In this document: positions 1 to 64,000 of the stretch, in pieces | Layout of the letters: each line of letters begins with the position of its first letter | How positions within the stretch are numbered: the first letter of the stretch is position 1 | DNA from: Patescibacteria group bacterium | Lineage (GTDB): Bacteria > Patescibacteriota > Microgenomatia > UBA10105 > UBA927 | Direction of reading: 5' to 3' | Length of the DNA stretch: 64,000 nt | NCBI GenBank assembly: GCA_038063875.1 | Contig: JBBTUH010000002.1 | Coordinates: forward strand, 78,451-142,450 | The notes under the pieces: generated by a model | The model's input: only the letters and a program-made list of their open reading frames with translations | Told to the model about the DNA's origin: nothing | Databases searched by the model: none | Translations under genes and position numbers: made by a program

Positions 1-995
1 TCGACGACTCCATCACAGGCCGATACCAATGCATCTCGAATCTTTTGAGACCTACAGATCACAGGCACTGCAAAATTAGACACGACATCTATGTGATCAA
101 ATCGTAAGGGATAATAGAGATCAGTTCGAGCATAAATCTTTTTTGCCATCTGCAGAAAATTCCTTTGCCGCTTAGAAACGATTGCCTTAAGATGCTTGAG
201 CTGATTATTCCCTAAAAATCCTTGTATCTCCGTTGTGCGTAAGTTATACCCCAGATCATAAAATGTATATCGCGAGTAGAACGTAGAATTTACATTATGT
301 TTTACACGAAGAAATAATTGTTTGTCCTCTGTTAAGTTCCTATCCCACCCGTGTGCTCTAACGAGGTGCAACATAGTCATGAGCTCATTATCATCTGTTA
401 CCACAGCCCCACCTTCAACGGTCGACATATGGTGCCCGACATAGAAAGAAAATGTGCTTGCCAAACCCCAGTTGCCTAATTTTTTTCCTTTATACACTGT
501 GCCCAATGACTCACAATTATCTTCAATGAGTATGATACCCTTTTTTTTACATATCGATGCGATTTTTTCCATGTCGTCACAAAAACCTAACAAGTTTGTA
601 ATAAATAACATTTTTATCGATGTTTTTTTGAGCACTGACAGAAATAGCGTACTAGAAACGTTCAATGTGTCTAATTCAATGTCTATGGGAACTGGAACTA
701 ACCCGAGTTGTATAAGCGGCATGACATTGGTCGACCATGTAAGAGAAGAAAATCCCACGCGATCACCTTTTTTAATTCTCCCTAAATTCAAAAGCGCCTG
801 TATGAGTGCAAGATTTGCCGAACTACCGCTATTGACGAAAAGGCAGTGCTTACGTGCTTGGTATAGAGCAAAACGCACTTCAAATTTTTTACACTCGGCC
901 CCAATACTCAATTTGTCTGCTGAAACAATAAATGTGGCCAGAGCCTTTTTCGTTTCTTTTTCGTTATAAAATGTCGATTTAATGAGTGGAATCAT
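1..995 (-). CDS. DegT/DnrJ/EryC1/StrS-family PLP/PMP-dependent sugar aminotransferase-fold enzyme, partial (C-terminus lies outside the window); probably a ColD/E1-type sugar 3-dehydratase
   Basis: My own minus-strand translation from the ATG at 995 reads MIPLIKSTFYNEKE...FVNSGSSANLAL...LGNWGLASTFSFYVGHHMSTVEGGAV. This is the hallmark SFY..(K/H)..T.EGG block of the family. His occupies the position of the Schiff-base Lys, as in GDP-4-keto-6-deoxymannose 3-dehydratase ColD and CDP-hexulose 3-dehydratase E1. The plus-strand ORF 454..969 in the ORF track is an antisense artefact of this gene. Confidence 0.8.
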   Translation of the reverse strand, partial: MIPLIKSTFYNEKETKKALATFIVSADKLSIGAECKKFEVRFALYQARKHCLFVNSGSSANLALIQALLNLGRIKKGDRVGFSSLTWSTNVMPLIQLGLVPVPIDIELDTLNVSSTLFLSVLKKTSIKMLFITNLLGFCDDMEKIASICKKKGIILIEDNCESLGTVYKGKKLGNWGLASTFSFYVGHHMSTVEGGAVVTDDNELMTMLHLVRAHGWDRNLTEDKQLFLRVKHNVNSTFYSRYTFYDLGYNLRTTEIQGFLGNNQLKHLKAIVSKRQRNFLQMAKKIYARTDLYYPLRFDHIDVVSNFAVPVICRSQKIRDALVSACDGVV

Positions 996-1005
996 ATATT
1001 GTATC

Positions 1006-1947
1006 TTAACGACTATTCACATGTACTGTTTTATACCATTGGTACGTCAACCACAAGCCTCTATCCAAAGTGGTTCGCGGCATCCATTTCATGGACCTTC
1101 TCATTTTATCCCATGAGACGACTTGATGTAACAATTCATCTTCGCGCTCATCCTCGATTTTATCGATAAAAAGTTTCTCTGAGCCAAGTGCAATAATCTT
1201 AGTTATGAGATCACGAGCTGATATCGGTTTCCCTGCACCAACATTATATATCCTATTTTTTTCTAATTGGGTATCTGTGATTTGCCCGAGCATACTATAT
1301 GCCCGAATAGCATCGTCAACATACATGTACTGTCTTTTCGCACTGCCACCCCAGAGTGTTGGATTCTTGCCATGTACCACACTCATCATAGTCTTTGGGA
1401 TGATACGCGAAAAATTAAGATCACCAGGACCATATATATTTACAAATCGTGGTATCAATACAGGTAGATTAAAACTATCTGCATATGATTGTGCGATCAG
1501 ATCGACACACGTTTTTGACGTTTCGTACGGTCTTGACGGCTTTGCCGGCTCATCTTCTCTATAGGGTACTGGCGCTTTTCCATACACATGTGATGTAGAT
1601 GCGATTATGATACGACGGATATTGAAGCTTCTTGAGACCTCAAGCACATTTAATGCACTTGTAATATTGTTATTAAATGTTTCGTACGGCTGCCTTGATC
1701 CCGCTTCCACAAGCGATTCACTCGCCAAATGAAAACACACATCCGGTCTAAACTGTGTAAACACCGCCATGAGATCTTTTTTGGACGAAACATCAACCTT
1801 TTTTTCCACCGTAAGGTTATGAGGATGCCTTGCTAACCCAAGTACAATTGCTTTTTTCTTCTGCAAATGTGCCAGAAGATGTCGCCCTATAAACCCAGCC
1901 GATCCAGTGACAAGAACCCGACTATTTTCCCATGATTTTATTTGCAT
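1006..1947 (-). CDS. NAD(P)-dependent sugar epimerase/reductase of the extended SDR family (nucleotide-sugar 4-keto reductase or epimerase)
   Basis: It has the Rossmann motif VTGSAGFIGRHL and the YxxxK catalytic dyad in PYETSK. It lies immediately downstream of the dehydratase-like gene. Confidence 0.7.
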   Translation of the reverse strand: MQIKSWENSRVLVTGSAGFIGRHLLAHLQKKKAIVLGLARHPHNLTVEKKVDVSSKKDLMAVFTQFRPDVCFHLASESLVEAGSRQPYETFNNNITSALNVLEVSRSFNIRRIIIASTSHVYGKAPVPYREDEPAKPSRPYETSKTCVDLIAQSYADSFNLPVLIPRFVNIYGPGDLNFSRIIPKTMMSVVHGKNPTLWGGSAKRQYMYVDDAIRAYSMLGQITDTQLEKNRIYNVGAGKPISARDLITKIIALGSEKLFIDKIEDEREDELLHQVVSWDKMRRSMKWMPRTTLDRGLWLTYQWYKTVHVNSR

Positions 1948-2968
1948 ACAGAAGTATTTGGTGCCTTATTATAACCCAACTATAGATAAAAACGAATCCC
2001 ACACCCATTACAGGATGCAAAAACCATGCTCTGTCTCTAATTTTTAAAAATCCTCTACAGCTGTCAAAAAGAGGAACAACGAGCGTTACACAATAAAAAA
2101 TCGCCAGTACGAGACGCCAGATTTCTTTTTTTGTAAATATTTCGTATCGTCGAACACGTTTTCGCTCAAGTGATTTCACACCCACATGATACTGATTCAT
2201 AAACAGCATTCTTCGCTTCAAATAACTCCAAATATTTCCGTATCCTGTTAAATGTAAAATTGCATCATTCACAAACGCATAGGTATCAAACCCGTTGCGA
2301 ATAAGATCCACATTTACATCCATATCAAAATATTCACCCGGTGACGCATGTGCATACCTAAGAAGAATTTTTCGACGAACAAGAAAACCATTCGCACCAA
2401 TGGTAGGCATATTCATATCAGTAAACCGAACGATATAGTGCGGCTTTCTTTTCGCCACCTCTCCCGCCAAGTTATACTGCGAAAACATATACGAGAGCCT
2501 ATCAGCTCGTCCTAAATACCATACGAACGGATCTCCTGTGCCAAAAAGCGCAAAATATCTATCCAGAAGACTCTCTTTGGAATCGTACGCATATCGTAAT
2601 GTCTCTACACCTACAACATTGGTATCTTCCATAAACGGACGCACCATCTTTGATAACCAATGGGCATGGGGAAGTACATTATCATGATCAATCATCGCCA
2701 GAATCTCATGCGTAGCATGTTTAATACCTATACTTTTGTTATATTCTGCATTTTGCTTCGTCGGATCAATGGTATAAATACGCGCATTATATTTTTTGGC
2801 GATCGTAAGCGTAGCATCTTTAGAACCTCCGTCAACGACGATGATTTCAATATTTTTCTGGGGGTAGCGTTGTGCCCTAATGCTTTTCAAGCATCGTTCT
2901 ATGGTACGAATAGAATTATATGTTGGGGTTACGACAGATATGGTAGGAAGGTGATTATTGCGCTTCAT
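1922..2968 (-). CDS. GT2-family glycosyltransferase with a hydrophobic C-terminal region
   Basis: The N-terminal signature is ISVVTPTYNSIRTIERCL...VVDGGSKDAT and the C-terminal part is hydrophobic. The ORF track starts it at 2998. The ATG at 2968 gives a typical GT2 N-terminus (MKRNNHLPTISVVTPTYN) and a smaller overlap with the upstream gene. Confidence 0.75.
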   Translation of the reverse strand: MKRNNHLPTISVVTPTYNSIRTIERCLKSIRAQRYPQKNIEIIVVDGGSKDATLTIAKKYNARIYTIDPTKQNAEYNKSIGIKHATHEILAMIDHDNVLPHAHWLSKMVRPFMEDTNVVGVETLRYAYDSKESLLDRYFALFGTGDPFVWYLGRADRLSYMFSQYNLAGEVAKRKPHYIVRFTDMNMPTIGANGFLVRRKILLRYAHASPGEYFDMDVNVDLIRNGFDTYAFVNDAILHLTGYGNIWSYLKRRMLFMNQYHVGVKSLERKRVRRYEIFTKKEIWRLVLAIFYCVTLVVPLFDSCRGFLKIRDRAWFLHPVMGVGFVFIYSWVIIRHQILLYANKIMGK

Positions 2969-4076
2969 AAGCCTTTTGTAAAAATGCTCGACTCTCATCT
3001 ACTGCTTCATCCCATCGAAACGAATTACTCCATTCAAAAGCATTTTTTTGCATATACCTATATCGCTTTGTATCCTTATACAATCGTATGACTTCCACTG
3101 CTAAATCATGAGGATTCTCTCTTTTGGTAATGATGCCTGTTTCTCCATTCTTTACGGTATCAACAAGTCCTGAAACAGGATACACGACGGATGGTACGCG
3201 TTCTCTTGCCGCCTCGAGCACCACAAGTCCCCACCCTTCTTTGTATGACGTATGAAGCAAAATATGAGATTTGGAAAGTAGTTTTCGTTTCTCCAATTCT
3301 GAAACTTTTCCACACCAAACAATTGCATCAGATAAACCAAGCGATGTACCCAATTGTCGAAGCTTTGTTGTGTACGTTAAGTCCCCACTTCCTACAATCA
3401 ACAATTTTGCTAACGGTACACTCCTTGCCACTTCAGCAAATGAGACAATGATGTCTTCTATTCGTTTCATTCGCACAATACGACCAACAGAAATACAAGT
3501 AAATACTTTATTCTTCTTTTTTTGATAAAGCGACGTGTACTCTTGAATCGGACATGGAATAGCTATACAGTTTGAGCGAGAAATACCATAGTAGACAAGC
3601 TCATCAACAGTTGAGTTCGCATCCGTCCAAATCATGTGATTGCGATACACATATAAAAATAATCGTTCTAGTAATTTACCAATCCAGCGAACTGGTGCTC
3701 CATACATGACATCCCAAATTTTTCCTGCTATCTCATGCAAAAATAGTACGACAGGCACTTTCGCATACATAACGGCAAAAAATGGAATGCCGTGCACTTG
3801 ATCTATGATCAAATCAACTGATGAACGTTTAGATAAATAATAGAGCATTGCCCACATAAACACGGAGACAACATTCCCGCGGCGCACTATATGTACTCCT
3901 TTAACAATTTCTTCATTTTTTGCACCTGAATACATAGCTGCAAACCAAGTAACCATGTCGCCCCGCTTCACCCAGCCTTTTGCATGCTCTAACGTCACAT
4001 ATTCGGCCCCCCCTGATCGCGGATTTTTGGGATCTCTCCAACTTAATAGAAGAATATTCATTCGTGTATTATCCAA
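2955..4076 (-). CDS. GT4-family (GT-B fold) glycosyltransferase
   Basis: It carries the E-X7-E motif EGWGLVVLEAARERVPSVVYPVSGLVDTV that is typical of retaining GT4 enzymes. Confidence 0.75.
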   Translation of the reverse strand: MDNTRMNILLLSWRDPKNPRSGGAEYVTLEHAKGWVKRGDMVTWFAAMYSGAKNEEIVKGVHIVRRGNVVSVFMWAMLYYLSKRSSVDLIIDQVHGIPFFAVMYAKVPVVLFLHEIAGKIWDVMYGAPVRWIGKLLERLFLYVYRNHMIWTDANSTVDELVYYGISRSNCIAIPCPIQEYTSLYQKKKNKVFTCISVGRIVRMKRIEDIIVSFAEVARSVPLAKLLIVGSGDLTYTTKLRQLGTSLGLSDAIVWCGKVSELEKRKLLSKSHILLHTSYKEGWGLVVLEAARERVPSVVYPVSGLVDTVKNGETGIITKRENPHDLAVEVIRLYKDTKRYRYMQKNAFEWSNSFRWDEAVDESRAFLQKAYEAQ

Positions 4077-4872
4077 TATTCACTTTATAATTTAACTCTG
4101 GATCAAATATCCACTTTCTTTTATTAGCATTGTCATAGTAATGAAGTATTTTTAACCGATAATACACGGCAAATGTATCTTTCAACATTTGTAAAATAAT
4201 TCTCCAAACGGATGATGATGTAATACTAGATACACCAGAAAAATCAAGTTCGACAGGAGATTCAAAAATTCTTCTATAGCCCAAATGATGTGCCACAGCA
4301 AGTATTTCTATATCAAATGCAAATTGTTTTACAAGAAGTCGTGGCATGACATCTACCAATACTTTTCGTCGATACAGCTTCATACCGACTTGTGTATCTC
4401 GTACATTCAGCCCAAAAAGTAACCGCACGAGCATCTGATATCCCCACGATAATACTTTTCGTTGAAACGGATACTGAATTATTGACACAGGATGACGCTT
4501 GCTTCCAATAATAATATCTGCGTTATACCAATAAAAATGCTCGAGCATCATGGAGAGCCCTAATTCGCTTACATCTCCTCCGGAATCAATAAATCCTATG
4601 ATATCCCCGCGACTCTTGGCCATACCAAAGCGCACGGCATACCCTTTCCCATGATTCGTGTTATACCCAGTCACAATCAACTTACTAGAATGAACTTTTT
4701 TTGCTTCTTTTTCACTGTTGTCGACTTTCCCGTCGATGACAACTATTACCTCATAAGGAATGGATAACAAGGTGAGCTCACCTAATATAGATTGCAGTTG
4801 TTTTTGAATAGTTTTTTCCTGAGCGTACACAGGAATGATGAGTGAGAGTAACTTTGGTTTATTCTTTCCCAT
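4069..4872 (-). CDS. GT2-family glycosyltransferase, short form, resembling a polyprenyl-phosphate hexose synthase
   Basis: Motifs seen are LSLIIPVYAQEKTI, VVIDGKVDNS, IGFIDSGGD and TQVGMKLY. The start was set at the internal Met at 4872 (MGKNKPKLLSLIIPVY). Confidence 0.65.
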   Translation of the reverse strand: MGKNKPKLLSLIIPVYAQEKTIQKQLQSILGELTLLSIPYEVIVVIDGKVDNSEKEAKKVHSSKLIVTGYNTNHGKGYAVRFGMAKSRGDIIGFIDSGGDVSELGLSMMLEHFYWYNADIIIGSKRHPVSIIQYPFQRKVLSWGYQMLVRLLFGLNVRDTQVGMKLYRRKVLVDVMPRLLVKQFAFDIEILAVAHHLGYRRIFESPVELDFSGVSSITSSSVWRIILQMLKDTFAVYYRLKILHYYDNANKRKWIFDPELNYKVNIG

Positions 4873-6109
4873 AGCGGTAGTATACCAAAAGCACAATACA
4901 GGCTATAGCAGAAACTCCGATGTTTATATATATCACTTGATACAGTGATGAGTGGAAAAACCAAATCCCAACAGCTTGCACAAACGCAGCGCCCAAGGTA
5001 ATCACCCATACGCGCGTTCTGCCGATAGCAAGAAAAATAGTGGTAAGTAAATTAACCAGCGTAAAAAATGTGATAAATATACCAAATAAGCCCATAAAAG
5101 GAATAGCACCATCAAATGCGGTTCCATACATAATCCGAACGATAAAGGCTGGTGCAATAAAATATCCAAGTGTCAGTATGCTGGAGAGTGCCGCCACGGC
5201 ACCGAGAGCGCTTAGCACCATACCATGATAGGATTCTTTGCGCTCTTTTTTCTCAACTATCATCGGAAACATCACAAACCCTAATGCGGCTGACGCATAA
5301 AATATTACCTTACCAAGCACGGCAAGAGATGCGTAGATCCCTGCTTCATATGGAGAGAAAAAATGCTTCACAAGCAAAACGTCTTGACTATAGAGTGCAA
5401 TGGTGCCTAAGGTAGCCAGTAACGTCGGAACACTATAGACCGCCGCATCGGCTTTTGAGATCGACAAAGGCTTTGACTTTACTCGTATCAGACCCCAAAT
5501 CGGCACAAAATTTATGACGTATGAAATCACGTTGGATATGATATTTCCTATAAGTACTCCAATCAGTCCAAATGGCGCTCCTAAAACGCCAAATACTAAT
5601 CGCAGCAGCATTCCGATATTGGTCACTACACTCGATGCCAAAAATAGTTGAAATGATTGCATGATGCTTATGTTTATGACAGAAAAAATGAAACTCACAA
5701 ATATGAAATAGAGCCATATAAAGTAACTTGAAGATATATGCAAAAATTCACCCAATGCGTTCGCTGAAATCACGACGAACACCATTCCAATCAACACAGC
5801 AACACTGATATATCGAAACGCACCCCAAAAAAGTGTAGGAACTTCCTGCAGAAGTTTTCTCGCTCGAAGCTGTGAAAAAAATTTCGCAAGGATCGTTTGG
5901 ACGACGCCCGATCCTATGTTGATTATATAAAATAACGACAAGAGTGCAGAAAATTCTCCATATATCACTGGGCCTAATAATCGTCCTACGAGCACGTGAT
6001 ATGCATATGCACCGACGTTAGCCAGCATTGATCCCACCAAAATAATGAGACTTCCTTTCGCCAGAGGGTGCATCAGCGCATCTTTGATTTTTTGCAAAAA
6101 TCTGTTCAT
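4859..6109 (-). CDS. Wzx-like polysaccharide or oligosaccharide flippase of the MOP superfamily
   Basis: It is a polytopic membrane protein of about 415 aa and hydrophobic throughout. The start at 6109 (MNRFLQKIKDALMHPLAKGS) makes a 4-bp ATGA overlap with the upstream GT2 gene. Confidence 0.65.
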   Translation of the reverse strand: MNRFLQKIKDALMHPLAKGSLIILVGSMLANVGAYAYHVLVGRLLGPVIYGEFSALLSLFYIINIGSGVVQTILAKFFSQLRARKLLQEVPTLFWGAFRYISVAVLIGMVFVVISANALGEFLHISSSYFIWLYFIFVSFIFSVINISIMQSFQLFLASSVVTNIGMLLRLVFGVLGAPFGLIGVLIGNIISNVISYVINFVPIWGLIRVKSKPLSISKADAAVYSVPTLLATLGTIALYSQDVLLVKHFFSPYEAGIYASLAVLGKVIFYASAALGFVMFPMIVEKKERKESYHGMVLSALGAVAALSSILTLGYFIAPAFIVRIMYGTAFDGAIPFMGLFGIFITFFTLVNLLTTIFLAIGRTRVWVITLGAAFVQAVGIWFFHSSLYQVIYINIGVSAIACIVLLVYYRYGKE

Positions 6110-6807
6110 GATGTGCTCACAGAATTCCAAAATCGATACCGTAAAAGCGTAAATACGGCAGCTACTCCATCTTTCCATGTCAACTTCTTGCCTTCGGAAA
6201 ATTTACGACCAAAATACGAAATAGGCACTTCGTATATCTGATAGCCACTTCGCAATACCTTCGCCGTAATTTCTGGTTCAAAATCAAATCGCTTGGCATC
6301 AATGTGTAGCCCTTTGAGAACTGATGCATCAAATACCTTATACCCTGTTTCCATGTCAGTAATATTTGTGTTGTAAAGAATATTGGTGATAAGTGTCACG
6401 AATTTATTACCCATCGCGTATACGAACATAGTAGATAAATGACCGCCCAAAAATCTAGAACCATATACCACATGAACGCGATCATTCTTAAGCGGTGCAA
6501 GAAGTATAGGATAATCAGCTGGGCTATACTCCAAGTCAGCATCTTGTATGAGAATGACATTCCCCGTGGCGTTTGAAATGCCCATAGTCACGGCAGACCC
6601 TTTTCCTTCATTTTTTTCTTTCAGAATGACTTTCACTCGTTTTGTCCATTTTTTAAGCACATTTCGTGTGCCATCTGTAGACCCATCATCGATGACAATA
6701 ATTTCCTTCTCCCATCCTGAAACCACAGCATGAACCACTCGATCAATAAGCTCATCAATAGTCGACACTTCGTTATATACCGGAATGATAATGGAAAGTT
6801 TTTTCAT
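6106..6807 (-). CDS. GT2-family glycosyltransferase, DPM1/GtrB-like putative polyprenyl-phosphate sugar synthase
   Basis: Motifs seen are LSIIIPVYNEVSTI, IDDGSTDGT, IQDADLEYSP and GSRF. These are characteristic of the dolichyl-P-mannose/glucose synthase clade. The protein is 233 aa with no obvious transmembrane segment. Confidence 0.7.
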   Translation of the reverse strand: MKKLSIIIPVYNEVSTIDELIDRVVHAVVSGWEKEIIVIDDGSTDGTRNVLKKWTKRVKVILKEKNEGKGSAVTMGISNATGNVILIQDADLEYSPADYPILLAPLKNDRVHVVYGSRFLGGHLSTMFVYAMGNKFVTLITNILYNTNITDMETGYKVFDASVLKGLHIDAKRFDFEPEITAKVLRSGYQIYEVPISYFGRKFSEGKKLTWKDGVAAVFTLLRYRFWNSVSTS

Positions 6808-8165
6808 GCGTTGAAAAAGGCCTTACCGTGGAGGATTAACCATGCCCAGAGCGGAATAAATTCCAAAGTTTTTCCATCTATCTTTTGTATAGCCGAATAA
6901 TTTTTCGTTAACACATGTCCTTTTTCCTTATTAAACTCCTGCAATCCTTCTACCATGCCCTGTGTTTCTCTCTCATGCGGCTGATCAGTGTATGAAACAT
7001 TATAAAAAGCCAACGCAGGATCCATAGTCACAAAATCTATCTCTTTCTTACCTTTCCAATAGTAAATCGCCTGCGATTGTTTTTTTAGCTCCATGTATAC
7101 TATATTTTCCGCACATTGCCCGATATCAGGTCGTAAAAGCGGCACGTTAAAATTTCGCAGTCCATTATCGACTACATACATCTTCCGAGCCCTTTGCACA
7201 TCCTGCGTCTCCTTCGTTTTATACGAATAATGCTTACTCTCAAAGAGTAAATATGCCCGCTGAAAATACTCGATGTAGGATTTGGTAGTCTCTAAAGAGA
7301 GTTTCTGCGGTCGAGATAAACTACTGTATGTATGCGTTTTCGTAAAATCAGACATAATCTGAAGTCCTAATACTTCTACTTCCTGCTGATTTCGAACACC
7401 ATTGGGCACCACAACGTCTCTGGAAACCGTATCTCTAAAATAATTTGATGCCAATGTCCGTTTGACATCTTCATCTTCGGTAAGCACTATTTCAGGATAC
7501 CCGCCTTCTTTCATATAATTCCCCAAGTGATGTAAAATTTTCGTTTGTTGGGAGAAATTAGCCTTGAGAATCGATGATATATTCGCTTGCCCTTCTATGG
7601 TAATTCCTTTTATGCGCAAATATTCATAAAAGTTAAAGGGGTAGACGTCTACTTGAACGTTTCTGCCGGTCAAAACTGTCGCCGACTCTGACTCAACCAA
7701 CGATCGACGTGATCCAGAAAGTATAAACTTAACAGGATCTTTCCGCTCATACTTACTGCTTATCCAACGATTGAAGTCTTTAATTCCCTGAATTTCATCC
7801 AAAAATATATAAACTTTCCCTTGCGGATTGTAAGTCTCCATATAATAGATAAAAATATCTTCCAAGAGTTTCCAGCCTTGTGTCAAATACTGCTGCACCA
7901 ATATATCCTCCAAAAACAAATACAAAACGTTTTTGGCAGGTATACCTTTCTTAACGATAAGATGCTCCATGAGTTGATGCATCAGCGTCGATTTCCCTGC
8001 ACGACGAACACCAGCAAGGATTAACACATGACGAATATCCAGAAGTTTTTTGAAGCGCTCAAGATACTTCTCTCGAGGCACGGTATGTATCCATTTACCT
8101 TTCAAGGGATCAGTAAAGTGAGGGTTCCATGTCGAAATTAACGTTTGGCACACTTCTCTATCCAT
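6804..8165 (-). CDS. AAA-type ATPase, DUF4143/COG1373-like
   Basis: It has a Walker A motif in LILAGVRRAGKST and a Walker B-like IFLDEIQ. The long C-terminal domain is typical of the archaeal/bacterial ATPase-plus-DUF4143 family. Confidence 0.6.
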   Translation of the reverse strand: MDREVCQTLISTWNPHFTDPLKGKWIHTVPREKYLERFKKLLDIRHVLILAGVRRAGKSTLMHQLMEHLIVKKGIPAKNVLYLFLEDILVQQYLTQGWKLLEDIFIYYMETYNPQGKVYIFLDEIQGIKDFNRWISSKYERKDPVKFILSGSRRSLVESESATVLTGRNVQVDVYPFNFYEYLRIKGITIEGQANISSILKANFSQQTKILHHLGNYMKEGGYPEIVLTEDEDVKRTLASNYFRDTVSRDVVVPNGVRNQQEVEVLGLQIMSDFTKTHTYSSLSRPQKLSLETTKSYIEYFQRAYLLFESKHYSYKTKETQDVQRARKMYVVDNGLRNFNVPLLRPDIGQCAENIVYMELKKQSQAIYYWKGKKEIDFVTMDPALAFYNVSYTDQPHERETQGMVEGLQEFNKEKGHVLTKNYSAIQKIDGKTLEFIPLWAWLILHGKAFFNA

Positions 8166-8233
8166 AATTGTAGTGTATACTCATATTATCCTACTGTCAA
8201 GTATAACCTAAGGTTTATATATCAAACCCTACG

Positions 8234-9292
8234 TTATATCGAAGGGTTTATTACGGTATTATACACGGCTATTGTCTCGTGAGCTACACGATCCCAGCTA
8301 AACTTGTTCGCCCACGCATGACCCTCAAGGATCAATTCCTCTCGTTTGTTAGATGATAAAGAAAACGCTTCAAGCATTTTTCGTGCAATACTTTCTGTAT
8401 CATTTGGATCACAAATAAGTGATGGCCCTGCAATTTCTTTCAAACTCCCACCATGCGTCGCAATCACCACCGTACCTGCAGACATCGCCTCAAGAACCGG
8501 CAATCCAAACCCCTCATAAAAGGAAGCAAGTACACACGTGCTTGAAAGTGAAAGAAGTGCTGGTAAATCATCATCCGATACTCGACCTACTCTCTCCACA
8601 GTTGACTCAAGCTGAAGCTCTTTTATTACACCATCTATGCGTTGTGCTTCTTGGGATTCATTCAAAAACGCATCTCCCACAAGAAACAACTTTTCGCCTG
8701 TCTTCAACATATCTTTATTCTTTAATAATTTCCAAGCGTTGAGAAGACCGAGAATGTTTTTATTCCAATTGATATCTCCTACATACACTATAAAACGTTT
8801 CGGGAGTGCATACTTTTTTATCACACGCTTTGTTGCTTCATTAGTAATTGATTGAGAAAACGTGAGTGGAGGTGCTAATGGAACCACATCAACGGTATCC
8901 TTTCTTCGTAATATTTTTATAATGTCGTTTTTGGAACTGACACTATCGGTGATAATCCTTGTGGCTCGTGATATATTCCACTTTTGTATTTGCCATTTGA
9001 CTTCACCCCGCACGCCTGCAGGAAAATGCTCGGGAAAGACAATCGGAATGAGATCGTGTACTGTCACTACAAACGGTTTGTGGAGAAAGAATGGAAGCGT
9101 TATGAAAAATGGATCAAAACTTGTAAAATGAACTAGGTCTACTTCTTGTGGAATATCACCAATTGAAACAAACTCACAGATGGAAACACTATTATTTCTT
9201 TTCAGAGCCGCGATCAACTCTCTTGTGTAGACGCCCACTCCCCGTGTTTTGTGACCGCTTGAGAGTGGCTGTGTGCTTATTGCGATTCTCAT
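8234..9292 (-). CDS. GT4-family glycosyltransferase
   Basis: The C-terminal motif is FYEGFGLPVLEAMSAGTVVIATHGGSLKEIAG (E-X7-E). Confidence 0.75.
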   Translation of the reverse strand: MRIAISTQPLSSGHKTRGVGVYTRELIAALKRNNSVSICEFVSIGDIPQEVDLVHFTSFDPFFITLPFFLHKPFVVTVHDLIPIVFPEHFPAGVRGEVKWQIQKWNISRATRIITDSVSSKNDIIKILRRKDTVDVVPLAPPLTFSQSITNEATKRVIKKYALPKRFIVYVGDINWNKNILGLLNAWKLLKNKDMLKTGEKLFLVGDAFLNESQEAQRIDGVIKELQLESTVERVGRVSDDDLPALLSLSSTCVLASFYEGFGLPVLEAMSAGTVVIATHGGSLKEIAGPSLICDPNDTESIARKMLEAFSLSSNKREELILEGHAWANKFSWDRVAHETIAVYNTVINPSI

Positions 9293-9433
9293 AAAGTACT
9301 TTCAAGTATACCAAAATGTCAGAAGCGAGAACAAACGTACAAAGCGTATTCCACATTTAAACTTTGAATTATATAACTTTTCAATACTCCAATAATTTAT
9401 TATGCTCTTTTTTACCTGTAGCATCATTAAATC

Positions 9434-10255
9434 CTAAGTAGTCAACTTTACACCGGTCGAGAGTTCATTGACTACTTTCTTCAATGTTGATTTCACTCGT
9501 TTATATGCACTATCTCCTTTCCACCACGGCGGGAGCAAAGAAAAAGGCAATTGAGGATCATCTTTAAGAATTGCTAAATACGAAACGATTGAAAATTGAT
9601 CACCATCACCTTGATCATGCATCCATGTCACATAACGATCATTCAGTTCCTCTAGTTTGTAAACACGAACAATCATCGCCCGCACGTCCTCTTCCCCAAT
9701 TGATCCATCTTTTCCCATATCAGAAACAATAATATTTCCTTTCAATCCATGTTGTTCAACAAAACCACGAAGTGTATCAATTGGGTTATATGGAGTGATC
9801 CATACCGATTCCTGCAACAAGCCGCATCCAATGACTCTCAAATATTCACGAAGTAAATAACGATCACTACTTTTCTTTTCTGGTATATCGTATGTCACAA
9901 GGTACATCCGTCCGTCCCATACTCGATTTTCGTCGTAATGAGGAAGTATTGCTTCTAACCGCCTTTTTCCTTCAATAGTTATCTCTGGTAATGCACCACG
10001 CCTGATGATCTTTATCCATCCTCGTTTTCTTGCCGTTTGTATGGCATTTTTAAAAACTTCATAGTTTACTTGATCAAGAAACTTATCTGCGCTACGTCTT
10101 GCTCGCCACAATTGCCCATACTGTGATTGAGGCACGCCCATTGAAGCCATATACATCGTAATCCATAATCCTAAATCTACTGAATACGCAAATACCCCTT
10201 CTGCAACCTGAAGTGCTGCCCGACTCAATTTCCTCATTCCTTGTTTTCTACCCAT
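9434..10255 (-). CDS. PaaX-family-like transcriptional regulator (putative)
   Basis: The segment GKRRLEAI...WDGRMYLVTYDIPEKKSSDRYLLREYLRVIGCGLLQESVWITP resembles the PaaX core, whose consensus is GRRRLEA...WDG.W.LV...E..R..LR..L...GFG.L...VW..P. The gene is flanked by two copies of a palindromic element (see findings). Confidence 0.5.
   Translation of the reverse strand: MGRKQGMRKLSRAALQVAEGVFAYSVDLGLWITMYMASMGVPQSQYGQLWRARRSADKFLDQVNYEVFKNAIQTARKRGWIKIIRRGALPEITIEGKRRLEAILPHYDENRVWDGRMYLVTYDIPEKKSSDRYLLREYLRVIGCGLLQESVWITPYNPIDTLRGFVEQHGLKGNIIVSDMGKDGSIGEEDVRAMIVRVYKLEELNDRYVTWMHDQGDGDQFSIVSYLAILKDDPQLPFSLLPPWWKGDSAYKRVKSTLKKVVNELSTGVKLTT
9436..9477. promoter_or_regulatory. Palindromic element, copy 1. 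It has 10-bp inverted arms AAGTAGTCAA/TTGACTACTT and a 22-nt spacer containing CCGGTCG. It overlaps the 3' end of the PaaX-like gene.
   Basis: Read directly from the sequence: aagtagtcaactttacaccggtcgagagttcattgactactt. It may be an operator, a terminator-like hairpin or a repeat element. Confidence 0.5.
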
Positions 10256-10284
10256 GTATCCACTCTACATTCTCAATAATTAAA

Positions 10285-10320
10285 TAGTCAACTATTTTCC
10301 GGTCGGTGTTTAGTTGACTA
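10285..10320. promoter_or_regulatory. Palindromic element, copy 2. It has 9-bp arms TAGTCAACT/AGTTGACTA and an 18-nt spacer containing CCGGTCG. It lies 30 bp upstream of the start of the PaaX-like gene.
   Basis: Read directly from the sequence: atagtcaactattttccggtcggtgtttagttgactact. It has the same core as copy 1 and is a candidate operator in the promoter region of the regulator gene. Confidence 0.5.
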
Positions 10321-10390
10321 CTTATAAAATACTCCTATACTATATTTTTTACCAATTATTTATTACTGTACTTTGGTCATAAATATTTTA

Positions 10391-10411
10391 CTGTACGATA
10401 TTTTCGTACAG
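10391..10411 (-). terminator. Candidate intrinsic-terminator-like hairpin, weak
   Basis: It has a perfect 8-bp stem CTGTACGA/TCGTACAG and a 5-nt loop. It lies about 80 bp downstream of the stop of gene 10490..12082. The trailing sequence is A/T-rich but is not a clean U-tract. Confidence 0.3.
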
Positions 10412-10489
10412 TTGTTTCAAATTAATCACTAGCATACAAAAGAGTGAATAAACTATCAACAAGTATAATCTCTAAGCACACCTCGCACT

Positions 10490-12082
10490 CTATGTACGTT
10501 TAAAAGTAGATTTATGCGCACTTCGATTATCATAAAGTGCTTTGCATATACCGAAAGCTAACAAAGAGAACAAACTGAGCAACGATATGCTATCTGCTAA
10601 AAGTCTAAGTGGAGTCTCTTCAAATCTCACGCGCAACGTATGCTCGCCGCTTGGCATATTCACATGGATAATACCGTTAGGTTGATAAGAAATAGGAGTT
10701 TCTTTCCCATCAACGTACGCTTTCCACCCTGCAAAATAAAGAATTTGTGCAGCTATAGTGCTCTCTTTTTTCGCTTGTACGTTCAAGGTATACGAGAGTG
10801 GCGCTTCTTTCTCTACCTGTATAGTCATATCTTCAGCGTTTGCTTGAAAACGTTTAGTAAATCGATCTTTTTTCCATCCGGTATAGATTGTCGTGAAAGA
10901 GTTCCCCAGTGAAGACGTACCGTCTGTAAATTCTCGCCGAGAAAGATAATGCGCGTCATCCCTTTTTTCATACGTCACCGGCTTCATATAGGAAAAACTT
11001 ACGGTAAACGCCAATAAAGAAAGCCCCACCATAATCCAACGCGACAGCACAGTGGTCAAAAGTGCTGAAAGATATCCCACAGCAATCATAGGAACCATCA
11101 ATAATCTCCATGGATATTGAATATTAGCCATTAAGGGAACGTATCGCCATAGTTGCAACGAGTACTCTGTCATACCAAATATAGCTATCACAACGACACA
11201 AAACACAGGTAAAATATTTTTCCGCAATTCTCTTTTTCGTACTGCGATAAAAAAACTGATACATACGATAAGAAGTGGCACGATGCCGATTTGATAGGAC
11301 ATCTCATCAGCGCTTATTCCTACGCCAGAGAATCCCGTTCCCCATGACGGCAATAGGAGTTGAAAAAGATCTGGAAAATGATCCATATATGAAACGCTAT
11401 TTAACCCCACCATAAAACGACTCTCAACGAGTGCTGGCAGCCAAAAATACGTTGCTAACCCAATTCCTGTAGCGATTGAGAAGATGTTGCCTCGTTTGCG
11501 ATACCACGTATACAAAAAAATAATTGGAATAAATATGAACGCTGTAATATTGTGACTTACTATAATACCGGCTATCCCTATTGCTACACCAAAGGAAATA
11601 CCGTATTCTAACGCTGCAAACGTTAACAATACAAAAGAAAGCGCCCACACCTCGCCTACTGACCCACGCACGTATATATCGACAAACCAATACGGCACGA
11701 GAGAACAAACAATTGTCCCGATCATAGCTGCTCTGTCACCAAATACTCTCTTGAGCCACAAAAAACACCAGAATACCGCAGTCAAGTATCCTGCGGCGAG
11801 GGTGAGTTTCACACTGTCCACAAAGCTCACACCAAAAACATGAAAAAAACTCCCTATATAATTAGGAAACGGATAATGAAAAAGAAAAAGAGGCAATCCA
11901 TATCCGCTATTTAAATCAGGAGCCCACCGTGGAAAAAGATACCCGTATGAGAGCATGGTATAAAACTGCCAGAAACGAATAATGTGATACTCACCATCGT
12001 GCGTTGGTATAAATCGTGCACCAAATAATGGAAGACTTGAGATTATTGCTATCGATAACGCAAATAAAAAATATTTTTTCAT
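10490..12082 (-). CDS. Large polytopic membrane protein, putative GT-C glycosyltransferase, resembling the PF10131 'PTPS-related' family
   Basis: The N-terminal motif is IPTHDGEYHIIRFWQFYTMLSYGYLFPRWAPDLNSGYGLPLFLFHYP, followed by many transmembrane segments and a C-terminal soluble domain. The start was set at the ATG at 12082 (MKKYFLF), which gives an ATGA overlap with the upstream gene. There are four paralogs in this window. Confidence 0.6.
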   Translation of the reverse strand: MKKYFLFALSIAIISSLPLFGARFIPTHDGEYHIIRFWQFYTMLSYGYLFPRWAPDLNSGYGLPLFLFHYPFPNYIGSFFHVFGVSFVDSVKLTLAAGYLTAVFWCFLWLKRVFGDRAAMIGTIVCSLVPYWFVDIYVRGSVGEVWALSFVLLTFAALEYGISFGVAIGIAGIIVSHNITAFIFIPIIFLYTWYRKRGNIFSIATGIGLATYFWLPALVESRFMVGLNSVSYMDHFPDLFQLLLPSWGTGFSGVGISADEMSYQIGIVPLLIVCISFFIAVRKRELRKNILPVFCVVVIAIFGMTEYSLQLWRYVPLMANIQYPWRLLMVPMIAVGYLSALLTTVLSRWIMVGLSLLAFTVSFSYMKPVTYEKRDDAHYLSRREFTDGTSSLGNSFTTIYTGWKKDRFTKRFQANAEDMTIQVEKEAPLSYTLNVQAKKESTIAAQILYFAGWKAYVDGKETPISYQPNGIIHVNMPSGEHTLRVRFEETPLRLLADSISLLSLFSLLAFGICKALYDNRSAHKSTFKRT

Positions 12083-13179
12083 CTTTTCAGGCTGAATGTA
12101 TACCACACCGTATACATCATGGGAGGAATCCATGTCACCAAAGTTCGTATCAGAGGACCTGTGCCTCCATATTCACGCGTGGCTATCCATGGCACGTATC
12201 GGAGCATCAGTCCAAAACTCAACATATACGCGGCTCCCTGAAGAAATGATCGTTTCCCCATTGGTAATAGTGATACAAACACGAGAAACCATATCGCATA
12301 CCATGGATACATTTCTTCTCGAAGCGGTGTGAGCAAAAAGACGCCAAACATACACATTCCTGCCAATAAAGCACGCTTTTCGTCTGATAAGTGACGGAAA
12401 AATACAAAAAGGGGCAATACAACGATAGTTGCACCCTTTACTAATACTGATGCAATCATAAAACCCCATCCCATAATCCTTACTGCTAACTGCGAATTAC
12501 GCCAAAGATATATTCCATAGAGAACAAGCGCCATCATAAACGTATCATTGTGCCCTGATACAAATGTCTCGATAATCACAAGTGGATTAAGAACGAAAAA
12601 CAAGACGTTTCTCACATTCTTTGTCATCCTATATATAAGAATTCCTACCATGACGTATGCGCTTATGACAAAAAGTTTGAATGTATATATTGAAACCAAA
12701 ACATTTCCAAACGAAAGCACATGAGGGATCCACGTCCCCAATATCCAAATCGGTCCATACAGCGCGAGCTTATTGGCAGCCCTTGTAAACTGCAGCATCG
12801 GTTCAAAAAGAAGCTCAGTAGGCATCACCACGTAGGGATTTTCTCGATAAAAATATGCGACTTTTGCGGTAAGGATATAGTTGAATATGTCATGAGACAA
12901 TGCAGGGTATGACAAGAAAAATATTAAACCGATGCAGAATAAAAACAATGCGTATTTTCTAAATGAGAATGCCGTTTTCTCAAACAATATTCGAGCGTAT
13001 AGAAAAAATAATAGAAAAATAAGGAATGTATATACCAACGCTGCTATATACAATTTTTGATAGACAATATGAGTAAGCCATGTGTTTTGCAGTATAGGAA
13101 AATTTGGGTCAACAAACCCAAATGAAAAAATTGAAAAAAGAATTCCCACTATACCATACCAAATAAGCAAAGCAATCAT
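12079..13179 (-). CDS. Polytopic membrane protein of about 366 aa, putative membrane glycosyltransferase (DUF2029/GT87-like?)
   Basis: It is hydrophobic throughout. The motif NPLVIIETFVSGHNDTFMMALVLYG is shared with paralogs at 47690..48772 and, more loosely, 20931..22220. Confidence 0.45.
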   Translation of the reverse strand: MIALLIWYGIVGILFSIFSFGFVDPNFPILQNTWLTHIVYQKLYIAALVYTFLIFLLFFLYARILFEKTAFSFRKYALFLFCIGLIFFLSYPALSHDIFNYILTAKVAYFYRENPYVVMPTELLFEPMLQFTRAANKLALYGPIWILGTWIPHVLSFGNVLVSIYTFKLFVISAYVMVGILIYRMTKNVRNVLFFVLNPLVIIETFVSGHNDTFMMALVLYGIYLWRNSQLAVRIMGWGFMIASVLVKGATIVVLPLFVFFRHLSDEKRALLAGMCMFGVFLLTPLREEMYPWYAIWFLVFVSLLPMGKRSFLQGAAYMLSFGLMLRYVPWIATREYGGTGPLIRTLVTWIPPMMYTVWYTFSLKR

Positions 13180-13688
13180 ATTTCTTGTCGAAGTTTTATT
13201 GACTCCATCAACCTATCATGTATGAATAATACTGTCGAAATTTCATTTTCCGGTGTCCACGTAAATACTGATGGCAATTCATTTTTCAGGGTTTCAAGCA
13301 GTTTCTCATGAACGCTCATCTGCTCTTTTATAGAGGAAACAATAAGTGACATATTTTTCTTTTCCGAAATACCCGCACCAATAAACGAAGGCAATTTAAT
13401 AACTTCATTATCAGAACGATTCAGTGCGTCGAACGCTAATAAATACTGTTTGTACTCAAATAATGTCTTTGCTTCAACCAGATATTTATCTGCCATATTC
13501 ATGATATATTTAGCTTTCGCAATACTGCCAAAACTCCAATATCGTTTCAGTTCGTCTACGACTCGTGAGACTTTATAGATCTTATTTCCGGGCATTACTG
13601 AGGGGTATGGGAGCACATATTCTGCATGTACCGACAGCGGAATAAAAAATATCACGCTGAAAAAGAAAATGAACACGGCGTACTTCAT
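13176..13688 (-). CDS. Small secreted protein of about 170 aa with an N-terminal signal peptide
   Basis: The ORF track extends this ORF to 13925, which overlaps the upstream GT2 gene. The internal ATG at 13688 gives MKYAVFIFFFSVIFFIPLSVHA-EY, with an AXA-like cleavage site, and an ATGA overlap with the GT2 gene's stop. Confidence 0.55.
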   Translation of the reverse strand: MKYAVFIFFFSVIFFIPLSVHAEYVLPYPSVMPGNKIYKVSRVVDELKRYWSFGSIAKAKYIMNMADKYLVEAKTLFEYKQYLLAFDALNRSDNEVIKLPSFIGAGISEKKNMSLIVSSIKEQMSVHEKLLETLKNELPSVFTWTPENEISTVLFIHDRLMESIKLRQEI

Positions 13689-14461
13689 GTCAGGTTGCCA
13701 AATATAAACTTTTTGTATGCCATAGGAAAATGGAGGCTTGAGAATAGTGCAAACTGCAATCCTTGCCATCCATCGACGAACCCCTTGTGCCTTACATAAA
13801 TCATGAAAAAAGTAACAATCGGCTTTATAAAACAATATGCAAAAAGCAATGACATGGTCGATCTTTTGTATTTCTTTCGCAATTCTATAGCAGTAAGATT
13901 CGTATACGTATCCGCTTTTGCCCAATATTCTTCGAGGGTGTTGTTGGTGTAATGAAGCAAAGGTTCCTTCAGCGTCCCAATTTCTCCATCAATCTTGATC
14001 TGTTCATGAACATATTTACATGGCAACCTTCCCTTTCCGTTTTGAAACAAACGCACGAGATAATCAGGATATTGCCCACCTTTGGATAACCATCGACCAA
14101 CGAAAAAATTTTTACGTGGCATTTGATACCCAGCATTTGTGTTCTTTTTCTTTATTACTGATCGGATTTCTTCCGAAAGATCATTACCCACCACTTCATC
14201 AGCATCCAACTGCAAAATCCAATCACTCTTACACATCGCAATAGCTCTGTTTTTATTAATATGAAACATCACTGGATTATCTCGTTTCGAAATGACTGCA
14301 CCAAACTTTTTTGCAATCTCGAGAGTTCCGTCAGAAGACCCACCATCTACAAGCACTATCTCATCCACCCATGACCCGATAGATGCTAAACATGCGCCAA
14401 GTTTTATAGCCTCATTATATGTCGCAATAGCGACGGATATAGTTATTTTCTTTTTTGCCAT
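13685..14461 (-). CDS. GT2-family glycosyltransferase
   Basis: Motifs seen are ISVAIATYNEAIKLGACL and VLVDGGSSDGT. Confidence 0.75.
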   Translation of the reverse strand: MAKKKITISVAIATYNEAIKLGACLASIGSWVDEIVLVDGGSSDGTLEIAKKFGAVISKRDNPVMFHINKNRAIAMCKSDWILQLDADEVVGNDLSEEIRSVIKKKNTNAGYQMPRKNFFVGRWLSKGGQYPDYLVRLFQNGKGRLPCKYVHEQIKIDGEIGTLKEPLLHYTNNTLEEYWAKADTYTNLTAIELRKKYKRSTMSLLFAYCFIKPIVTFFMIYVRHKGFVDGWQGLQFALFSSLHFPMAYKKFIFGNLT

Positions 14462-16065
14462 AGTCCCATTGTAACAAGAAACCCTAAAAATATAATAATA
14501 CCGACTATCGAAATCCAGTTTGCAAACGTTCGAAGCTTGGTGTCAGAAAAAATGATTTCGACATCATGCACTCCTTCAGAAACTTCAAATGTTAACAGTC
14601 CCCGAAATTGAGGATTTTGAAACTCAACAGGAACGCGTGTTTTATCGACGAATACTTCCCAATTGGGGAAATAAAGTGTATTTTCTACCAGCGTTACAGA
14701 TGATAACGAAGTGATGCGATATGAATGATGTGTACTTGTTTGAGTACCGATAGTGATAGACACATCCTTTCCGCTAATCACCTCAATCGGCGCCTTTGCT
14801 GATCTTTCCATAAAGCGAATAGACCAAATCGGTGCACTTTCCCCTGTGTCCGTCGTTCCGTTATACACACCCGTAAAATTACTATCAGGCATACTGGTAT
14901 ATTCCTTTGCATGCCACATAGAAACACTTGAAACAATCGCTATAACAGACAAGAGCACCACCACGAGTGTTCTTTGGTGTTTACCAAGCGTTGCCACAAC
15001 CAACGCTGCGATAATAGGCACAATAAATGTCGTGACGTGTAAAAATCTCCATGGAAATTGAAACTTTTGCAGCAGCGTCACCGTTTTCCACACGGGTTCT
15101 GCCACTGATGTCATCAACAATAAAAACGCTACAACAGAAACAAGTATGCCGATGAGAAGAATTTTTGATGTTCTACCCATAAAACGCACGAAATATAATG
15201 CTGCCACCAAAACTACAATATGTGCAAACCCTAAAAACTTGGATATTTCGCTTGCGGTGCCATACGCCCATGTTGGATTGAAAAAATCCAAGAAGTTTAC
15301 AAATCTCGATGTAAACTCCCCCCTAGTGACGATGTCACGCAAGGTGTATTTACCCTCAATCAATGCAGGCAACCAAAAAAATGCAGATAAGACAAACCCG
15401 AAAATTAAGCCTGACAAAGATCTAAAAACAAATTCCCGTTTTCGTTTCGTTTGAAAAACCAAAAGATACACGGTAAACATTCCTATGATAGGAAGCATCA
15501 TCAAGCTGACTGCATTATGAGACAAAAGCAGTCCCACCATACTCAAAGCAATAAGAATGACAGACGATCGCCATAAGCCTAAAAGGATAAGCGGCAGAAA
15601 AATAAACGCAATATGTTCGCCAATTGCACCTCGTACATACATATCGACAAATCTATATGGGGCAAAACCGTATAGCACTGCCGCAAGTATTCCTGCTTGA
15701 ATCCCAAAAACCGTTGAGGCAAACAGGTACATCGAAAAAATGCTTGCAATAAATCCAAATGCAAAAACAAGTTTCACGCTATCAACAAAAGAAAATCCAA
15801 TCGCATGAAATGCTGACCCTATATATGAAGGTAATGGATATAAAAACATCAAAATAGGATGCCCGTATCCCCAATTAAGATTACCAGCCCACCGTGGAAT
15901 GATAATCCCCTCTGAAAGCGATTGATAAAAATTAGCAATTCTTGCGACATGATCTTTACCATCATGTGAAATTGGGAGTCCAACGCGTAACAAATCAAGG
16001 AGGGGCAATAGAGAAACAATGATAAGTACGAACCAGATAATCCAGCCTAAATGTAATTTTTTCAT
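14443..16065 (-). CDS. Large polytopic membrane protein, PF10131-like putative GT-C glycosyltransferase (paralog)
   Basis: The N-terminal motif is PISHDGKDHVARIANFYQSLSEGIIIPRWAGNLNWGYGHPILMFLYPLPSYIGSAFHAIGFSFVDSVKL, which is paralogous to gene 10490..12082. Confidence 0.6.
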   Translation of the reverse strand: MKKLHLGWIIWFVLIIVSLLPLLDLLRVGLPISHDGKDHVARIANFYQSLSEGIIIPRWAGNLNWGYGHPILMFLYPLPSYIGSAFHAIGFSFVDSVKLVFAFGFIASIFSMYLFASTVFGIQAGILAAVLYGFAPYRFVDMYVRGAIGEHIAFIFLPLILLGLWRSSVILIALSMVGLLLSHNAVSLMMLPIIGMFTVYLLVFQTKRKREFVFRSLSGLIFGFVLSAFFWLPALIEGKYTLRDIVTRGEFTSRFVNFLDFFNPTWAYGTASEISKFLGFAHIVVLVAALYFVRFMGRTSKILLIGILVSVVAFLLLMTSVAEPVWKTVTLLQKFQFPWRFLHVTTFIVPIIAALVVATLGKHQRTLVVVLLSVIAIVSSVSMWHAKEYTSMPDSNFTGVYNGTTDTGESAPIWSIRFMERSAKAPIEVISGKDVSITIGTQTSTHHSYRITSLSSVTLVENTLYFPNWEVFVDKTRVPVEFQNPQFRGLLTFEVSEGVHDVEIIFSDTKLRTFANWISIVGIIIFLGFLVTMGLWQKRK

Positions 16066-17702
16066 AATGTGAATACAATAATTGCCTCTTTTCCATCAAG
16101 ATTTCTAAAGACATTTAATACCCGTTTATGTACTGGGGCATCTTTACTATCGGCAATATAAATTGTGTCCGATCGCAAGACTTCTTTAGACCAATCTATA
16201 ACGCGAAATCTCACATTTTCAATCATATGAGGTTTGTCGTATCCGCCCGACACACTGCCACCGAGTGCTTGATAACGCACAGGATCAAACGCTGTATAAA
16301 AAAGATAAAACATATACGATTGGTATAAATTTCCGCTATTGGCAAACTCTATTTTTTTGTAGGAAGCTTTCGGGTTGGTAACAAAAGACATCGTATCTTC
16401 CATGGCATATTGAAACGCATCAGATTGTGTGGTGGGAAAAATCACAAAATATCCTTTCCAAAACTCCAGCAAACTCCATAAGACAACAAGTATCAGGATC
16501 ATCCATCTTCCCCACGTACGTAGCTTTTTTGACACATACCATAGCTCGAGCCATCCAATACCACCAATCAGGGATAATGCAGGCAACAACGTATATGCTC
16601 GCATCGCATGAGGAGCTTGCGTGGTAATCGAAGCGGGTAATGGCGCGGACAATACCCACGCCAATAACAAAAGAATGATGCGTATATCGATATGACTCAG
16701 TACTAATATATACCCTACCCCCACCACAATACCGATAATCTCCCAAGGATACAAAAGACCCATGTATGGTACTTTATGTGCTTCACGTGCACTACCAGTG
16801 AATAACCACGATGGAGAAAAATGAGAAAAATAATTTTGTAGAAATACACGTGCCATAACCACTTTTCTGTGGTTTACCAGCTGTGGGAAGGTATTATTTT
16901 GGCTTTTTGCTTTTTGAAAATTATCAAACGCCTGCACAAATACTGGCGCGTCTACGGAAAACGCACTTGTTCCCTTAAACCTACTAAGTCCTGCCCCAGT
17001 CACCGTGACGTATACAGCTGGCAGAGCTATCAAGCTAAATAAGGCGATACTGAAAAATAAAATTTTCCACTCCTTCAACAACTGCTTCCCATACAAAAGT
17101 CCTGCGCTTAAAAGTAACACGGGCACAATAAGTTTTTGACTCTGATATCCATGAAGGGAAAGTCCAAACCACGCAGCCATAAAGACAAGTGCCCATGGCT
17201 TTTTTTCTAAAATAAAAACGAAAAGCATGTATATACCGGCAATTGTAAGCGTCAACCCCAAATTCGCCTCGTGCCCAAGTCGAGAAATATATATATGCCA
17301 TGGTGAAATAGTCAGTAACAATGCTGACACTTCACCCAAATAGTGTAGCCTCGTGTTAAACCGCGATAGAAGTTTGCCAATCCGATACAACATCCATACC
17401 GCAAGAAGCGACAAAATGATGGACGGAAATCGAACTGCCAGAGATGAGAGTCCCATAAATTTTACGAATGGGATGACCAAATAGACATACAGTGCCGGCC
17501 TCCAGTCGTCATACGCTCGAAGAAGTAAGGGTAATCTATATCCATATTCGTCTGTACCAGTATAGAGTATAGAATACGCGTTATATCCTATTGAAACTTC
17601 ATCAAGCGATGGTGCTGGCGGCACAATTGCTAATGCATAAAGTCGCAAAAATGCGGCAAGAAGAAAAATGATCGCGAATGCTAAAAAATCACGCTTAAAC
17701 AT
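16062..17702 (-). CDS. PMT/ArnT-type (GT39-like) GT-C membrane glycosyltransferase
   Basis: The N-terminal motif is LAAFLRLYALAIVPPAPSLDEVSIGYNAYSILYTGTDEYGYRLPL. This is a DE motif in the first extracytoplasmic loop, followed by many transmembrane segments and a C-terminal soluble domain. It is the first of three tandem paralogs. Confidence 0.65.
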   Translation of the reverse strand: MFKRDFLAFAIIFLLAAFLRLYALAIVPPAPSLDEVSIGYNAYSILYTGTDEYGYRLPLLLRAYDDWRPALYVYLVIPFVKFMGLSSLAVRFPSIILSLLAVWMLYRIGKLLSRFNTRLHYLGEVSALLLTISPWHIYISRLGHEANLGLTLTIAGIYMLFVFILEKKPWALVFMAAWFGLSLHGYQSQKLIVPVLLLSAGLLYGKQLLKEWKILFFSIALFSLIALPAVYVTVTGAGLSRFKGTSAFSVDAPVFVQAFDNFQKAKSQNNTFPQLVNHRKVVMARVFLQNYFSHFSPSWLFTGSAREAHKVPYMGLLYPWEIIGIVVGVGYILVLSHIDIRIILLLLAWVLSAPLPASITTQAPHAMRAYTLLPALSLIGGIGWLELWYVSKKLRTWGRWMILILVVLWSLLEFWKGYFVIFPTTQSDAFQYAMEDTMSFVTNPKASYKKIEFANSGNLYQSYMFYLFYTAFDPVRYQALGGSVSGGYDKPHMIENVRFRVIDWSKEVLRSDTIYIADSKDAPVHKRVLNVFRNLDGKEAIIVFTL

Positions 17703-17707
17703 ACTTG

Positions 17708-19333
17708 TTATTCTGCTATTCGTATCGCTTCAAACCCGTCCAGATATGAAATTCTGTATATGGGGTCTGTATTAATTTCTCGCGGTGTTCCCACATACAA
17801 AATTGAACCGTCGTGCAATTCATTGGCCCAGTTAATAGGCCGAAATTCATATATATCAAATTTATTTCTCACCTCAGCAAATCCTCCTGATGCTGTGCCC
17901 CCTTCTTTTAGATACATAATGGGATCATATTTCATAAAAAATAAATAAAACATATGTGGCTGCTCAAGCTTGGTTGACACGACTATTTTTTTATATTTAT
18001 TCTTGTGGGACTCGGTATACTCCACGGCTTGTTTGTATCCATACTGCCAAAACTTGGAATACTCGCGATTTGTGTGCCCGAAATACATGTCAACGTAATA
18101 GCCAATGGTACAAACAATGAATAGACTATAAAGACCGACTCCAAACAAAACAAACAAACGCAAAGGTATTTTTATTTTTTTTGTTGCATCGATAAAATGT
18201 TTGTATATACCAAAAAGTCCAAATGCCGTGAATATCTGCACCAGTGGCAATGTGACAAGTGTTCGAATAGCATGCGGAGTCTCTGACGTTGGAGAAGCGG
18301 CAATTGGAGCGATAAGAAGCCATCCAAATAAGAATGTTTTAAGCTTGCCATCTCGTTTTGCGACCACAACCATACCGTAAAGGAGAAACGGCAACTCCCA
18401 AAGATACATAAGTCCCACATCTGGAGCATGATGCCTGTCATTGTCCCCAGTCAAAAACAACCACTTCAAAGAAAAATGTGACAAATAGCCGTCTGCCATG
18501 GTCTTTATATACACCAAACGTCTATTTTCCCAAATAACGCCGAGATAATCGCCTTGTTTGATATCAGTTTCCAGCCTCGATACGCTTCGAGCAAGTAATC
18601 CTGTTTGATCAGACAAGGTACTAGTGCCTTGTAACCTCGTCAGACCATCTTTTCCAAACACAACAGGTATCAATGGTCCCACGATGATAAACCCAACCAC
18701 GAGCGATGTGAGCAAAAACTTCCATTGAGAAAAAAACTCTTTCCGGTATATGAAAAACAATAAAAGCATCAAAAGCGGCAAAAATACACGTTCACTATGA
18801 TATGCATAAAATCCAAACCCTAAGATACCTGCCGCAAGCGGCATCCATCTACCGTTTTGCAATGATTTCAAAAGGAAATATATGCCCCATATATTGAGTG
18901 TGACACCTATATTTGCTTCAAATGCTATACGAGAAAACTGTATGTGCCATGGAGAAATAGCCAAAAGAAACATAGCTATAAACGATAAGCTAATATTATT
19001 TGTAAGCGCGCGTGTCAAGAAATACGTTCCCAACACACCAAGCGTTCCGATAACAGCCGCCGGCACACGCACGGCAAAGGTAGAGAGACCAAAAAGTTTT
19101 ATCGATGGTATCGTAAGATACGCATAAAGAGGCGGCTTATAATCATCATATGATCGAAGTGTAAGCGGCCATCGAGTACCATATTCGTCCTTGCCAGTTT
19201 TAAGCAGTGAATATGCGTTGTATCCTAATGCCGCTTCATCCCAGTCAGGACTCGGTGGCACTTCACCTAAGCGCCAAAATCGCAAAAATGCAGCAAGAAA
19301 AAGAATGGTAAATAATAATGCTAATTTTTTCAT
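17708..19333 (-). CDS. PMT/ArnT-type (GT39-like) GT-C membrane glycosyltransferase (tandem paralog)
   Basis: The N-terminal motif is LAAFLRFWRLGEVPPSPDWDEAALGYNAYSLLKTGKDEYGTRWPL. It is co-linear with its neighbours. Confidence 0.65.
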   Translation of the reverse strand: MKKLALLFTILFLAAFLRFWRLGEVPPSPDWDEAALGYNAYSLLKTGKDEYGTRWPLTLRSYDDYKPPLYAYLTIPSIKLFGLSTFAVRVPAAVIGTLGVLGTYFLTRALTNNISLSFIAMFLLAISPWHIQFSRIAFEANIGVTLNIWGIYFLLKSLQNGRWMPLAAGILGFGFYAYHSERVFLPLLMLLLFFIYRKEFFSQWKFLLTSLVVGFIIVGPLIPVVFGKDGLTRLQGTSTLSDQTGLLARSVSRLETDIKQGDYLGVIWENRRLVYIKTMADGYLSHFSLKWLFLTGDNDRHHAPDVGLMYLWELPFLLYGMVVVAKRDGKLKTFLFGWLLIAPIAASPTSETPHAIRTLVTLPLVQIFTAFGLFGIYKHFIDATKKIKIPLRLFVLFGVGLYSLFIVCTIGYYVDMYFGHTNREYSKFWQYGYKQAVEYTESHKNKYKKIVVSTKLEQPHMFYLFFMKYDPIMYLKEGGTASGGFAEVRNKFDIYEFRPINWANELHDGSILYVGTPREINTDPIYRISYLDGFEAIRIAE

Positions 19334-20934
19334 AACTCAAATATCACAAGAACAGTAGTACCGTTTAATAACGATATATTTTTCAACACTCGAGCGTGTG
19401 TCGGTACTTGGTTAGGTGGCAGTATATATAATACACGGCCTATATACGTCTCATCGAAATGTCTGACGAAGCGATAGTTACCAAATCTATACACATTATA
19501 AAAACCTTCAGCGTCAAACGAGGCATTATTGGTTTGTAGAAAAAATGAAAGGTCATATGTACCATAAAATAACGTATAAATATATGGTCTGCCTATGCTC
19601 TCTGTAAGTACAATCACATCGTAAGTATCCTTGACGCTCTCGGCGTACTGAATTGCTTCTCTGTATCCATACTGCCATTCACCAGAATATTCTTTCGTAT
19701 AATGCACTGTATATGTATGCCAAAAATACCCAAAATTAAACAGAACAAAAAAACATATGACGCTTGCGACTATAATTTGCCATATTTTTTTTCTGATAAC
19801 ACTAAGAAATGACACCATGCCGTAGGCTGTAATCATGATCCATACTGGGAGCCCATTTTCTACACGTAATGCATGTGGCGTCTCTCGAGCCACTGCTGCG
19901 GGTGCAACGGATGAGAGTAACCACCACAACAAAAGAAAGCCAATGGAGGGCATACGAGCAAAAAGTATCAACCAACCATACAATATAAATGGCGCAGTAA
20001 CCAAGAGTAATTGACCAGTATCCTGTATCGAAAACTTTGGATTACCATCGCCCTTTATAAAAAGAAATCGAGGCTCAAGGTTATCAAAAAAATGAATCAA
20101 ATATTCTCGTCCGTATCCTATACGTCTATTATGAACGATCTTTGACCACAACGAATTCCCATCTGACAGACTTCTTGCGTTCGCGGTAAGTATGACTTTA
20201 AGATCTGTGAATATACTCACCTCTTGAAATCGAAGTCTGGCATTGCTTGAGAGAAGGTGGGGCATAAGCGGAATGAGTACAATGACCGCAATGACTATCC
20301 CACGAAATACCGCCGACGTACCCTTTCTATAGGATCGCCATGAAAACAAAACTGTTCCAAGTGCTATAAGCGGACCTGCGTAGCGAGCGGAATTAAACGT
20401 ATACATTCCAGCTATAAATGGCAACAATGCATACAACAATACTGTCGTATTGCTTCGTGATACCAAAAGAAGATATACCCCAAGAGTAATAAAAAATGTT
20501 GCAATGTTTGCTTCAAAGCCTGCCCGAGAAAGCATGATGTGCCAAGGCGAAATAGATAAAAGAAATGCGCTTAAAAGAGCAAGTCTTTGATTGGAGAACA
20601 GTTCTCTCACAAGAAAATATAAGAGCAAAACGGTAAGTGATCCAAAAATCGCTGACGGCAATCGGACAGCCATATCTGATAATCCAAATACTGCGACAAA
20701 TGGTACGGTAAGATACACAGGAAGTGTCGGTTTATAATCACCAAATGCAGAAAAAGCACCCAATGGGAAGCGCGTACCATGCTCATCCGCGCCATGGGTC
20801 AAAATTGTATACGCGTTATACCCTATAGACACCTCATCCCAAGAGAGTGAAGGAGGGTTCGTGCTCAGGTGAGAGAAGCGAAGCCACATTCCCAACGCAA
20901 AAATAAGAATGAGTATGGTACGCGTTACTTTCAT
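19330..20934 (-). CDS. PMT/ArnT-type (GT39-like) GT-C membrane glycosyltransferase (tandem paralog)
   Basis: The N-terminal motif is PPSLSWDEVSIGYNAYTILTHGADEHGTRFPL. The C-terminal segment GEWQYGYREAIQYAE is shared with the other paralogs. Confidence 0.65.
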   Translation of the reverse strand: MKVTRTILILIFALGMWLRFSHLSTNPPSLSWDEVSIGYNAYTILTHGADEHGTRFPLGAFSAFGDYKPTLPVYLTVPFVAVFGLSDMAVRLPSAIFGSLTVLLLYFLVRELFSNQRLALLSAFLLSISPWHIMLSRAGFEANIATFFITLGVYLLLVSRSNTTVLLYALLPFIAGMYTFNSARYAGPLIALGTVLFSWRSYRKGTSAVFRGIVIAVIVLIPLMPHLLSSNARLRFQEVSIFTDLKVILTANARSLSDGNSLWSKIVHNRRIGYGREYLIHFFDNLEPRFLFIKGDGNPKFSIQDTGQLLLVTAPFILYGWLILFARMPSIGFLLLWWLLSSVAPAAVARETPHALRVENGLPVWIMITAYGMVSFLSVIRKKIWQIIVASVICFFVLFNFGYFWHTYTVHYTKEYSGEWQYGYREAIQYAESVKDTYDVIVLTESIGRPYIYTLFYGTYDLSFFLQTNNASFDAEGFYNVYRFGNYRFVRHFDETYIGRVLYILPPNQVPTHARVLKNISLLNGTTVLVIFEL

Positions 20935-22220
20935 AGATGTTCTGTATGTATCTCATCCATAAACAGTATCCCTGCTACGAGAAAAACAAGCGAAATATAT
21001 CCGACATGACTATTGTTAAAGTATCTACTCATATACCAAAATACCGTTAGAAACGTACCGTATGAAAATAAAAGCGTAGAAATAGCGGGTTTTAGCCATA
21101 ACCACCGCAAGAGTATGAAAAGTAATGGGAATCCGAATATAAGCTGGTAAAGATAAAATGGGTATTGCGCATGTATATCTTTGATAACACCTGCGTTATA
21201 AAGCACCATACTCAAGCCATACCCTGATACAGGGTAGCTCCCGACTGTGCCGCCAGTAAGATACAAAACAACACTATCTATAAACGCTTTTGCATCCCAC
21301 CAGAGAAATGGCGCAGAGAGTAAAAACGTTGTTGCTAAGAGCACGCTAAGGGACATCCATAATTTTGCTTTATATTTGCCATATGTGACGAACATATACG
21401 TAAGATAAAATGGCACCATTATCCAAATCGTTTGTTTACTCATAATGGAGAGACCAAAAACAAACGCCGCGAGTACAGGCTTTTTTACTGACAAGATATA
21501 TAACGATAACACTAGCCAAAAAAATGCAAAAACGTCACTTCTGCCCTCGAGAAAATAATTAAATACAGACGGCGAAAGTGCTACAAGAATTACTGCAAAT
21601 CGCTTGAGATTTCTATTCTTCACCCAATTCCAAAGAATAATTTGCAATCCTAACATACAAAACAACAACGCCATACGCGCATCAAAAAATCCAAATACTT
21701 TCACTCCTACTACATAAAATCCAAAGGGAAACAAAAGATACCACGGCGGCATCACAAAATGATATAAAGCAGGATTGATAGCTTTCGGATTATCGATCTC
21801 ACCATAGTTAAATGACTCAACAGGCGTGCCAAAGTACGTCTCCTTATACGGATTTCTTCCTTGCAAAAGATATCGAAGTGCTGCCTCTTCCTGAAGAATA
21901 ATATCATGTACTCCCCACACGGGTGCTACGCGATATCGATCAACCATCGCAGTGATAGAGGTACCAATAACAACTATGATCAAAACAATCAAGATGAGTA
22001 TGTCTCGAGCTCTCTCTATTAGCGCATTGGTTTTTACAAAAATCATAGATCTATGCGCAAGTAACACATTTAACACTAATACCAGAAACAACAACCCAAA
22101 CAGCCAATAGGGTGTACCATCAATCGGAAGGATGCGGTATTGCATCACAACAGGGATGGAGAGTGCAAAAAGAAGAACTGCATCTATAATTGGTGGCATA
22201 ATAGTTCTATTGTATCCCAA
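20931..22220 (-). CDS. Polytopic membrane protein of about 429 aa, putative membrane glycosyltransferase
   Basis: It is hydrophobic throughout. The segment NYFLEGRSDVFAFFWLVLSLYIL aligns with the ..HND.. segment of genes 12079..13179 and 47690..48772. Confidence 0.4.
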   Translation of the reverse strand: MGYNRTIMPPIIDAVLLFALSIPVVMQYRILPIDGTPYWLFGLLFLVLVLNVLLAHRSMIFVKTNALIERARDILILIVLIIVVIGTSITAMVDRYRVAPVWGVHDIILQEEAALRYLLQGRNPYKETYFGTPVESFNYGEIDNPKAINPALYHFVMPPWYLLFPFGFYVVGVKVFGFFDARMALLFCMLGLQIILWNWVKNRNLKRFAVILVALSPSVFNYFLEGRSDVFAFFWLVLSLYILSVKKPVLAAFVFGLSIMSKQTIWIMVPFYLTYMFVTYGKYKAKLWMSLSVLLATTFLLSAPFLWWDAKAFIDSVVLYLTGGTVGSYPVSGYGLSMVLYNAGVIKDIHAQYPFYLYQLIFGFPLLFILLRWLWLKPAISTLLFSYGTFLTVFWYMSRYFNNSHVGYISLVFLVAGILFMDEIHTEHL

Positions 22221-23700
22221 ACAACACTATAACATCGTCAATTTTTACTACACGCGTCTTATACTTGTAAAGATCTACTATCGGATAGTCCCCTTTACAA
22301 TGATCTTCATTGCAAAATGTTTGTATCTTGTCTCCATGATCAATAAAAGGACATACGTTGGACTCGCATACAAGCACAATGTGATTATCACTGCCTGTTA
22401 TTTTCTCGGCGTTGATTCGCGCCATCTTAAATCCTGCACGATAATGCAAATCAGAAAACGACGGTGATGCTGCCAAGCCGAAGCTAAATGCTTCATTCCC
22501 CAATTCCTTTTTCACGACATCTACCACCGCACGCACACGACCAATATCATTGCGAGGCGGTGTCGTGTACACAAGACCAACACTTCGATATACGCTTATT
22601 GCGCATAATACAAAAAGCCCAATATATACAAATGGTTTTATAGATTGTCGAGCTCCTATGACTTCTATCCAGTGTCCGATGACTATATATGCTGTCGGAG
22701 TCAAAAAATATAAATAATGATCGTACACAACGCCTTTGTACAGTGAGAGTGCACCGACCCCGCAAACAAATGATAAAAACATAAGTATCGAAAAAACATC
22801 TCTTTTAAGAAGTACCCAAAGCGTCGTTAAAAATATTATACTCATCGCACCAATGGGAATACCTAACGACACCGGCGATACGCGACCCATGACACGATTG
22901 GCATAATCAATAAAATTAAACACTATTTGTCGTTTCCCCATGGGTAATCCAGTCGGCTGAAGAAACTGCGTAATCACACTTCCCAAATTTTCAAAATTAT
23001 GAGCCAATTCGTAATAAAGAAATGGTAAAATCATAATGACAAATGTCAAACCCCACACGCCTATTATGCGTATCAGAATAAACCAACGCGGCCGATGTAT
23101 ATACCAAAAAATAAAAATTACAACACCGGAAAGCGGCACGAACAATAAATTTGGATAATGAAGCTGTACAAGAATGCCCGTTGATAGTGAAAGAAGCACG
23201 CTTCCCAAAAGCCACTTCTTTGTACGAAACAGCACCGCGACCCCAAGGATAAACATCATCGCAAAAACCGAAACCAAATTAGGCTCCCAAAGAAATCGAT
23301 CTGAAGCGACACCCATCGGGTTAAAAGCCCAAAGCATCGTCAAAAAAATTGCCACTACGCTCGTAAACAACAACCGAAACGTCAAAAATGCAACAACTAT
23401 TCCTACAAGTCCGTAAAATACGGTAGCATACGCACCCGATACCAAATCAAATCTAGTCATGATAAGAAACGGCGCTATCAAAAAATAATACGCAGGTCCT
23501 AAATACTGACCACTTAAAACTGTCGGACCCACCAATGGGATAGTTTTGGCTTGCCATGCATCATAGACATGAATAACTGTCCTCCCTTGGTCACCAAAAA
23601 ACTCCGTTGCTTCTTTAATATGTGATAATCGCAGTACGAACGAAACCAAAAGAAGTATTATAATAAGGATAGTTGATATACTCATCTGCCGCATACGCAT
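22207..23700 (-). CDS. ArnT/PMT_2-like GT-C membrane glycosyltransferase
   Basis: The N-terminal motif is EATEFFGDQGRTVIHVYDAWQ...GPTVLSGQYLGPAYYFLIAPF, paralogous to gene 49567..51126 (FLGDEGRD...GPTASVGGFFLGPMYYYFMMPF). Its ATG at 23700..23698 overlaps the divergent plus-strand start codon. Confidence 0.55.
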   Translation of the reverse strand: MRMRQMSISTILIIILLLVSFVLRLSHIKEATEFFGDQGRTVIHVYDAWQAKTIPLVGPTVLSGQYLGPAYYFLIAPFLIMTRFDLVSGAYATVFYGLVGIVVAFLTFRLLFTSVVAIFLTMLWAFNPMGVASDRFLWEPNLVSVFAMMFILGVAVLFRTKKWLLGSVLLSLSTGILVQLHYPNLLFVPLSGVVIFIFWYIHRPRWFILIRIIGVWGLTFVIMILPFLYYELAHNFENLGSVITQFLQPTGLPMGKRQIVFNFIDYANRVMGRVSPVSLGIPIGAMSIIFLTTLWVLLKRDVFSILMFLSFVCGVGALSLYKGVVYDHYLYFLTPTAYIVIGHWIEVIGARQSIKPFVYIGLFVLCAISVYRSVGLVYTTPPRNDIGRVRAVVDVVKKELGNEAFSFGLAASPSFSDLHYRAGFKMARINAEKITGSDNHIVLVCESNVCPFIDHGDKIQTFCNEDHCKGDYPIVDLYKYKTRVVKIDDVIVLFGIQ

Positions 23701-25339
23701 GAACTCATTAAAGCACTATTTGGTAATACTGACAATCTCAGCTCTTCCGCTTCTGTCGATGTTTTTGACTAAAGACATGCCACACACGCATGATGGACCG
23801 GTTCATTTAGCTCGCATTGCTTCCTATTATAAAGAGTTGTCATACGGTCAAATACCTCCTCGCTGGGCTAGCGAACTTAATTATGCCTATGGCATGCCTC
23901 TTTTTAACTTCATGTATCACCTTCCGTACCTTATCGCATCCATACCCGTATATTTTTCGTTAGGTCTTGTTCTCTCATTTAAACTCTCACTTTTTTTGAG
24001 TTTTCTCCTCTCAGGAATTGGCATGTTTCTTTTTGCAAAGAAGCTATTTAACGATACCGCACGCGCCTATCTTGTGACACTGCTGTATCAATTCGCACCA
24101 TTTCATCTTGTAGAATTTGTCGTCCGTGGAAGTATCGGTGAAGCATATACATACTCATTTTTACCATTTGTACTTCATGGTATTCTCCTTCTTGGTGAGC
24201 GCTCGAGTATAAAGCGCAGTATGTATGTAGGTATCAGCACGGCGCTTTTGATTCTGTCTCACAATGCGATAAGCTTGGTGAGTTTCACAGTTGCAGTACT
24301 TTTTTCATTGTGGCTAACTCCCAAAAAATCCCGCTTCATCGTATTTCTATCACTATTTTTCGCAGTGATGATCACCGCATTTTATTGGATGCCGGCAGTA
24401 TTTGAACGCAAGTATACGTACGGCGATCTTTTTATGAAAGATATGTACAAGTCTCACTTTGCGCCTCTGTTAAACTTTTTTACTCCCAATTTCACAAATG
24501 ACAGCGCTCGACAAACAGGCGGCATCACTGTGTATCTAGGACTCATACAGAGCATGGTAGTTTTACTCGGTACATATCTTCTCATCTTTAAAAAAATAAA
24601 GAATCGCATGGCATTTTCTCTCACGCTTTTTAGCCTTCTGGTTATCATGGGAAGTATGTTTTTCATGCAACCAGCATCAGCCTTTCTATGGGCTCGCATT
24701 TCCGTACTGCGCATGTTTCAGTTTCCATGGCGACTCCTGTCTGTGGTAGGACTCGGCACGGCACTTCTTGGCGGGCTTATCGTATTCCGTGACAAAAAAA
24801 TACACATAAAAATAATCGCAATACTCTCTCTTGTCACGGTAAGTACGACACTTGTATTTTGGAAACCTCCATTAGGATATGACAAAATCACAGAATCTGA
24901 TTATTGGAATTACCCCCTCAACACCACATACTTTGGTGAAACTGATTTGATTTGGTCAGACGGACCAGCTTCATCGTATCCTACTGCACCCTTTGAACTC
25001 ATTGATGGAAAAGGCAGTATTACAAATATATATAAAAAAAGCATTCATCATTCATTTACCATAAACGCAGAAACGCTCGTGCAAATTCTTGATCATACAC
25101 AGTATTTCCCTGGGTGGCGGGTCTTTGTTGATGACGTAAAAACGCCTATTGAGTTTCAGGACCAAAACCACAGAGGACGAATAACATTTACTGTCCCAAA
25201 AGGCATACATACGGTACGCGTTGAATTTGGCAGCTCACCGATTCGCACAATCGGCAATGTGTTAAGCATTCTCTCTGGCATCATTGGATTACTGCTTTAC
25301 GTTTTCTTTAAAAAAAGACATACGAAAAAAGGATCATGA
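23699..25339 (+). CDS. Large polytopic membrane protein, PF10131-like putative GT-C glycosyltransferase (paralog)
   Basis: The N-terminal motif is MPHTHDGPVHLARIASYYKELSYGQIPPRWASELNYAYGMPLFNFMYHLPY. Confidence 0.6.
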   Translation: MNSLKHYLVILTISALPLLSMFLTKDMPHTHDGPVHLARIASYYKELSYGQIPPRWASELNYAYGMPLFNFMYHLPYLIASIPVYFSLGLVLSFKLSLFLSFLLSGIGMFLFAKKLFNDTARAYLVTLLYQFAPFHLVEFVVRGSIGEAYTYSFLPFVLHGILLLGERSSIKRSMYVGISTALLILSHNAISLVSFTVAVLFSLWLTPKKSRFIVFLSLFFAVMITAFYWMPAVFERKYTYGDLFMKDMYKSHFAPLLNFFTPNFTNDSARQTGGITVYLGLIQSMVVLLGTYLLIFKKIKNRMAFSLTLFSLLVIMGSMFFMQPASAFLWARISVLRMFQFPWRLLSVVGLGTALLGGLIVFRDKKIHIKIIAILSLVTVSTTLVFWKPPLGYDKITESDYWNYPLNTTYFGETDLIWSDGPASSYPTAPFELIDGKGSITNIYKKSIHHSFTINAETLVQILDHTQYFPGWRVFVDDVKTPIEFQDQNHRGRITFTVPKGIHTVRVEFGSSPIRTIGNVLSILSGIIGLLLYVFFKKRHTKKGS

Positions 25340-27669
25340 AAAAAAACGACATTCTCATCGGACTCTCCATAAGCATCCTTCTTGTAAGTATTCTCTTTTT
25401 CAAATCCATTACTCGCGGCTATATTCCATTCCCAGCTGACGCACTCCTTTCCGACTTCAAACCGTGGCAAGTGACCGCATACGATGGATATGGTGCTGGG
25501 GGTATCCCTAACAAAGCACAATATCCTGATGTCATTCGACAGCTCTACCCATGGCGCATGGAAGCGATACGTCAATGGAAAGAAGGAAGTATACCACTGT
25601 GGAATCCGTATAGTTTTTCAGGCACGCCGCTTCTTGCGAATTTTCAATCAGCCAGCCTCTATCCTTTCAACAGTCTATTTTTCATCTTCAGTGAAGAAAC
25701 TGCATGGACACTCCTTGTAGGATTACAACCATTCCTTGCAATATTTTTTACCTATCTATACTTGCGAAGCATCAAGGCGAGTGTCTTGGCGTCTGTATTT
25801 GGCGCGGTGTCCTATGGCATAAGCGGGTTCATGACTGTATGGCTTGAGTACAATACCGTCGGACATATTATGGCGTGGTTTCCACTTGGTCTGTATGCAA
25901 TTGAGCATTTTAGTCCTACGTGGCTCACCATTTCCATCACACTTTCTTTACTATCTGGTCATCCACAAATTGCAATCTACGCGATTATATTTATGACAGT
26001 GTATGCCTCGTTTCGAACAAAACCAAGAGATAAAATGTACGCGTTTTTCAGTATTCTTTTAGGATTTGGTATATCAGCAATCCAGCTTTTACCAGGCATA
26101 GAACTTATCACCCACTCAGCACGCGCAAACCACACCTATGAACAAATGATGAAATCAATACTCATACAACCATGGCAAATTCTGATGACATTTTTCCCTA
26201 ATCTATTCGGCAATCCTGTATCGCGTACATATTGGCCGACAGATACCTACGTAGGAAAGGTAACATCTATAGGACTTGTTCCATTATTTTTTCTTTTGTC
26301 AGCAGTGCGACTGTATAAAGTCACACTCGTTCGCTTCTATATACTTTCACTTGTAATACTTGGAATATGTATAACAGCAAACCCCATTACCGCTATACTC
26401 TATGCATTCTCTATACCTGTCATATCATCAAGCAGTCCTACATTGATGATATTTTTATTTTCATTTAGTCTTTCGGTACTTGCAGCGCTTGGTATAGATG
26501 GATGGCAACAAGAGACACATAGTGTAAAAAAGCTTATCATTCGAGCAATCGAAGTATGTGTAGCAATATGTATCATCGCAAGCGCCTTTATATTTCTTCC
26601 GTCCCTTAAAACTCATGCGATAGTCGCTCTGCGTGCGCTTTTTTATGGCGGTGCTATCGCAGGAATAACTTTATGTATGTTTTATATAGCTATGCGATAT
26701 AAAAAATGGATGATTTCTGCATTATGGATACTTTTTATCATACATTTTTTTGATCTGTCATATGCATTTTTCAAATTTAATCCGTTTGTTCCAGTGTCCT
26801 ATATGTATCCTTCCCACGCCCTAAGCGTGTATCTTAAAAATCAAAAAATGCCACAACGATTTTGGGGGTATGGCACGGCAGCGATTGATGCAAATATTTC
26901 GACACTATGGAGTGTCTTTTCACCAAATGGCTATGATCCGTTGTATCCTAAATGGTACGGCGAATTCATTGGTGCCTCAAAAGATGGCAAACTTGTGCGT
27001 ACATTTGAAAACAATAATAGATCTGACGCAACTATCTCACCTGGGTTTGGAGAAACCGACTTTATAGAAAACGAATATCGAAAACAAATACTTCGATCAC
27101 TCGGTGTCTCAACGATTATTGATCGACAGGAAAACGGCACGAGTGAAAAAACATTTCCCCCAAAAAATTATTCACTCACCACAGTTTCTGACTGGCGTAT
27201 TTTCACAGATCGTGATGCACCCTCTATGGTACGCATCGCTACTGACGCAAAGCTTGCCAAAACAAAAGAAGATTTCGAACGTATTTTCTTTGCATCGTCA
27301 TTTCATGTAAAAGACGATGTGATCGTGCATGATGATACCATTCCAACGCTAACAGGCAACGGTGAGGCAGAAATTATCCAATACAAACCAAACTACATAG
27401 AGACAAAAACTCACACGACAAACGGGACGACGATGCTTGTCGTTTCAAGCACATATTACAATGGATGGAACGCATCTATCGATGGACTTGCCACATCACT
27501 GTATCGGGTCAACTGGACCATGATAGGCATCGTAGTACCACAAGGAGATCATACAGTTACCCTTTCCTATAACCCTCGCTCATTTACCATAGGCATATGG
27601 ATATCAATCTTGTCTTTGGGAATATTTATTGGTATGGTCGTTATTGCATACAAAAGGAGACGACCATGA
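25336..27669 (+). CDS. YfhO-family membrane protein (GT-C-like glycosyltransferase)
   Basis: The N-terminal segment RGYIPFPADALLSDFKPWQ...YPWRMEAIRQWKEGSIPLWNPYSFSGTPLLANFQSASLYPFN matches the YfhO N-terminus (KGYLPFGDQSLL...). The protein is 777 aa and polytopic. Confidence 0.65.
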   Translation: MKKNDILIGLSISILLVSILFFKSITRGYIPFPADALLSDFKPWQVTAYDGYGAGGIPNKAQYPDVIRQLYPWRMEAIRQWKEGSIPLWNPYSFSGTPLLANFQSASLYPFNSLFFIFSEETAWTLLVGLQPFLAIFFTYLYLRSIKASVLASVFGAVSYGISGFMTVWLEYNTVGHIMAWFPLGLYAIEHFSPTWLTISITLSLLSGHPQIAIYAIIFMTVYASFRTKPRDKMYAFFSILLGFGISAIQLLPGIELITHSARANHTYEQMMKSILIQPWQILMTFFPNLFGNPVSRTYWPTDTYVGKVTSIGLVPLFFLLSAVRLYKVTLVRFYILSLVILGICITANPITAILYAFSIPVISSSSPTLMIFLFSFSLSVLAALGIDGWQQETHSVKKLIIRAIEVCVAICIIASAFIFLPSLKTHAIVALRALFYGGAIAGITLCMFYIAMRYKKWMISALWILFIIHFFDLSYAFFKFNPFVPVSYMYPSHALSVYLKNQKMPQRFWGYGTAAIDANISTLWSVFSPNGYDPLYPKWYGEFIGASKDGKLVRTFENNNRSDATISPGFGETDFIENEYRKQILRSLGVSTIIDRQENGTSEKTFPPKNYSLTTVSDWRIFTDRDAPSMVRIATDAKLAKTKEDFERIFFASSFHVKDDVIVHDDTIPTLTGNGEAEIIQYKPNYIETKTHTTNGTTMLVVSSTYYNGWNASIDGLATSLYRVNWTMIGIVVPQGDHTVTLSYNPRSFTIGIWISILSLGIFIGMVVIAYKRRRP

Positions 27670-29303
27670 CTTTTAAGGATAAACTATTCCTTGTTTTAAT
27701 ACTTCTTCTTGCTGCTTTTTTGCGTCTGTATCATATCTCTTCTATACCGCCAGGGATAAACAGAGATGAAGGGAGCATCGGATATACTGCGTACTCGCTT
27801 TTGAAAACAGGCAAAGATGAATATGGCAGAGTATTACCACTCTCATTTGAAAGCTTTGGCGACTGGAAGCTTCCATTATATATATACACGACCATACCGT
27901 TTGTAAAAGTACTAGGCCTTACAGAAGCCGCAGTGAGGCTTCCGTCAGCTATAGCCGGAATACTAACCGTTGGCGCACTCTTTGTACTCGTACGGCTCTT
28001 GTTCCAAAGTACGCCGCTTGCACTACTCTCCGCATTTATCTTAAGTGTCATGCCGTGGCATATACATATATCGCGAGTAGAGAGTGAATCAAACATCGCG
28101 ATACTTCTTTCTACTCTTGCCACAATTGTATTCTTTAAGGCTCTGCGATATAAACGTACATCGATTTTGACACTTGCAGGTATTCTCTTTGCACTCACCT
28201 ATTACACCTATCATGGCAATCATATATTTACGACGATCTACACACTGGGTCTTATTTTCTTATATCGGAATGAGGTATTTGGTATACCGCGATGGTTTGT
28301 CAGTGCCATAGTCTCTGTAGCTCTCGTTGTCATTATTCTTGCATTTACTCTTTTTACCGCTAACAAGACAAAAATATCGGGAATAGGCATATTTGGCGAT
28401 CCAACGATAATTCATTCGCAAATAGAATTACCACGGTTAGCACACGATAGCGCTTCATCGTTTTTTTCGCGACTAATGCACAACAAGACAGTCTATGCAG
28501 TGACTGCCATTGCACAAAATTATCTCAAGTCATACTCTCCGGAATTTCTCTTCATCCAAGGTGGCGGCAATCACGCCCACAATATAAAAGGATATGGAAA
28601 TATGCATCCTGTTGAGAGCATTTTTCTTCTCTTGGGTCTTTGCTTTGCCTTGATCCAAATAAAAAAGAAACAATATTTACTCGTAGTTTGGTGGCTGCTT
28701 GTCGCGGGAATTGCTCCGGCAATCACCAAGGATGCCCCACACTCAAATCGCATGTTTGCCGTAGTTCCTGCACTTTCGATCTTAGTGGCGCTTGGCATAC
28801 AATACGCACACACCTTCATACGAACAAAAAAAACATGGCTCCTCCCACTTATCATGTGTATACTATATGCGGGCTCACTTATCTTATATATAGATGCATA
28901 CTTTATTCACTTTCCCAAAGAAGAAGCAAACTATTGGGGCATAGGCTATAAACAGCTATCTGCAGTAGTAAATAATCCCAAATATCAAAACAGAAATATC
29001 GTCATGACAATGCCTGAAGAATCACCGTATATATACATGGTTTTCTATGGTCTATACGATCCCAGTGTGTATCAAAAACAAGCTGTTCGATACCCAATAT
29101 CTCGTGATGGATTTACGGACGTAAAGGGGTTTGGAAGATTTACATTTCGGCCGATAGATTGGGGGGCTGATACCTCACTACCAAACACGCTTCTTATAAG
29201 CAAAGCAAAGCAAGTCCCTTCATCACTCACTCAGCAAATAATAGATACTATATACTTACCAAATGGGCAGGAGCAATTTATCGTCGTTGATACCGCTAAG
29301 TAA
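27666..29303 (+). CDS. PMT/ArnT-type (GT39-like) GT-C membrane glycosyltransferase (paralog)
   Basis: The start was set at MTFKDKLFLVLILLLAAFLRLY, which gives an ATGA overlap with the YfhO gene's stop. The loop motif is INRDEGSIGYTAYSLLKTGKDEYGRVLPL. Confidence 0.65.
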   Translation: MTFKDKLFLVLILLLAAFLRLYHISSIPPGINRDEGSIGYTAYSLLKTGKDEYGRVLPLSFESFGDWKLPLYIYTTIPFVKVLGLTEAAVRLPSAIAGILTVGALFVLVRLLFQSTPLALLSAFILSVMPWHIHISRVESESNIAILLSTLATIVFFKALRYKRTSILTLAGILFALTYYTYHGNHIFTTIYTLGLIFLYRNEVFGIPRWFVSAIVSVALVVIILAFTLFTANKTKISGIGIFGDPTIIHSQIELPRLAHDSASSFFSRLMHNKTVYAVTAIAQNYLKSYSPEFLFIQGGGNHAHNIKGYGNMHPVESIFLLLGLCFALIQIKKKQYLLVVWWLLVAGIAPAITKDAPHSNRMFAVVPALSILVALGIQYAHTFIRTKKTWLLPLIMCILYAGSLILYIDAYFIHFPKEEANYWGIGYKQLSAVVNNPKYQNRNIVMTMPEESPYIYMVFYGLYDPSVYQKQAVRYPISRDGFTDVKGFGRFTFRPIDWGADTSLPNTLLISKAKQVPSSLTQQIIDTIYLPNGQEQFIVVDTAK

Positions 29304-29306
29304 TAT

Positions 29307-30959
29307 ATGAGACAAAGACATACATTTTTCGCACTGCTTGCTATATTGGCAATCGGAACGTTTTTTCGTTTTTATCGTTTAACCACCGTCCCACCGTCAA
29401 TCTCACACGATGAATCAGCTATAGCATATAACGCGTATTCAATTTTAAAGACTGGTAAGGATGAGTATGGCACACCGTTCCCTTTACTCTTTCGATCATT
29501 TGATGACTACAAATTACCGGGCATGGTCTACTCGAGCATTCCAGCTGTCTCAGTGTTTGGCCGCACAGCCATGGGTGCCCGATTTACCTCAGCGTTTTTT
29601 GGTGTGCTTACACTTCTTGCATTCTATTTTCTGACATATGAATTGATAATAAATCATCGTAATAAAGCACAACTTTATGCGTTAGCAACTACATTTTTCC
29701 TTGCTATATCACCATGGCACATAAACTTTTCTAGGCAATTATTTGAATCAAACGGTGCCCTCTTTTTCATCACTCTATCGACATACACACTGCTAAAATC
29801 ACTAAAAAATATTCGATTTTTGCTCCTCTCATCATTGCTCTTTGGCATATCTGTTTATTTTTATTATTCTGTCAGACTGGTAATCCCATGTATTATCCTT
29901 GCGTACGTTCTTATTAATAAAAAGCAACTACTAGTAAACAAAACCATAGTAATCATATCGGTATTTCTATTTCTTGTAAGCATCTTCCCTGTTGGTACAC
30001 TCATGTTTTCCAAAGACGGTCTTGAACGTGTATCTATAGTCAGTCTTTTAAACGATCCCAATTATCACAAATGGAAGGATGTATTCATAAAGCGGTACGC
30101 AAAAAATCAAAACGTAATAAACAAAATCCTCTTTAATCAAAAAACAGCACTTGGTATGACCGCTATCGATAATTACTGGAAAAATATCACACCACTTCAG
30201 ATTTTTGAAAGCGGCACTGGTCCCTATGGTCTGCAGCACCCATTTGAAATACCCTTGATGTTTATCGGCCTCTTATATCTCTTGCAGTACGCAAATCCTG
30301 CAAAATGGATTCTTATAGCATGGCTATTCTCAGCTTTTTTGCCGGGAGCCCTTAGTACAAATCAACCAAATGCCCTTCGTACATTATTGGCTGCGCCAAT
30401 TTTTTCGTTATTCTCTGGTCTTGGCGCTATAGAGTTTTTGGAAGCTATTGAAAAACGTAAACGATTACTCTTTGGCATAGTGCCGTTTTCACTCAGTATC
30501 ATTTTTTTCATGTATACTTTTTATCAAGCGTACTTTATCGTTAATCCGATCCGAAACGCACTTGGATTTGGAGACGGATACGAACAAATGGTCCAGTATG
30601 TGACAACCAATCAGAAACAATACGACCGTGTTGTAATTTCTGGCTACTATTGGAGACCATATATTTTTATGCTCTATTGGAGTGATATAGATCCACACGA
30701 ATATCAAAAACTAAACGGCTCAAGACACGGATGGGGGAAATATGTATTTACAGGTGCGCAGTGGGACAAAAACGATATTTTTCTTTTATCTCCATCTTAT
30801 GATCCCAAAAAACTTGTCTTATCAACACCAGAAAAAACGCTATTTATATTAGCCAAACCAGAGTTTGATAACAACGCGTCGCGATACCGACAAATAGATA
30901 CAATATCAGGCAGACATGAACCATCGGTTTTCATTGCAGCCCTCAGCAGCCAAAATTAG
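29307..30959 (+). CDS. PMT/ArnT-type (GT39-like) GT-C membrane glycosyltransferase (paralog)
   Basis: The loop motif is PPSISHDESAIAYNAYSILKTGKDEYGTPFPL. The C-terminal segment GFGDGYEQMVQYV is shared with the other paralogs. Confidence 0.65.
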   Translation: MRQRHTFFALLAILAIGTFFRFYRLTTVPPSISHDESAIAYNAYSILKTGKDEYGTPFPLLFRSFDDYKLPGMVYSSIPAVSVFGRTAMGARFTSAFFGVLTLLAFYFLTYELIINHRNKAQLYALATTFFLAISPWHINFSRQLFESNGALFFITLSTYTLLKSLKNIRFLLLSSLLFGISVYFYYSVRLVIPCIILAYVLINKKQLLVNKTIVIISVFLFLVSIFPVGTLMFSKDGLERVSIVSLLNDPNYHKWKDVFIKRYAKNQNVINKILFNQKTALGMTAIDNYWKNITPLQIFESGTGPYGLQHPFEIPLMFIGLLYLLQYANPAKWILIAWLFSAFLPGALSTNQPNALRTLLAAPIFSLFSGLGAIEFLEAIEKRKRLLFGIVPFSLSIIFFMYTFYQAYFIVNPIRNALGFGDGYEQMVQYVTTNQKQYDRVVISGYYWRPYIFMLYWSDIDPHEYQKLNGSRHGWGKYVFTGAQWDKNDIFLLSPSYDPKKLVLSTPEKTLFILAKPEFDNNASRYRQIDTISGRHEPSVFIAALSSQN

Positions 30960-31825
30960 CTTTTTATTTTTTCTGCAAGTACGACCATGTTATCCATCAT
31001 TGGTATATAAACAGGCAAGCGAGCAAAAATCGTATTACCAACCAAACGATAGAGATATGAAGCAACTTTACTCTCGCCTGTCGTGCGACCCAGATGCAAC
31101 ACATACCCAAGACTCAACCATTTCCCGATCCTATACCATTGTACTGGCTTTAAACCAGCTCTCCTTAGAGCCTCGGTCAAAGTAATACGATCAAAAAAGA
31201 ATAAGTGCTGAGGAGGGATAAAAAACGTCCACCGACGACCGAATATTCTGGCTGCAAAACTTTTCATATCTCCTGTGGCGATAATCATTACCCCATCGTC
31301 TGAAAGATAATTCGTAAGCTTTACGATATCGCCAATAGGATCGGATAAATGTTCAAATACATCAAACAAACTGATCACATCAAATGATTTTGCTTTGTAT
31401 GAAACCTCAGTAATCAACCCTTGTTTAATTCGTTTGTCTCCAACAAGCTTTTTTGCCTCTAAAACGGCGTGTTCTGATGCATCGAATCCATACGCATCAT
31501 AGCCATACTGCAACGCAAGCTCTACCGCATATCCATATGCGCATCCTACATCAAGAAATGTTCCACTTGGTTTACGATTTCTAATACATCGCAAAAATTT
31601 TTCTAAATTCTTTGTAATGTACGTCTTATCGCGACCATAATCTGCATACGCACTGCGAGTCGCGTCACCAGTGAAATACCCTCGAGAATAGTGCTTTTCT
31701 ACGAACGTTTCATATTTTTGTTTAAGATCCGTTCGTATAAGACCACAGGAGACGCACTCATAAAGGTCGAACCCATTCTTATGAAGATACATTCGCGTTG
31801 GAGAGGTACAAAGGTAGCATTTCAT
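30956..31825 (-). CDS. Class I SAM-dependent methyltransferase with an N-terminal Cys4 zinc-ribbon
   Basis: It has an N-terminal CxxC...CxxC in CYLCTSPTRMYLHKNGFDLYECVSCG. It also has the methyltransferase motif I, LDVGCAYGYAVELA. Confidence 0.7.
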   Translation of the reverse strand: MKCYLCTSPTRMYLHKNGFDLYECVSCGLIRTDLKQKYETFVEKHYSRGYFTGDATRSAYADYGRDKTYITKNLEKFLRCIRNRKPSGTFLDVGCAYGYAVELALQYGYDAYGFDASEHAVLEAKKLVGDKRIKQGLITEVSYKAKSFDVISLFDVFEHLSDPIGDIVKLTNYLSDDGVMIIATGDMKSFAARIFGRRWTFFIPPQHLFFFDRITLTEALRRAGLKPVQWYRIGKWLSLGYVLHLGRTTGESKVASYLYRLVGNTIFARLPVYIPMMDNMVVLAEKIKS

Positions 31826-32754
31826 ACACGTACAGATAGCTCACCATCAGTACGCTTCCATAATGTAGCCACACGGTAGCGGCAAGCATATATCGCAGGC
31901 AACCGTACAAATGCCCGTATAAATCCTAACACCATCATAAAATCGCCTCTTAAAACAGCTTGCAGTAATCGTATAGGGGTCCATACGGCATGTGCGAGCA
32001 ATACACGAGAGTCCGATGCATTCTTCCAAATGAATTCAAATTGATTTCTATAGACAATTTGTTTGACTGCATTTGGAGAGAAACTTGTCTTTATCTTACC
32101 TTGATGATGGAAGTGCCCCACGATACTCTTTGGTTCAAACAATGTTTGATACCCAGCCTTACGTGCCGTATATGACAAATCTATATCCTCCCAATAAAAT
32201 GGATTAAACAGTGGATCCATGCCGCCAAGTTCGTTCCAAATACTCTTTCTATATGCGCCACTACCACCAGATACCCATGCAGTAGCCCCAGAGATAATCG
32301 CACCTTTACTGTGTATGAAATACCCCTTTTCCCATCGAGACAAACCTCTTCCTCTCTCTACCATGCCATTTTTCTCATGACTTTGTTCTAGACACCCTAC
32401 AGCGAAAACTGTTTCATCATCAAAGTGTGGTAAAAGAGCATCAAGAAAGTCTTCTTTTGGTCGCACATCAGTATTTAGCAAAACAACGATTTCACCAGTC
32501 GCTTTTTTCACACCGCTGTTTATATTACTAGAAAACCCTTGCTGTTTTTTATTAGAAACTATTGTGATTTGCGGAAAATTCATTTTTATCATCGCAATTG
32601 ACTCGTCCGTCGAAGCGTCATCAGCTACAATAATTTGTGCACCTTTTGAAGCAGCGATGACTGCTGGTAAATTTTTCGCCAACAAAACTTCACCGTTCCA
32701 GTTTGGCAACACAATACTCACGCTATATTTCCCCACTTTTTTCATAAATATCAT
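31822..32754 (-). CDS. GT2-family glycosyltransferase
   Basis: Motifs seen are YSVSIVLPNWNGEVLL and IIVADDASTDES. Confidence 0.75.
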   Translation of the reverse strand: MIFMKKVGKYSVSIVLPNWNGEVLLAKNLPAVIAASKGAQIIVADDASTDESIAMIKMNFPQITIVSNKKQQGFSSNINSGVKKATGEIVVLLNTDVRPKEDFLDALLPHFDDETVFAVGCLEQSHEKNGMVERGRGLSRWEKGYFIHSKGAIISGATAWVSGGSGAYRKSIWNELGGMDPLFNPFYWEDIDLSYTARKAGYQTLFEPKSIVGHFHHQGKIKTSFSPNAVKQIVYRNQFEFIWKNASDSRVLLAHAVWTPIRLLQAVLRGDFMMVLGFIRAFVRLPAIYACRYRVATLWKRTDGELSVRV

Positions 32755-32755
32755 C

Positions 32756-34861
32756 TTACAACGGTCTGTATGATAATTCCACAGTATGCTTTCCTTCTGG
32801 CACCTCTATTCCTTGAAAAATACTATTCACTTTAAAAATCGGTGCTTTGGTTCCATCAATCGTTGTTGTCCAGCCACGATCATATCTATTAAGAATAACG
32901 AGGACTCGTGAAGAAATAGTTGATGTGATAATAGTCAATTTGTTATCTGAGTAATATTCTATTGATGAAAATTCATTCGCTAAAGCATTTTTTATATATA
33001 CCCGATCAAGACTTTTTGTATACTGATAGACCTTTGTCTCACCCTCCTCAAATACTTTCACAAAATTTGGATTATCTATCAAAGAGAGAGAAAGTACATA
33101 GCGAACATTTAAATACGGTAATGCCGGATTATCCAAATCATGAAGAGTAAATATTCGCTGTAACGCAATAGAACTCTTTTGATCACCATAAAGAAATGAA
33201 GCATAATCGATAGGATATAAAGGGTCATATCCTTCTATCGTTTCTATACCATAATATCCACTCACATTGGGGGGCAATATTCTATCATCCATACTCATGA
33301 CACGAAAGGGTTTCGGCTGCGCCTGCAAAAATGAAATAACTTTAGTTTGAGGAAAGAAATATTCTTTGGGGGTGAAAGGCGTGAATTTCCACCCAAATCG
33401 AAAAAGATCGACGAGTGAGAAAAGAACAATGCACGCTACAACAATCGTTGTAACACTTTTTTTATATATCTTCTGTATGAGAAATAGTGCGCCCAATACA
33501 CATAAGAGTGTTAGTGGTATAAACAGATTACGTGTGGCAACTGCAAGATTGGTAATCGTTTCCGCATTACTACTCGTACGACTTACATACGTTACTATCA
33601 AACATAGTAGTAAAAATAAGAACGCGATAATACCGTAGGACACATACAAACGCTTAGTTTTATGCGTTATAAACGCTTCTAAACCAAAAGCCGTTAAAAT
33701 AGCCAGTGATAAATCAACGAGTACGATAAGCCTTGTCGGTTGGAGTGATGAGAATATTGGAATCTGCAGACTATACAACGCGTGCGTCAACGGACTATCT
33801 ATCATCAATAATAAAGAAATAATACCCACCCAACTCCAAAACATACTAACACCAGCGATAAATAAAGAAGACAGAGCAAAAATTAAAGGTATTATCCCTA
33901 TATATCCTATAAATTCTCCATAATTCCACACGCCATAATAATTAAGTGTCGCTGGATTACCAAAAAAGTCAGGCACGACAAACTGTATGAGATGGGAAGC
34001 GGGCATCAACCATCCAGAAATCGTTGAAAGCTGTGTGGCGTTTGATCGGGCGGTTGAAAGATAAAATTGTATAAATGGCTTCCACACTGGATACGACCCA
34101 ATAAGCAATATCGTCGTCGAAAACAATATGAACAAAAACACTTCTTTTTTCCTTACTCGTCTCATGCGATATATAGCGTAAAAAAATGAAATACCTAATC
34201 CGTAAAGAGCAATTTGTACGTGCCCTGATACAACCATGAAAACCAAAACCAGCCCGATGCCGATTGACCATAGTACGTGAGGCACCACCCTATCTATTGC
34301 ATACAATATAAGAGGAATACAGAGAGCTACCCATCCAATCGTCCCCCACGTAAGCCACGCAATAGAAAATCCACAAAAAGCCCATACCATAGCACCTACA
34401 TACGCGCTTGTCGTCGATAATGAAAGATTTTTTAAATAAAGATATAAAAATAGAGCACCAAATAAAGGCTGAAGCACAATCACCAAAGTCCACGCATTCG
34501 GAAAATCTAAAAAGCCAAAAAGTACATTTATCGGCTGATATATACCAGCTTGTATATTGGCAGCCATTGGGACCCCAAGAAAGTTGTACGGATTCCATGC
34601 TGGTATCTCTCGTATCTTCCATTGATCAATAGCAATTTTACGCCAAGGAATCTGTTGGCGAACTGGGTCAGTGATAAGAAAGTTCTTGAAAGGCACTCCT
34701 CGGGGATTGGTTGCGGCATATAAATCTCGCCATGGATGATACAACCCGACAAGGCTGTCTGTAGGTACTGGAAGCAATCCGTATAGTATAGTTTTATAAA
34801 AAAACACGCCTATCGAAAAAACAATAAAAAAATATGGCAATAGGAATAATACGCGTTTCAT
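32756..34861 (-). CDS. YfhO-family membrane protein (paralog)
   Basis: The N-terminal segment is GLLPVPTDSLVGLYHPWRD...IPWRKIAIDQWKIREIPAWNPYNFLGVPMAANIQAGIYQPIN, paralogous to genes 25336..27669 and 35888..38209. Confidence 0.65.
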   Translation of the reverse strand: MKRVLFLLPYFFIVFSIGVFFYKTILYGLLPVPTDSLVGLYHPWRDLYAATNPRGVPFKNFLITDPVRQQIPWRKIAIDQWKIREIPAWNPYNFLGVPMAANIQAGIYQPINVLFGFLDFPNAWTLVIVLQPLFGALFLYLYLKNLSLSTTSAYVGAMVWAFCGFSIAWLTWGTIGWVALCIPLILYAIDRVVPHVLWSIGIGLVLVFMVVSGHVQIALYGLGISFFYAIYRMRRVRKKEVFLFILFSTTILLIGSYPVWKPFIQFYLSTARSNATQLSTISGWLMPASHLIQFVVPDFFGNPATLNYYGVWNYGEFIGYIGIIPLIFALSSLFIAGVSMFWSWVGIISLLLMIDSPLTHALYSLQIPIFSSLQPTRLIVLVDLSLAILTAFGLEAFITHKTKRLYVSYGIIAFLFLLLCLIVTYVSRTSSNAETITNLAVATRNLFIPLTLLCVLGALFLIQKIYKKSVTTIVVACIVLFSLVDLFRFGWKFTPFTPKEYFFPQTKVISFLQAQPKPFRVMSMDDRILPPNVSGYYGIETIEGYDPLYPIDYASFLYGDQKSSIALQRIFTLHDLDNPALPYLNVRYVLSLSLIDNPNFVKVFEEGETKVYQYTKSLDRVYIKNALANEFSSIEYYSDNKLTIITSTISSRVLVILNRYDRGWTTTIDGTKAPIFKVNSIFQGIEVPEGKHTVELSYRPL

Positions 34862-34866
34862 GATTA

Positions 34867-35907
34867 TTACGAATAGGTGTGCAAAAGTTTGTCAAAAGCG
34901 TTTGTAAACATACTGGTTGAATATTTCTCACCTATAGCTTTGGCGTTCTTGCCTAATCGTGTCATGAGACCTTTATCCTCTATTACCCTAAGCGTTTTAT
35001 CGACACACTCCTCTAGGGTAACAAAAAGAAATCCATTTTTGTTTTCCTGTACTATCTCTATTTGACCACCACCGCGATACACGACAGGCACTACTGCGGC
35101 ACTCATAGCTTCTACAGTAGATATGCCAAAATGCTCCATAAACCTCGGCTCTGTTTCCCCGAAACCAGCTGCGTGCCAATATATCGATGCACGCTGATAC
35201 AATCGCATAATTTCTTCATGCGATATATTCGGTAAGATATCGATCGCATGCCCCTTAGAAAGGTTTGTAAGCGTGTTAAAATACGAAAGATCAGACTCGA
35301 GTAATCCTCCAGCTAAAACTAAACGCCATCCTTTTTGTTTTGATTCCAGTTGGATAAATGCTCGAATCATGTCTTCTTGTTTTTTGGCTGTATGGTATGC
35401 AGTAAATCTACCGATAGATAAAATTATTTTTTCTTTTGCAAGCTTTGATGTTGGGATCATATCCGTGGGTGGATAAATAACGATCGATGTATCAGAAAGT
35501 TTGCGATCCAAATTATCTTTCGTAAATAAAGAATTGCACACGATAGTATCCATACGCGATAAATGAAACGATGTTGTTTTTATGACACCAAAGGGAACTT
35601 GAAAATGTAAAATATTATGTTTTGCAAAGGACAACGGCACGCTGCCATCACTCAAAAAAAATATTACATCGTACCCCAAACTGACTCGCACCTTTATAAA
35701 CGCATTTTTTCCGGAAAAAATATTTGGAGTGACATGAACTCTTGAGAGATCTAACCCAAACCTATCCTGACTTTTCTGCACTATTGAGGGATCGTCCCAA
35801 AAAAGAAACACATCATGATCTTTTGACCAGTGACTGGCAAGGGTAAGCGTGTAGCGTTCACCACCACCGAAACCATCAAAATATGGATTATAAAAGCCTA
35901 TTTTCAT
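34867..35907 (-). CDS. GT4-family (GT-B fold) glycosyltransferase
   Basis: The C-terminal segment is GFGETEPRFMEHFGISTVEAMSAAVVPVVYRGGGQIEIV (E-X7-E-like). Confidence 0.65.
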   Translation of the reverse strand: MKIGFYNPYFDGFGGGERYTLTLASHWSKDHDVFLFWDDPSIVQKSQDRFGLDLSRVHVTPNIFSGKNAFIKVRVSLGYDVIFFLSDGSVPLSFAKHNILHFQVPFGVIKTTSFHLSRMDTIVCNSLFTKDNLDRKLSDTSIVIYPPTDMIPTSKLAKEKIILSIGRFTAYHTAKKQEDMIRAFIQLESKQKGWRLVLAGGLLESDLSYFNTLTNLSKGHAIDILPNISHEEIMRLYQRASIYWHAAGFGETEPRFMEHFGISTVEAMSAAVVPVVYRGGGQIEIVQENKNGFLFVTLEECVDKTLRVIEDKGLMTRLGKNAKAIGEKYSTSMFTNAFDKLLHTYS

Positions 35908-38209
35908 ACTTTCTTATATAGAAAGACCCTAAAATTATACCAACGAGACTAAGAAACGCGAAACCATATCCCCACTTCAAACTATCGGGCGCATAGTAAA
36001 ACTCAACTATGTGTTCACCGTGGGAAAGTGCCACAGCACGGAATGTGTAGTTTGCCCTGTATATAGGCGTACTCAGACCGTCTATAGACGCCTTCCAACC
36101 CGTATCATAGCTATCAGACAAGAACAATAGCTTTGGCACATCACTCTTTGTGTTTATAACAATTCGCTCGGGCATATATGAGATGATGATCGCTTCTCCA
36201 TTTCCTTCCAATGGCTCTATGATGGGCTTACTCTCTAAAACGACCGTAGTACGTCTGTCCGTATCTTTTGAAAACATCGTGTCTAATATCTCCGGCTTTT
36301 CAGTGGCTATTTTGTACTTTGACGCGAGAAACGCTCTAGGATATGCCTTGGCATTTTCAAATATCTCATATGTTTCATCCTTCCATATAGATTGATATTG
36401 TGGATATTCCCAAAAAGGATACGCCCACGAGAATCGTCCATCACTAAATTTATGCAGATAGTATGAAACACCCAATAGCTCTAACGCATCCTGTGTATGA
36501 GGGCCGTGTTTATCTAATATGGCGACTGACCGCGACGGTATATTGAGCTGACCATTTGATAAATATGATATAAACTCACCATAGCGTCTTTTATGCATCG
36601 CATCATATCCTTCTAAAGAAGATATGTTATACATACCCCCAAGCTCATTTCCATAATTTCCTACCACTCGAAGCGGAGCGTTTACACCAAGCTCATCAAG
36701 TTTTTTGGTTACGGGCATTTGGGGATATAAAAACTCTTTTGGTTCAAAGGGCATCCATTTAGACGCAAACCGCAAAAGATCAACCATACTGATACCTATA
36801 AGCACACACAATATAAGCCGTCGCTTACTCTTGTGAATATATGCACCTACTACAGTCATACTGATAAGTGTGATAAGAAAAACACTCGGCAATACCGTAT
36901 TACGCATTGCGATACTAAGTTTATCTGGGGAAAGTGGACGAAAAATTAATAGGACACCCCATACGATTACCAAAAACATCACTCCAAAGATAGCAAAAAA
37001 CCATACATCTTTTTTCTTAGCTTTACCCCATATAACGGCCAGTGCGTCGACTCCAAAAGCGGCAAGCACCGATAAAGAAAAGCTCGTCAAAATGATTATG
37101 CGTGACGCAGCGCTCGTTGAGAGCACGGGTATATGAGCCGCATACATAAGATCAGTAAGTATTGTTGGCGTCGCCAGTAACAACGATGTGCCTGCAAGAA
37201 GACCAAAAAAGCTCTTGTTTTTTTCTTTTGCTTTTATCGCAAATAGTCCTAAAAATAATGGAATAACCCCTATAAACCCTGCCCACTCAGCATAGTGACC
37301 AAACCAATCGTTTCGTGTGACAGGATTGCCATAAAAATCAGGAGCAAAGAGCGTTATTACATACATCCATGGAATAATTTCGCCCTTGATAAAACTTGAG
37401 CTACGAACTGTTTCCTTAAACGCATCGTATGTGATAAACAGTTGATTGCTAGTAGCAAGTACACCAAGAATGATGAATAAAACTATATATAGAATCTGCT
37501 TATATTTTTGTTTCGCGCACCCGCTGTAAAGAGCATAGATAGTGGTAGCTATCAAAACATAAAGACTCGTTTGAAAGTGTCCTGAAACAAGAGAGAACCA
37601 CACCGCCAAAGATACTAATGGATACGCCCACCATTTTTTATCGTTAAGCGCCATGTTTACCGCATAAAAACAGAGCGGCAATACCAGTGCTGCAAAACCG
37701 AGTGTCCCATATGCCATCCATGTCACGAGAAACCCGCAAAACATAAACGACACTGATCCGATGATGCAAGCCTCTTTGGAAAGAGTTTCACTCTTCAAAA
37801 AAAGGTACATAAAAAACCCTGCCAAAAGTGGCTGCAACAAGATAGAAATACTCCATGCAGTAGGAGAAGAAAAAATAAAATATAATATATTAATGGGTGA
37901 AAACACAGCCGTTTGATAATTCGCCGCATGCACAGTCCCTGAAAAACTCAATGGATTCCACAATGGGATTTGACCACGTTTAAAGCTTTCTATCGTTATG
38001 TGCTTCCATGGATATATTTGTGTAATGACATCAGGCATGGATCCGCTCTTGACCGGCATAGCATAAGTAGTACTCCACGGGGCAAAGTTCGTCACGAGAT
38101 ACTTCGTGGGAAACGGCAATAAACCTTTTATAATAAAGGGCGATGAAAAAATGATCCACGCGACAAGGATACAAAATAATCCCCAATATCTATAAAACAT
38201 TTTTTTCAT
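35888..38209 (-). CDS. YfhO-family membrane protein (paralog)
   Basis: The N-terminal segment is KGLLPFPTKYLVTNFAPWS...YPWKHITIESFKRGQIPLWNPLSFSGTVHAANYQTAVFSPIN. The protein is 773 aa. Confidence 0.65.
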   Translation of the reverse strand: MKKMFYRYWGLFCILVAWIIFSSPFIIKGLLPFPTKYLVTNFAPWSTTYAMPVKSGSMPDVITQIYPWKHITIESFKRGQIPLWNPLSFSGTVHAANYQTAVFSPINILYFIFSSPTAWSISILLQPLLAGFFMYLFLKSETLSKEACIIGSVSFMFCGFLVTWMAYGTLGFAALVLPLCFYAVNMALNDKKWWAYPLVSLAVWFSLVSGHFQTSLYVLIATTIYALYSGCAKQKYKQILYIVLFIILGVLATSNQLFITYDAFKETVRSSSFIKGEIIPWMYVITLFAPDFYGNPVTRNDWFGHYAEWAGFIGVIPLFLGLFAIKAKEKNKSFFGLLAGTSLLLATPTILTDLMYAAHIPVLSTSAASRIIILTSFSLSVLAAFGVDALAVIWGKAKKKDVWFFAIFGVMFLVIVWGVLLIFRPLSPDKLSIAMRNTVLPSVFLITLISMTVVGAYIHKSKRRLILCVLIGISMVDLLRFASKWMPFEPKEFLYPQMPVTKKLDELGVNAPLRVVGNYGNELGGMYNISSLEGYDAMHKRRYGEFISYLSNGQLNIPSRSVAILDKHGPHTQDALELLGVSYYLHKFSDGRFSWAYPFWEYPQYQSIWKDETYEIFENAKAYPRAFLASKYKIATEKPEILDTMFSKDTDRRTTVVLESKPIIEPLEGNGEAIIISYMPERIVINTKSDVPKLLFLSDSYDTGWKASIDGLSTPIYRANYTFRAVALSHGEHIVEFYYAPDSLKWGYGFAFLSLVGIILGSFYIRKYENRLL

Positions 38210-38994
38210 TTTTTCCTCTGTTGTAATTCATACAACTTTGCATATGTTACAAACATACTAAATGATTGATACATACCTTCTACAAAACCAACGACACCCA
38301 CCCTCCACCCTCCACGTTTAAAATATGAATCACAAAATCCAGTCATCATAACGCGTATAATTCTCCACCATACGACAGGTGGATGACCCGACTCAAATCG
38401 AAGTCTTGCCTCAGTAGCGGACCATATATTCGTTTTTTCTACCATATGAGATAAAGATCGATGCGTATCGTGCCTCAACACGCCTACAAGATGTCCGACA
38501 CGCCCTTTTATAATTGGCGTCTCGTGAACGTCACCCTGCCAGTTGACCAGCGCCGATTTCCTGATAAGTCTGACCATATGCTCTATATCTGGAAATTGAA
38601 CTCCTAAATATCTATTAACACGGTCAATACTATATGCCCCATAGCTACCATCGTCACTATCCAATGTCATATGTATATTTTCTCTAAGCTCTTGTGATAC
38701 TTGCTCATCCGCATCAATATAGAGAAGCCACTCGGTCTTAGCCTCACCTACTGCGCTATTTCGCAAATGAGCAAAAGAAACACTTGTCTCTGACAACACA
38801 CGAGCATGAAATTTCGTGGCTTTCGCCTTTGTAGTATCAGTCGAACCGTTGTCGATGACTATTATGTCATCACAAAAAGAAAGCGATCGAAGACATTCTT
38901 CAATTCGATCTTCTTCATTTTTAGCCAAAATTATTGCGCTAATTCGCGGTATTTTTTGGATCATATTGCTTACCCCACTTACCAATACATGCAT
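38206..38994 (-). CDS. GT2-family glycosyltransferase
   Basis: Motifs seen are ISAIILAKNEEDRIEECL and IIVIDNGSTDTT. Confidence 0.75.
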   Translation of the reverse strand: MHVLVSGVSNMIQKIPRISAIILAKNEEDRIEECLRSLSFCDDIIVIDNGSTDTTKAKATKFHARVLSETSVSFAHLRNSAVGEAKTEWLLYIDADEQVSQELRENIHMTLDSDDGSYGAYSIDRVNRYLGVQFPDIEHMVRLIRKSALVNWQGDVHETPIIKGRVGHLVGVLRHDTHRSLSHMVEKTNIWSATEARLRFESGHPPVVWWRIIRVMMTGFCDSYFKRGGWRVGVVGFVEGMYQSFSMFVTYAKLYELQQRKK

Positions 38995-39859
38995 CTATCA
39001 CAGCCTGGCGTTTAATCTTACCTCCTGTATATAAAAATCCGAGCGCCTCCCTTATAAGCGCGATCTTCGTTCTCAAGGGCGCATACCGCAACCCAACCAA
39101 TAATCTATTCCGCGTCATGTAGTATTCATGAAGCGTGTTTCCCGCTCCTCCGGATGAACCTGCGTTTACATGCCAAACTCTCGATGTTGGTATATACAGC
39201 AAGCGGAATCCCGCTCGCTGAATTCGTATACAATAATCCAAATCCTCAAGATATAAATAATACTTTTCATCGAGCATTCCCACACGCTCGATAACATCAC
39301 GAGAAATCATAAACGAACATCCTGTCACAAAGTGAGTTTCTTTTGGCGTATCATATTGTCCGTAATCGACCTCATCTACCCCATTGTGGGATGCATACAT
39401 ATTTGCCCAATCGACAAGTCCCCCTGCATACCAAAGCACCTTTCCTTGCTGATCTTTTGTGTACCGCTCTCTATGATATTCATGACCTTTTTGAAAATAA
39501 ATTTTTGAGCCAGCTACCCCAACGGAAGCATCATCAAACATCGTTACCAATGAAAGTGCATCCACATCTACGATCGTATCGTTATTTAACAACCATACGA
39601 GGTCAGCCTTATGAGACAAAGCGTCTTTCATACCTACATTATTGCCCCCTGTAAATCCAAGATTATTTTGTAGAGAGATGATGCGCACCCATGGATGTGC
39701 CTTTTGTATTAAAGCGACGGAATTATTGGTAGATCCATTGTCAACGACAATCGTATCAAGTACTATCTGAGATTTTTTCATAGCCTTAATAGAGGCTAAA
39801 CATGCAATAGTGTCGTTTTTGCCATTCCAATTTACTATAACGATAGAAACATGTTTCAT
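38939..39859 (-). CDS. GT2-family glycosyltransferase (WbbL/rhamnosyltransferase-like subtype, tentative)
   Basis: Motifs seen are VSIVIVNWNGKNDTIACL, VVDNGSTNNS and VAGSKIYF. Confidence 0.65.
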   Translation of the reverse strand: MKHVSIVIVNWNGKNDTIACLASIKAMKKSQIVLDTIVVDNGSTNNSVALIQKAHPWVRIISLQNNLGFTGGNNVGMKDALSHKADLVWLLNNDTIVDVDALSLVTMFDDASVGVAGSKIYFQKGHEYHRERYTKDQQGKVLWYAGGLVDWANMYASHNGVDEVDYGQYDTPKETHFVTGCSFMISRDVIERVGMLDEKYYLYLEDLDYCIRIQRAGFRLLYIPTSRVWHVNAGSSGGAGNTLHEYYMTRNRLLVGLRYAPLRTKIALIREALGFLYTGGKIKRQAVIDACIGKWGKQYDPKNTAN

Positions 39860-40776
39860 AATGGCATAAAGCGACCTACGCGGCGTGTTAGTTTATACCA
39901 CATACGGAGGAATGGATTTTTCGTCTCTGCCATTTTTGCTGAAAGCAACCAATAGCTGATGTCTTTATATCTTCTGGTAAGCTCTTTGGAAACTGCGACA
40001 AGCGAAGTATCTTTCTCCATAAACCCTTCTTTTTCCCAAAGCTTGGCAAATACTAAAAACATATAAAATGCCTGAAACACAGACAATATAAGACCATGCA
40101 ATCCATCTTTGTATCCCTTTTGGAAAAAATAAAGCTTCACAAAATCTGAAAGTGGGAATCGTAATGCATCGTACCATGCCACAACATACCCTGATTTTTC
40201 AAGCCTACTCACCTCGCTTGGTATATAAATATGTTCCATCTTATAGAGAAACTGATCGATCGAGTTGTAGTTATAGTGGGTAAATGGCGACTCAAGTACC
40301 TCCGTCTTACCCTCGACCTGTACATATTCGTGAACATGATGTTCTAAAAATCTTCCTTTTCCTTTTCGAAATAACCGAAGTTGTACATCTGGCCACCATA
40401 CCCCATGACGTATCCATTTTCCAAAGATGATGTTTTTACGAGGAATCCAATATCCGTCAACAAGTGCAGTATCGGCCGTAAGAATTTTTTTAATTTCGCG
40501 TATGAGTTCTTCTGTCAATTCTTCATCATCATCCAAATTTAATATCCAATCTGTTTTTACTTTAGAAAACCCATAATTTTTATTAACATTTAACATCAAA
40601 GAATTTGGACGCTCAATAAGTGTTGCCTTATAGCTTTTTGCGACAGTAATGGTTTCACTATCAAAACCGCTCGATACGACAATTATTTCTGGATGCAATG
40701 GGAGGACCGATTGCAAACAACGATCTAAATGTATCGATCTTTTATACGTTGATACCACGACAGTACATTTTGTCAT
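39856..40776 (-). CDS. GT2-family glycosyltransferase
   Basis: Motifs seen are CTVVVSTYKRSIHLDRCL and NLDDDEEL (DXD-like). Confidence 0.65.
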   Translation of the reverse strand: MTKCTVVVSTYKRSIHLDRCLQSVLPLHPEIIVVSSGFDSETITVAKSYKATLIERPNSLMLNVNKNYGFSKVKTDWILNLDDDEELTEELIREIKKILTADTALVDGYWIPRKNIIFGKWIRHGVWWPDVQLRLFRKGKGRFLEHHVHEYVQVEGKTEVLESPFTHYNYNSIDQFLYKMEHIYIPSEVSRLEKSGYVVAWYDALRFPLSDFVKLYFFQKGYKDGLHGLILSVFQAFYMFLVFAKLWEKEGFMEKDTSLVAVSKELTRRYKDISYWLLSAKMAETKNPFLRMWYKLTRRVGRFMPL

Positions 40777-40777
40777 A

Positions 40778-42220
40778 CTAGCCTTTCAAAGATTTCACAA
40801 ACGAACGAATATGCTCTCGATCAATAAGCCATACACACCCTGCATAAAGTATAACACCCATAAGTCCTACGCCGGTAAGGTTGACATACGTATTTGGCAC
40901 AAACCGTAACACGACGCCATACCATGCTGCCTGAAAAAGAGCGGCCACTACGGCAGAATATGTATTTGGCAAAAATTGAAAGGCGACAATCTTTTGCATC
41001 TCTCGTACGACAATACCGATGGTAAATGTAATAAGAAAAATCGATAACGCCACGCCTTGATACCCGAAGAAATAAATGAAGAGAACTGTAAGCACCCATG
41101 TAAGCGTTGTCCACATCACCATCAATAACAAAGTGGTCTTGATCTTTCCTATCGCATTTAATGCGTTGGTAAGAGGTGTTGTAAGACCAGCGATAGCTGC
41201 CGCACCGACAAAAAGATAAAACGACAATAAAGCAGGCTCCCATTTGTTATATTTCGGGATCAAAAATACAAGTGGCCGCACAAAAAATAATAATGCGACA
41301 GAGATAGGAAAAATGGTCAAAGACAAACCATATATCGTTTTTTCAAGAGCCTTTCCTAAAAGTTTTTTATCATGCTGTATACGTGAAAAAGCTGGAAATG
41401 TCACGCGCACGACGCTGTCCATAATAAGTCGCAGAGGTACTTCTGCCCATTTTTTTGCCCACCCCAAATATCCAACCTGCGAAAACGGTAACACTTTACC
41501 AAGAAAAACAATCAACAAATCATCTTTTACCAATGCGAGAAAAGAATTGAGTTGAAATGGTACACCGAAACGTAAAAGTCTTCGTGCAACCACTGTTGAT
41601 ATACCAAGACTTGGAACCCACGGCTCTACGATATATACCGTGATAACACCTAAAATCCCACGGGCTAACACAGCGTACGAAAAGCTTGTAATTCCCATGC
41701 CCTTCCAAGCCAAATAGACCGCTACAACATAAAATCCAATCGTCTCTACTATCGTAGGAATCACTAAACGATTAAACGATAATGATCTCTCCATAAGTAT
41801 GGAAGGAATAGTCTTTAATGACGAGAGAAAAAATGAAATAACAAGCGCACGAAATAACCATACCCCTGACTCGTCCAGTGCATAAAAATTCGCCACTTGT
41901 TGAGAAAAAACAAGGGCTACAATCACAACAGCTCCCACTAAGAGCTGTTGAATGGTAAAGGTCGTTTGTATATCTTCTTTTGTCAGTTCTTCTTTTTTCT
42001 GCACCAATGCAGCCGCAAGTCCAATGTCTGAGAAATACCCCAAAAACGAAATCACTGCAGAAACAACATAATACACGCCAAAAATAGAAGGTGTTAAAAG
42101 AAGTGTTAAGAAAAATGTTGCAATAAATCCAATAATCTGCAGAGTAAAGGTACGAGCCGTGAGTGCGACCACGCCTTTGACCGATCGGGACTTGATGGTA
42201 GAAATAGTAGGCTCTGTCAT
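40778..42220 (-). CDS. Wzx-like oligosaccharide flippase of the MOP/polysaccharide-biosynthesis family
   Basis: It is 480 aa and polytopic, with about 12 or more transmembrane segments. It lies immediately downstream of a DPM1-like GT2 gene with an ATGA overlap. Confidence 0.65.
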   Translation of the reverse strand: MTEPTISTIKSRSVKGVVALTARTFTLQIIGFIATFFLTLLLTPSIFGVYYVVSAVISFLGYFSDIGLAAALVQKKEELTKEDIQTTFTIQQLLVGAVVIVALVFSQQVANFYALDESGVWLFRALVISFFLSSLKTIPSILMERSLSFNRLVIPTIVETIGFYVVAVYLAWKGMGITSFSYAVLARGILGVITVYIVEPWVPSLGISTVVARRLLRFGVPFQLNSFLALVKDDLLIVFLGKVLPFSQVGYLGWAKKWAEVPLRLIMDSVVRVTFPAFSRIQHDKKLLGKALEKTIYGLSLTIFPISVALLFFVRPLVFLIPKYNKWEPALLSFYLFVGAAAIAGLTTPLTNALNAIGKIKTTLLLMVMWTTLTWVLTVLFIYFFGYQGVALSIFLITFTIGIVVREMQKIVAFQFLPNTYSAVVAALFQAAWYGVVLRFVPNTYVNLTGVGLMGVILYAGCVWLIDREHIRSFVKSLKG

Positions 42221-42972
42221 ACTTCAAGATGCTCCCATGGTCGTGTGATAAATATGCGATACAGTCCCTTTATATCCCCAAACGCAGTTTTTAATACACG
42301 CACAGTGGACCCTGGATTATCAACCCAACGCACTGGTTCTTCAAAAATTCGTATGCCACTTTTTTCTGCAATCACCAGAAGCTCTGTATCAAAAAACCAC
42401 TCATCATCTTTGACGTGTGGAAGAATTGCTTTCGCAACTCTTGACGACATAGCCTTAAATCCGCACTGTGCATCTGAAAAATTAACAAAAAAGAATACCT
42501 TAATAAGAACGATATACAATTTTGATGTAATAGTTCGCAAAACTGATCTCCCATACACAAGTGACCCTTTTGCGTTACGTGTACCAATCGCGATATCATA
42601 CCCACGCGATAGCGCATGTACGAGCGATGGGAGATGACGCAAATCACTTGATAAATCAATATCCATGTAACTGACAAACTCAGCAGTGCTCGTGAGCCAA
42701 GCTTTTTTCACTACTCTCCCGCGACCTTTTTCCTTGAAATGCACAGCTTGTACTATCGAATATTTTTCCGATAGCTCTTTGGCTATCTGAAAAGTCATGT
42801 CTATTGATGCGTTATCAGCGATGACGATACGCACAAGATACTCTTTCATATACTGTGTTACAAACGAAACAAGGGTTTGCACACTTGAAGAGAGCTCTTT
42901 TTCTTCGTTATATACAGGTAAGACAATATCAAGCGTTGTTTTTTTCATATCGTATAAAGAGTAACGCTGCAC
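42217..42972 (-). CDS. GT2-family glycosyltransferase, DPM1/GtrB-like putative polyprenyl-phosphate sugar synthase
   Basis: Motifs seen are LDIVLPVYNEEKEL, IADNASIDMT, YMDIDLSSDL and AQCGFKAM. Confidence 0.65.
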   Translation of the reverse strand: MQRYSLYDMKKTTLDIVLPVYNEEKELSSSVQTLVSFVTQYMKEYLVRIVIADNASIDMTFQIAKELSEKYSIVQAVHFKEKGRGRVVKKAWLTSTAEFVSYMDIDLSSDLRHLPSLVHALSRGYDIAIGTRNAKGSLVYGRSVLRTITSKLYIVLIKVFFFVNFSDAQCGFKAMSSRVAKAILPHVKDDEWFFDTELLVIAEKSGIRIFEEPVRWVDNPGSTVRVLKTAFGDIKGLYRIFITRPWEHLEV

Positions 42973-44593
42973 ACACTACCGTAAGAATACTTATTACATT
43001 ACCGACTCGTTGAACTGGTGTGTCCGATAAACGCAATTCTATCATGCTAGAACCTCGCAAAACATGAATAATCGGAAAACCATTCACCACCCTAGGAGTG
43101 ATTTCATTTCCATTGACAAAATAATGCCAACCGACAAACCATGTCTTGGCCACTGTTATATTTTGATCAACAGAGGACTGAATCATTGCTTTAAGATAAT
43201 TCGACCGATCTGTGAGTATATCTTTGGTAACTGAATTCTCCGCCTGAAACACAACGCTTTTCACCTCAGAGAGACTCTGTGGTCGAATTATATCTCTAGG
43301 TAAATATTCATCCGATATTTTTGATACTCGAAAATGCAACTCTTCTTTGGATGTGTACGCCTCAAGAGGTCTTGCCACAAACCGCTGTGGGCTAAACTCA
43401 TCGCTACTTACGACAAGCACCAAAACTATAATCAAAACAGCCAGTATTCTTCGAACAAACGACCCACTGTTTGAGAATGCATATCCACATACAACAGCAA
43501 TCCCAAATGTAGCGATGCTTAAAAATCTCCACGGATATTGGATATATGAAAAATTCACAATACGATCCCATATCAGAGACGATGGTGCCGACATAAAAAA
43601 TAACGCCACCCACGTGAGGACAATCCCTACCAACATGGCAACAGATTTCTGTGAAGGTCGAAATCGATGAGCCCAAAATATAAAAATCCCATAGAAAAAC
43701 AATGCGAGCTGCATCGTACCAATTTTAAAAGACATACCATCCACACATCCAAGAGTAGAACCCCCAAAACCCCACGGCGAATACAAAAACTGAGATGCGC
43801 AAACAAAATGATCTTTGAAATTAGCAGAACCACTAATCTGACTTGAAACACTTGTATACCCCATCTCAAAGACAGCAGGAAGCCAAAAGAATGCACTAAG
43901 CAGTAATCCTACCAAAACTTGGCAGACGTAAGAGAAAAGCGCTGGTATATATTTCTTCTTCCCAAAAAATGAAACTAGCGTATAGAGTATTATCCATACG
44001 CTATAGAGAACGACAGAAACGTATCCTATTATCGTATGGGACAAGATCGTTAGAGCTATGCCAAGACTTCCTATTGCGATTGATCGATGGTGTATCTTTC
44101 CTAAAAGTGGGGTGAGGAGTCCATAAAAAATTAAAGGCAAAAATGCCGTAGCATATAACTCTCCCACTGCCCCGCGCACATATAATTGCACAGCATGATA
44201 CGGCGCGTACATAAAAAGTATTGATGAAAGGGAAGCTGCCAAAACGCCGAAAAATGGCGTAAGGACAACAAATGCTAACGCAGGCGCCAAAATCATTCCT
44301 ATGCCCATCATTATTTTTGTAGCATACAGAGCAGGAAATCCTATATTCACCAATATGCCCCCGATATAATATGGAAGCGGACCGTAATAATTAAACAACG
44401 GATAGCCATACCCGTATCCTAAATCACCCACCCAACGAACAGGAAACTGACCATCTAAGAGAGATCTACTCATACCTATCACACGCCCGACTTGTGTATC
44501 ATCATGTATAGGAAAATATGCGGACCCAAAAAGTGGTACAACGGCAAATACCGATAAGAATATGACAGCGATAAAAATAATAAATTTTTTCAT
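42929..44593 (-). CDS. Large polytopic membrane protein, PF10131-like putative GT-C glycosyltransferase (paralog)
   Basis: The N-terminal motif is YFPIHDDTQVGRVIGMSRSLLDGQFPVRWVGDLGYGYGYPLFNYYGPLPY. Confidence 0.55.
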   Translation of the reverse strand: MKKFIIFIAVIFLSVFAVVPLFGSAYFPIHDDTQVGRVIGMSRSLLDGQFPVRWVGDLGYGYGYPLFNYYGPLPYYIGGILVNIGFPALYATKIMMGIGMILAPALAFVVLTPFFGVLAASLSSILFMYAPYHAVQLYVRGAVGELYATAFLPLIFYGLLTPLLGKIHHRSIAIGSLGIALTILSHTIIGYVSVVLYSVWIILYTLVSFFGKKKYIPALFSYVCQVLVGLLLSAFFWLPAVFEMGYTSVSSQISGSANFKDHFVCASQFLYSPWGFGGSTLGCVDGMSFKIGTMQLALFFYGIFIFWAHRFRPSQKSVAMLVGIVLTWVALFFMSAPSSLIWDRIVNFSYIQYPWRFLSIATFGIAVVCGYAFSNSGSFVRRILAVLIIVLVLVVSSDEFSPQRFVARPLEAYTSKEELHFRVSKISDEYLPRDIIRPQSLSEVKSVVFQAENSVTKDILTDRSNYLKAMIQSSVDQNITVAKTWFVGWHYFVNGNEITPRVVNGFPIIHVLRGSSMIELRLSDTPVQRVGNVISILTVVCAALLFIRYEKNNA

Positions 44594-46122
44594 GATCGAC
44601 GACTAATCGTATATATCCATACAAGATACATGACACCAAATGCAAAAGAAATGATATCCGTAATTAACCGAAATCCAGTTTCACGAAATGATGCTTCTAG
44701 CTTACGGCTTCCCGCAGAAACATTCACGCGCATTACTCCATGAGTATTTGTATAGTCAATCGGCGTAAGCTTTCCATCTATAGTCACTCCCCATCCTGGA
44801 TAATAAATAGTATTTATTTGAACGATGCTGTCTGACCGTGCCTCAACAATGCCATCAATATACTGCGGTGTTTCTTTGCCCGAAAAATATGTTGCATCAC
44901 CTGAGTGTACTTCTACTTTTTTACTCGCGCGAGTGGTTTGGATAACTTGCACCCATCTGGGCATATATTCATTTTTCACAGTCGTCGTACCCTCATTTGT
45001 GCTGTAATACCCCTCAATGCGATCGCTATATCGAATCTTTGTTTGTTGAAAAAGTGTATACCCTCCTAATGCAATGAGCATAATGATAAAAATATATATT
45101 CTGCTCTTCTTTTGCACCAGAGACATAGCGGCTGATATGCCAACAGCTCCGATCATCGTGCTTACGGATAAAAATCTATAGGGAAACTGGATAAATGACG
45201 ATAAGGAAGGCACGCTGCTCCATAAAACAGCACTGATTGGGAGAGAAAGGATAGATGCCAGAAGTACAATGATCGCGCAAGCGCGTTCAAATGCTGTAAA
45301 TTTTGCACGTCGTATGAATAAAATATAGAGTGCGGCAAGTACCCCAACGCCTAAAAGCCACCAATTTTTGACCGTTATAAAATATGTAAACGTATCGGCT
45401 ACACTCACTCGATCAAAGATAACAAATCGTCTTTCAAAAAGAGCAGGAAGCCAAAAAAATGTCGCCATACCGACACCGATAATCATGCCCTTTATAAATA
45501 CCCATGGTTTAGGCTGCAATCCGACAAGAAGCCAAAGCGGAGCCACAAACAATAACGCCAGTGAATTATGACCCAAAATAAGAACAGCCGTGGCTATCGG
45601 AACGATCCAATACACATGTGCCATAATCCCATACAAGAGCATGCTCGCCGGCAAAAATGCAAAAATTTCTCCGACAGATCCGCGGGTAAATACATCAAAT
45701 GTTACGTACGGACTAAGCACAAAAGATGCCGCCCCGCCAAGAGATGAAAGCGTTTCATATTTTTTCCGCAGAGCCAAATACAAAAAACTACCAGAGCCGA
45801 TAATAGAAATTGCAAAAATTATTTTTATCACATCAACAAAAGAAAATCCCAAAAATCGAAAAAAAGAACCTACATAAAGAAATCCGGGATACAAAAAATT
45901 GGAAACGGGATACCCGTAATTATGGTATAAGCGACCCAAAAATCTCACAGGGAATTGACCATCTGCCAAACTTTGATAAAACGCAGACAATCGGATGACC
46001 ATCCAATCACCATCATCTGTGATAAAAAATCCATGCCTAAAAAGTGGCCACAAAAGTACTATAGAGACTGCGATCACTCCCGCAAATCCAATCAGGAAAC
46101 CATACGTTTTTCGCTTCTTCAT
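44590..46122 (-). CDS. Large polytopic membrane protein, PF10131-like putative GT-C glycosyltransferase (tandem paralog)
   Basis: The N-terminal motif is FFITDDGDWMVIRLSAFYQSLADGQFPVRFLGRLYHNYGYPVSNFLYP. Confidence 0.55.
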   Translation of the reverse strand: MKKRKTYGFLIGFAGVIAVSIVLLWPLFRHGFFITDDGDWMVIRLSAFYQSLADGQFPVRFLGRLYHNYGYPVSNFLYPGFLYVGSFFRFLGFSFVDVIKIIFAISIIGSGSFLYLALRKKYETLSSLGGAASFVLSPYVTFDVFTRGSVGEIFAFLPASMLLYGIMAHVYWIVPIATAVLILGHNSLALLFVAPLWLLVGLQPKPWVFIKGMIIGVGMATFFWLPALFERRFVIFDRVSVADTFTYFITVKNWWLLGVGVLAALYILFIRRAKFTAFERACAIIVLLASILSLPISAVLWSSVPSLSSFIQFPYRFLSVSTMIGAVGISAAMSLVQKKSRIYIFIIMLIALGGYTLFQQTKIRYSDRIEGYYSTNEGTTTVKNEYMPRWVQVIQTTRASKKVEVHSGDATYFSGKETPQYIDGIVEARSDSIVQINTIYYPGWGVTIDGKLTPIDYTNTHGVMRVNVSAGSRKLEASFRETGFRLITDIISFAFGVMYLVWIYTISRRS

Positions 46123-47681
46123 AATATATGTGATGGAGGGAGCTCTATCGTATACAATCGCATATACTTTCCTTCACGTTTGCCTTTTTCATACTGCCCC
46201 AAAAGCGTCACGTACCAATCTTTTGGAGGTGTTTGTTTCTCATTGAGCACTAAATATGTGGGTCCTTTTTGTATCGCTTCTATAACTTGTGTTGGCACAC
46301 TATCAGGAAGCGGCCAAATACCAACAATTGTTATATTAGGATTTGATACCAAATAAATTTCAAGTGCATACGGAAGCAGTCCAAAAGTGCCATCAGTAAA
46401 TACCGTTATATGATGGTTGTTTGCTTCAGTTTTTAAAAATGATACAACGTGGGGAATACCCCAACCAGATGGCCAATCTTCTAGATATTGCGCCCTATCT
46501 GAAAACGGCAACGGTGCGTTCCATGGATCTCTAATAACCACGTAGCTTACCATCGAGCTAGGAACTATCAGTACAAACACAAAGACCACCTTTACAATCG
46601 GTCGTCTCATCCGTTCCCAAATTTTTACAATTGTATCTGCGGCAACGATAAAAAGTGGTATAGTCATAAAAAGCGTGAACCGTGGATAGAGAACTTTTGC
46701 AAAAGTCGCAAGTCCGACAAAGGGAATTGCCCACCACATATACAAAACTAAGCGTTCTCGCCATTTTGTCGTTATAAAAAACAGTGGTGCAAATGAAGCT
46801 ATAAATATTGGCAACGTCAAATATGAACGCAACCAATCAAACATCCCACGCATGTTCCCTACCAAATATCGAAACGGCTGATCAAACCACTCTGAGAGAG
46901 TAAAGAGAAATACACTATCCTTTTGACCCACCATGTGGAAAAATGGTGACAGCCTAAGCACACTATAGACAGCTTGCGACAACACAAAAGACACCACAAC
47001 AAGTCCTACAAATCGTACGAGTCGAAAAAGTACCTTTTCCTTTTTAAAGTCAAACAATAGTGTGCTAAATGGCAACAAATAGAGGCTAAGAAATCCTGAG
47101 CTTTTGTTGAGCATCCCAGCGCCCAAAAGTAACCCCAATAACAATGCAGTATCAAGTCTGCCTTTACGTACCAAAATAATCGTAAGATACAGATTCCAAA
47201 TCGAAAACATCGACACCATAGAGTCATAGAGCGCCATACGGTCATACAGAAGCGTAAACGGCGACAAAAGATATAGAGCTGACGCAACAAACGCGACACG
47301 AACACTTGTAAATAAGATATACGTCACAGCCCATATTCCCAAAAGCGTCCCAAAACCAGCCACGACAGACGTAAGTCGACCTACAAATAACGGATCAGCA
47401 TCTACCAGCTTAAGAAGCATCATTATTACCCACGTAAACATGGGTTGTTTGCCATCAGTCAACGAAATAAATCGCCAATTCGCATCCTGACTTCCAATTT
47501 GTGACCATCGGATATAAATAGCTTCATCGGTAAATATGGGGAGCGCCGTCAAATTCGTGAGGCGAGTGACTACATAAAACCCCACCATAGCCAAAGCTAC
47601 CAGAACAATGCCAAAGAAGCGCTTTTTGTTACCCTGCATACTCTTAATTATATCGAATTGGGGACAATACAAGCAAACCAA
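46119..47681 (-). CDS. ArnT/PMT-type GT-C membrane glycosyltransferase
   Basis: The N-terminal motif is LTALPIFTDEAIYIRWSQIG, a DE motif. The protein is 520 aa and polytopic. Confidence 0.55.
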   Translation of the reverse strand: MVCLYCPQFDIIKSMQGNKKRFFGIVLVALAMVGFYVVTRLTNLTALPIFTDEAIYIRWSQIGSQDANWRFISLTDGKQPMFTWVIMMLLKLVDADPLFVGRLTSVVAGFGTLLGIWAVTYILFTSVRVAFVASALYLLSPFTLLYDRMALYDSMVSMFSIWNLYLTIILVRKGRLDTALLLGLLLGAGMLNKSSGFLSLYLLPFSTLLFDFKKEKVLFRLVRFVGLVVVSFVLSQAVYSVLRLSPFFHMVGQKDSVFLFTLSEWFDQPFRYLVGNMRGMFDWLRSYLTLPIFIASFAPLFFITTKWRERLVLYMWWAIPFVGLATFAKVLYPRFTLFMTIPLFIVAADTIVKIWERMRRPIVKVVFVFVLIVPSSMVSYVVIRDPWNAPLPFSDRAQYLEDWPSGWGIPHVVSFLKTEANNHHITVFTDGTFGLLPYALEIYLVSNPNITIVGIWPLPDSVPTQVIEAIQKGPTYLVLNEKQTPPKDWYVTLLGQYEKGKREGKYMRLYTIELPPSHIL

Positions 47682-47689
47682 AGGGAATA

Positions 47690-48772
47690 CTATTTTTTAA
47701 ACCTAACCTGTGAAGCGAAAAATGCCACGAGCGATCCTACTACCGCGATAAAGATAATACTTGTTTTAAGGTACTGTGATTGCGTAGTATAGCTTCCGGT
47801 GTACAGGTATGGAACATAAGAAAGAAGTAAGCCTACAGAGAGAATACTAAATGCGCTATAGACCCCTTTGCGATTCGGATCTAGTGCGACAAATGGGAGT
47901 ACCCAAACAAGATACCATGGGAGAAATTCTCGCTTTATGACAGCAACAGTTAGACCTACCATCATTGCCAAAAACATAAGCACCTTATCAGGCTTTATCG
48001 CATACAACGGTACAAGTGTTAGTGTCATGAGCTTTGCCGCGATGGACATAGAAAGCCAAAACCATGAAGCAATCATATCCTTGTGGGACAAATACCAAAA
48101 ACTCACCAGCATAAACGCTACAAGCACGATATCATTGTGAGAGCTTACCAATGTTTCTACAATAATAAGCGGATTGAGGGCAAACATCGCAAGTCCATAT
48201 GTCGCGTCAGCAGCCCGCTCTTTCTTTAGAATTTTTTCAATCATCAAACATGAAAGGAGATAAAAGAGTGCAATCAATGCTTTCATATTTATCATGATCA
48301 AAATAAAATACCCAAACCCCAATACATATGGGACCAACGACAAAAGTATCCATAATGGGGCGTAGGCACTCGATAAATGCGTCCATCGCATAAAATTTAA
48401 CCATGGATCAACTCCTGCAAACATAAGTGGCGTGACCATATATGGATTCTTATGGTACAAAAGCACTGTTTTTGCTGTAAACATATAGTTAAAGAAATCA
48501 TAGGAAAATGCTGCTGGGTATGAAATAACAAGCGTCACGACAAGAATAAATATCACCTTCCAAACGAACGATCGATCAAAAATTCCCTTCTTTACACGAG
48601 CCAAAACAGTGACATACAAAAGAAAAAATAACGTAAGAATCGCTATATAAAGAAATGAAGACAGCGGACGATTATAGTATCCTATATATTGAAACGATCT
48701 TTGCACTGTCTGTACGAGACTTGCCCGGGAAAGCGTCAAATTCAAATCGACCTGCGTATAAGAATACATCAA
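47690..48772 (-). CDS. Polytopic membrane protein of about 360 aa, putative membrane glycosyltransferase (paralog of 12079..13179)
   Basis: The motif NPLIIVETLVSSHNDIVLVAFMLVSFWY matches NPLVIIETFVSGHNDTFMMALVLYG in gene 12079..13179. Confidence 0.45.
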   Translation of the reverse strand: MMYSYTQVDLNLTLSRASLVQTVQRSFQYIGYYNRPLSSFLYIAILTLFFLLYVTVLARVKKGIFDRSFVWKVIFILVVTLVISYPAAFSYDFFNYMFTAKTVLLYHKNPYMVTPLMFAGVDPWLNFMRWTHLSSAYAPLWILLSLVPYVLGFGYFILIMINMKALIALFYLLSCLMIEKILKKERAADATYGLAMFALNPLIIVETLVSSHNDIVLVAFMLVSFWYLSHKDMIASWFWLSMSIAAKLMTLTLVPLYAIKPDKVLMFLAMMVGLTVAVIKREFLPWYLVWVLPFVALDPNRKGVYSAFSILSVGLLLSYVPYLYTGSYTTQSQYLKTSIIFIAVVGSLVAFFASQVRFKK

Positions 48773-48821
48773 TAACGATAAAGCAGCTATTGTATATCCA
48801 ATAATAACAATGCGAGATAAT

Positions 48822-49574
48822 TTATTTATATCTTCCTCTCAAAGCGTTTATTCTTATATGTACGATATCTATAAAACCTCGTATGCTATCTTTTATAGGA
48901 TTGACCCTACGGGTTTCTACATAATGCCACTCCACAGGAACTTCTTTAATAGAATATCCAAATTTCTTCGCCAAAAAGAGTACCTCTATATCAAATCCTG
49001 CCGTCACCATCGGACCATCTACCTCTGCATTTGTGTTATACACTGAGAGTTTTTTAAATATCTTTGTAGACACTTCTCGTCTAAATGCCTTAAATCCGCA
49101 CTGTGTATCCGTAATACCCCTAAGCCCTAAAACGATCGATCGGATCATCATAAATCCGCGAGCCATAATAACCCGAGACAAAGGTGCGCCCTGTCGATCA
49201 CGATTTCTCGACCCGATCACCACGTCATACCCTTTATCAAAATACAGTAATAACTTCTCAAGCTCCACGATAGGTGTTGCCTGATCTAGATCTGAAAACA
49301 ACACAATGTCGCCTTTTGCTTTCAGCATTCCAGCAATCACCGTACCCGCCTTTCCACGATGCGTATTATGAAGGATGGTAAATCCAACGTTTGCTCGAGA
49401 AAAAGCGTCAAGAAGTTTCGGTGACTGATCAGTTGATCCATCATCCACGATGATAACTTCCCATGAAAATTTCTGTCGCTCGAGATACCGTGTGACTTTA
49501 TCCAAAGACCCAAGGCGAATATTAGTCTCCTCATTAAAACACGGTATGATGACTGATAAATAGAGATTATTCAA
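48822..49574 (-). CDS. GT2-family glycosyltransferase, DPM1/GtrB-like putative polyprenyl-phosphate sugar synthase
   Basis: Motifs seen are LSVIIPCFNEETNI, IIVDDGSTDQS, FSDLDQATPIVE and TDTQCGFKAF. Confidence 0.7.
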   Translation of the reverse strand: MNNLYLSVIIPCFNEETNIRLGSLDKVTRYLERQKFSWEVIIVDDGSTDQSPKLLDAFSRANVGFTILHNTHRGKAGTVIAGMLKAKGDIVLFSDLDQATPIVELEKLLLYFDKGYDVVIGSRNRDRQGAPLSRVIMARGFMMIRSIVLGLRGITDTQCGFKAFRREVSTKIFKKLSVYNTNAEVDGPMVTAGFDIEVLFLAKKFGYSIKEVPVEWHYVETRRVNPIKDSIRGFIDIVHIRINALRGRYK

Positions 49575-51126
49575 TGATGGTGTCCTTCTTCCCAGTAAAA
49601 TGTACCAACTTCATTATACGTACAAATGAGGATGGCCACTCACCGACTATTTCTGCACGACCAAATCCTGCTATCTCCCACAACGGATGACCGAGAGGTT
49701 TACACTCTGGCTGATCACATATGATGATTAGTTGTTCTGTGACAGTCTTACGGTCTGGGTCTATGTCCGTTCGCTCTATAGTGACCGGTGGATTTCCCCA
49801 TATCTCAAAAAAATATCGATACACATGATCAGAATTAAAATTAGCAAGCAATGCAAAATTAAATGGTTTACCTTCAGCCTTGTCAAACGCGTCCTTGGCT
49901 ACCATCCGTGCTTGCGCTAATTGATTATTTGGTGGCGCCACAAATGGCCTTCCTTGCCAATTAAAAAACAGCAGAGCACTCAATAATACCCCAGCGACCA
50001 TAAAACCAATTTTTGAACTTGAAAGAACACGAAACAGCATGGCAACCAGTAAAAACGGTAATGGGAAAAAAATACCGAAGTAATAATCATATATTCCTTT
50101 TTTATATAACCCAAACAACATAAGTGGTATAAAAAACCACAACCCAAATAATACGATTGATCTATACCATTTTTTTGAAGCGCTTAAGAAGCCTAAAAGA
50201 TAACTTATAATAAGTGCCACTGACGACCACAAAGGAAACTTAATAACGCTCTCATAGAGTACGCGACTAGTTACAGACGCATTGACGAGTTGTTCAGGCG
50301 GGGGCAGTCGAAACACGAGCCTTCCAAACAATCGATATGAGACATCGGTAATGATGGCTATAAATTGATTTGAGGTAAAGCCAGTATCATTGCCTGCAAG
50401 GATAAATCGCGTAATAGAAATCGTGTTTGGAAATCCGTGTCGCAACTCAAACGCCAAAAACGGTGCATACCCTACAAGAAATCCTACAATCACAAACGCA
50501 TACAATTTCAAGTATTTTTTGCTTCTCCCATACAACAAAAACCATACCAAAACTACAGGGAACAAAAAGAAAAAAAGATAATGTAATTGTATGCCAATCC
50601 CTAAAGTAACGCCGATCAAAAAAAGTGATCGTTTAGAAACATCTATGGATACTTTCCATAGAAGGTATATAAGTGATAATGCAAAAAAGGGTACGACATT
50701 TGGATTCCATGAAGATCGTGAATACGCGATGATAAGCGGCGACATGCTGTATAACGCTGCAGCCACCAAACCCACTGACACATCCACCATGTCTTTTCCT
50801 GCCTTATATAACAAAATCACGGTTGCGATCCCAAAAAGTCCTACCATAACAGCCGCTCCAGCAGGATTTAAACCAGATACCCACACAAACGGCATCATGA
50901 AATAATAGTACATTGGTCCCAAAAAAAACCCTCCGACGGAAGCAGTTGGTCCCAAAAGCGTAAATTTATGATCGACAATCATGCGTTTTACGACCAACAT
51001 GTCCCTGCCCTCATCTCCCAAAAACGTCATGTATTCAGAAACTCTGTACAACCGAAGATACGCGGCAACCAAAACTAACCCAAAAAGGAGTATGTGGTGC
51101 CAATGAGCAAATATGAAGCGCTTCAT
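49567..51126 (-). CDS. ArnT/PMT_2-like GT-C membrane glycosyltransferase (paralog of 22207..23700)
   Basis: The N-terminal motif is YMTFLGDEGRDMLVVKRMIVDHKFTLLGPTASVGGFFLGPMYYYFMMPF. The protein is 519 aa and polytopic. Confidence 0.55.
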   Translation of the reverse strand: MKRFIFAHWHHILLFGLVLVAAYLRLYRVSEYMTFLGDEGRDMLVVKRMIVDHKFTLLGPTASVGGFFLGPMYYYFMMPFVWVSGLNPAGAAVMVGLFGIATVILLYKAGKDMVDVSVGLVAAALYSMSPLIIAYSRSSWNPNVVPFFALSLIYLLWKVSIDVSKRSLFLIGVTLGIGIQLHYLFFFLFPVVLVWFLLYGRSKKYLKLYAFVIVGFLVGYAPFLAFELRHGFPNTISITRFILAGNDTGFTSNQFIAIITDVSYRLFGRLVFRLPPPEQLVNASVTSRVLYESVIKFPLWSSVALIISYLLGFLSASKKWYRSIVLFGLWFFIPLMLFGLYKKGIYDYYFGIFFPLPFLLVAMLFRVLSSSKIGFMVAGVLLSALLFFNWQGRPFVAPPNNQLAQARMVAKDAFDKAEGKPFNFALLANFNSDHVYRYFFEIWGNPPVTIERTDIDPDRKTVTEQLIIICDQPECKPLGHPLWEIAGFGRAEIVGEWPSSFVRIMKLVHFTGKKDTIIE

Positions 51127-51133
51127 GAAAAAT

Positions 51134-52246
51134 TTACTTTGACTTCCAAATTACGCGAGAATACATCAGATAATTCCAAACAAGTCCTATACTCACACCC
51201 AACATATACCAAAGAAAATAGGTATCCAGTCCCGTGATGTGTGTACCTATAAATACTGTTCCAGATTGGATAGATAACCCACCAAAAGCAGCTACATTAA
51301 ACTGTACGAATTTCGGCAACAAGGCCAATCCACGAATTTTACGATGATGAAATGTCCATGTATTGTTTAAAATAAAATTAGAGACGATAGCAAACTCCGC
51401 GCCAGTGGCACTTCCAATTGCCGGATGAAATCCGGATTTCACTAAAAATTCCAGAATCACTGTATTGATCAAAAATCCGATAGCTCCAACAACAGCAAAC
51501 CTCGGAAATGATCCCTTCATAAGAGCTATATATCGTGAAGACAAAACGAATGAAATAATACTGAGAATATATTCAAGCGGTGCAATTTTAGATCGTCCAA
51601 AGCGCCTGTCTATAAACCGAATAGGAACCTCTGCCACCTTGGCGCCATTTTGCATCGATGTATACAAAAATGCAATTTGAAAAACATAGCCGCTGTACGG
51701 CGAAACGACGACTTTTGCTTTCTGAAAGTACGACGTATAAAACGCTCGATAGCCACCAGTCCAATCATGAACAGTCGTTTTGCCTAATCCGAAACGCACA
51801 AATGTATTTCCTATGACGCTATAAATTTTTCGATGGAGCCCCCAATTCTCTGGTATAGAACCCCCCTTTATATATCTGCTTCCAACTGCAAAATCATACC
51901 CACTTTGTAGTTTCTCTATAAATTGAGGCAATACCGTTGGGTCATGCGACATATCAGCGTCCATTTGTATAAGCATATCGGCGTTTAGTGTATCCACTGC
52001 ATAGGTCATCCCTGCAAGAAGCGCTTTACCCAAACCTTCTTTTTTGCCTGATAAAATATAGACATTTTTATGCGTCTTTTGAAACGCAAGTACGGCAGTC
52101 TTTGTGCCATCCGGCGATGTATCATCGACCACCAATATTTTGAAGGCTATATGAGGAATGGAAGCAATAACCTCGGTTACCGCTTCCAACATAGTTGTGA
52201 TGTTCTCCCGCTCGTTGTATGTCGGTAAGATTATGACTGCGTTCAT
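51134..52246 (-). CDS. GT2 polyprenyl-phosphate sugar synthase (DPM1/GtrB-like) fused to a C-terminal GtrA-like 4-TM domain
   Basis: The N-terminal motifs are VIILPTYNERENI, VVDDTSPDGT, QMDADMSHDP and GSRY. The C-terminal roughly 120 aa contain four hydrophobic helices (FAVVGAIGFLINTVILEF...FVQFNVAAFGGLSIQSGTVFIG), as seen in GtrA-family proteins. Confidence 0.65.
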   Translation of the reverse strand: MNAVIILPTYNERENITTMLEAVTEVIASIPHIAFKILVVDDTSPDGTKTAVLAFQKTHKNVYILSGKKEGLGKALLAGMTYAVDTLNADMLIQMDADMSHDPTVLPQFIEKLQSGYDFAVGSRYIKGGSIPENWGLHRKIYSVIGNTFVRFGLGKTTVHDWTGGYRAFYTSYFQKAKVVVSPYSGYVFQIAFLYTSMQNGAKVAEVPIRFIDRRFGRSKIAPLEYILSIISFVLSSRYIALMKGSFPRFAVVGAIGFLINTVILEFLVKSGFHPAIGSATGAEFAIVSNFILNNTWTFHHRKIRGLALLPKFVQFNVAAFGGLSIQSGTVFIGTHITGLDTYFLWYMLGVSIGLVWNYLMYSRVIWKSK

Positions 52247-52261
52247 AAAGTTTTCTAGAGG

Positions 52262-53218
52262 CTAAACGCGCGCTCTCCAGTATTCAAGAAGGTCTTTTAG
52301 CGTCTTCTCAAAGGGGATTTCTGGTTGCCATCCAGTTTTGTCGACAAACATAGAATTATCGCCTATCAGGATTGGCACATCAGACGGTCTCATACGAGCT
52401 GGATCTTGTTTAATTTGTACTTTCACAGTCGAGAAAGACAAAAGCATATCTAAGACCGTCTTAATCTTAAACGCTTTACCCGTACAAATATTGTATACCT
52501 GCCCTGCGTCACATTTCTCGACAGCAAGTGTGTATGCTCTGACCATATCTCGTACATCTGTGTAGTCTCTTTCCGCATCGAGGTTTCCCACAGAAATGAC
52601 AGGTTCCTGCTTACCCTTTTCAATAAGCGCAATTTGCTTAGAAAACGTGCTTTCTGCAAACGTCTCACCTCTTCGAGGACCTGTATGATTAAACCCTCTA
52701 GTTCTCACTATTTTGAGCTTATATGATTCGAAGTACTGGTATCCTAAATAATCCATCGCTACCTTTGATACAGCGTATGGTGAGAGTGGTCGTAATGGAT
52801 TCGTTTCCTTTATCGGTACTTCGCTCGGAAACACCATACCATACTCTTCAGAAGAACACGCAATTTGTATAACTGGATTAATACCCGCTTGCTTGACCGC
52901 TTCAAAAAGATTTGCAGAACCGACGATATTTACCTCAAGGGTAATAGCGGGAGATCCCCATGACGTCGGCACGAAGGACTGCGCAGCCAAGTGATAAATC
53001 ACATCTGGCTTCATTTCGCTGATCGTCGCATACAAGCTATGTGAATCCATCAAATCTGCATCGACAAGTTTGATTTTGTCTTTTATGTGCTCGATATGAT
53101 CGGTTTTACTTCGGTGTCTATATAAGCCGTATAACTCAATGTCTTTTTGCGTCAATAAATATTCTGCCAAATGACTTCCCACGAACCCTGTCACGCCTGT
53201 AATTAATACTTTTTTCAT
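52262..53218 (-). CDS. GDP-mannose 4,6-dehydratase/GDP-4-keto-6-deoxymannose reductase-like enzyme (Gmd/Rmd family, short form)
   Basis: The segments LITGVTGFVGSHLAEYL, HLAAQSFVPTSW, SPYAVSKVAMDYL, FNHTGPRRGETF, QDPARMRPSD and TGWQPEI closely parallel the Gmd blocks (FNHESPRRGETF) and the Rmd blocks (HLAGQTYVPEAF, QDPARMR, TGWKPEI). Confidence 0.65.
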   Translation of the reverse strand: MKKVLITGVTGFVGSHLAEYLLTQKDIELYGLYRHRSKTDHIEHIKDKIKLVDADLMDSHSLYATISEMKPDVIYHLAAQSFVPTSWGSPAITLEVNIVGSANLFEAVKQAGINPVIQIACSSEEYGMVFPSEVPIKETNPLRPLSPYAVSKVAMDYLGYQYFESYKLKIVRTRGFNHTGPRRGETFAESTFSKQIALIEKGKQEPVISVGNLDAERDYTDVRDMVRAYTLAVEKCDAGQVYNICTGKAFKIKTVLDMLLSFSTVKVQIKQDPARMRPSDVPILIGDNSMFVDKTGWQPEIPFEKTLKDLLEYWRARV

Positions 53219-53229
53219 AATTCCTCCTT

Positions 53230-54543
53230 TTACATTCTACCTACACCATAATACATAAAGCCAAGCTCGCGAACCCGAGTTGGCTCATAAATGTTGCGAC
53301 CATCAAATAATACCAAATCTTTCATGCCTTTGGCTAGACGCACAAGATCTAATTGTCGAAATTCGTTCCACTCTGTCACAATCACGACCGCATCTGCATC
53401 TTTGGCTGCATCGTATGCATCACTTGCATACGTGACGGTTTTTCCTAATATCTGTTTTGCATTCAAAAGTGCAATCGGATCAAATACGCGTATATCAGCG
53501 CCTTTTGCAACCAACGATTTAATAATTTCAATCGATGGCGCATCACGCATATCATCTGTGTCTGGCTTAAACGCCAAACCCAATACCGCAATTTTTCTGG
53601 CTTTCAGCTTCCCGTCAAAATGTTTGACAATCTTTCCCACAAAATGTTCATGCATAGTTTTGTTGATATGTGTCACTTCCTTTAGAAGAGAAAAATCATA
53701 CCCGCAATCCTCTGACAGCGCCACGAGTGCTTTGACATCTTTCGGGAAGCAACTCCCTCCGTATCCTACCCCCGGATACATAAAGCTTCTCCCTATGCGC
53801 CTATCAAGCCCGACTCCTTCTAATACTTTTTCCGCATCAGCGCCCACTTTCTCAGACAAAAGTGCTATCGCATTAGCAAAAGAAATTTTTGTCGCAAGCA
53901 TTGAATTTGATGCATATTTGATAAGTTCTGCGGCCTCGACATTACAAAGCACTACTTTGCCATCTATGGGCTTGTGAAGCTCCAAGAGTAAATCTCGTGC
54001 GCGATCTGATGTGGTACCGATGACGACGCGATCTGGATGAAGCGTATCTGACAGTCCAGAACCTTCTCGCAAAAATTCAGGAACAGACGCAATCGCCACT
54101 GATCCACCCTCTGGCAGGACTGACTGCAAAAGCGAGAGAACTTTCTTCCCAGTCCCTGGTGGTACGGTACTTTTAGTAGCGACTACTTTATATCCGACGA
54201 TATTTTTTCCGACTTGCCTAACTGCCGTAAATACACTGGACAGATCTGCCTCACCATTTTCTTTTGGCGGTGTACCAACGGCTATAAAGATTATCGTGGA
54301 CTTCTCCACTGCTTTCTTATAATCGAGCGTAAAGATAAGTCTGCCCGCTTTGAGGTTTCGGTTTAATACTTCGGATAATCCCGGTTCATAGATGATCGGG
54401 TCGCCGTGTTGCAACCGTTCGATTTTCTCTGGCGTCCTTCCAACTACCCACACCGTGTTACCAAGCTCTGCAAATACTGCAGCGGTAACGAGTCCAACAT
54501 ACCCATGACCAACAAATGTAATAGTCATATGCCTAGTATACAC
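53230..54543 (-). CDS. ugd: UDP-glucose 6-dehydrogenase (nucleotide-sugar dehydrogenase family)
   Basis: It has the N-terminal Rossmann motif ITFVGHGYVGLVTAAVFA and the active-site motif GGSCFPKDVKAL, which is typical of Ugd/TuaD. Confidence 0.8.
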   Translation of the reverse strand: MYTRHMTITFVGHGYVGLVTAAVFAELGNTVWVVGRTPEKIERLQHGDPIIYEPGLSEVLNRNLKAGRLIFTLDYKKAVEKSTIIFIAVGTPPKENGEADLSSVFTAVRQVGKNIVGYKVVATKSTVPPGTGKKVLSLLQSVLPEGGSVAIASVPEFLREGSGLSDTLHPDRVVIGTTSDRARDLLLELHKPIDGKVVLCNVEAAELIKYASNSMLATKISFANAIALLSEKVGADAEKVLEGVGLDRRIGRSFMYPGVGYGGSCFPKDVKALVALSEDCGYDFSLLKEVTHINKTMHEHFVGKIVKHFDGKLKARKIAVLGLAFKPDTDDMRDAPSIEIIKSLVAKGADIRVFDPIALLNAKQILGKTVTYASDAYDAAKDADAVVIVTEWNEFRQLDLVRLAKGMKDLVLFDGRNIYEPTRVRELGFMYYGVGRM

Positions 54544-55405
54544 TCTCTTGTGCTTTCATTGCAGCAAGACCGTCATGAAATGTTTTCATCGATACACCAA
54601 TGGCTTGTATTTTACTATTTGATAACGACGCGTATTGTGGAACCGGTGCTCTATGCAAAAAATACTCACGAAATGTTGTTTTTTTTATCAGCTCCTCCGG
54701 AAAACCATATTGCTCTGCGATTTCTTTGGCAGTATTGTACGGCGAAAGCGAATCATCTCCGACGACATGGTACAGCCCATATGCCTTCTTTTGCAATAAC
54801 GTGTCAATTGCAATCGCGATATCATCCACAAAAGTCGGCACAAACAACTGATCAGTAGGTGCTACGATATCGCTTCCTGCTGTCAGACGATCGATCATTT
54901 TATGAACAAAATCCTTTTTTCCTATCGGGTTACTTCGATATGGATTTGCAATCCGAATGACTAGACCGTGTATACCAAGCGACAACACGTGCTTAGCACC
55001 TTCAGTTTTTGTAATAGCATACCAACCTTCTGGATTTGGTGTATCTGTCTCTTCATATATCTTTTTCGTACCATCAAATGCGTAGTCTGTATCGATATAC
55101 AACAAATGCTTTCGTGTGGTGTGACAAATCTCCACAATATTTTTTGTCGCCTCTACATTTACCTGCCACGCAACACTTTCTTTTCCTTTCTCGCGCTCCT
55201 TCTCTGCTTTTTGTACATCAGTGTATGCCGCAAGATGAAAAACCCAATCAGCAGTGCTTTTGGTAAGTACATCAAATACACTCTTGTGATTAGTAATATC
55301 GATACCATTTTCTAATCCTAACGATTCAAATCGTATATGATCAGAGAGAAGTTCGATTATTCTTGAACCCACAAGTCCTGATAATCCTGTCCCTATGACA
55401 TTCAT
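54533..55405 (-). CDS. dTDP-4-dehydrorhamnose reductase-like enzyme (RmlD family)
   Basis: The segments HLAAYTDVQKAEKE, YIDTDYAFDG, YAITK (YxxxK) and GLYHVVGDD parallel RmlD (AAAHTAVDKAESE, YSTDYVFPG). The start was set at MNVIGTGLSG (55405), which gives an ATGA overlap with rmlB. The ORF track extends it to 55444. Confidence 0.6.
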   Translation of the reverse strand: MNVIGTGLSGLVGSRIIELLSDHIRFESLGLENGIDITNHKSVFDVLTKSTADWVFHLAAYTDVQKAEKEREKGKESVAWQVNVEATKNIVEICHTTRKHLLYIDTDYAFDGTKKIYEETDTPNPEGWYAITKTEGAKHVLSLGIHGLVIRIANPYRSNPIGKKDFVHKMIDRLTAGSDIVAPTDQLFVPTFVDDIAIAIDTLLQKKAYGLYHVVGDDSLSPYNTAKEIAEQYGFPEELIKKTTFREYFLHRAPVPQYASLSNSKIQAIGVSMKTFHDGLAAMKAQESVY

Positions 55406-56394
55406 AATGTTGTGGCGTATTTGCCCGACTTCACCCGTTGCCACCAGTCTGGATTATTTTTATACCAGTCCACGGTAATTTTTAGCCATGTATCAAAATC
55501 ATGCTGTGGCTTCCACCCTAATTCATTTTGAATTTTTCCCCAATTCACTGCATATCGTCGATCATGACCTAATCGATCTTTCATAAACTCGACACTACTT
55601 ATATCTTTGCCAAGAAGTGACACGATCTTTTCTACAATCGTGAGATTATCCATATCCGATGTAAGACCGCCGACACAATACGTCTCACCGACACGACCTT
55701 TTGAAAGCACAATATCTATTGCGCGACAATGATCTTCGACATAGAGCCAATCACGAACATTTTTACCGTCACCGTATAAAGGAACGCGCTTGCCTTCCAA
55801 TAAATTAGTAATCACAAGAGGGATAAGCTTCTCTGGGAACTGGTATGGACCATAATTATTGGAACAATTAGTAATAGTGATTGGTAAACCAAATGTATGA
55901 TAATACGCACGAACCAAATGATCTGAAGAGGCTTTACTAGCCGAATACGGACTTCTGGGGTCATATGATGTTCGTTCATCAAAAGTACTCGAATCACCTA
56001 GTTTAAGCGACCCGAACACTTCATCCGTCGATACATGATGAAAACGCGATACTTTAGCACTCAGTGCCGCATCCAACAGAACCTGTGTTCCCAGCACATT
56101 TGTCCGCACAAATGGTGCTGCATCCTGTATCGAGCGGTCTACATGACTCTCAGCCGCAAAATGGACGACGACGTCGATCCCTGCCATCGCCTTCTTCACT
56201 TCTTGTGGATTACAGATATTTCCCTGAATAAACGTATACTGACTGTTCTGCTCAACAGCCTTTAAATTTTCTAAATTTCCCGCGTAGGTGAGCGCATCAA
56301 AATTAACGATGGCATCCGCCGGATGTTGGGCGAGCCAATAATGAATGAAATTTGATCCAATAAATCCAGCACCCCCTGTAACGAGAAGTTTCAT
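55402..56394 (-). CDS. rfbB: dTDP-glucose 4,6-dehydratase
   Basis: Motifs seen are MKLLVTGGAGFIGSNFIHYWL, HFAAESHVDRSI and YSASKASSDHLVRAY, which is the canonical RmlB block. Confidence 0.85.
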   Translation of the reverse strand: MKLLVTGGAGFIGSNFIHYWLAQHPADAIVNFDALTYAGNLENLKAVEQNSQYTFIQGNICNPQEVKKAMAGIDVVVHFAAESHVDRSIQDAAPFVRTNVLGTQVLLDAALSAKVSRFHHVSTDEVFGSLKLGDSSTFDERTSYDPRSPYSASKASSDHLVRAYYHTFGLPITITNCSNNYGPYQFPEKLIPLVITNLLEGKRVPLYGDGKNVRDWLYVEDHCRAIDIVLSKGRVGETYCVGGLTSDMDNLTIVEKIVSLLGKDISSVEFMKDRLGHDRRYAVNWGKIQNELGWKPQHDFDTWLKITVDWYKNNPDWWQRVKSGKYATTL

Positions 56395-56398
56395 GGTA

Positions 56399-57151
56399 CT
56401 AAAACGTTCCTTCCTTCACCCGTTTTGCAACTTGAACGTTTGCTAAGAGTAGCTCGTCGTGTGATGTCCCTGCATCTACCCACCAGTTGATAATTTCACA
56501 ACCAAGTGTACCCTCTTGTAGGTATTTATTATTAAGATCCGTAACTTCAAGCTGCCCTCTCTGTGAGGGAGTAAGCGACCGTACAAAGTCAAAGACACGA
56601 TCGTCGTACATATAAATACCCGTTTGTGCGATGTCTGATTTCGGTTTTTCTGGTTTCTCCTCTACCGAGAGAACTTTGCCTGAATCGTTCATCTCTATCA
56701 CGCCATATTGTTGTGCATCCATATCACTTCGTTTTACACCAAACAACATCGCTCCTTTTTTCTCTGTTGTAAGCCTTGCTTCAAACCGCTTAATCGAAGA
56801 CGCCAAATCGAAATTAAATATGTTATCTCCAAGGATGACCAAGAGTGGTTGTTTATGTGCAAACTCCTCTGCCAATGATAAGCCATCTGCTATACCACCT
56901 GTCGGATTTTTTTGAATTGCATAGTACAATCGTAATCCGAAGTCATCGCCTGACTTTAAAAGGGTTGCGAAGTCACCGACATGATCACCGCTTGTGACGA
57001 TGAGCACTTCCTTCATCCCTACCTTTTGCATCATTTCTAAGGGATAATAAATCATCGGCTTATTGTAGACGGGGAGCAAGTGTTTATTGGTCACCCATGT
57101 CAACGGTCTAAGTCGCGTCGCTAATCCACCTGCTAAGATAACACCTTTCAT
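56399..57151 (-). CDS. rfbA: Glucose-1-phosphate thymidylyltransferase (short form, 250 aa)
   Basis: The segment MKGVILAGGLATRLRPLTWVTNKHLLPVYNKPMIYYPLEMM...VILGDNIF closely parallels RmlA (MKGIILAGGSGTRLYPIT...KQLLPIYDKPMIYYPL...VLGDNIF). Confidence 0.8.
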   Translation of the reverse strand: MKGVILAGGLATRLRPLTWVTNKHLLPVYNKPMIYYPLEMMQKVGMKEVLIVTSGDHVGDFATLLKSGDDFGLRLYYAIQKNPTGGIADGLSLAEEFAHKQPLLVILGDNIFNFDLASSIKRFEARLTTEKKGAMLFGVKRSDMDAQQYGVIEMNDSGKVLSVEEKPEKPKSDIAQTGIYMYDDRVFDFVRSLTPSQRGQLEVTDLNNKYLQEGTLGCEIINWWVDAGTSHDELLLANVQVAKRVKEGTF

Positions 57152-57167
57152 AGTACTTTCCCTTTCT

Positions 57168-57416
57168 TTATAGTGACAATGTCAACATCAATACGAGCGC
57201 TATCGCCCCAATGAGGATATATTCTATCACAATTTTTCGATGAAGATTACCAATCATCATATGGTGGATAATACCCCACAATACATACCCAATTGTCGTA
57301 CAGAGACCAACAACCATTTGTGCAGTGGTGTTGCCCCGCATGAGATAAAACATATATATACCAAGGCCGAGGATACCCAATAATACTCCGCCATGCATCA
57401 GTCGATCTTTTTTCAT
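57168..57416 (-). CDS. Small membrane protein (82 aa, 2-3 transmembrane segments)
   Basis: It is hydrophobic throughout and makes an ATGA overlap with the upstream gene. Confidence 0.45.
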   Translation of the reverse strand: MKKDRLMHGGVLLGILGLGIYMFYLMRGNTTAQMVVGLCTTIGYVLWGIIHHMMIGNLHRKIVIEYILIGAIALVLMLTLSL

Positions 57417-58294
57417 ACAAGTGTACCCCGTATCATAAACAAACTTCCTATAAGCATAGTCGCCAAAAATACGATATGCGCCACATTATGACCAGCCAGT
57501 CGCACGATACCCTTCTTGGAGACGACGTACGCGTCTATCGCCATGATTCCCATAAGAAGTCCCACAAATATAAATACTACTTCTCTTGATACGGATGCGA
57601 TATTTATAAGCGGCGCCTTATACACTGCAGTAAACACGGGAGCAACGAGTGGAATCGCCTCGGCTATCAACTCAACAGGTTTTGTCACTGGGGCTGCAGC
57701 TTGCACCTTGGGTATAGTACTCTGTCCGTTTGATGTCCCAAACATCTGAACCACAAGTGTCGTTTCCTCACCTTGTAGCACACCGTTTATTACGGCAAAC
57801 CCTACCTCACGATAGCCTGACTTTACGATATTCTCTCTATGCGTCGGAGAATTCATCCATGCCTCCATCACACCGCCACTTGTCTGAAAGTTTTTTGCTA
57901 AATTTTCGCCAGCTAAGGTGTATTTGTAGCCTGATCCTATAATGAAGTCCCATGGAGTTTTCCCATTCGGGCTATTATGCGCCCAATAATTATTCGCAAA
58001 CATATCAGCCGCTTTTGCGGCTGCAGCTTGCGAGAGGTTACCGTTTAGAGAAAGCGTAGAGAGTCCTGCTGCCTGTCGTTTCGCATTGGTATCGGCTAAT
58101 AACTGCTCTACTCGTATGTCTGTCGCGTAGCCTAATACGTCTGGCATTGTGCCGTGCATGACCCGAATGCCCAAATTAAACACCATAAATATGAGAGCGT
58201 ACGCAAATAACGCGTCGTGATGGAGAGCTTTTGACCGATGGTTATTCCCACTATGCGGAACGATGAAATGATAGAGAAGCTGAAACAATTTCAT
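57413..58294 (-). CDS. CAP/SCP/PR-1-like domain protein, membrane-anchored
   Basis: The core NNYWAHNSPNGKTPWDFI...GENLAKNF...WMNSPTHRENI matches CAP-domain signature blocks. It has an N-terminal transmembrane segment and a C-terminal hydrophobic segment. Confidence 0.6.
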   Translation of the reverse strand: MKLFQLLYHFIVPHSGNNHRSKALHHDALFAYALIFMVFNLGIRVMHGTMPDVLGYATDIRVEQLLADTNAKRQAAGLSTLSLNGNLSQAAAAKAADMFANNYWAHNSPNGKTPWDFIIGSGYKYTLAGENLAKNFQTSGGVMEAWMNSPTHRENIVKSGYREVGFAVINGVLQGEETTLVVQMFGTSNGQSTIPKVQAAAPVTKPVELIAEAIPLVAPVFTAVYKAPLINIASVSREVVFIFVGLLMGIMAIDAYVVSKKGIVRLAGHNVAHIVFLATMLIGSLFMIRGTLV

Positions 58295-58318
58295 AGGATT
58301 ACACTCTATCCATCATAC

Positions 58319-58675
58319 CTACTCTTTGAGAGGTTTATCAAGATAGGTTAGCGTACCGTACTGTGGATGGATGTTTTTCATGGCAGGCATCCCGTTTACC
58401 GATATGCCAAGAAGAAAACCTAATGCATTTGCGACAGTAAACCCCACCCGAAGACCAGTTATGGATCCTTCTTTGTTTACCACTCGTATGTCCGTGAGGT
58501 CAGCCCATGATAGATGATGTTCATACAGTATTTCAGTACAAAGCGGCAACAATCGCACGGATTTACGTAAACCTGTATCTTCATGCTTTGTATACTCTGT
58601 ACCTTGAATATGTAAGGAAACGCTTAGCATAGATGCGTTTGTCGTATCGAGGGTAAGGATTGTTGTAGGCTTCAT
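58319..58675 (-). CDS. tsaB: TsaB (YeaZ)-like protein, N-terminal domain only (118 aa)
   Basis: The segment ILTLDTTNASMLSVSL...GSITGLRVGFTVANALGFLLGISVNG parallels the TsaB N-lobe (LALDTST...GPGSFTGVRIG...A.GLA). It is about half the usual length. Confidence 0.55.
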   Translation of the reverse strand: MKPTTILTLDTTNASMLSVSLHIQGTEYTKHEDTGLRKSVRLLPLCTEILYEHHLSWADLTDIRVVNKEGSITGLRVGFTVANALGFLLGISVNGMPAMKNIHPQYGTLTYLDKPLKE

Positions 58676-59262
58676 GGTAAGACGACAGCACCCTGCCGGA
58701 TAATTGTGTATGGATCAGTAGTACAATCTACGACTGTTGAAGAACTATTACCAGAGCACTTTCCTTCCAAAACGAAATCAACAAGAGATATGAGATGTTT
58801 ATCTACATCACGCAGGGAAAATGGCGTCTTTTCCCCGTGAAAATTAGCGGATGGTCCGACAATCGGCGCCCCAACGCCTGCTATCATCGATAGCGCCTGT
58901 TCATGATTTGGCATCCGTACACCCACGGTATTTTTCCCACCACGAATGGGGGAGTATATACGATCCGTATCGCACGCGGCAACGATAGTGAGTCCACCGG
59001 GCCAATATGTTTTCATCAGATGTCGCACAATACTAGAAGGATGTACGAAATAGGGCAGTGCCATACCGTACGAATCCACAAGTACTGGCATAGCTTGTGT
59101 CAACGGTCGTTTACGAATATGGAAAAGCCGATCAACCGCCCTTTGATTATCTATCCTACATCCTATGCCGAACGCCGTATCCGTCGCAAATATAACGATA
59201 CCTCCATCGTTTAACACCTTTATAGCGTGTATGATTTTTGTGATATCAGTGTGCATTTTCAT
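58672..59262 (-). CDS. tsaC: L-threonylcarbamoyladenylate synthase (TsaC/YrdC/Sua5 family)
   Basis: The segments AIKVLNDGGIVIFATDTAFGIGC...GLTIVAAC...VGVRMPNH...APIVGPSANFHGEKTP form a YrdC-fold signature. Confidence 0.75.
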   Translation of the reverse strand: MKMHTDITKIIHAIKVLNDGGIVIFATDTAFGIGCRIDNQRAVDRLFHIRKRPLTQAMPVLVDSYGMALPYFVHPSSIVRHLMKTYWPGGLTIVAACDTDRIYSPIRGGKNTVGVRMPNHEQALSMIAGVGAPIVGPSANFHGEKTPFSLRDVDKHLISLVDFVLEGKCSGNSSSTVVDCTTDPYTIIRQGAVVLP

Positions 59263-59731
59263 ACCATGATTTCATTTCTATTGTACAGTCATGTTGGTCA
59301 TCAGCAAGCGTCTTCAAGGTCACTACAAGTACGGGGTGCTCTATGTTCATACTCCCTAACCGATCCGGCCACTCTATAACCGTCACCGAGCTTTCGTCAG
59401 CAAGCATTTCAGCGATCCCGACACCTTCCGCATCACTTGGTCCAAGTGTACGATACAGATCAAGATGGTAAAGAAAGCTATCAGGCGAAACTTTTGGTGT
59501 TCTGTAACGTCGTACAATAATAAACGTGGGGGAGAGAAGACGAGTAGTAACACCCATACCCCTTGCCAGACCGCGTACAAATGTAGTTTTTCCACTACCT
59601 AAATCGCCCACACACATGATCACATGAGGGATAGTGTCTATCACCTTTTCAAGATAGGAAGCCCCAAGCGCTGCACCAATTTTTTCAGTTTCTTGGGCGC
59701 TTTTGGTACGAACGTGTATAGGAAAATCCAT
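59246..59731 (-). CDS. tsaE: tRNA t6A biosynthesis ATPase TsaE (YjeE)
   Basis: It has the P-loop VIMCVGDLGSGKTTFVRGLARGMGV and the downstream segment SPTFIIVRRY...HLDLYRL-like (HLDLYRTLG), as in TsaE. Confidence 0.75.
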   Translation of the reverse strand: MDFPIHVRTKSAQETEKIGAALGASYLEKVIDTIPHVIMCVGDLGSGKTTFVRGLARGMGVTTRLLSPTFIIVRRYRTPKVSPDSFLYHLDLYRTLGPSDAEGVGIAEMLADESSVTVIEWPDRLGSMNIEHPVLVVTLKTLADDQHDCTIEMKSWYENAH

Positions 59732-60060
59732 AAAGAGACTGCTCCAATGCCATCAATTATAACATCACGGATCGTTCCTTGCCTTGTTGGCACAAACATC
59801 TGGTGAAACTCATCCGATGCGGCATAAAGAAATGTCAGAAGGAACGCAATAAAGAAATGCATGGGCTGTATCACAATGGTCAGGTTGATCGCGCGAACAT
59901 AGAGGACGAAAAGTATCCCATACTCGATAACATGCAGTGTTTTGAAAAAAAGAAAATTCCAAATATACTCGTCTGATACTGTGACGTGTTGTCTGGTAGA
60001 TAGTAGAAAAATCACACCCATCCACACCAACGCTGGTGCCCACGAAATAAAATATTTCAT
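59641..60060 (-). CDS. VanZ-like family membrane protein
   Basis: It is 139 aa with four transmembrane segments. The segment FHQMFVPTRQGTIRDVIIDGIGA parallels the VanZ-family conserved R..D..D.G block. Its 3' end overlaps the tsaE start by about 90 bp. Confidence 0.55.
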   Translation of the reverse strand: MKYFISWAPALVWMGVIFLLSTRQHVTVSDEYIWNFLFFKTLHVIEYGILFVLYVRAINLTIVIQPMHFFIAFLLTFLYAASDEFHQMFVPTRQGTIRDVIIDGIGAVSLWIFLYTFVPKAPKKLKKLVQRLGLPILKR

Positions 60061-60839
60061 ATATCTATCTTTGTAATCAGGCTAGCTATGGCAAAAAGTC
60101 CTATACCAGTACTGACAAACAACAGTGCAATGATCAAAGATTTTTTGTTCCCAACAGCACTATCACGCTCGCCTGACATACTCGCATCATCTATACCCAG
60201 TATAGCAGGAATAACTGGCTCGTCAGTACTGATTATTTCCTCGCTGATTTTTGTGGTAGGTGTAGATGAAACATAACGCGTGGGTGTTACTGTCAGTGTA
60301 AAAGTTGCAGTCGGAACAGATGTTGCCGACGGCGCTGGAGTTGGGGCTGACGTATTTGTAGGAGTTGGAGTCGGGGTGACAGGTGGTATACACGGATCAC
60401 CAGTGGCATTTAAACTCCCACTACTTGGACTCATACTTATCCAATTACCAGTGCCATCTGGCACTCTACCAAACGATACGCCATTACCAGCACTTTTGGA
60501 ATATGAATAAGTATCAATAACTGTGCTTCCTGATATAAGCTGTGCACTATCACTTGATGCAGTATTAAAATTAAAATTTCCACTTGTAAACGTAAGACAG
60601 TTGTTTGGTGGCAGAATGGTATTCTGCGCTATCGTGTATTTTGTACTAGGCGATCCATTATCATCAATAATCCATCCCGATATATCAACAGACGAAGCGC
60701 TTGTGTTGTAAAGCTCTACCCATTGAGAAGCTGAAGGCTCAACCTGAAATTCATTTAAAACTACGTCGGAAGCGATTATTAAAGAGGGAAAAACTAAAAA
60801 GTATAAAATTATGCACGCTGGCAGAAGCGCACTGATCAT
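60057..60839 (-). CDS. Lamin-tail-domain (LTD) surface protein with a Pro/Thr-rich linker and a C-terminal membrane anchor
   Basis: It has an N-terminal signal/transmembrane segment. The LTD-like block is VVLNEFQVEPSASQWVELYNTSASSVDISGWIIDDNGS. The low-complexity linker is PPVTPTPTPTNTSAPTPAPSATSVPTATFTLTVTPT. There is a C-terminal hydrophobic helix. Confidence 0.6.
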   Translation of the reverse strand: MISALLPACIILYFLVFPSLIIASDVVLNEFQVEPSASQWVELYNTSASSVDISGWIIDDNGSPSTKYTIAQNTILPPNNCLTFTSGNFNFNTASSDSAQLISGSTVIDTYSYSKSAGNGVSFGRVPDGTGNWISMSPSSGSLNATGDPCIPPVTPTPTPTNTSAPTPAPSATSVPTATFTLTVTPTRYVSSTPTTKISEEIISTDEPVIPAILGIDDASMSGERDSAVGNKKSLIIALLFVSTGIGLFAIASLITKIDI

Positions 60840-60845
60840 AGACAG

Positions 60846-61967
60846 TTATTGAACGTGTAAATATGAACTTATAATTCCATCATCATGTTTGATATATTTA
60901 ATCTTAATGATACTAGATCCGCACCCTTGTGACGAGGAGAATAATTCTCCATCAGCAGGCGCTCGGATAACTTCGCTTCCTGTAGAAACCATATCAAATC
61001 CTGTATGAATGCCACCTGAATATGAATATCGCCATGAATATGGTGTTTTACCAAAATGTTGCGTGAGGCGTATGATATCAACCAATGGCCAACTCCACGA
61101 TCCATCTCCGACGGTAAATGTACCGCCATTCTGCTCATCTTGTATTGTTTTATTTGACAACTTTGAACTTGGATCAATCCACGAACCATTTTTGGTAACC
61201 TCAAAGTGAAGATGTGCACCTGTTGAGCACGATGGGTAGCCAGTATTGCCAACAAGCGCTATAGGATCACCTTTTTTCACAGGACCAATGTTCACTCCCT
61301 CTTTCAGTGCTCGATCAAGTGCTTGTTTCTCAGCGAGCGCTTGCGCCAAAAGTCGCTGATACACCACTTCACTATTTTTTGTTTGATCCAAAAGCGCTTG
61401 CTTGGCTTGTTTCTGCTGAGCCAATTCACGTGCATGTTGTTCTTGCTGCTTTTTGAGCGCTGTCTGTTCGCTCTTTTTCTTTTCCCGTTGATCTTTACGT
61501 TCGTTATAACTAAATTGTGCAAGTTGTAGTTGTTTATACATCAACGTATCTTGTTCTCTCAAATGAGACAGATACACAGAACGCCTGATAATTTCAGAAA
61601 AATTACTACTAAAGATTACCTGTCCGAAATCAAATATACTCTTTCGTTTATATGTTTCCGGAATTCTATGAAGCACAAGCTGAAGGCGTTTGGTTTTTAA
61701 TGTTTCTAACCTATCTATCTCACCGTTTAATTCTGTGATCTCTATCTCTAGGATATCTATTTTCTTTTTGGCATCTTCAAGCTTTAATGTCGAGAGCGTA
61801 ATCTGCGAATTAAGAAGTGTGATCTGCTTAGTGAGACTACTGCCTGCATTTTGTAATTCAGAAATTTTTTGTTGAAGTTCTTCGATGGTCGAAGCGTATG
61901 CCACGGGAACAAAAAGCGATAGAAAAACTATGAGGAGGCTACCGAAAACGTACAATCGTATCTTCAT
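60846..61967 (-). CDS. M23/LytM-family peptidase with a long N-terminal coiled-coil (EnvC/PcsB-like)
   Basis: It has an N-terminal signal sequence and then heptad-rich coiled-coil of about 200 aa. The C-terminal M23 domain has an HxxxD motif (GGIHTGFDM) and an HxH motif (GAHLHFEV), both present. Confidence 0.75.
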   Translation of the reverse strand: MKIRLYVFGSLLIVFLSLFVPVAYASTIEELQQKISELQNAGSSLTKQITLLNSQITLSTLKLEDAKKKIDILEIEITELNGEIDRLETLKTKRLQLVLHRIPETYKRKSIFDFGQVIFSSNFSEIIRRSVYLSHLREQDTLMYKQLQLAQFSYNERKDQREKKKSEQTALKKQQEQHARELAQQKQAKQALLDQTKNSEVVYQRLLAQALAEKQALDRALKEGVNIGPVKKGDPIALVGNTGYPSCSTGAHLHFEVTKNGSWIDPSSKLSNKTIQDEQNGGTFTVGDGSWSWPLVDIIRLTQHFGKTPYSWRYSYSGGIHTGFDMVSTGSEVIRAPADGELFSSSQGCGSSIIKIKYIKHDDGIISSYLHVQ

Positions 61968-61986
61968 GCATGCGTGTAACTTTAAA

Positions 61987-62883
61987 TTAGTCTCGCAAGT
62001 ATCTTGCCAGAGCTATGACACTACCAAGACTTCCTATAATAAATCCGACGATCATATTAACGACTATGAAACCAAGACACGACAGAATAAATACAACACT
62101 CGTGCTACTGCCAAGGACAGATTGAATTGAGGGTATCACACCCAAAAATGTCACAATATTGTATCGCTGCCAGAGTATAAGGATGGTAACCAAAAACGAC
62201 GCAACACCCGCACCCATCACTCCATACAATCCACCCTCTAGGATAAATGGCGCACGTATCGTCCATGAAGTAGCTCCGACAAGCGTGAGTATTTCTATTT
62301 CTTCTCGCTTTAGTGCTATCTTCATGGCAATCACTGTGCCGATGATAAGGAGAGAATCAAGAACTAACAGTCCCCCCAATATCCCACCGATTAGTCGAAT
62401 TGCATTGGTCCACGAAAGGAGCGAATCCACGACATCACGCTGATATATCACTTCGTCCACGCCCGTAGCACCTACAATGACTGTATCTAACTCCGATAAA
62501 AATGTCGGATCTTTCGCTGAAACCTCCAGCGATGCAGGGAGTATATCCGCCGTCACCATCTCGAGAAGCAGTGGATCATTTTTATTTTGCTCTTTGTATG
62601 TGGCTAATGCTTCATCTTTGGAGATAAATTTCGTCGAGGCTACTTTACCCGTCTGATCTAGTGTTTCTTTAAGAAGCGTCGCCTCTTTCTCACCGGCGTT
62701 TTGGACAAAAAATACCGTAAGCTGTGGTTTACTTTCAAAATACGAAATAATGGTAAGAGACGCAACCGTCGCGAGGAAAAATACGCTACCCACCAGAAAG
62801 GTCAAAAACATCGTCAAAACCGCTGCCATAGCCTGATAGGGCGAACGTCGTATATGTGTGCGAACATCACGAATTAGTCTCAT
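61987..62883 (-). CDS. ftsX: Cell-division ABC transporter permease FtsX
   Basis: It has an N-terminal transmembrane segment, a large extracytoplasmic loop and three C-terminal transmembrane segments. It lies downstream of ftsE with an ATGA overlap. Confidence 0.75.
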   Translation of the reverse strand: MRLIRDVRTHIRRSPYQAMAAVLTMFLTFLVGSVFFLATVASLTIISYFESKPQLTVFFVQNAGEKEATLLKETLDQTGKVASTKFISKDEALATYKEQNKNDPLLLEMVTADILPASLEVSAKDPTFLSELDTVIVGATGVDEVIYQRDVVDSLLSWTNAIRLIGGILGGLLVLDSLLIIGTVIAMKIALKREEIEILTLVGATSWTIRAPFILEGGLYGVMGAGVASFLVTILILWQRYNIVTFLGVIPSIQSVLGSSTSVVFILSCLGFIVVNMIVGFIIGSLGSVIALARYLRD

Positions 62884-63602
62884 TTGCTGCCTCCCCCTTT
62901 GTGATCGTGTTTATCATGACGACCTACATGATACTTGCCTTTGGCCTCATCAGATATCAGCGCACCATGCTCCAGCGTGAGTGTACGCTTTCTCATTTTA
63001 TTCACCGCATCTTGGTTATGTGTCGCAATCAAGACAGTAGTACCTAACCCATGGATCTCATCTAAGATATCCCAAATTCCCGCAGCTGTTTCTGGATCGA
63101 GATTTCCCGTGGGCTCGTCTGCCAAAAGAATCTTCGGTCCTCCGACAATCGCGCGTGCGATGGCAGCGCGTTGCATCTCACCTGCTGACAATTGCATAGG
63201 GAAATGATTTCTTTTGTCAGCCAAACCTACCAATTCCAAAACATTCATCACACCGTGCTCTATCTCGCCATGCGCTTTGCCAAGTATTTCACTAACCAAC
63301 GCGACGTTTTCATACACTGTTCGGTCTGTGAGAAGCTTGAAGTCTTGAAAGACTATCCCAATTTTTCTCCTCAGCGTATAGACGGTGTTTGCGGTGAGTG
63401 AACCTACAGGGATATCATCAATCATGATATTCCCTTGAGTCGGTAACAAATCACGGATAAGAAGCCGTAGAAATGTCGTCTTGCCTGATCCAGAAGGACC
63501 GATGAGGAACACAAATTCACCATCCGGTATTTTCACGGATACATCAACTATCCCTGGAGCATTTCCAGGATATAACTTGGAGACAGAGAAGAATTCAATC
63601 AT
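62880..63602 (-). CDS. ftsE: Cell-division ABC transporter ATP-binding protein FtsE
   Basis: It has a Walker A motif in GPSGSGKTT, the ABC signature LSAGEMQRAAIARA and a Walker B motif in LLADEPTGNLD. It is 240 aa. Confidence 0.8.
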   Translation of the reverse strand: MIEFFSVSKLYPGNAPGIVDVSVKIPDGEFVFLIGPSGSGKTTFLRLLIRDLLPTQGNIMIDDIPVGSLTANTVYTLRRKIGIVFQDFKLLTDRTVYENVALVSEILGKAHGEIEHGVMNVLELVGLADKRNHFPMQLSAGEMQRAAIARAIVGGPKILLADEPTGNLDPETAAGIWDILDEIHGLGTTVLIATHNQDAVNKMRKRTLTLEHGALISDEAKGKYHVGRHDKHDHKGGGSK

Positions 63603-63967
63603 TGCGATAAGGTTTCGAGCCTACCAACATCCATAAGCCAAGATACCCTTTTGGCTTGCATCGTCTGACCACAAACTTTGACTTTCGTAGACACGTATTG
63701 ATCCATATCAACGATTGAGGAAATAAGATATGCCGTTTGTGATGGACCTCCCTCACGAATTAATTTATGGGTGCCTTCGCCGTTTAACCCTTCTTTCTCA
63801 AGTGTTCCTGTTGCACAATCTTTAAAGGTGGAGGGATCAGAAACACCCACAACAGTCGCAGTTTTTATCGCTGTCCCTGCTGGAACAAGTGGTGATCCTG
63901 CGCCATTTTTTGTTGACAACAAAAAGCCAGTGCCAACGCCTAACGCTGCCAATAATATATAAACCAC
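63599..63967 (-). CDS. Small membrane-anchored protein; the true start may lie beyond the window end
   Basis: There is an N-terminal hydrophobic helix, VYILLAALGVGTGFLLS. The reading frame stays open upstream to position 64000 (..NNRRRIIIVVY..). The start listed in the ORF track is a GTG. Confidence 0.4.
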   Translation of the reverse strand: MVYILLAALGVGTGFLLSTKNGAGSPLVPAGTAIKTATVVGVSDPSTFKDCATGTLEKEGLNGEGTHKLIREGGPSQTAYLISSIVDMDQYVSTKVKVCGQTMQAKRVSWLMDVGRLETLSQ

Positions 63968-64000
63968 TATTATTATTCTGCGTCGATTATTTAAAGAACC

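What the first reader, a model, noticed from the sequence alone, without database searches (positions are those of the whole stretch)
10490..51126. An array of about 19 polytopic GT-C-type membrane glycosyltransferases from four or five families, in tandem paralog runs
Within about 40 kb I count large polytopic membrane proteins with glycosyltransferase-like loop motifs.
- Five PMT/GT39-like proteins have a D/E-E..GYNAYS first-loop motif (16062, 17708, 19330, 27666, 29307).
- Three are ArnT/PMT_2-like (22207, 46119, 49567).
- Five are PF10131-like with HDG..H..R..FP.RW..GYG.P (10490, 14443, 23699, 42929, 44590).
- Three are YfhO-family (25336, 32756, 35888).
- Three smaller proteins share ..HND.. 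(12079, 20931, 47690).
Several form head-to-tail tandem pairs or triplets with ATGA overlaps. Typical bacterial O-antigen, capsule and teichoic-acid loci carry zero to two GT-C-type proteins. Established knowledge of the PMT, ArnT and YfhO families is that they transfer sugars from polyprenyl-phosphate-monosaccharide donors to acceptors on the outer face of the membrane. The same locus encodes several candidate donor synthases. The inference is a highly diversified extracytoplasmic glycosylation machinery, possibly modifying surface proteins or envelope polymers at many distinct sites or with many distinct sugars. This scale and organisation may be undescribed.
Basis: partly seen in the sequence, partly recalled or inferred. 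Interest (0 to 1): 0.85.

Follow-up and report, generated by a model that had tools for sequence, protein, structure and literature searches.

The report
Conserved array of 19 membrane glycosyltransferases
A groundwater ultra-small (CPR, Microgenomates-group) bacterium packs 19 membrane-embedded GT-C sugar-transferases into 40 kb; the same gene array recurs in the same order across its relatives, so it is a real, lineage-wide and apparently undescribed machinery for building a complex cell-surface glycan, not a one-off oddity.

Summary
All 19 ORFs exist at the stated coordinates and are polytopic. They fill 31.1 of 40.6 kb and are mostly joined by 4-bp start/stop overlaps. Pfam places 13 of them above threshold in GT-C families (PMT/PMT_2, YfhO, PF10131). 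The other six are tied to GT-C families by paralogy, profile comparison or predicted fold. AlphaFold models of two poorly supported families (20931 and 14443; pLDDT 89 and 90) match only GT-C enzymes in the PDB, not transporters. The locus also encodes polyprenyl-phosphate-sugar synthases, including a full-length DPMS homologue, a Wzx flippase, about 12 further GT2/GT4 enzymes and sugar-nucleotide genes.

The uniqueness claim does not hold. In 42 full-length loci from Gottesman-, Woese-, Levy-, Roizman-, Curtiss- and Chisholmbacteria MAGs, the median is 9 GT-C genes per 21.6 kb. Those loci carry one-to-one orthologues (45-75% identity) in the same order, whereas in-window paralogues are only 24-35% identical. 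The array is therefore ancient and conserved in Microgenomates, not strain-specific.

I found no paper describing it. The best reading is an extracytoplasmic, multi-step glycan assembly line. The acceptor is unknown; an envelope polymer is more likely than protein.

The parts
10490..12133 (-). GT-C, family B (PF10131/YfhO-like)
   Evidence: Pfam YfhO C-terminal hit at 32 bits. BLASTP to 14443 gives E 1e-75. Orthologues at 42-78% identity in 15 loci.
12079..13179 (-). GT-C, family E (GT87/MptA_B-like, HND motif)
   Evidence: Precomputed Pfam PF26314, but no hit in local hmmscan. 32% identity to 47690. hhalign to family F gives probability 80%. Orthologues in 19 loci.
14443..16065 (-). GT-C, family B (PF10131)
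   Evidence: PF10131 at 49 bits. AF2 model has pLDDT 90. Top PDB matches are all GT-C: AftD, STT3, AglB, ArnT, Pmt4.
16062..17702 (-). GT-C, family A (PMT_2-like, DE motif)
   Evidence: PMT_2 at 35 bits. DE..IGYNAYS motif. Orthogroup of 18 sequences in 18 loci.
17708..19333 (-). GT-C, family A
   Evidence: PMT_2 at 52.7 bits and PMT at 26.4 bits. Orthologues in 77 loci.
19330..20934 (-). GT-C, family A; most conserved neighbour of 17708
   Evidence: PMT at 48.7 bits and PMT_2 at 45.2 bits. Orthogroup of 70 sequences in 70 loci, adjacent to the 17708 orthologue.
20931..22220 (-). GT-C, family F (GT87-like); public gene call is 422 aa
   Evidence: PMT_2 sub-threshold. Homologues carry precomputed PF09594 GT87. 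AF2 model has pLDDT 88.9. Its top 20 PDB matches are all GT-C-fold proteins: GPI-MT-I, ALG3, PimE, ArnT, plus the non-catalytic PIG-U.
22207..23700 (-). GT-C, family D1 (no Pfam hit); public gene call is 495 aa
   Evidence: BLASTP to 49567 gives E 9e-28. hhalign of its orthologue profile against family A gives probability 97.9% over 322 columns.
23699..25339 (+). GT-C, family B
   Evidence: PF10131 at 30 bits. 34% identity to 14443. Orthologues in 11 loci.
25336..27669 (+). GT-C, family C (YfhO)
   Evidence: YfhO at 85.6 bits. Orthologues at 36-70% identity.
27666..29303 (+). GT-C, family A
   Evidence: PMT_2 at 38 bits and PMT at 23.4 bits. DE motif.
29307..30959 (+). GT-C, family A (no Pfam hit)
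   Evidence: BLASTP to 17708 gives E 2e-72. DE..IAYNAYS motif.
32756..34861 (-). GT-C, family C (YfhO)
   Evidence: YfhO at 37.7 bits. BLASTP to 35888 gives E 3e-96.
35888..38209 (-). GT-C, family C (YfhO); has K where its paralogues have D after TM1
   Evidence: YfhO at 79.8 bits. Motif difference seen.
42929..44593 (-). GT-C, family B
   Evidence: PF10131 at 42 bits.
44590..46122 (-). GT-C, family B (no Pfam hit)
   Evidence: BLASTP to 10490 gives E 4e-49.
46119..47681 (-). GT-C, PMT_2-like (separate lineage)
   Evidence: PMT_2 at 45.6 bits. Orthologues at 38-44% identity in 8 loci.
47690..48772 (-). GT-C, family E (GT87-like, HND motif)
   Evidence: GT87 sub-threshold at 17.8 bits. 32% identity to 12079.
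49567..51126 (-). GT-C, PMT_2-like (family D)
   Evidence: PMT_2 at 37.5 bits.
51134..52246 (-). Polyprenyl-phosphate hexose synthase: GT2 domain fused to a GtrA-type 4-TM domain
   Evidence: Pfam GT2 plus GtrA_DPMS_TM. Full-length match to P. furiosus Dol-P-Man synthase 5mlz, E 5e-38.
48822..49574 (-). Candidate polyprenyl-P-sugar synthase (GT2)
   Evidence: Best PDB matches are ArnC, DPMS and GtrB. NCBIfam best matches are PgfS and ArnC.
42217..42972 (-). Candidate polyprenyl-P-sugar synthase (GT2)
   Evidence: NCBIfam best matches are PgfS, ArnC and AglJ, all below cut-off.
6106..6807 (-). Candidate polyprenyl-P-sugar synthase (GT2, AglJ/DPM-like), highly conserved next to the array
   Evidence: NCBIfam AglJ at 119 bits, below cut-off. 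68-73% identical copies in related loci.
40778..42220 (-). Wzx-type (MOP) flippase
   Evidence: Polysacc_synt_3 at 171 bits.
13176..14461 (-). GT2 (13685-14461) plus secreted DUF5667 protein (13176-13688), conserved inside the core block
   Evidence: Pfam. GT2 found in 56 related loci and DUF5667 in 25.
30956..32754 (-). SAM methyltransferase (30956-31825) plus GT2 (31822-32754)
   Evidence: Pfam. Syntenic with L031 and L012.
34867..35907 (-). GT4 glycosyltransferase between the two YfhO genes
   Evidence: Pfam. Same position in L031.
38206..40776 (-). Three GT2 glycosyltransferases
   Evidence: Pfam. Syntenic in L043 and L084.
1922..9292 (-). Flank of the same locus: GT2, GT4, GT2, an unassigned 10-TM protein (4859-6178), GT2 (6106-6807), GT4 (8234-9292). 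An AAA_14/DUF4143 gene at 6804-8165 interrupts it.
   Evidence: Pfam. Synteny in relatives holds except for the AAA gene.
52262..57151 (-). Sugar-nucleotide genes: SDR dehydratase/decarboxylase-like, UDP-glucose dehydrogenase, RmlD-, RmlB- and RmlA-like
   Evidence: Pfam; NCBIfam.

Best explanation
The window comes from a groundwater CPR bacterium of the Microgenomates group, near Gottesmanbacteria and Woesebacteria. It carries a chromosomal, operon-packed locus for assembling a complex glycan on the outer face of the membrane.

Proposed mechanism:
1. Cytoplasmic enzymes make nucleotide sugars. These are the RmlA/B/D-like proteins, UDP-glucose dehydrogenase and SDR enzymes.
2. GT2 enzymes of the DPMS/ArnC/GtrB type (51134, and probably 48822, 42217 and 6106) load single sugars onto polyprenyl phosphate. 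Other GT2/GT4 enzymes probably build a lipid-linked primer.
3. A Wzx-type flippase (40778) moves the lipid-linked sugars across the membrane. The GtrA-like domain of 51134 may contribute.
4. On the outside, 19 GT-C enzymes of six to seven ancient families each add a particular sugar in a particular linkage.

Each paralogue has its own one-to-one orthologue, in conserved order, across class-level relatives. The product is therefore most likely a structurally conserved, multi-linkage envelope glycan, such as a wall polysaccharide or lipoglycan, possibly also glycoprotein. It is unlikely to be a strain-variable antigen.

Shown: gene content, fold, family relationships, synteny and age of the paralogues.
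Inferred: donor type, topology of action, sequential assembly and acceptor.
For: GT-C identity:
- 13 of 19 proteins are above the Pfam gathering score in PMT/PMT_2, YfhO or PF10131.
- The remaining six are linked to these families by BLASTP, by hhalign (D1 vs A 97.9%, F vs E 80%) or by precomputed GT87/MptA_B hits on the protein or its orthologues.
- An acidic residue follows TM1 in 18 of 19 proteins.

Donors and flippase:
- 51134 matches Dol-P-Man synthase 5mlz over its full length, E 5e-38.
- 48822 best matches ArnC, DPMS and GtrB.
- 40778 is Wzx-type, Polysacc_synt_3 at 171 bits.

Operon packing: thirteen 4-bp overlaps.

Conservation:
- The 80 best of at least 585 related loci are nearly all titled Microgenomates-group or generic Patescibacteria MAGs, or carry a doubtful 'uncultured Gammaproteobacteria' title.
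- The median is 9 GT-C genes per 21.6-kb locus, range 5-12, and 65% of bases are in GT-C ORFs.
- Orthologues are 45-75% identical against 24-36% for paralogues, in the same order.
- Each window family-A paralogue falls in its own cluster with about one member per locus.
- Accessory GT2, GT4 and DUF5667 genes are syntenic too.

Known mechanism: the GT-A / flippase / GT-C scheme follows Rismondo et al. 2021, PMC8035078.
Against: - No biochemical data exist for any member.
- No acceptor gene is identified.
- No LCP-type ligase, polyprenyl-phosphate synthase or RmlC is in the window.
- Only four candidate donor synthases are present for 19 GT-C enzymes.
- No free-standing GtrA flippase is present.
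- Family A has no significant sequence relative among solved structures and was not modelled.
- 35888 has Lys where its paralogues have Asp after TM1, so some members may be non-catalytic.
- The comparison loci were chosen because they contain a family A homologue. Prevalence is therefore shown for relatives that have the family, not for all CPR.
Confidence: 0.75

Rival explanations
1. The array is mainly a protein O-glycosylation system. The PMT-like enzymes, and perhaps the others, glycosylate Ser/Thr-rich surface proteins (S-layer, pilins, LTD proteins) at many sites, as GT39 Pmt does in actinobacteria and fungi.
For: - Family A has the PMT-type DE motif in loop 1.
- Three members pass the Pfam PMT threshold.
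- A nearby LTD protein (60057-60839) has a Thr/Pro/Ser-rich linker, S+T 27%, typical of O-glycosylated bacterial proteins.
- The conserved adjacent pair 19330/17708 recalls the Pmt1-Pmt2 heterodimer.
Against: - The PMT_4TMC domain of true GT39 enzymes is not detected in any member.
- The family A profile finds no Pmt in the PDB by sequence.
- YfhO, PMT_2 and GT87/MptA-type bacterial enzymes with known function act on teichoic acids, wall polysaccharides and lipoglycans (PMC8035078; own knowledge for mycobacterial MptA/PimE).
- The many cytoplasmic GT2/GT4 enzymes and the Wzx flippase fit polymer synthesis better.
Confidence: 0.2
2. The array is a fast-evolving surface-variation locus, in the manner of O-antigen or capsule loci. 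Recent tandem duplication and exchange of GT-C genes diversify the cell surface against phages or for host specificity.
For: - Composition differs among more distant loci, for example 8 family A genes in L054 and 6 in L028.
- The family A pan-repertoire has 40 clusters at 38% identity.
- An extra D-type gene is present in relatives but absent here.
- Two foreign-looking genes are inserted in the window.
Against: - In-window paralogues are only 24-35% identical, so there are no recent duplicates.
- The core block of 12 GT-C genes is one-to-one orthologous and collinear across Gottesman-, Woese-, Levy- and Roizmanbacteria.
- GC content is uniform at about 0.40 across the locus.
- Independent assemblies carry identical proteins.
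Confidence: 0.1
3. Many of the proteins are not glycosyltransferases. They could be transporters, polymerases or non-catalytic scaffolds that merely share a polytopic architecture.
For: - Four proteins have no Pfam hit and two are sub-threshold.
- PDB sequence searches with four family profiles found nothing.
- PIG-U, a non-catalytic GT-C fold, is among the matches of 20931.
- 35888 lacks the loop-1 Asp.
Against: - Invariant acidic and basic residues are conserved in the loop after TM1 in every family alignment.
- All Pfam-negative members have clear GT-C paralogues.
Confidence: 0.04

Closest known systems
Multi-component (three-component) transmembrane glycosylation systems of Gram-positive bacteria (CsbB/GtcA/YfhO, GtlA/GtlB, GacI-L, GtsABC; Rismondo et al. 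2021, PMC8035078)
   Same: The parts list matches: a GT-A polyprenyl-P-sugar synthase, a GtrA- or Wzx-type flippase, and a polytopic GT-C enzyme of the YfhO or PMT_2 type acting outside the membrane.
   Different: Known systems have one GT-C per system and one to three systems per genome. Here there are 19 GT-C genes in one locus, only about four candidate donor synthases and no separate GtrA. Sequence identity to characterised members is low, and only Pfam-level matches exist.
Mycobacterial/corynebacterial lipomannan, lipoarabinomannan and arabinogalactan assembly (PimE, MptA/B/C, EmbA/B/C, AftA-D)
   Same: Many GT-C enzymes, roughly 15-20 per genome by my own recollection, each make one linkage outside the membrane from polyprenyl-P-monosaccharide donors. 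AftD and AftA are top structural matches of family B, and PimE is a match of family F. Families E and F fall in GT87/MptA_B-type Pfam families.
   Different: No sequence-level membership is seen: the profiles find no Emb, Aft or PimE in the PDB by sequence. The mycobacterial genes are spread over a 4.4-Mb genome. Here they are one collinear array that makes up about 3% of a genome of about 1 Mb. The contigs of relatives that appear complete are 0.995-1.2 Mb.
Eukaryotic ER-lumen ALG (ALG3/9/12/6/8/10) and GPI (PIG-M/V/B/Z) mannosyl- and glucosyltransferases
   Same: A series of paralogous GT-C enzymes acts in fixed order, each adding one sugar from Dol-P-Man or Dol-P-Glc to a growing lipid-linked glycan. 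GPI-MT-I, ALG3, ALG9, ALG12 and ALG6 are among the best structural matches. A DPMS homologue supplies the donor.
   Different: This is a bacterial system. No oligosaccharyltransferase-type protein (with STT3, AglB or PglB sequence features) was identified. The similarity is fold-level only, at 10-15% identity.
Protein O-mannosyltransferases (GT39: yeast Pmt1-Pmt2, actinobacterial Pmt)
   Same: The DE motif in the first extracytoplasmic loop is present, with weak Pfam PMT hits in family A. There is also a conserved adjacent gene pair.
   Different: No PMT_4TMC or MIR domain is detected, and no sequence similarity to solved Pmt structures is found. I do not file these proteins as GT39 members.
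ArnC/ArnT lipid A aminoarabinose modification
   Same: A GT2 enzyme of ArnC type sits next to a PMT_2-type GT-C (48822/49567), with UDP-glucose dehydrogenase and an SDR enzyme upstream.
   Different: CPR bacteria are thought to be monoderm, with no lipid A (PMC6744442). No ArnA- or ArnB-type formyltransferase or aminotransferase is in the window. NCBIfam scores are far below the ArnC cut-off.

Membership tests
GT-C glycosyltransferase superfamily | Polytopic membrane protein with 8-13 TM helices | tested here: met
   The KD scan gives 5-12 segments, which is crude and undercounts. The AF2 models show about 11-13 long helices in 20931 and 14443.
GT-C glycosyltransferase superfamily | GT-C fold | tested here: met
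GT-C glycosyltransferase superfamily | Conserved acidic residue (modified DxD) in the first extracytoplasmic loop | tested here: met
   Family A has DE, D has GD(Q/E)G or DE, B has (H/D)DG, C has P(A/T)D, E has (V/I)D(P/L)N plus (H/Y)D(I/F)FNY, and F has HDI. The exception is 35888, which has K. Whether the loop faces outward was not tested directly.
GT-C glycosyltransferase superfamily | Uses a polyprenyl-phosphate-linked sugar donor | not testable with these tools
   Only indirect evidence: co-located DPMS/ArnC/GtrB-type GT2 genes.
GT39 / PMT protein O-mannosyltransferase | Pfam PMT N-terminal domain with DE motif | tested here: met
   17708 scores 26.4, 19330 scores 48.7 and 27666 scores 23.4 bits against a cut-off of 22.7, with partial coverage. 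The DE motif is in all five family A proteins.
GT39 / PMT protein O-mannosyltransferase | C-terminal PMT_4TMC domain (and MIR domains in eukaryotes); sequence similarity to characterised Pmt | tested here: not met
   No such Pfam hit in any member. The family A profile finds no Pmt among PDB sequences. I do not file these proteins as GT39.
YfhO family (PF09586) | Pfam YfhO above the gathering score over most of the protein | tested here: met
   25336 scores 85.6 bits and 35888 scores 79.8 bits, each with two stretches. 32756 scores 37.7 bits on the C-terminal part and gives BLASTP E 1e-82 to 1e-96 to the other two.
YfhO family (PF09586) | Glycosylates teichoic acid | not testable with these tools
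   No teichoic acid synthesis genes were seen in the window. The acceptor is unknown.
PF10131 (PTPS_related membrane protein) | Pfam match above the gathering score | tested here: met
   14443 scores 49.3, 42929 scores 42.4 and 23699 scores 30.0 bits against a cut-off of 26.4. 10490 and 44590 are assigned only by paralogy. Orthologues carry precomputed PF10131 and/or PF09586.
GT87 / MptA_B-type mannosyltransferases | Pfam GT87 (PF09594) or MptA_B (PF26314) match | tested here: inconclusive
   47690 scores 17.8 bits for GT87, below the cut-off of 25. 12079 has a precomputed PF26314 hit but no hit in local hmmscan. Orthologues of 20931 carry precomputed PF09594, and NCBI names some of them GT87. 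The fold of 20931 matches PimE and GPI-MT-I.
Multi-component transmembrane glycosylation system | GT-A polyprenyl-P-sugar synthase, flippase and GT-C encoded together | tested here: met
   51134 is the synthase (DPMS homologue, E 5e-38). 40778 is a Wzx flippase. A GtrA-type TM domain is fused in 51134. There are 19 GT-C genes.

The most novel reading that the evidence does not exclude
Microgenomates are a whole class-level lineage of ultra-small bacteria with genomes of about 1 Mb. On this reading they build a lineage-defining, structurally conserved complex envelope glycan almost entirely outside the membrane. They do so with an assembly line of 12 to more than 20 GT-C enzymes that arose by ancient duplications. 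This would be an independent bacterial counterpart of the mycobacterial LAM/arabinogalactan pathway and of the eukaryotic ALG/GPI pathways. The glycan coat would be central to their surface-attached lifestyle.
Probability: 0.3. Interest if true: 0.75.

Novelty: new variant of a known kind. Interest (0 to 1): 0.55.

Why it matters
CPR bacteria have shed most biosynthetic pathways. This lineage nevertheless keeps about 31 kb, roughly 3% of a genome of about 1 Mb, for 19 GT-C enzymes, plus about 15 other glycosyltransferases. It has also kept their order across class-level divergence. That implies strong selection for an elaborate, defined surface glycan.

The composition of the CPR cell envelope and the molecules that mediate attachment to hosts are open questions. 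This locus offers concrete candidates: orthogroups, donor synthases and conserved pairs. These can be followed up by metaproteomics, lectin or cryo-ET work on 0.1-um groundwater fractions, and heterologous assays.

It would also be the densest GT-C gene cluster I know of, and a rich source of uncharacterised GT-C specificities. Family A alone has 6,124 representatives at 50% identity with E <= 1e-30.

Tried and rejected
- Sequence searches of profiles for families A, B, D1, E and F against all PDB chains found nothing significant. Fold-level evidence was therefore needed, and only two models were allowed; family A was not modelled.
- hhalign gave only moderate support for B vs A (66%) and F vs A (64%). 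I do not rely on these.
- The afdb50 fold library was unavailable.
- The 10-TM protein at 4859-6178 could not be assigned. It has no Pfam, NCBIfam or PDB match, and hhalign against the Wzx protein was negative.
- Transporter identity is rejected, because MFS and similar hits align at TM about 0.1.
- Assembly artefact is rejected. Identical proteins and order occur in independent ENA and Logan assemblies, and synteny holds in many MAGs.
- Recent tandem duplication is rejected, because paralogues are at most 35% identical.
- A mobile element or phage origin was considered. GC content is uniform, the flanks are housekeeping genes (FtsE/X, TsaE, Sua5), and there is no tRNA or Rfam hit.
- Nine literature searches found no description of GT-C arrays in CPR. 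Targeted reading of Meheust 2019, Kadnikov 2020 and three other papers found none either. The library lacks most subscription-journal papers, so absence is not proof.

Full report
**What is in the window**

The window has about 40% GC throughout and is almost gap-free coding sequence. They total 31.1 kb of the 40.6-kb span. A crude hydropathy scan gives 5-12 hydrophobic segments in each.

The genes are packed like operons. Thirteen same-strand junctions are 4-bp start/stop overlaps, and only one intergenic gap reaches 49 bp. A 7.3-kb segment (23699-30959) runs on the + strand. It starts 4 bp from a divergent start codon and ends in a 4-bp convergent stop overlap.

**Are they GT-C glycosyltransferases?**

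Pfam places 13 of the 19 above the gathering score:
- YfhO: 10490, 25336, 32756, 35888.
- PF10131: 14443, 23699, 42929.
- PMT_2 and/or PMT: 16062, 17708, 19330, 27666, 46119, 49567.

Two are sub-threshold (20931 PMT_2; 47690 GT87). Four have no hit even at E <= 1 (12079, 22207, 29307, 44590).

All-vs-all BLASTP ties the unassigned proteins to assigned ones:
- 29307 joins family A (E 1e-56 to 1e-72).
- 44590 joins family B (E 1e-29 to 1e-49).
- 22207 matches 49567 (E 9e-28).
- 12079 matches 47690 (E 9e-38).

A profile of 22207 orthologues aligns to family A with hhalign probability 97.9% over 322 columns. 12079 carries a precomputed MptA_B Pfam hit. Orthologues of 20931 mostly carry precomputed GT87 hits, and NCBI names some of them 'glycosyltransferase 87 family protein'.

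Profiles of families A, B, D1, E and F have no significant sequence relative among solved structures. I therefore modelled the two families I trusted least:
- 20931 (pLDDT 88.9, pTM 0.91). Its top 20 Foldseek matches are all GT-C-fold proteins: GPI mannosyltransferase I, ALG3, PimE, ALG9, ArnT, STT3, ALG6, Emb, plus the non-catalytic PIG-U.

Each family keeps an acidic residue just after the first TM helix. The one exception is 35888. The first refutation criterion, that these are non-glycosyltransferase transporters, is therefore not met.

**Corrections to the observation**

- HND is shared by 12079 and 47690 only. 20931 has GRSD at the aligned position and is a distinct GT87-like family.
- The three 'ArnT-like' proteins are not one family at BLAST level.
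- Family A carries the PMT DE motif and weak PMT hits. It lacks the PMT_4TMC domain and any sequence link to solved Pmt proteins. I call it PMT_2-like, not GT39.

**The rest of the locus**

- 51134 is a full-length homologue of Pyrococcus Dol-P-Man synthase, consisting of a GT2 domain plus a GtrA-type 4-TM domain (E 5e-38).
- 48822, 42217 and 6106 best resemble ArnC, GtrB, PgfS, AglJ and DPM-type polyprenyl-phosphate glycosyltransferases.
- 40778 is a Wzx-type flippase.
- There are about ten further GT2/GT4 genes, a SAM methyltransferase and a secreted DUF5667 protein.
- Upstream lie UDP-glucose dehydrogenase, SDR dehydratase-like enzymes and RmlA/B/D-like genes. No RmlC was found.

[quoted passage not shown] 2021 (PMC8035078), with the GT-C component multiplied about twenty-fold.

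**Origin and relatives**

The exact protein 17708 occurs on Hainich groundwater 0.1-um contigs and on several Logan assemblies, with the same neighbours.

I scanned one genome per GTDB species with the family A alignment. At least 585 loci were found. The best 80 are nearly all titled as Microgenomates-group or generic Patescibacteria MAGs: Gottesman-, Woese-, Levy-, Curtiss-, Roizman- and Chisholmbacteria. More than 30 carry an implausible 'uncultured Gammaproteobacteria' title. Contigs of relatives that appear complete are 0.995-1.2 Mb.

I then searched the ORFs of those loci with the 19 window proteins:
- The 42 full-length loci (at least 21 kb) hold a median of 9 GT-C genes, range 5-12.
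- A median of 65% of their bases lie in GT-C ORFs.
- Two loci from one Levyibacteriota contig together hold 21 GT-C genes within about 50 kb.

**Age and conservation**

In Gottesman-, Woese-, Levy- and Roizmanbacteria loci, each gene of the 10.5-31 kb block has its own orthologue at 45-75% identity. The second-best window paralogue scores only 28-37%.

The order is kept: 27666-25336-23699 | 22207-20931-19330-17708-16062-(one extra D-type gene that the window lacks)-14443-GT2-DUF5667-12079-10490, then GT4-GT2-TM protein-GT2.

Two further modules recur elsewhere:
- Methyltransferase-GT2-YfhO-GT4-YfhO-GT2 (31-39 kb) recurs in L031.
- GT2-GT2-Wzx-GT2-B...B...D-E (39-49 kb) recurs in L043 and L084.

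Average-linkage clustering of 274 family A sequences gives 40 clusters at 38% identity. Each window paralogue sits in its own cluster with about one member per locus: 84 sequences in 77 loci, 70 in 70, 18 in 18, 15 in 15 and 5 in 5.

The duplications are therefore ancient, and each copy has been kept separately. This argues for distinct, conserved specificities and against a recently diversifying antigen locus. Family A is large: 6,124 representatives at 50% identity with E <= 1e-30.

**Mechanism**

Shown: fold, families, gene neighbourhood, synteny and age of the paralogues.

Inferred: nucleotide sugars are converted by DPMS/ArnC-type GT2 enzymes into polyprenyl-P-monosaccharides. These are flipped by Wzx and/or the GtrA-type domain. 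The GT-C enzymes then use them outside the membrane, each forming one linkage on a growing glycan. The cytoplasmic GT2/GT4 enzymes probably prime that glycan.

The acceptor is not identified. I favour an envelope polymer (wall polysaccharide or lipoglycan) over protein for three reasons:
- Characterised bacterial YfhO, PMT_2 and GT87/MptA-type enzymes act on such polymers (own knowledge for mycobacteria).
- The locus has Wzx and many cytoplasmic glycosyltransferases.

Protein O-glycosylation is not excluded. One example target is the nearby LTD protein, which has a Thr/Pro-rich linker. Both modes may coexist.

**Novelty**

The kind of system is known, and all families belong to the GT-C superfamily. 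What is new is the scale, the clustering and the conservation in a lineage with genomes of about 1 Mb.

This window is therefore not exceptional within its lineage.

I found no paper that describes the arrays. Meheust et al. 2019 report 35 families enriched in Microgenomates, mostly hypothetical and many membrane-bound (PMC6744442). Kadnikov et al. 2020 remark on 29 glycosyl transferase genes in one Microgenomates genome (PMC7143001). The searched library lacks most subscription-journal papers, so prior description cannot be excluded.

**Verdict**

The biochemical interpretation is supported. The uniqueness claim is replaced by a more interesting statement about the lineage.

- Novelty class: new variant of a known kind.
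- Interest: 0.55.

Noticed in passing
window 6804-8165 and 9434-10255: An AAA_14+DUF4143 ATPase and a PaaX_M/PaaX_C-like protein sit inside the otherwise syntenic array. Neither has a homologue in any of the 80 related loci. They look like insertions into the locus.
   Followed up: partly
window 23694-23701 and 30956-30959: The divergent genes 22207 and 23699 have start codons 4 bp apart. The convergent genes 29307 and 30956 overlap by 4 bp at their stops, leaving no room for a promoter or terminator. The same inverted three- to four-gene segment is present in relatives.
   Followed up: partly
between window 16062 and 16065; e.g. L008:13223-14800: Relatives carry an additional PMT_2-like GT-C gene between the orthologues of 16062 and 14443. 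In the window these two genes overlap directly, so that gene has been lost here or gained elsewhere.
   Followed up: partly
window 35888-38209: This YfhO paralogue has Lys (PFPTKYL) where 25336 and 32756 have Asp (PFPADAL, PVPTDSL) just after TM1. It may be non-catalytic or use another residue.
   Followed up: no
window 60057-60839: A lamin-tail-domain protein has an N-terminal hydrophobic segment, a Thr/Pro/Ser-rich linker (S+T 27%) and a C-terminal TM anchor. It is a plausible O-glycosylation target, but this is speculative.
   Followed up: no
window 4859-6178: A protein with about 10 TM helices is conserved in 12 related loci next to the array. It has no Pfam, NCBIfam or PDB match, and hhalign against the Wzx protein was negative. 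It could be an unrecognised flippase or polymerase.
   Followed up: partly
L005, L007, L009, L015 and more than 25 other loci: Many GTDB-species MAG records are titled 'uncultured Gammaproteobacteria bacterium' (TPA co-assembly bins). They carry arrays that are syntenic with, and 40-75% identical to, Microgenomates loci. The organism label in those records is probably wrong.
   Followed up: no
window 12079-13179: The precomputed Pfam table lists PF26314 (MptA_B_family) for this protein. Local hmmscan finds nothing even at E <= 1. This may be a difference in Pfam version or filtering.
   Followed up: no
window 17708-20934 and orthologues: The adjacent, overlapping family A pair 19330/17708 is the most conserved element. 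The 19330 orthogroup is present in 70 of the loci, next to the 17708 orthologue in the loci whose gene order was inspected. This suggests a possible heterodimer like Pmt1-Pmt2, which I did not test.
   Followed up: no
window 54533-57151: RmlA-, RmlB- and RmlD-like genes are present, but no RmlC (3,5-epimerase) ORF was seen beside them. The RmlA-like protein is short at 250 aa. The 6-deoxyhexose made may not be L-rhamnose.
   Followed up: no
window 58672-63602: Housekeeping genes flank the locus: Sua5/YrdC, TsaE, an M23 peptidase with a coiled coil, FtsX and FtsE. There is no tRNA and no Rfam match anywhere in the window.
   Followed up: yes

Follow-up and report, generated by a model that had tools for sequence, protein, structure and literature searches.

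The gene under study lies on the minus strand of the window, by which the whole analysed stretch of 64 kb is meant, and its open reading frame starts with ATG and encodes a product of 370 aa. It stands at the head of a conserved gene module, and the features of the gene itself and of its surroundings are the following.

51134..52246, minus strand: whole gene of a predicted polyprenyl-phosphate sugar synthase that has a GtrA/DPMS-type membrane domain at its C-terminus, 370 aa (open reading frame, Pfam, PDB match, Foldseek)
51581..52246, minus strand: cytoplasmic GT-A/GT2 catalytic domain of the synthase, about residues 1-222 (Pfam, residue map to PfDPMS)
51509..51580, minus strand: amphipathic interface helix and linker of the synthase, about residues 223-246 (AlphaFold helix 224-244, hydropathy)
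51146..51508, minus strand: four-helix GtrA/DPMS transmembrane domain of the synthase, residues 247-367 (PF04138, standalone-GtrA profile, helices)
49567..51126, minus strand: ArnT-like GT-C glycosyltransferase, 519 aa, 7 nt downstream of the synthase (PMT_2, fold match)
48822..49574, minus strand: second GT2 of the polyprenyl-phosphate-sugar-synthase type, 250 aa, without membrane helices (Pfam GT2, PDB matches)
47690..48772, minus strand: MptA_B/GT87-like polytopic membrane glycosyltransferase, 360 aa (weak GT87 match, E 0.003)
52262..53218, minus strand: SDR from the group of GDP-mannose dehydratases/reductases, 318 aa, 15 nt upstream of the synthase (PDB matches)
53230..54543, minus strand: UDP-glucose 6-dehydrogenase, 437 aa, further upstream within the co-directional gene string (Pfam, NCBIfam)

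The order synthase, PMT_2 GT-C, GT2 and MptA_B-like GT-C is kept in each of the seven related gene orders that were examined, with the GT-C always adjacent to the synthase and the second GT2 in the same position. The GT-C protein matches PMT_2 at 37.5 bits and has an invariant G37-D38-E39-G40-R41-D42 after its first helix, and the best fold matches of its AlphaFold model (pLDDT 84.7) are the ArnT structures 5f15 and 5ezm (TM 0.61-0.63, with 0.63 for 5f15), in line with the ArnT-like neighbour that had been proposed in a first, sequence-only reading of this DNA. A PDB sequence search gave no match for this protein or for the GT87-like one, but a near-identical gene and orthologues of the latter carry a precomputed assignment to the MptA_B family (PF26314). 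The second GT2 overlaps the GT-C gene by 8 nt. It had been called DPM1-like, which is too specific for a GT2 of the polyprenyl-phosphate-sugar-synthase type that shares only 25% identity with the fused synthase and is about as near to ArnC (2.8e-15) as it is to the PfDPMS of Pyrococcus furiosus (2e-14).

Upstream, the SDR is most similar in the PDB to a GDP-6-deoxy-D-lyxo-4-hexulose reductase (2pk3, E 1.2e-84), with GDP-heptose and GDP-mannose 4,6-dehydratases as the next matches, and may supply or modify a GDP-sugar donor. The dehydrogenase has the N-terminal, central and C-terminal UDPG_MGDP_dh domains and reaches 435.5 bits with the NCBIfam nucleotide-sugar dehydrogenase model (cut-off 189.8), and RmlA/B/D-like (dTDP-rhamnose) genes are found directly upstream in the same gene string. 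The SDR adjoins the synthase in most relatives, and in one related gene order (L088) both the SDR and the UDP-glucose dehydrogenase are missing upstream. A promoter and terminator scan of positions 46000-59000 gave counts at chance level, which is compatible with one long co-directional gene string. The window further encodes about 20 GT-C-like proteins, many cytoplasmic GT2 and GT4 enzymes, a Wzx-like flippase (Polysacc_synt_3, 40778-42220), and four other DPMS-like GT2 enzymes, all of them without a membrane domain; the GtrA-type domain (PF04138) of the synthase is the only one detected.

That the synthase belongs to the GT2 family follows from a Glycos_transf_2 match (PF00535, residues 5-175, E 4.3e-25, 89 bits with a cut-off of 23.3), from the GT-A beta/alpha domain of the model, and from a DxD motif. 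The motifs YNERENI (residue 10), DDTSPDGT (41), QMDADMSHDP (94) and GSRY (122), which had been quoted from the sequence, are all where they were said to be. Residues 249-367 cover the complete GtrA_DPMS_TM profile (PF04138, 1-117 of 117, E 1.4e-19, 70.8 bits with a gathering cut-off of 26.1), and the proposed fusion of a GT2 to a GtrA-like domain is thus borne out by two Pfam domains above their curated cut-offs. Among the relatives of the membrane domain are 87 standalone proteins of GtrA size and 36 GT2-fused proteins, and a look-up of names for fused relatives yielded little more than one GT2 entry labelled 'Deinococcales'; a profile built from the 87 standalone proteins matches the C-terminal helices of the synthase at E 3.6e-49. 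In the AlphaFold2 model (mean pLDDT 88.9), the GT-A domain is followed by a long interface helix (224-244) and then by four membrane helices (247-270, 275-298, 306-338 and 340-366), which is the number of hydrophobic helices that had been described as typical of GtrA. The interface helix region has a mean hydropathy of 1.25 and aligns with the IFH2/pre-TM region of PfDPMS. Lysines and arginines cluster before TMH1 (2), in the loop between TMH2 and TMH3 (4) and at the C-terminus (3), with 1 and 0 in the other two loops, and this distribution fits an N-in/C-in topology with a cytoplasmic catalytic domain.

The closest known structure is that of PfDPMS. The sequence aligns with chain 5mlz from end to end (query 3-367 to chain 25-372, E 5e-38), and the top three fold matches of the model in the PDB are PfDPMS entries, matched over the full length at TM 0.69-0.75 (Foldseek). 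In the catalytic domain, D96-A97-D98 aligns with D89-A90-D91 of PfDPMS, and D96-A97-D98, H101, S123-R124-Y125, R139, S143, the GYVFQ of residues 186-190 and R214 and K220 of the acceptor loop are invariant across 39 homologues. The polar residues of the membrane domain are N261 in TMH1, N290 and N294/N295-W297-T298-F299 at the end of TMH2, and N358 in TMH4, and of these N261, N290 and N358 align with N248, N277 and R341 of PfDPMS. With regard to GtcA and its essential R95 and N132, a matching spacing of N358/+4/+9 was noted, a comparison of spacing only that is not relied on here. A PfDPMS-like TMD1/TMD2 internal repeat was looked for by local alignment of residues 245-302 with 305-370, which scored no better than shuffles (z ~0).

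An artefact, in which two genes, a GT2 and a gtrA, had become one through a frameshift, the loss of a stop codon or chimeric assembly, can be practically dismissed, and so can a chance open reading frame: the best 120 of 3,339 homologues, from many independent assemblies, all have 364-391 aa and both domains, an independent ENA contig has the same 370-aa gene call together with a neighbouring gene that is 100% identical, and no gap interrupts the alignment with the solved PfDPMS chain at the junction. The same search for the architecture in other genomes shows that the fusion is not as unusual as the sequence-only reading had implied: it is common, the Pfam domain is itself named 'GtrA/DPMS transmembrane domain', and PfDPMS has the same two domains. 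The design is already known, from a solved archaeal enzyme as well as from its frequency in the sequence databases, and is nothing new in kind. Literature searches on GT2-GtrA fusions in bacteria and on glycosylation in Patescibacteria found nothing specific. GtrA domains are also fused to a PMT_2 GT-C (P0216) and to another GT2 (P0161), and such recurrent fusion ties the GtrA module in its function to the synthase as well as to the GT-C.

Also very improbable is an ordinary enzyme of the ArnC/GtrB type, the C-terminal helices of which would be a two-helix tetramerising anchor. After PfDPMS, the catalytic domain does have its nearest PDB relatives in ArnC and GtrB (E 1e-13 to 1e-10), but their sequence alignments end at query residues 260 and 147 (query 4-260 and 4-147), and in the fold comparison they match the catalytic part alone, at a TM of ~0.5 as compared to 0.70-0.75 for PfDPMS. 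The two-helix anchor is further contradicted by the four membrane helices of the model and by the full-length match to PF04138, and the synthase has DAD-M-S-H where ArnC and PfDPMS have DADLQ(N/H)PP. The helices hence pass as GtrA-type, and the ArnC/GtrB anchor, which had been named at the outset as what could overturn this assignment, is rejected.

With these alternatives set aside, the protein is a monotopic-plus-polytopic enzyme, composed of a cytoplasmic inverting GT2, interface helices that lie on the membrane, and a four-helix domain of the GtrA/DPMS type. The catalytic domain would take one hexose from a nucleotide sugar and transfer it onto polyprenyl phosphate at the cytoplasmic face, with GDP-mannose, or a GDP-manno sugar close to it, as the most likely donor. 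The lipid-linked sugar would then become accessible on the outer side of the membrane, where the adjacent ArnT-like GT-C, and possibly also other GT-Cs of the island, would use it. This amounts to a putative three-component scheme of a GT-A synthase, a GtrA-type translocator and a GT-C transferase, with the first two in one polypeptide. We give this reading as a whole, a synthase of DPMS architecture that forms a hexose-carrying polyprenyl phosphate for use outside by a GT-C, a probability of roughly 0.8. The analysis itself shows the identity of the domains, the fold, the topology, the conservation of the catalytic and acceptor-phosphate residues and that of the gene order; the lipid carrier and the GT-C as the consumer are inferred.

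As to the sugar, mannose or a manno-type GDP sugar has slightly better than even odds. The catalytic domain is closer to DPM1/Ppm1-like proteins than to ArnC (1e-13) or to the neighbouring GT2: by bit scores, a TM-less actinobacterial homologue (Microthrixaceae) comes first with 40% identity and 156 bits, followed by human DPM1 with 36% identity and 125 bits (a lead only), PfDPMS with 108 bits, and the neighbouring GT2 with 58 bits. Mannose is suggested by these DPM1/Ppm1-like motifs, by the adjacent SDR of the GDP-mannose group, by the MptA_B/GT87-type GT-C downstream, and by the JGI names of orthologues of the synthase, which are dolichol-phosphate mannosyltransferase. The characterised members of the MptA_B/GT87 family use polyprenyl-phosphate mannose. 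For activity as a GDP-mannose:dolichyl-phosphate mannosyltransferase, which belongs to the definition of the type-III DPMS, these leads are indirect.

An enzyme of the same architecture may instead carry another sugar, such as D-rhamnose or another 6-deoxyhexose, glucose, a sugar derived from a uronic acid, or an N-acetylhexosamine, made by way of the sugar-nucleotide genes upstream, and this is a serious contender that falls somewhat short of an even chance. The closest relative of the adjacent SDR is a reductase that makes GDP-D-rhamnose, and other donors are conceivable, as the gene string also contains the UDP-glucose dehydrogenase and the dTDP-rhamnose genes. The substrate is also not assignable by a curated family, because the synthase reaches the cut-off of no NCBIfam model: the best is PgfS with 64 bits (cut-off 500), and ArnC (56 bits, cut-off 529) and PpgS (40.5 bits, cut-off 370) likewise stay far below. 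Q93 and K178 of PfDPMS are not conserved, and PfDPMS itself is partly active with GDP-Glc (PMC5526996). On the other hand, the motifs are of the DPM1/Ppm1 type, three of the four mannose contacts of PfDPMS (D96, H101 and R124) and the guanine contact D42 are kept, the MptA_B/GT87-like GT-C is conserved in the module, the SDR and the UDP-glucose dehydrogenase are not always upstream, and the island has many cytoplasmic GT2 and GT4 enzymes that the sugar-nucleotide genes could just as well supply.

A further question is how the lipid-linked sugar crosses the membrane. That the synthase translocates it with its own membrane domain, by way of a polar pocket of N261, N290 and N358, so that synthesis and translocation would be coupled as suggested in the sequence-only reading, is a tentative proposal that we hold to be somewhat less than an even bet. 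Against it, the position of the gating F338 of PfDPMS is Leu in the synthase. The three asparagines align with the pocket that held the flipped Dol-P-Man in PfDPMS, and they are conserved at at least 90% in fused and standalone relatives alike. For PfDPMS, a flipping of the enzyme's own product by the membrane domain has already been proposed in a 2026 paper; the hypothesis comes from one crystal state with an upside-down Dol-P-Man (PMC12992685), and the flippase activity of GtrA-type proteins rests on genetics (PMC7389260).

The GtrA-type domain could also be a mere anchor, a platform for the lipid acceptor or a docking site for the GT-C, with the translocation left to another protein, for example the Wzx-like one of the island or another scramblase, and the chance of this is considerable, if below one half. 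PfDPMS without residues 230-352 retains its full activity, so that the membrane domain is dispensable for catalysis, and its flipping is hypothetical (PMC12992685). According to the same source, the flippase role of the GtrA member Rv3789 has been challenged. Small membrane partners can simply help the GT-A to make the C55-P-sugar, and Wzx-type flippases have been noted in some such systems (review PMC8035078); a Wzx-like gene is present in the island. An anchor, however, would not need three buried asparagines that are kept at such a level in fused as well as standalone proteins, and in Listeria GtcA the conserved TM4 asparagine N132 and R95 are indispensable for glycosylating both polymers (PMC7389260). 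Four DPMS-like GT2s of the window function without any membrane domain, and the repeated fusion of GtrA to either a synthase or a GT-C speaks for a step in the pathway rather than for passive anchoring.

Should the synthase itself flip its product, the consequences may reach beyond this locus. The triad of N261, N290 and N358 is common to standalone GtrA proteins, the bacterial fusions and the PfDPMS pocket, and might therefore be a general flipping site of GtrA proteins, with the synthase as a synthase-translocase hub in ultra-small bacteria. This is a speculative extension that we regard as unlikely. If it were true, the only GtrA-type domain of the 64-kb island would also move the products of the four membrane-less DPMS-like GT2s and feed about 20 GT-Cs, and this would be at odds with the published view, according to which type-III-like DPMS occur in hyperthermophilic archaea only and GtrA proteins lack the pocket. 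The way in which lipid-linked monosaccharides, Dol-P-Man and C55-P-sugars among them, cross membranes has long been an open question, with GtrA proteins as the leading candidates in bacteria. The DPMS design with a GtrA domain is abundant in mesophilic Patescibacteria, where it has DPM1-like motifs and the same buried asparagines and is found beside an ArnT-like GT-C; there are hence many natural variants on which the flipping hypothesis could be tested, and the synthase marks an entry point to a very large, uncharacterised surface-glycosylation system.

Among the known systems, PfDPMS (PDB 5mlz, 5mm0, 5mm1 and 9ep0) is nearest, as it has the architecture PF00535 plus PF04138 in common with the synthase. 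The overall identity is 29-31% (106 of 344 aligned positions; 30% by BLASTP), with 33% in the catalytic domain, and the host of PfDPMS is a hyperthermophilic archaeon, whereas that of the synthase is a Patescibacteria-like bacterium. Conserved are the DxD aspartates D96 and D98 together with D42, H101 (H94 in PfDPMS), the SRY arginine R124 (R117), R139 (R131), S143 (S135), and R214 and K220 of the acceptor loop (R202 and K208), and the roles of these catalytic and acceptor residues have been described for PfDPMS (PMC5526996, PMC12992685). Replaced are Q93 by S100 and K178 by V188, which are donor or acceptor contacts in PfDPMS. The type-III DPMS have been defined by the motif 89-DADxQHPP-96 with L, F or Y at x (PMC12992685), and further features of the type are the acceptor-phosphate residues R117, R131 and S135, the K178 of 178-KIL-180, the polar pocket of N248 and N277 with R341 or Asn, and the gating aromatic F338 (Phe or Tyr). 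The synthase has the acceptor-phosphate residues (S123-R124-Y125, R139, S143) as well as the pocket (N261, N290, N358), both invariant in the 39 homologues, and its asparagine at the position of R341 is like that of the type-III enzymes from outside the Thermococcales. It nonetheless falls outside the strict definition because its motif is D96-A-D-M-S-H-D-P103, with Met at x, Ser for Q93 and Asp for P95, because K178 is replaced within GYVFQ (V188-F189-Q190), and because the position of F338 is Leu355, in a column that is mixed L/V/F/M in relatives.

Other relatives are similar in the catalytic domain and different in the membrane part. ArnC and GtrB (PDB 9hwj, 8vxh and 5ekp) resemble the synthase in the type of reaction and in having interface helices on a GT-A catalytic domain, but they have two C-terminal helices and form tetramers, in contrast to the four helices of the GtrA family. 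Enzymes of the eukaryotic DPM1 and the actinobacterial Ppm1 type have the motifs PTYNEREN, DD-x-SPDGT, DAD-x-SH-x-P, GSRY, GYVFQ and R-x-G-x-SK like the synthase, whereas they have no membrane domain or one helix instead of a fused four-helix GtrA-type domain. PpgS-Rv3632 of M. tuberculosis is a split pair of a GT2 and a small membrane protein. In this pair as well as in GacI-GacJ of Streptococcus pyogenes, the partner is encoded by a separate gene and has been described as an activator, while it is fused in the synthase; in GacI-GacJ, too, a small polytopic membrane protein is the partner of a polyprenyl-phosphate sugar synthase (PMC8035078). The DPM1/Ppm1-type enzymes, too, need separate partners, namely DPM2/DPM3 or Ppm2/Lnt (PMC5526996 and established knowledge).

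The same logic as that of the synthase module is finally known from the three-component systems, which are GtrB-GtrA-GtrC in Shigella phages and CsbB/GtlA-GtcA-YfhO/GtlB and CsdAB/CD/EF-CflA in Firmicutes. In these systems the polyprenyl-phosphate monosaccharide is the product of a GT-A, its use outside depends on a protein of the GtrA family, and a GT-C transfers the sugar (PMC8035078, PMC7389260). At the present locus all three components are encoded together, but the GT-A and the GtrA-type domain form one polypeptide, and the GT-A is DPMS/DPM1-like and not of the GtrB/CsbB-like kind with a two-helix anchor. One GtrA-type protein, CflA, can serve several GT-A/GT-C pairs (PMC8035078), and it would fit with this precedent if the one GtrA-type domain of the synthase served both GT-A/GT-C pairs of the conserved module.

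The fused synthase is a 370-aa protein, encoded by a minus-strand ORF (51134..52246) with an ATG start. All four motifs named in the sequence-only reading are present in it (YNERENI at residue 10, DDTSPDGT at 41, QMDADMSHDP at 94, GSRY at 122), and a Pfam scan detects Glycos_transf_2 at residues 5-175 (E 4.3e-25) and PF04138, currently named 'GtrA/DPMS, transmembrane domain', at residues 249-367 (E 1.4e-19). As the full 117-position profile of PF04138 is matched with 70.8 bits at a gathering cut-off of 26.1 bits, the C-terminal helices are of the GtrA type, as had been proposed. A search among 5.8 billion proteins yielded 3,339 homologues, the best 120 of which are all 364-391 aa long, contain both domains and share 58-82% identity, and the same fusion of GT2 and GtrA-type domains is thus found in other genomes; those of the best 120 that are named belong to Patescibacteria and Gottesmanbacteria. 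The same 370-aa synthase gene is present also on an independent ENA contig with a 100% identical neighbouring gene, and together with the two-domain homologues this shows that the ORF is neither fortuitous nor fused by misassembly. The closest genomes, L001 and L002 (79% and 64% identity, L001 with the gene order of the window), are deposited as 'uncultured Gammaproteobacteria bacterium', probably a taxonomic mis-assignment, since every other relative with a name is from Patescibacteria or Gottesmanbacteria.

By sequence, the single full-length relative in the PDB is the dolichyl-phosphate mannose synthase of Pyrococcus furiosus, PfDPMS (5mlz, E 5e-38, query residues 3-367 against chain residues 25-372). 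An AlphaFold2 model, for which an alignment of 39 homologues served as input, is confident (pLDDT 88.9, pTM 0.75); in it, a GT-A domain is followed by a long interface helix (224-244) and then by the four expected membrane helices (247-270, 275-298, 306-338, 340-366). The top three Foldseek matches of this model in the PDB are PfDPMS entries, with TM 0.69-0.75 across the whole chain and E about 1e-22. ArnC and GtrB reach a TM of only about 0.5 and align in sequence only with the catalytic part (query residues 4-260 and 4-147), and the anchor of ArnC/GtrB, which the sequence-only reading had set against a GtrA domain, is therefore rejected as the identity of the C-terminal helices: the protein is a GT2 and PF04138 member and not of the ArnC/GtrB type. 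The PfDPMS sequence, rebuilt from its PDB-search alignment with the query, gives PF00535 and PF04138 at 88 bits in a Pfam scan, an architecture equal to that of the query. Lys/Arg residues are concentrated ahead of TMH1, between TMH2 and TMH3 and at the C-terminal end, a pattern that fits an N-in/C-in topology, by which the catalytic domain would lie in the cytoplasm.

Residues were compared with PfDPMS via the PDB-search alignment, with a chain offset of +22. The DxD pair D96/D98, H101, the SRY arginine R124, R139 and S143 are kept in the query, as are R214 and K220 of the acceptor loop and the guanine-contacting D42; the functions of these catalytic and acceptor residues in PfDPMS are described in PMC5526996 and PMC12992685. 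Changed are Q93 of PfDPMS to S100, P95 to D102, K178 to V188 inside GYVFQ, and the gating F338 to L355. The polar pocket N248/N277/R341 of PfDPMS corresponds to N261/N290/N358, and an asparagine at the R341 position is found in all non-Thermococcales type-III enzymes (PMC12992685). The three asparagines are invariant among the 39 close homologues; in 36 fused relatives, position 261 is N or Q in 33, position 290 is N in 32 and position 358 is N in 35, and the counts for these pocket positions in 87 standalone relatives are 79, 82 and 81. The nearest GtrA relatives of this domain thus have the pocket residues, contrary to the statement that the polar-pocket motifs are absent from GtrA proteins (PMC12992685, 2026). 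As the sample is biased toward close relatives, this hints at a conflict with that statement but does not refute it.

Residues 236-370 alone have 1,585 matches at E <= 1e-3 among 1.84 billion cluster representatives, and the best 150 of these comprise about 90 standalone proteins of <=210 aa, 34 proteins of 331-420 aa that have GT2 at the N-terminus, and a few longer fusions. A custom profile made from 87 standalone GtrA-sized relatives matches the C-terminus of the query with E 3.6e-49, and the membrane domain is a true GtrA-family member. In a six-frame translation of the 64-kb window this profile finds no second GtrA-type domain, and the fused synthase therefore has the sole one detected there; the only other small polytopic ORFs beyond the larger ORFs are those of a VanZ-like and a DUF5656-like protein. 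As a GtrA domain is fused N-terminally to a PMT_2 GT-C in one relative (P0216, 687 aa) and to a cellulose-synthase-like GT2 in another (P0161, 1277 aa), the module is joined in different lineages to the maker or the user of the lipid-linked sugar, and so has ties to the synthase step of the pathway as well as to that of the GT-C.

The gene lies in a glycosylation island that extends over about 1.0-57.2 kb, the greater part of the window, with the following glycosyltransferases:

4859-51126: span of the GT-C-like proteins, e.g. 10490-12133, 14443-23700, 32756-38209, 42929-48772 and 49567-51126
23699-30959, plus strand: further example of GT-C-like proteins
4069-4896, 6106-6807, 42217-42972 and 48822-49574, minus strand: four other DPMS-like GT2 enzymes without membrane domain

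The GT-C-like proteins, about 20 large polytopic proteins with matches to PMT_2/PMT, PTPS_related, YfhO, weakly to GT87, or to no Pfam family, mostly belong to five old paralogue families with 24-35% identity (5 PTPS_related-like, 5 PMT-like, 3 YfhO-like, 2 GT87/MptA_B-like, and 2 related to the ArnT-like gene), and three are left ungrouped (4859, 20931, 46119). Such a set of transferases dependent on lipid-linked sugars looks unusually dense for a seemingly small Patescibacteria genome. Of the five DPMS-like GT2 enzymes, solely the fused synthase has the membrane domain; the other four have 233-275 aa, about 200-220 of which align with DPMS/DPM1-type synthases. The island also contains more GT2 and GT4 enzymes, a Wzx-like flippase, a methyltransferase and sugar-nucleotide genes, and between glycosyltransferase genes an AAA_14/DUF4143 ATPase (6804-8165, minus strand) and a PaaX-like regulator-type protein (9434-10255, minus strand). 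At the head of the conserved gene string, here and in four relatives (L081, L085, L086, L088), stand a membrane protein with a CAP domain (cysteine-rich secretory protein family) and the 82-aa DUF5656-like protein (57168-58294, minus strand), both of which may likewise belong to this surface system. The right flank (59644-63602, minus strand; VanZ-like protein, lamin-tail-domain protein, M23 peptidase, FtsX, FtsE) resembles a module for cell division and cell-wall hydrolases beside Sua5/TsaE genes. Counted from the first possible start codons, two same-strand pairs on the minus strand overlap, 13176-13925 with 13685-14461 by 241 nt and 54533-55444 with 55402-56394 by 43 nt; the downstream ORFs 13176-13925 and 54533-55444 probably start at later codons.

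Only 7 nt separate the stop codon of the fused synthase from the start of 49567..51126, which in turn overlaps the next GT2 gene by 8 nt. Its 519-aa product matches PMT_2, has an invariant GDEGRD motif behind the first helix, and in an AlphaFold model (pLDDT 84.7) is best matched by ArnT of Cupriavidus metallidurans (5f15/5ezm, TM 0.61-0.63), so that the earlier label of an ArnT-like GT-C is correct. The order fused synthase, PMT_2 GT-C, 250-aa GT2, MptA_B-like GT-C, PMT_2 GT-C is kept in relatives at 79%, 63-64% and 59% identity, and also in two members with just 43-46% identity in the membrane domain. It looks as if two GT-A/GT-C pairs could be served by one GtrA-type module, like in Lactococcus, where the CsdAB/CD/EF pairs share the single GtrA-type protein CflA (PMC8035078).

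The fused synthase thus combines a DPMS-type architecture, an intact catalytic and acceptor-phosphate apparatus and a cytoplasmic orientation with a tight, conserved linkage to the ArnT-like GT-C. It would form a polyprenyl-phosphate hexose at the inner face, the lipid-linked sugar would then reach the outer face, and the GT-C would pass the sugar to an envelope acceptor. The synthase's own membrane domain may translocate the lipid-linked sugar, in line with the conserved buried asparagines, with a crystal state of PfDPMS that holds upside-down Dol-P-Man in the equivalent pocket (PMC12992685), with the genetic requirement of the GtrA-family protein GtcA and its essential, conserved TM4 asparagine for two different C55-P-sugars (PMC7389260), and with the lack of another GtrA in the six-frame profile search of the window. 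However, biochemical flipping has been demonstrated in no family member, the membrane domain of PfDPMS is dispensable for catalysis, which keeps its role hypothetical (PMC12992685), a flippase role of Rv3789 has been challenged (as cited in PMC12992685), small membrane partners may instead be GT-A helpers (PMC8035078), and the island has its own Wzx-like gene.

With regard to the sugar, mannose or a GDP-manno-type sugar is slightly favoured. In BLASTP with residues 1-235, a 279-aa membrane-less Microthrixaceae homologue (L006) with the motifs of the query (QMDADMSHDP, GSRY, G-Y-x-FQ) scores 40% and 156 bits, PfDPMS 33% and 108 bits, and the neighbouring GT2 25% and 58 bits; what we take to be the human DPM1 sequence reaches 36% and 125 bits, a lead at most. 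None of the curated NCBIfam models reaches its cut-off with the fused synthase. Leads toward a GDP-manno sugar are the SDR gene 15 nt upstream, with GDP-6-deoxy-D-lyxo-4-hexulose reductase as best solved relative (2pk3, E 1.2e-84) followed by GDP-heptose and then GDP-mannose 4,6-dehydratases, and the MptA_B/GT87-type GT-C of the conserved module, characterised members of that family using polyprenyl-phosphate mannose. UDP-glucose dehydrogenase and RmlA/B/D-like genes in the same string speak against it, as does the absence of SDR and UGDH upstream in one relative. The sugar-nucleotide pathways of the window look incomplete or non-canonical from their gene content: the SDR (52262-53218, minus strand) is closest to Rmd, no clear GDP-mannose 4,6-dehydratase is seen in the window, and the RmlA-, RmlB- and RmlD-like genes (54533-57151, minus strand) come without RmlC, which two relatives (L083, L088) have.

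The architecture as such is already known, as it is in the Pfam domain name, in a structure since 2017 and in thousands of database sequences, and the idea of a combined synthase and flippase was published in 2026 (PMC12992685). In that work, type-III DPMS were concluded to be confined to hyperthermophilic archaea, and the query falls outside their strict motif definition because it fails at DADxQHPP, KIL and F338. The most fitting description of the fused synthase is that of a bacterial variant of the PfDPMS architecture with DPM1 motifs, functionally resembling PfDPMS combined with the bacterial three-component GtrB/GtrA/GtrC scheme.
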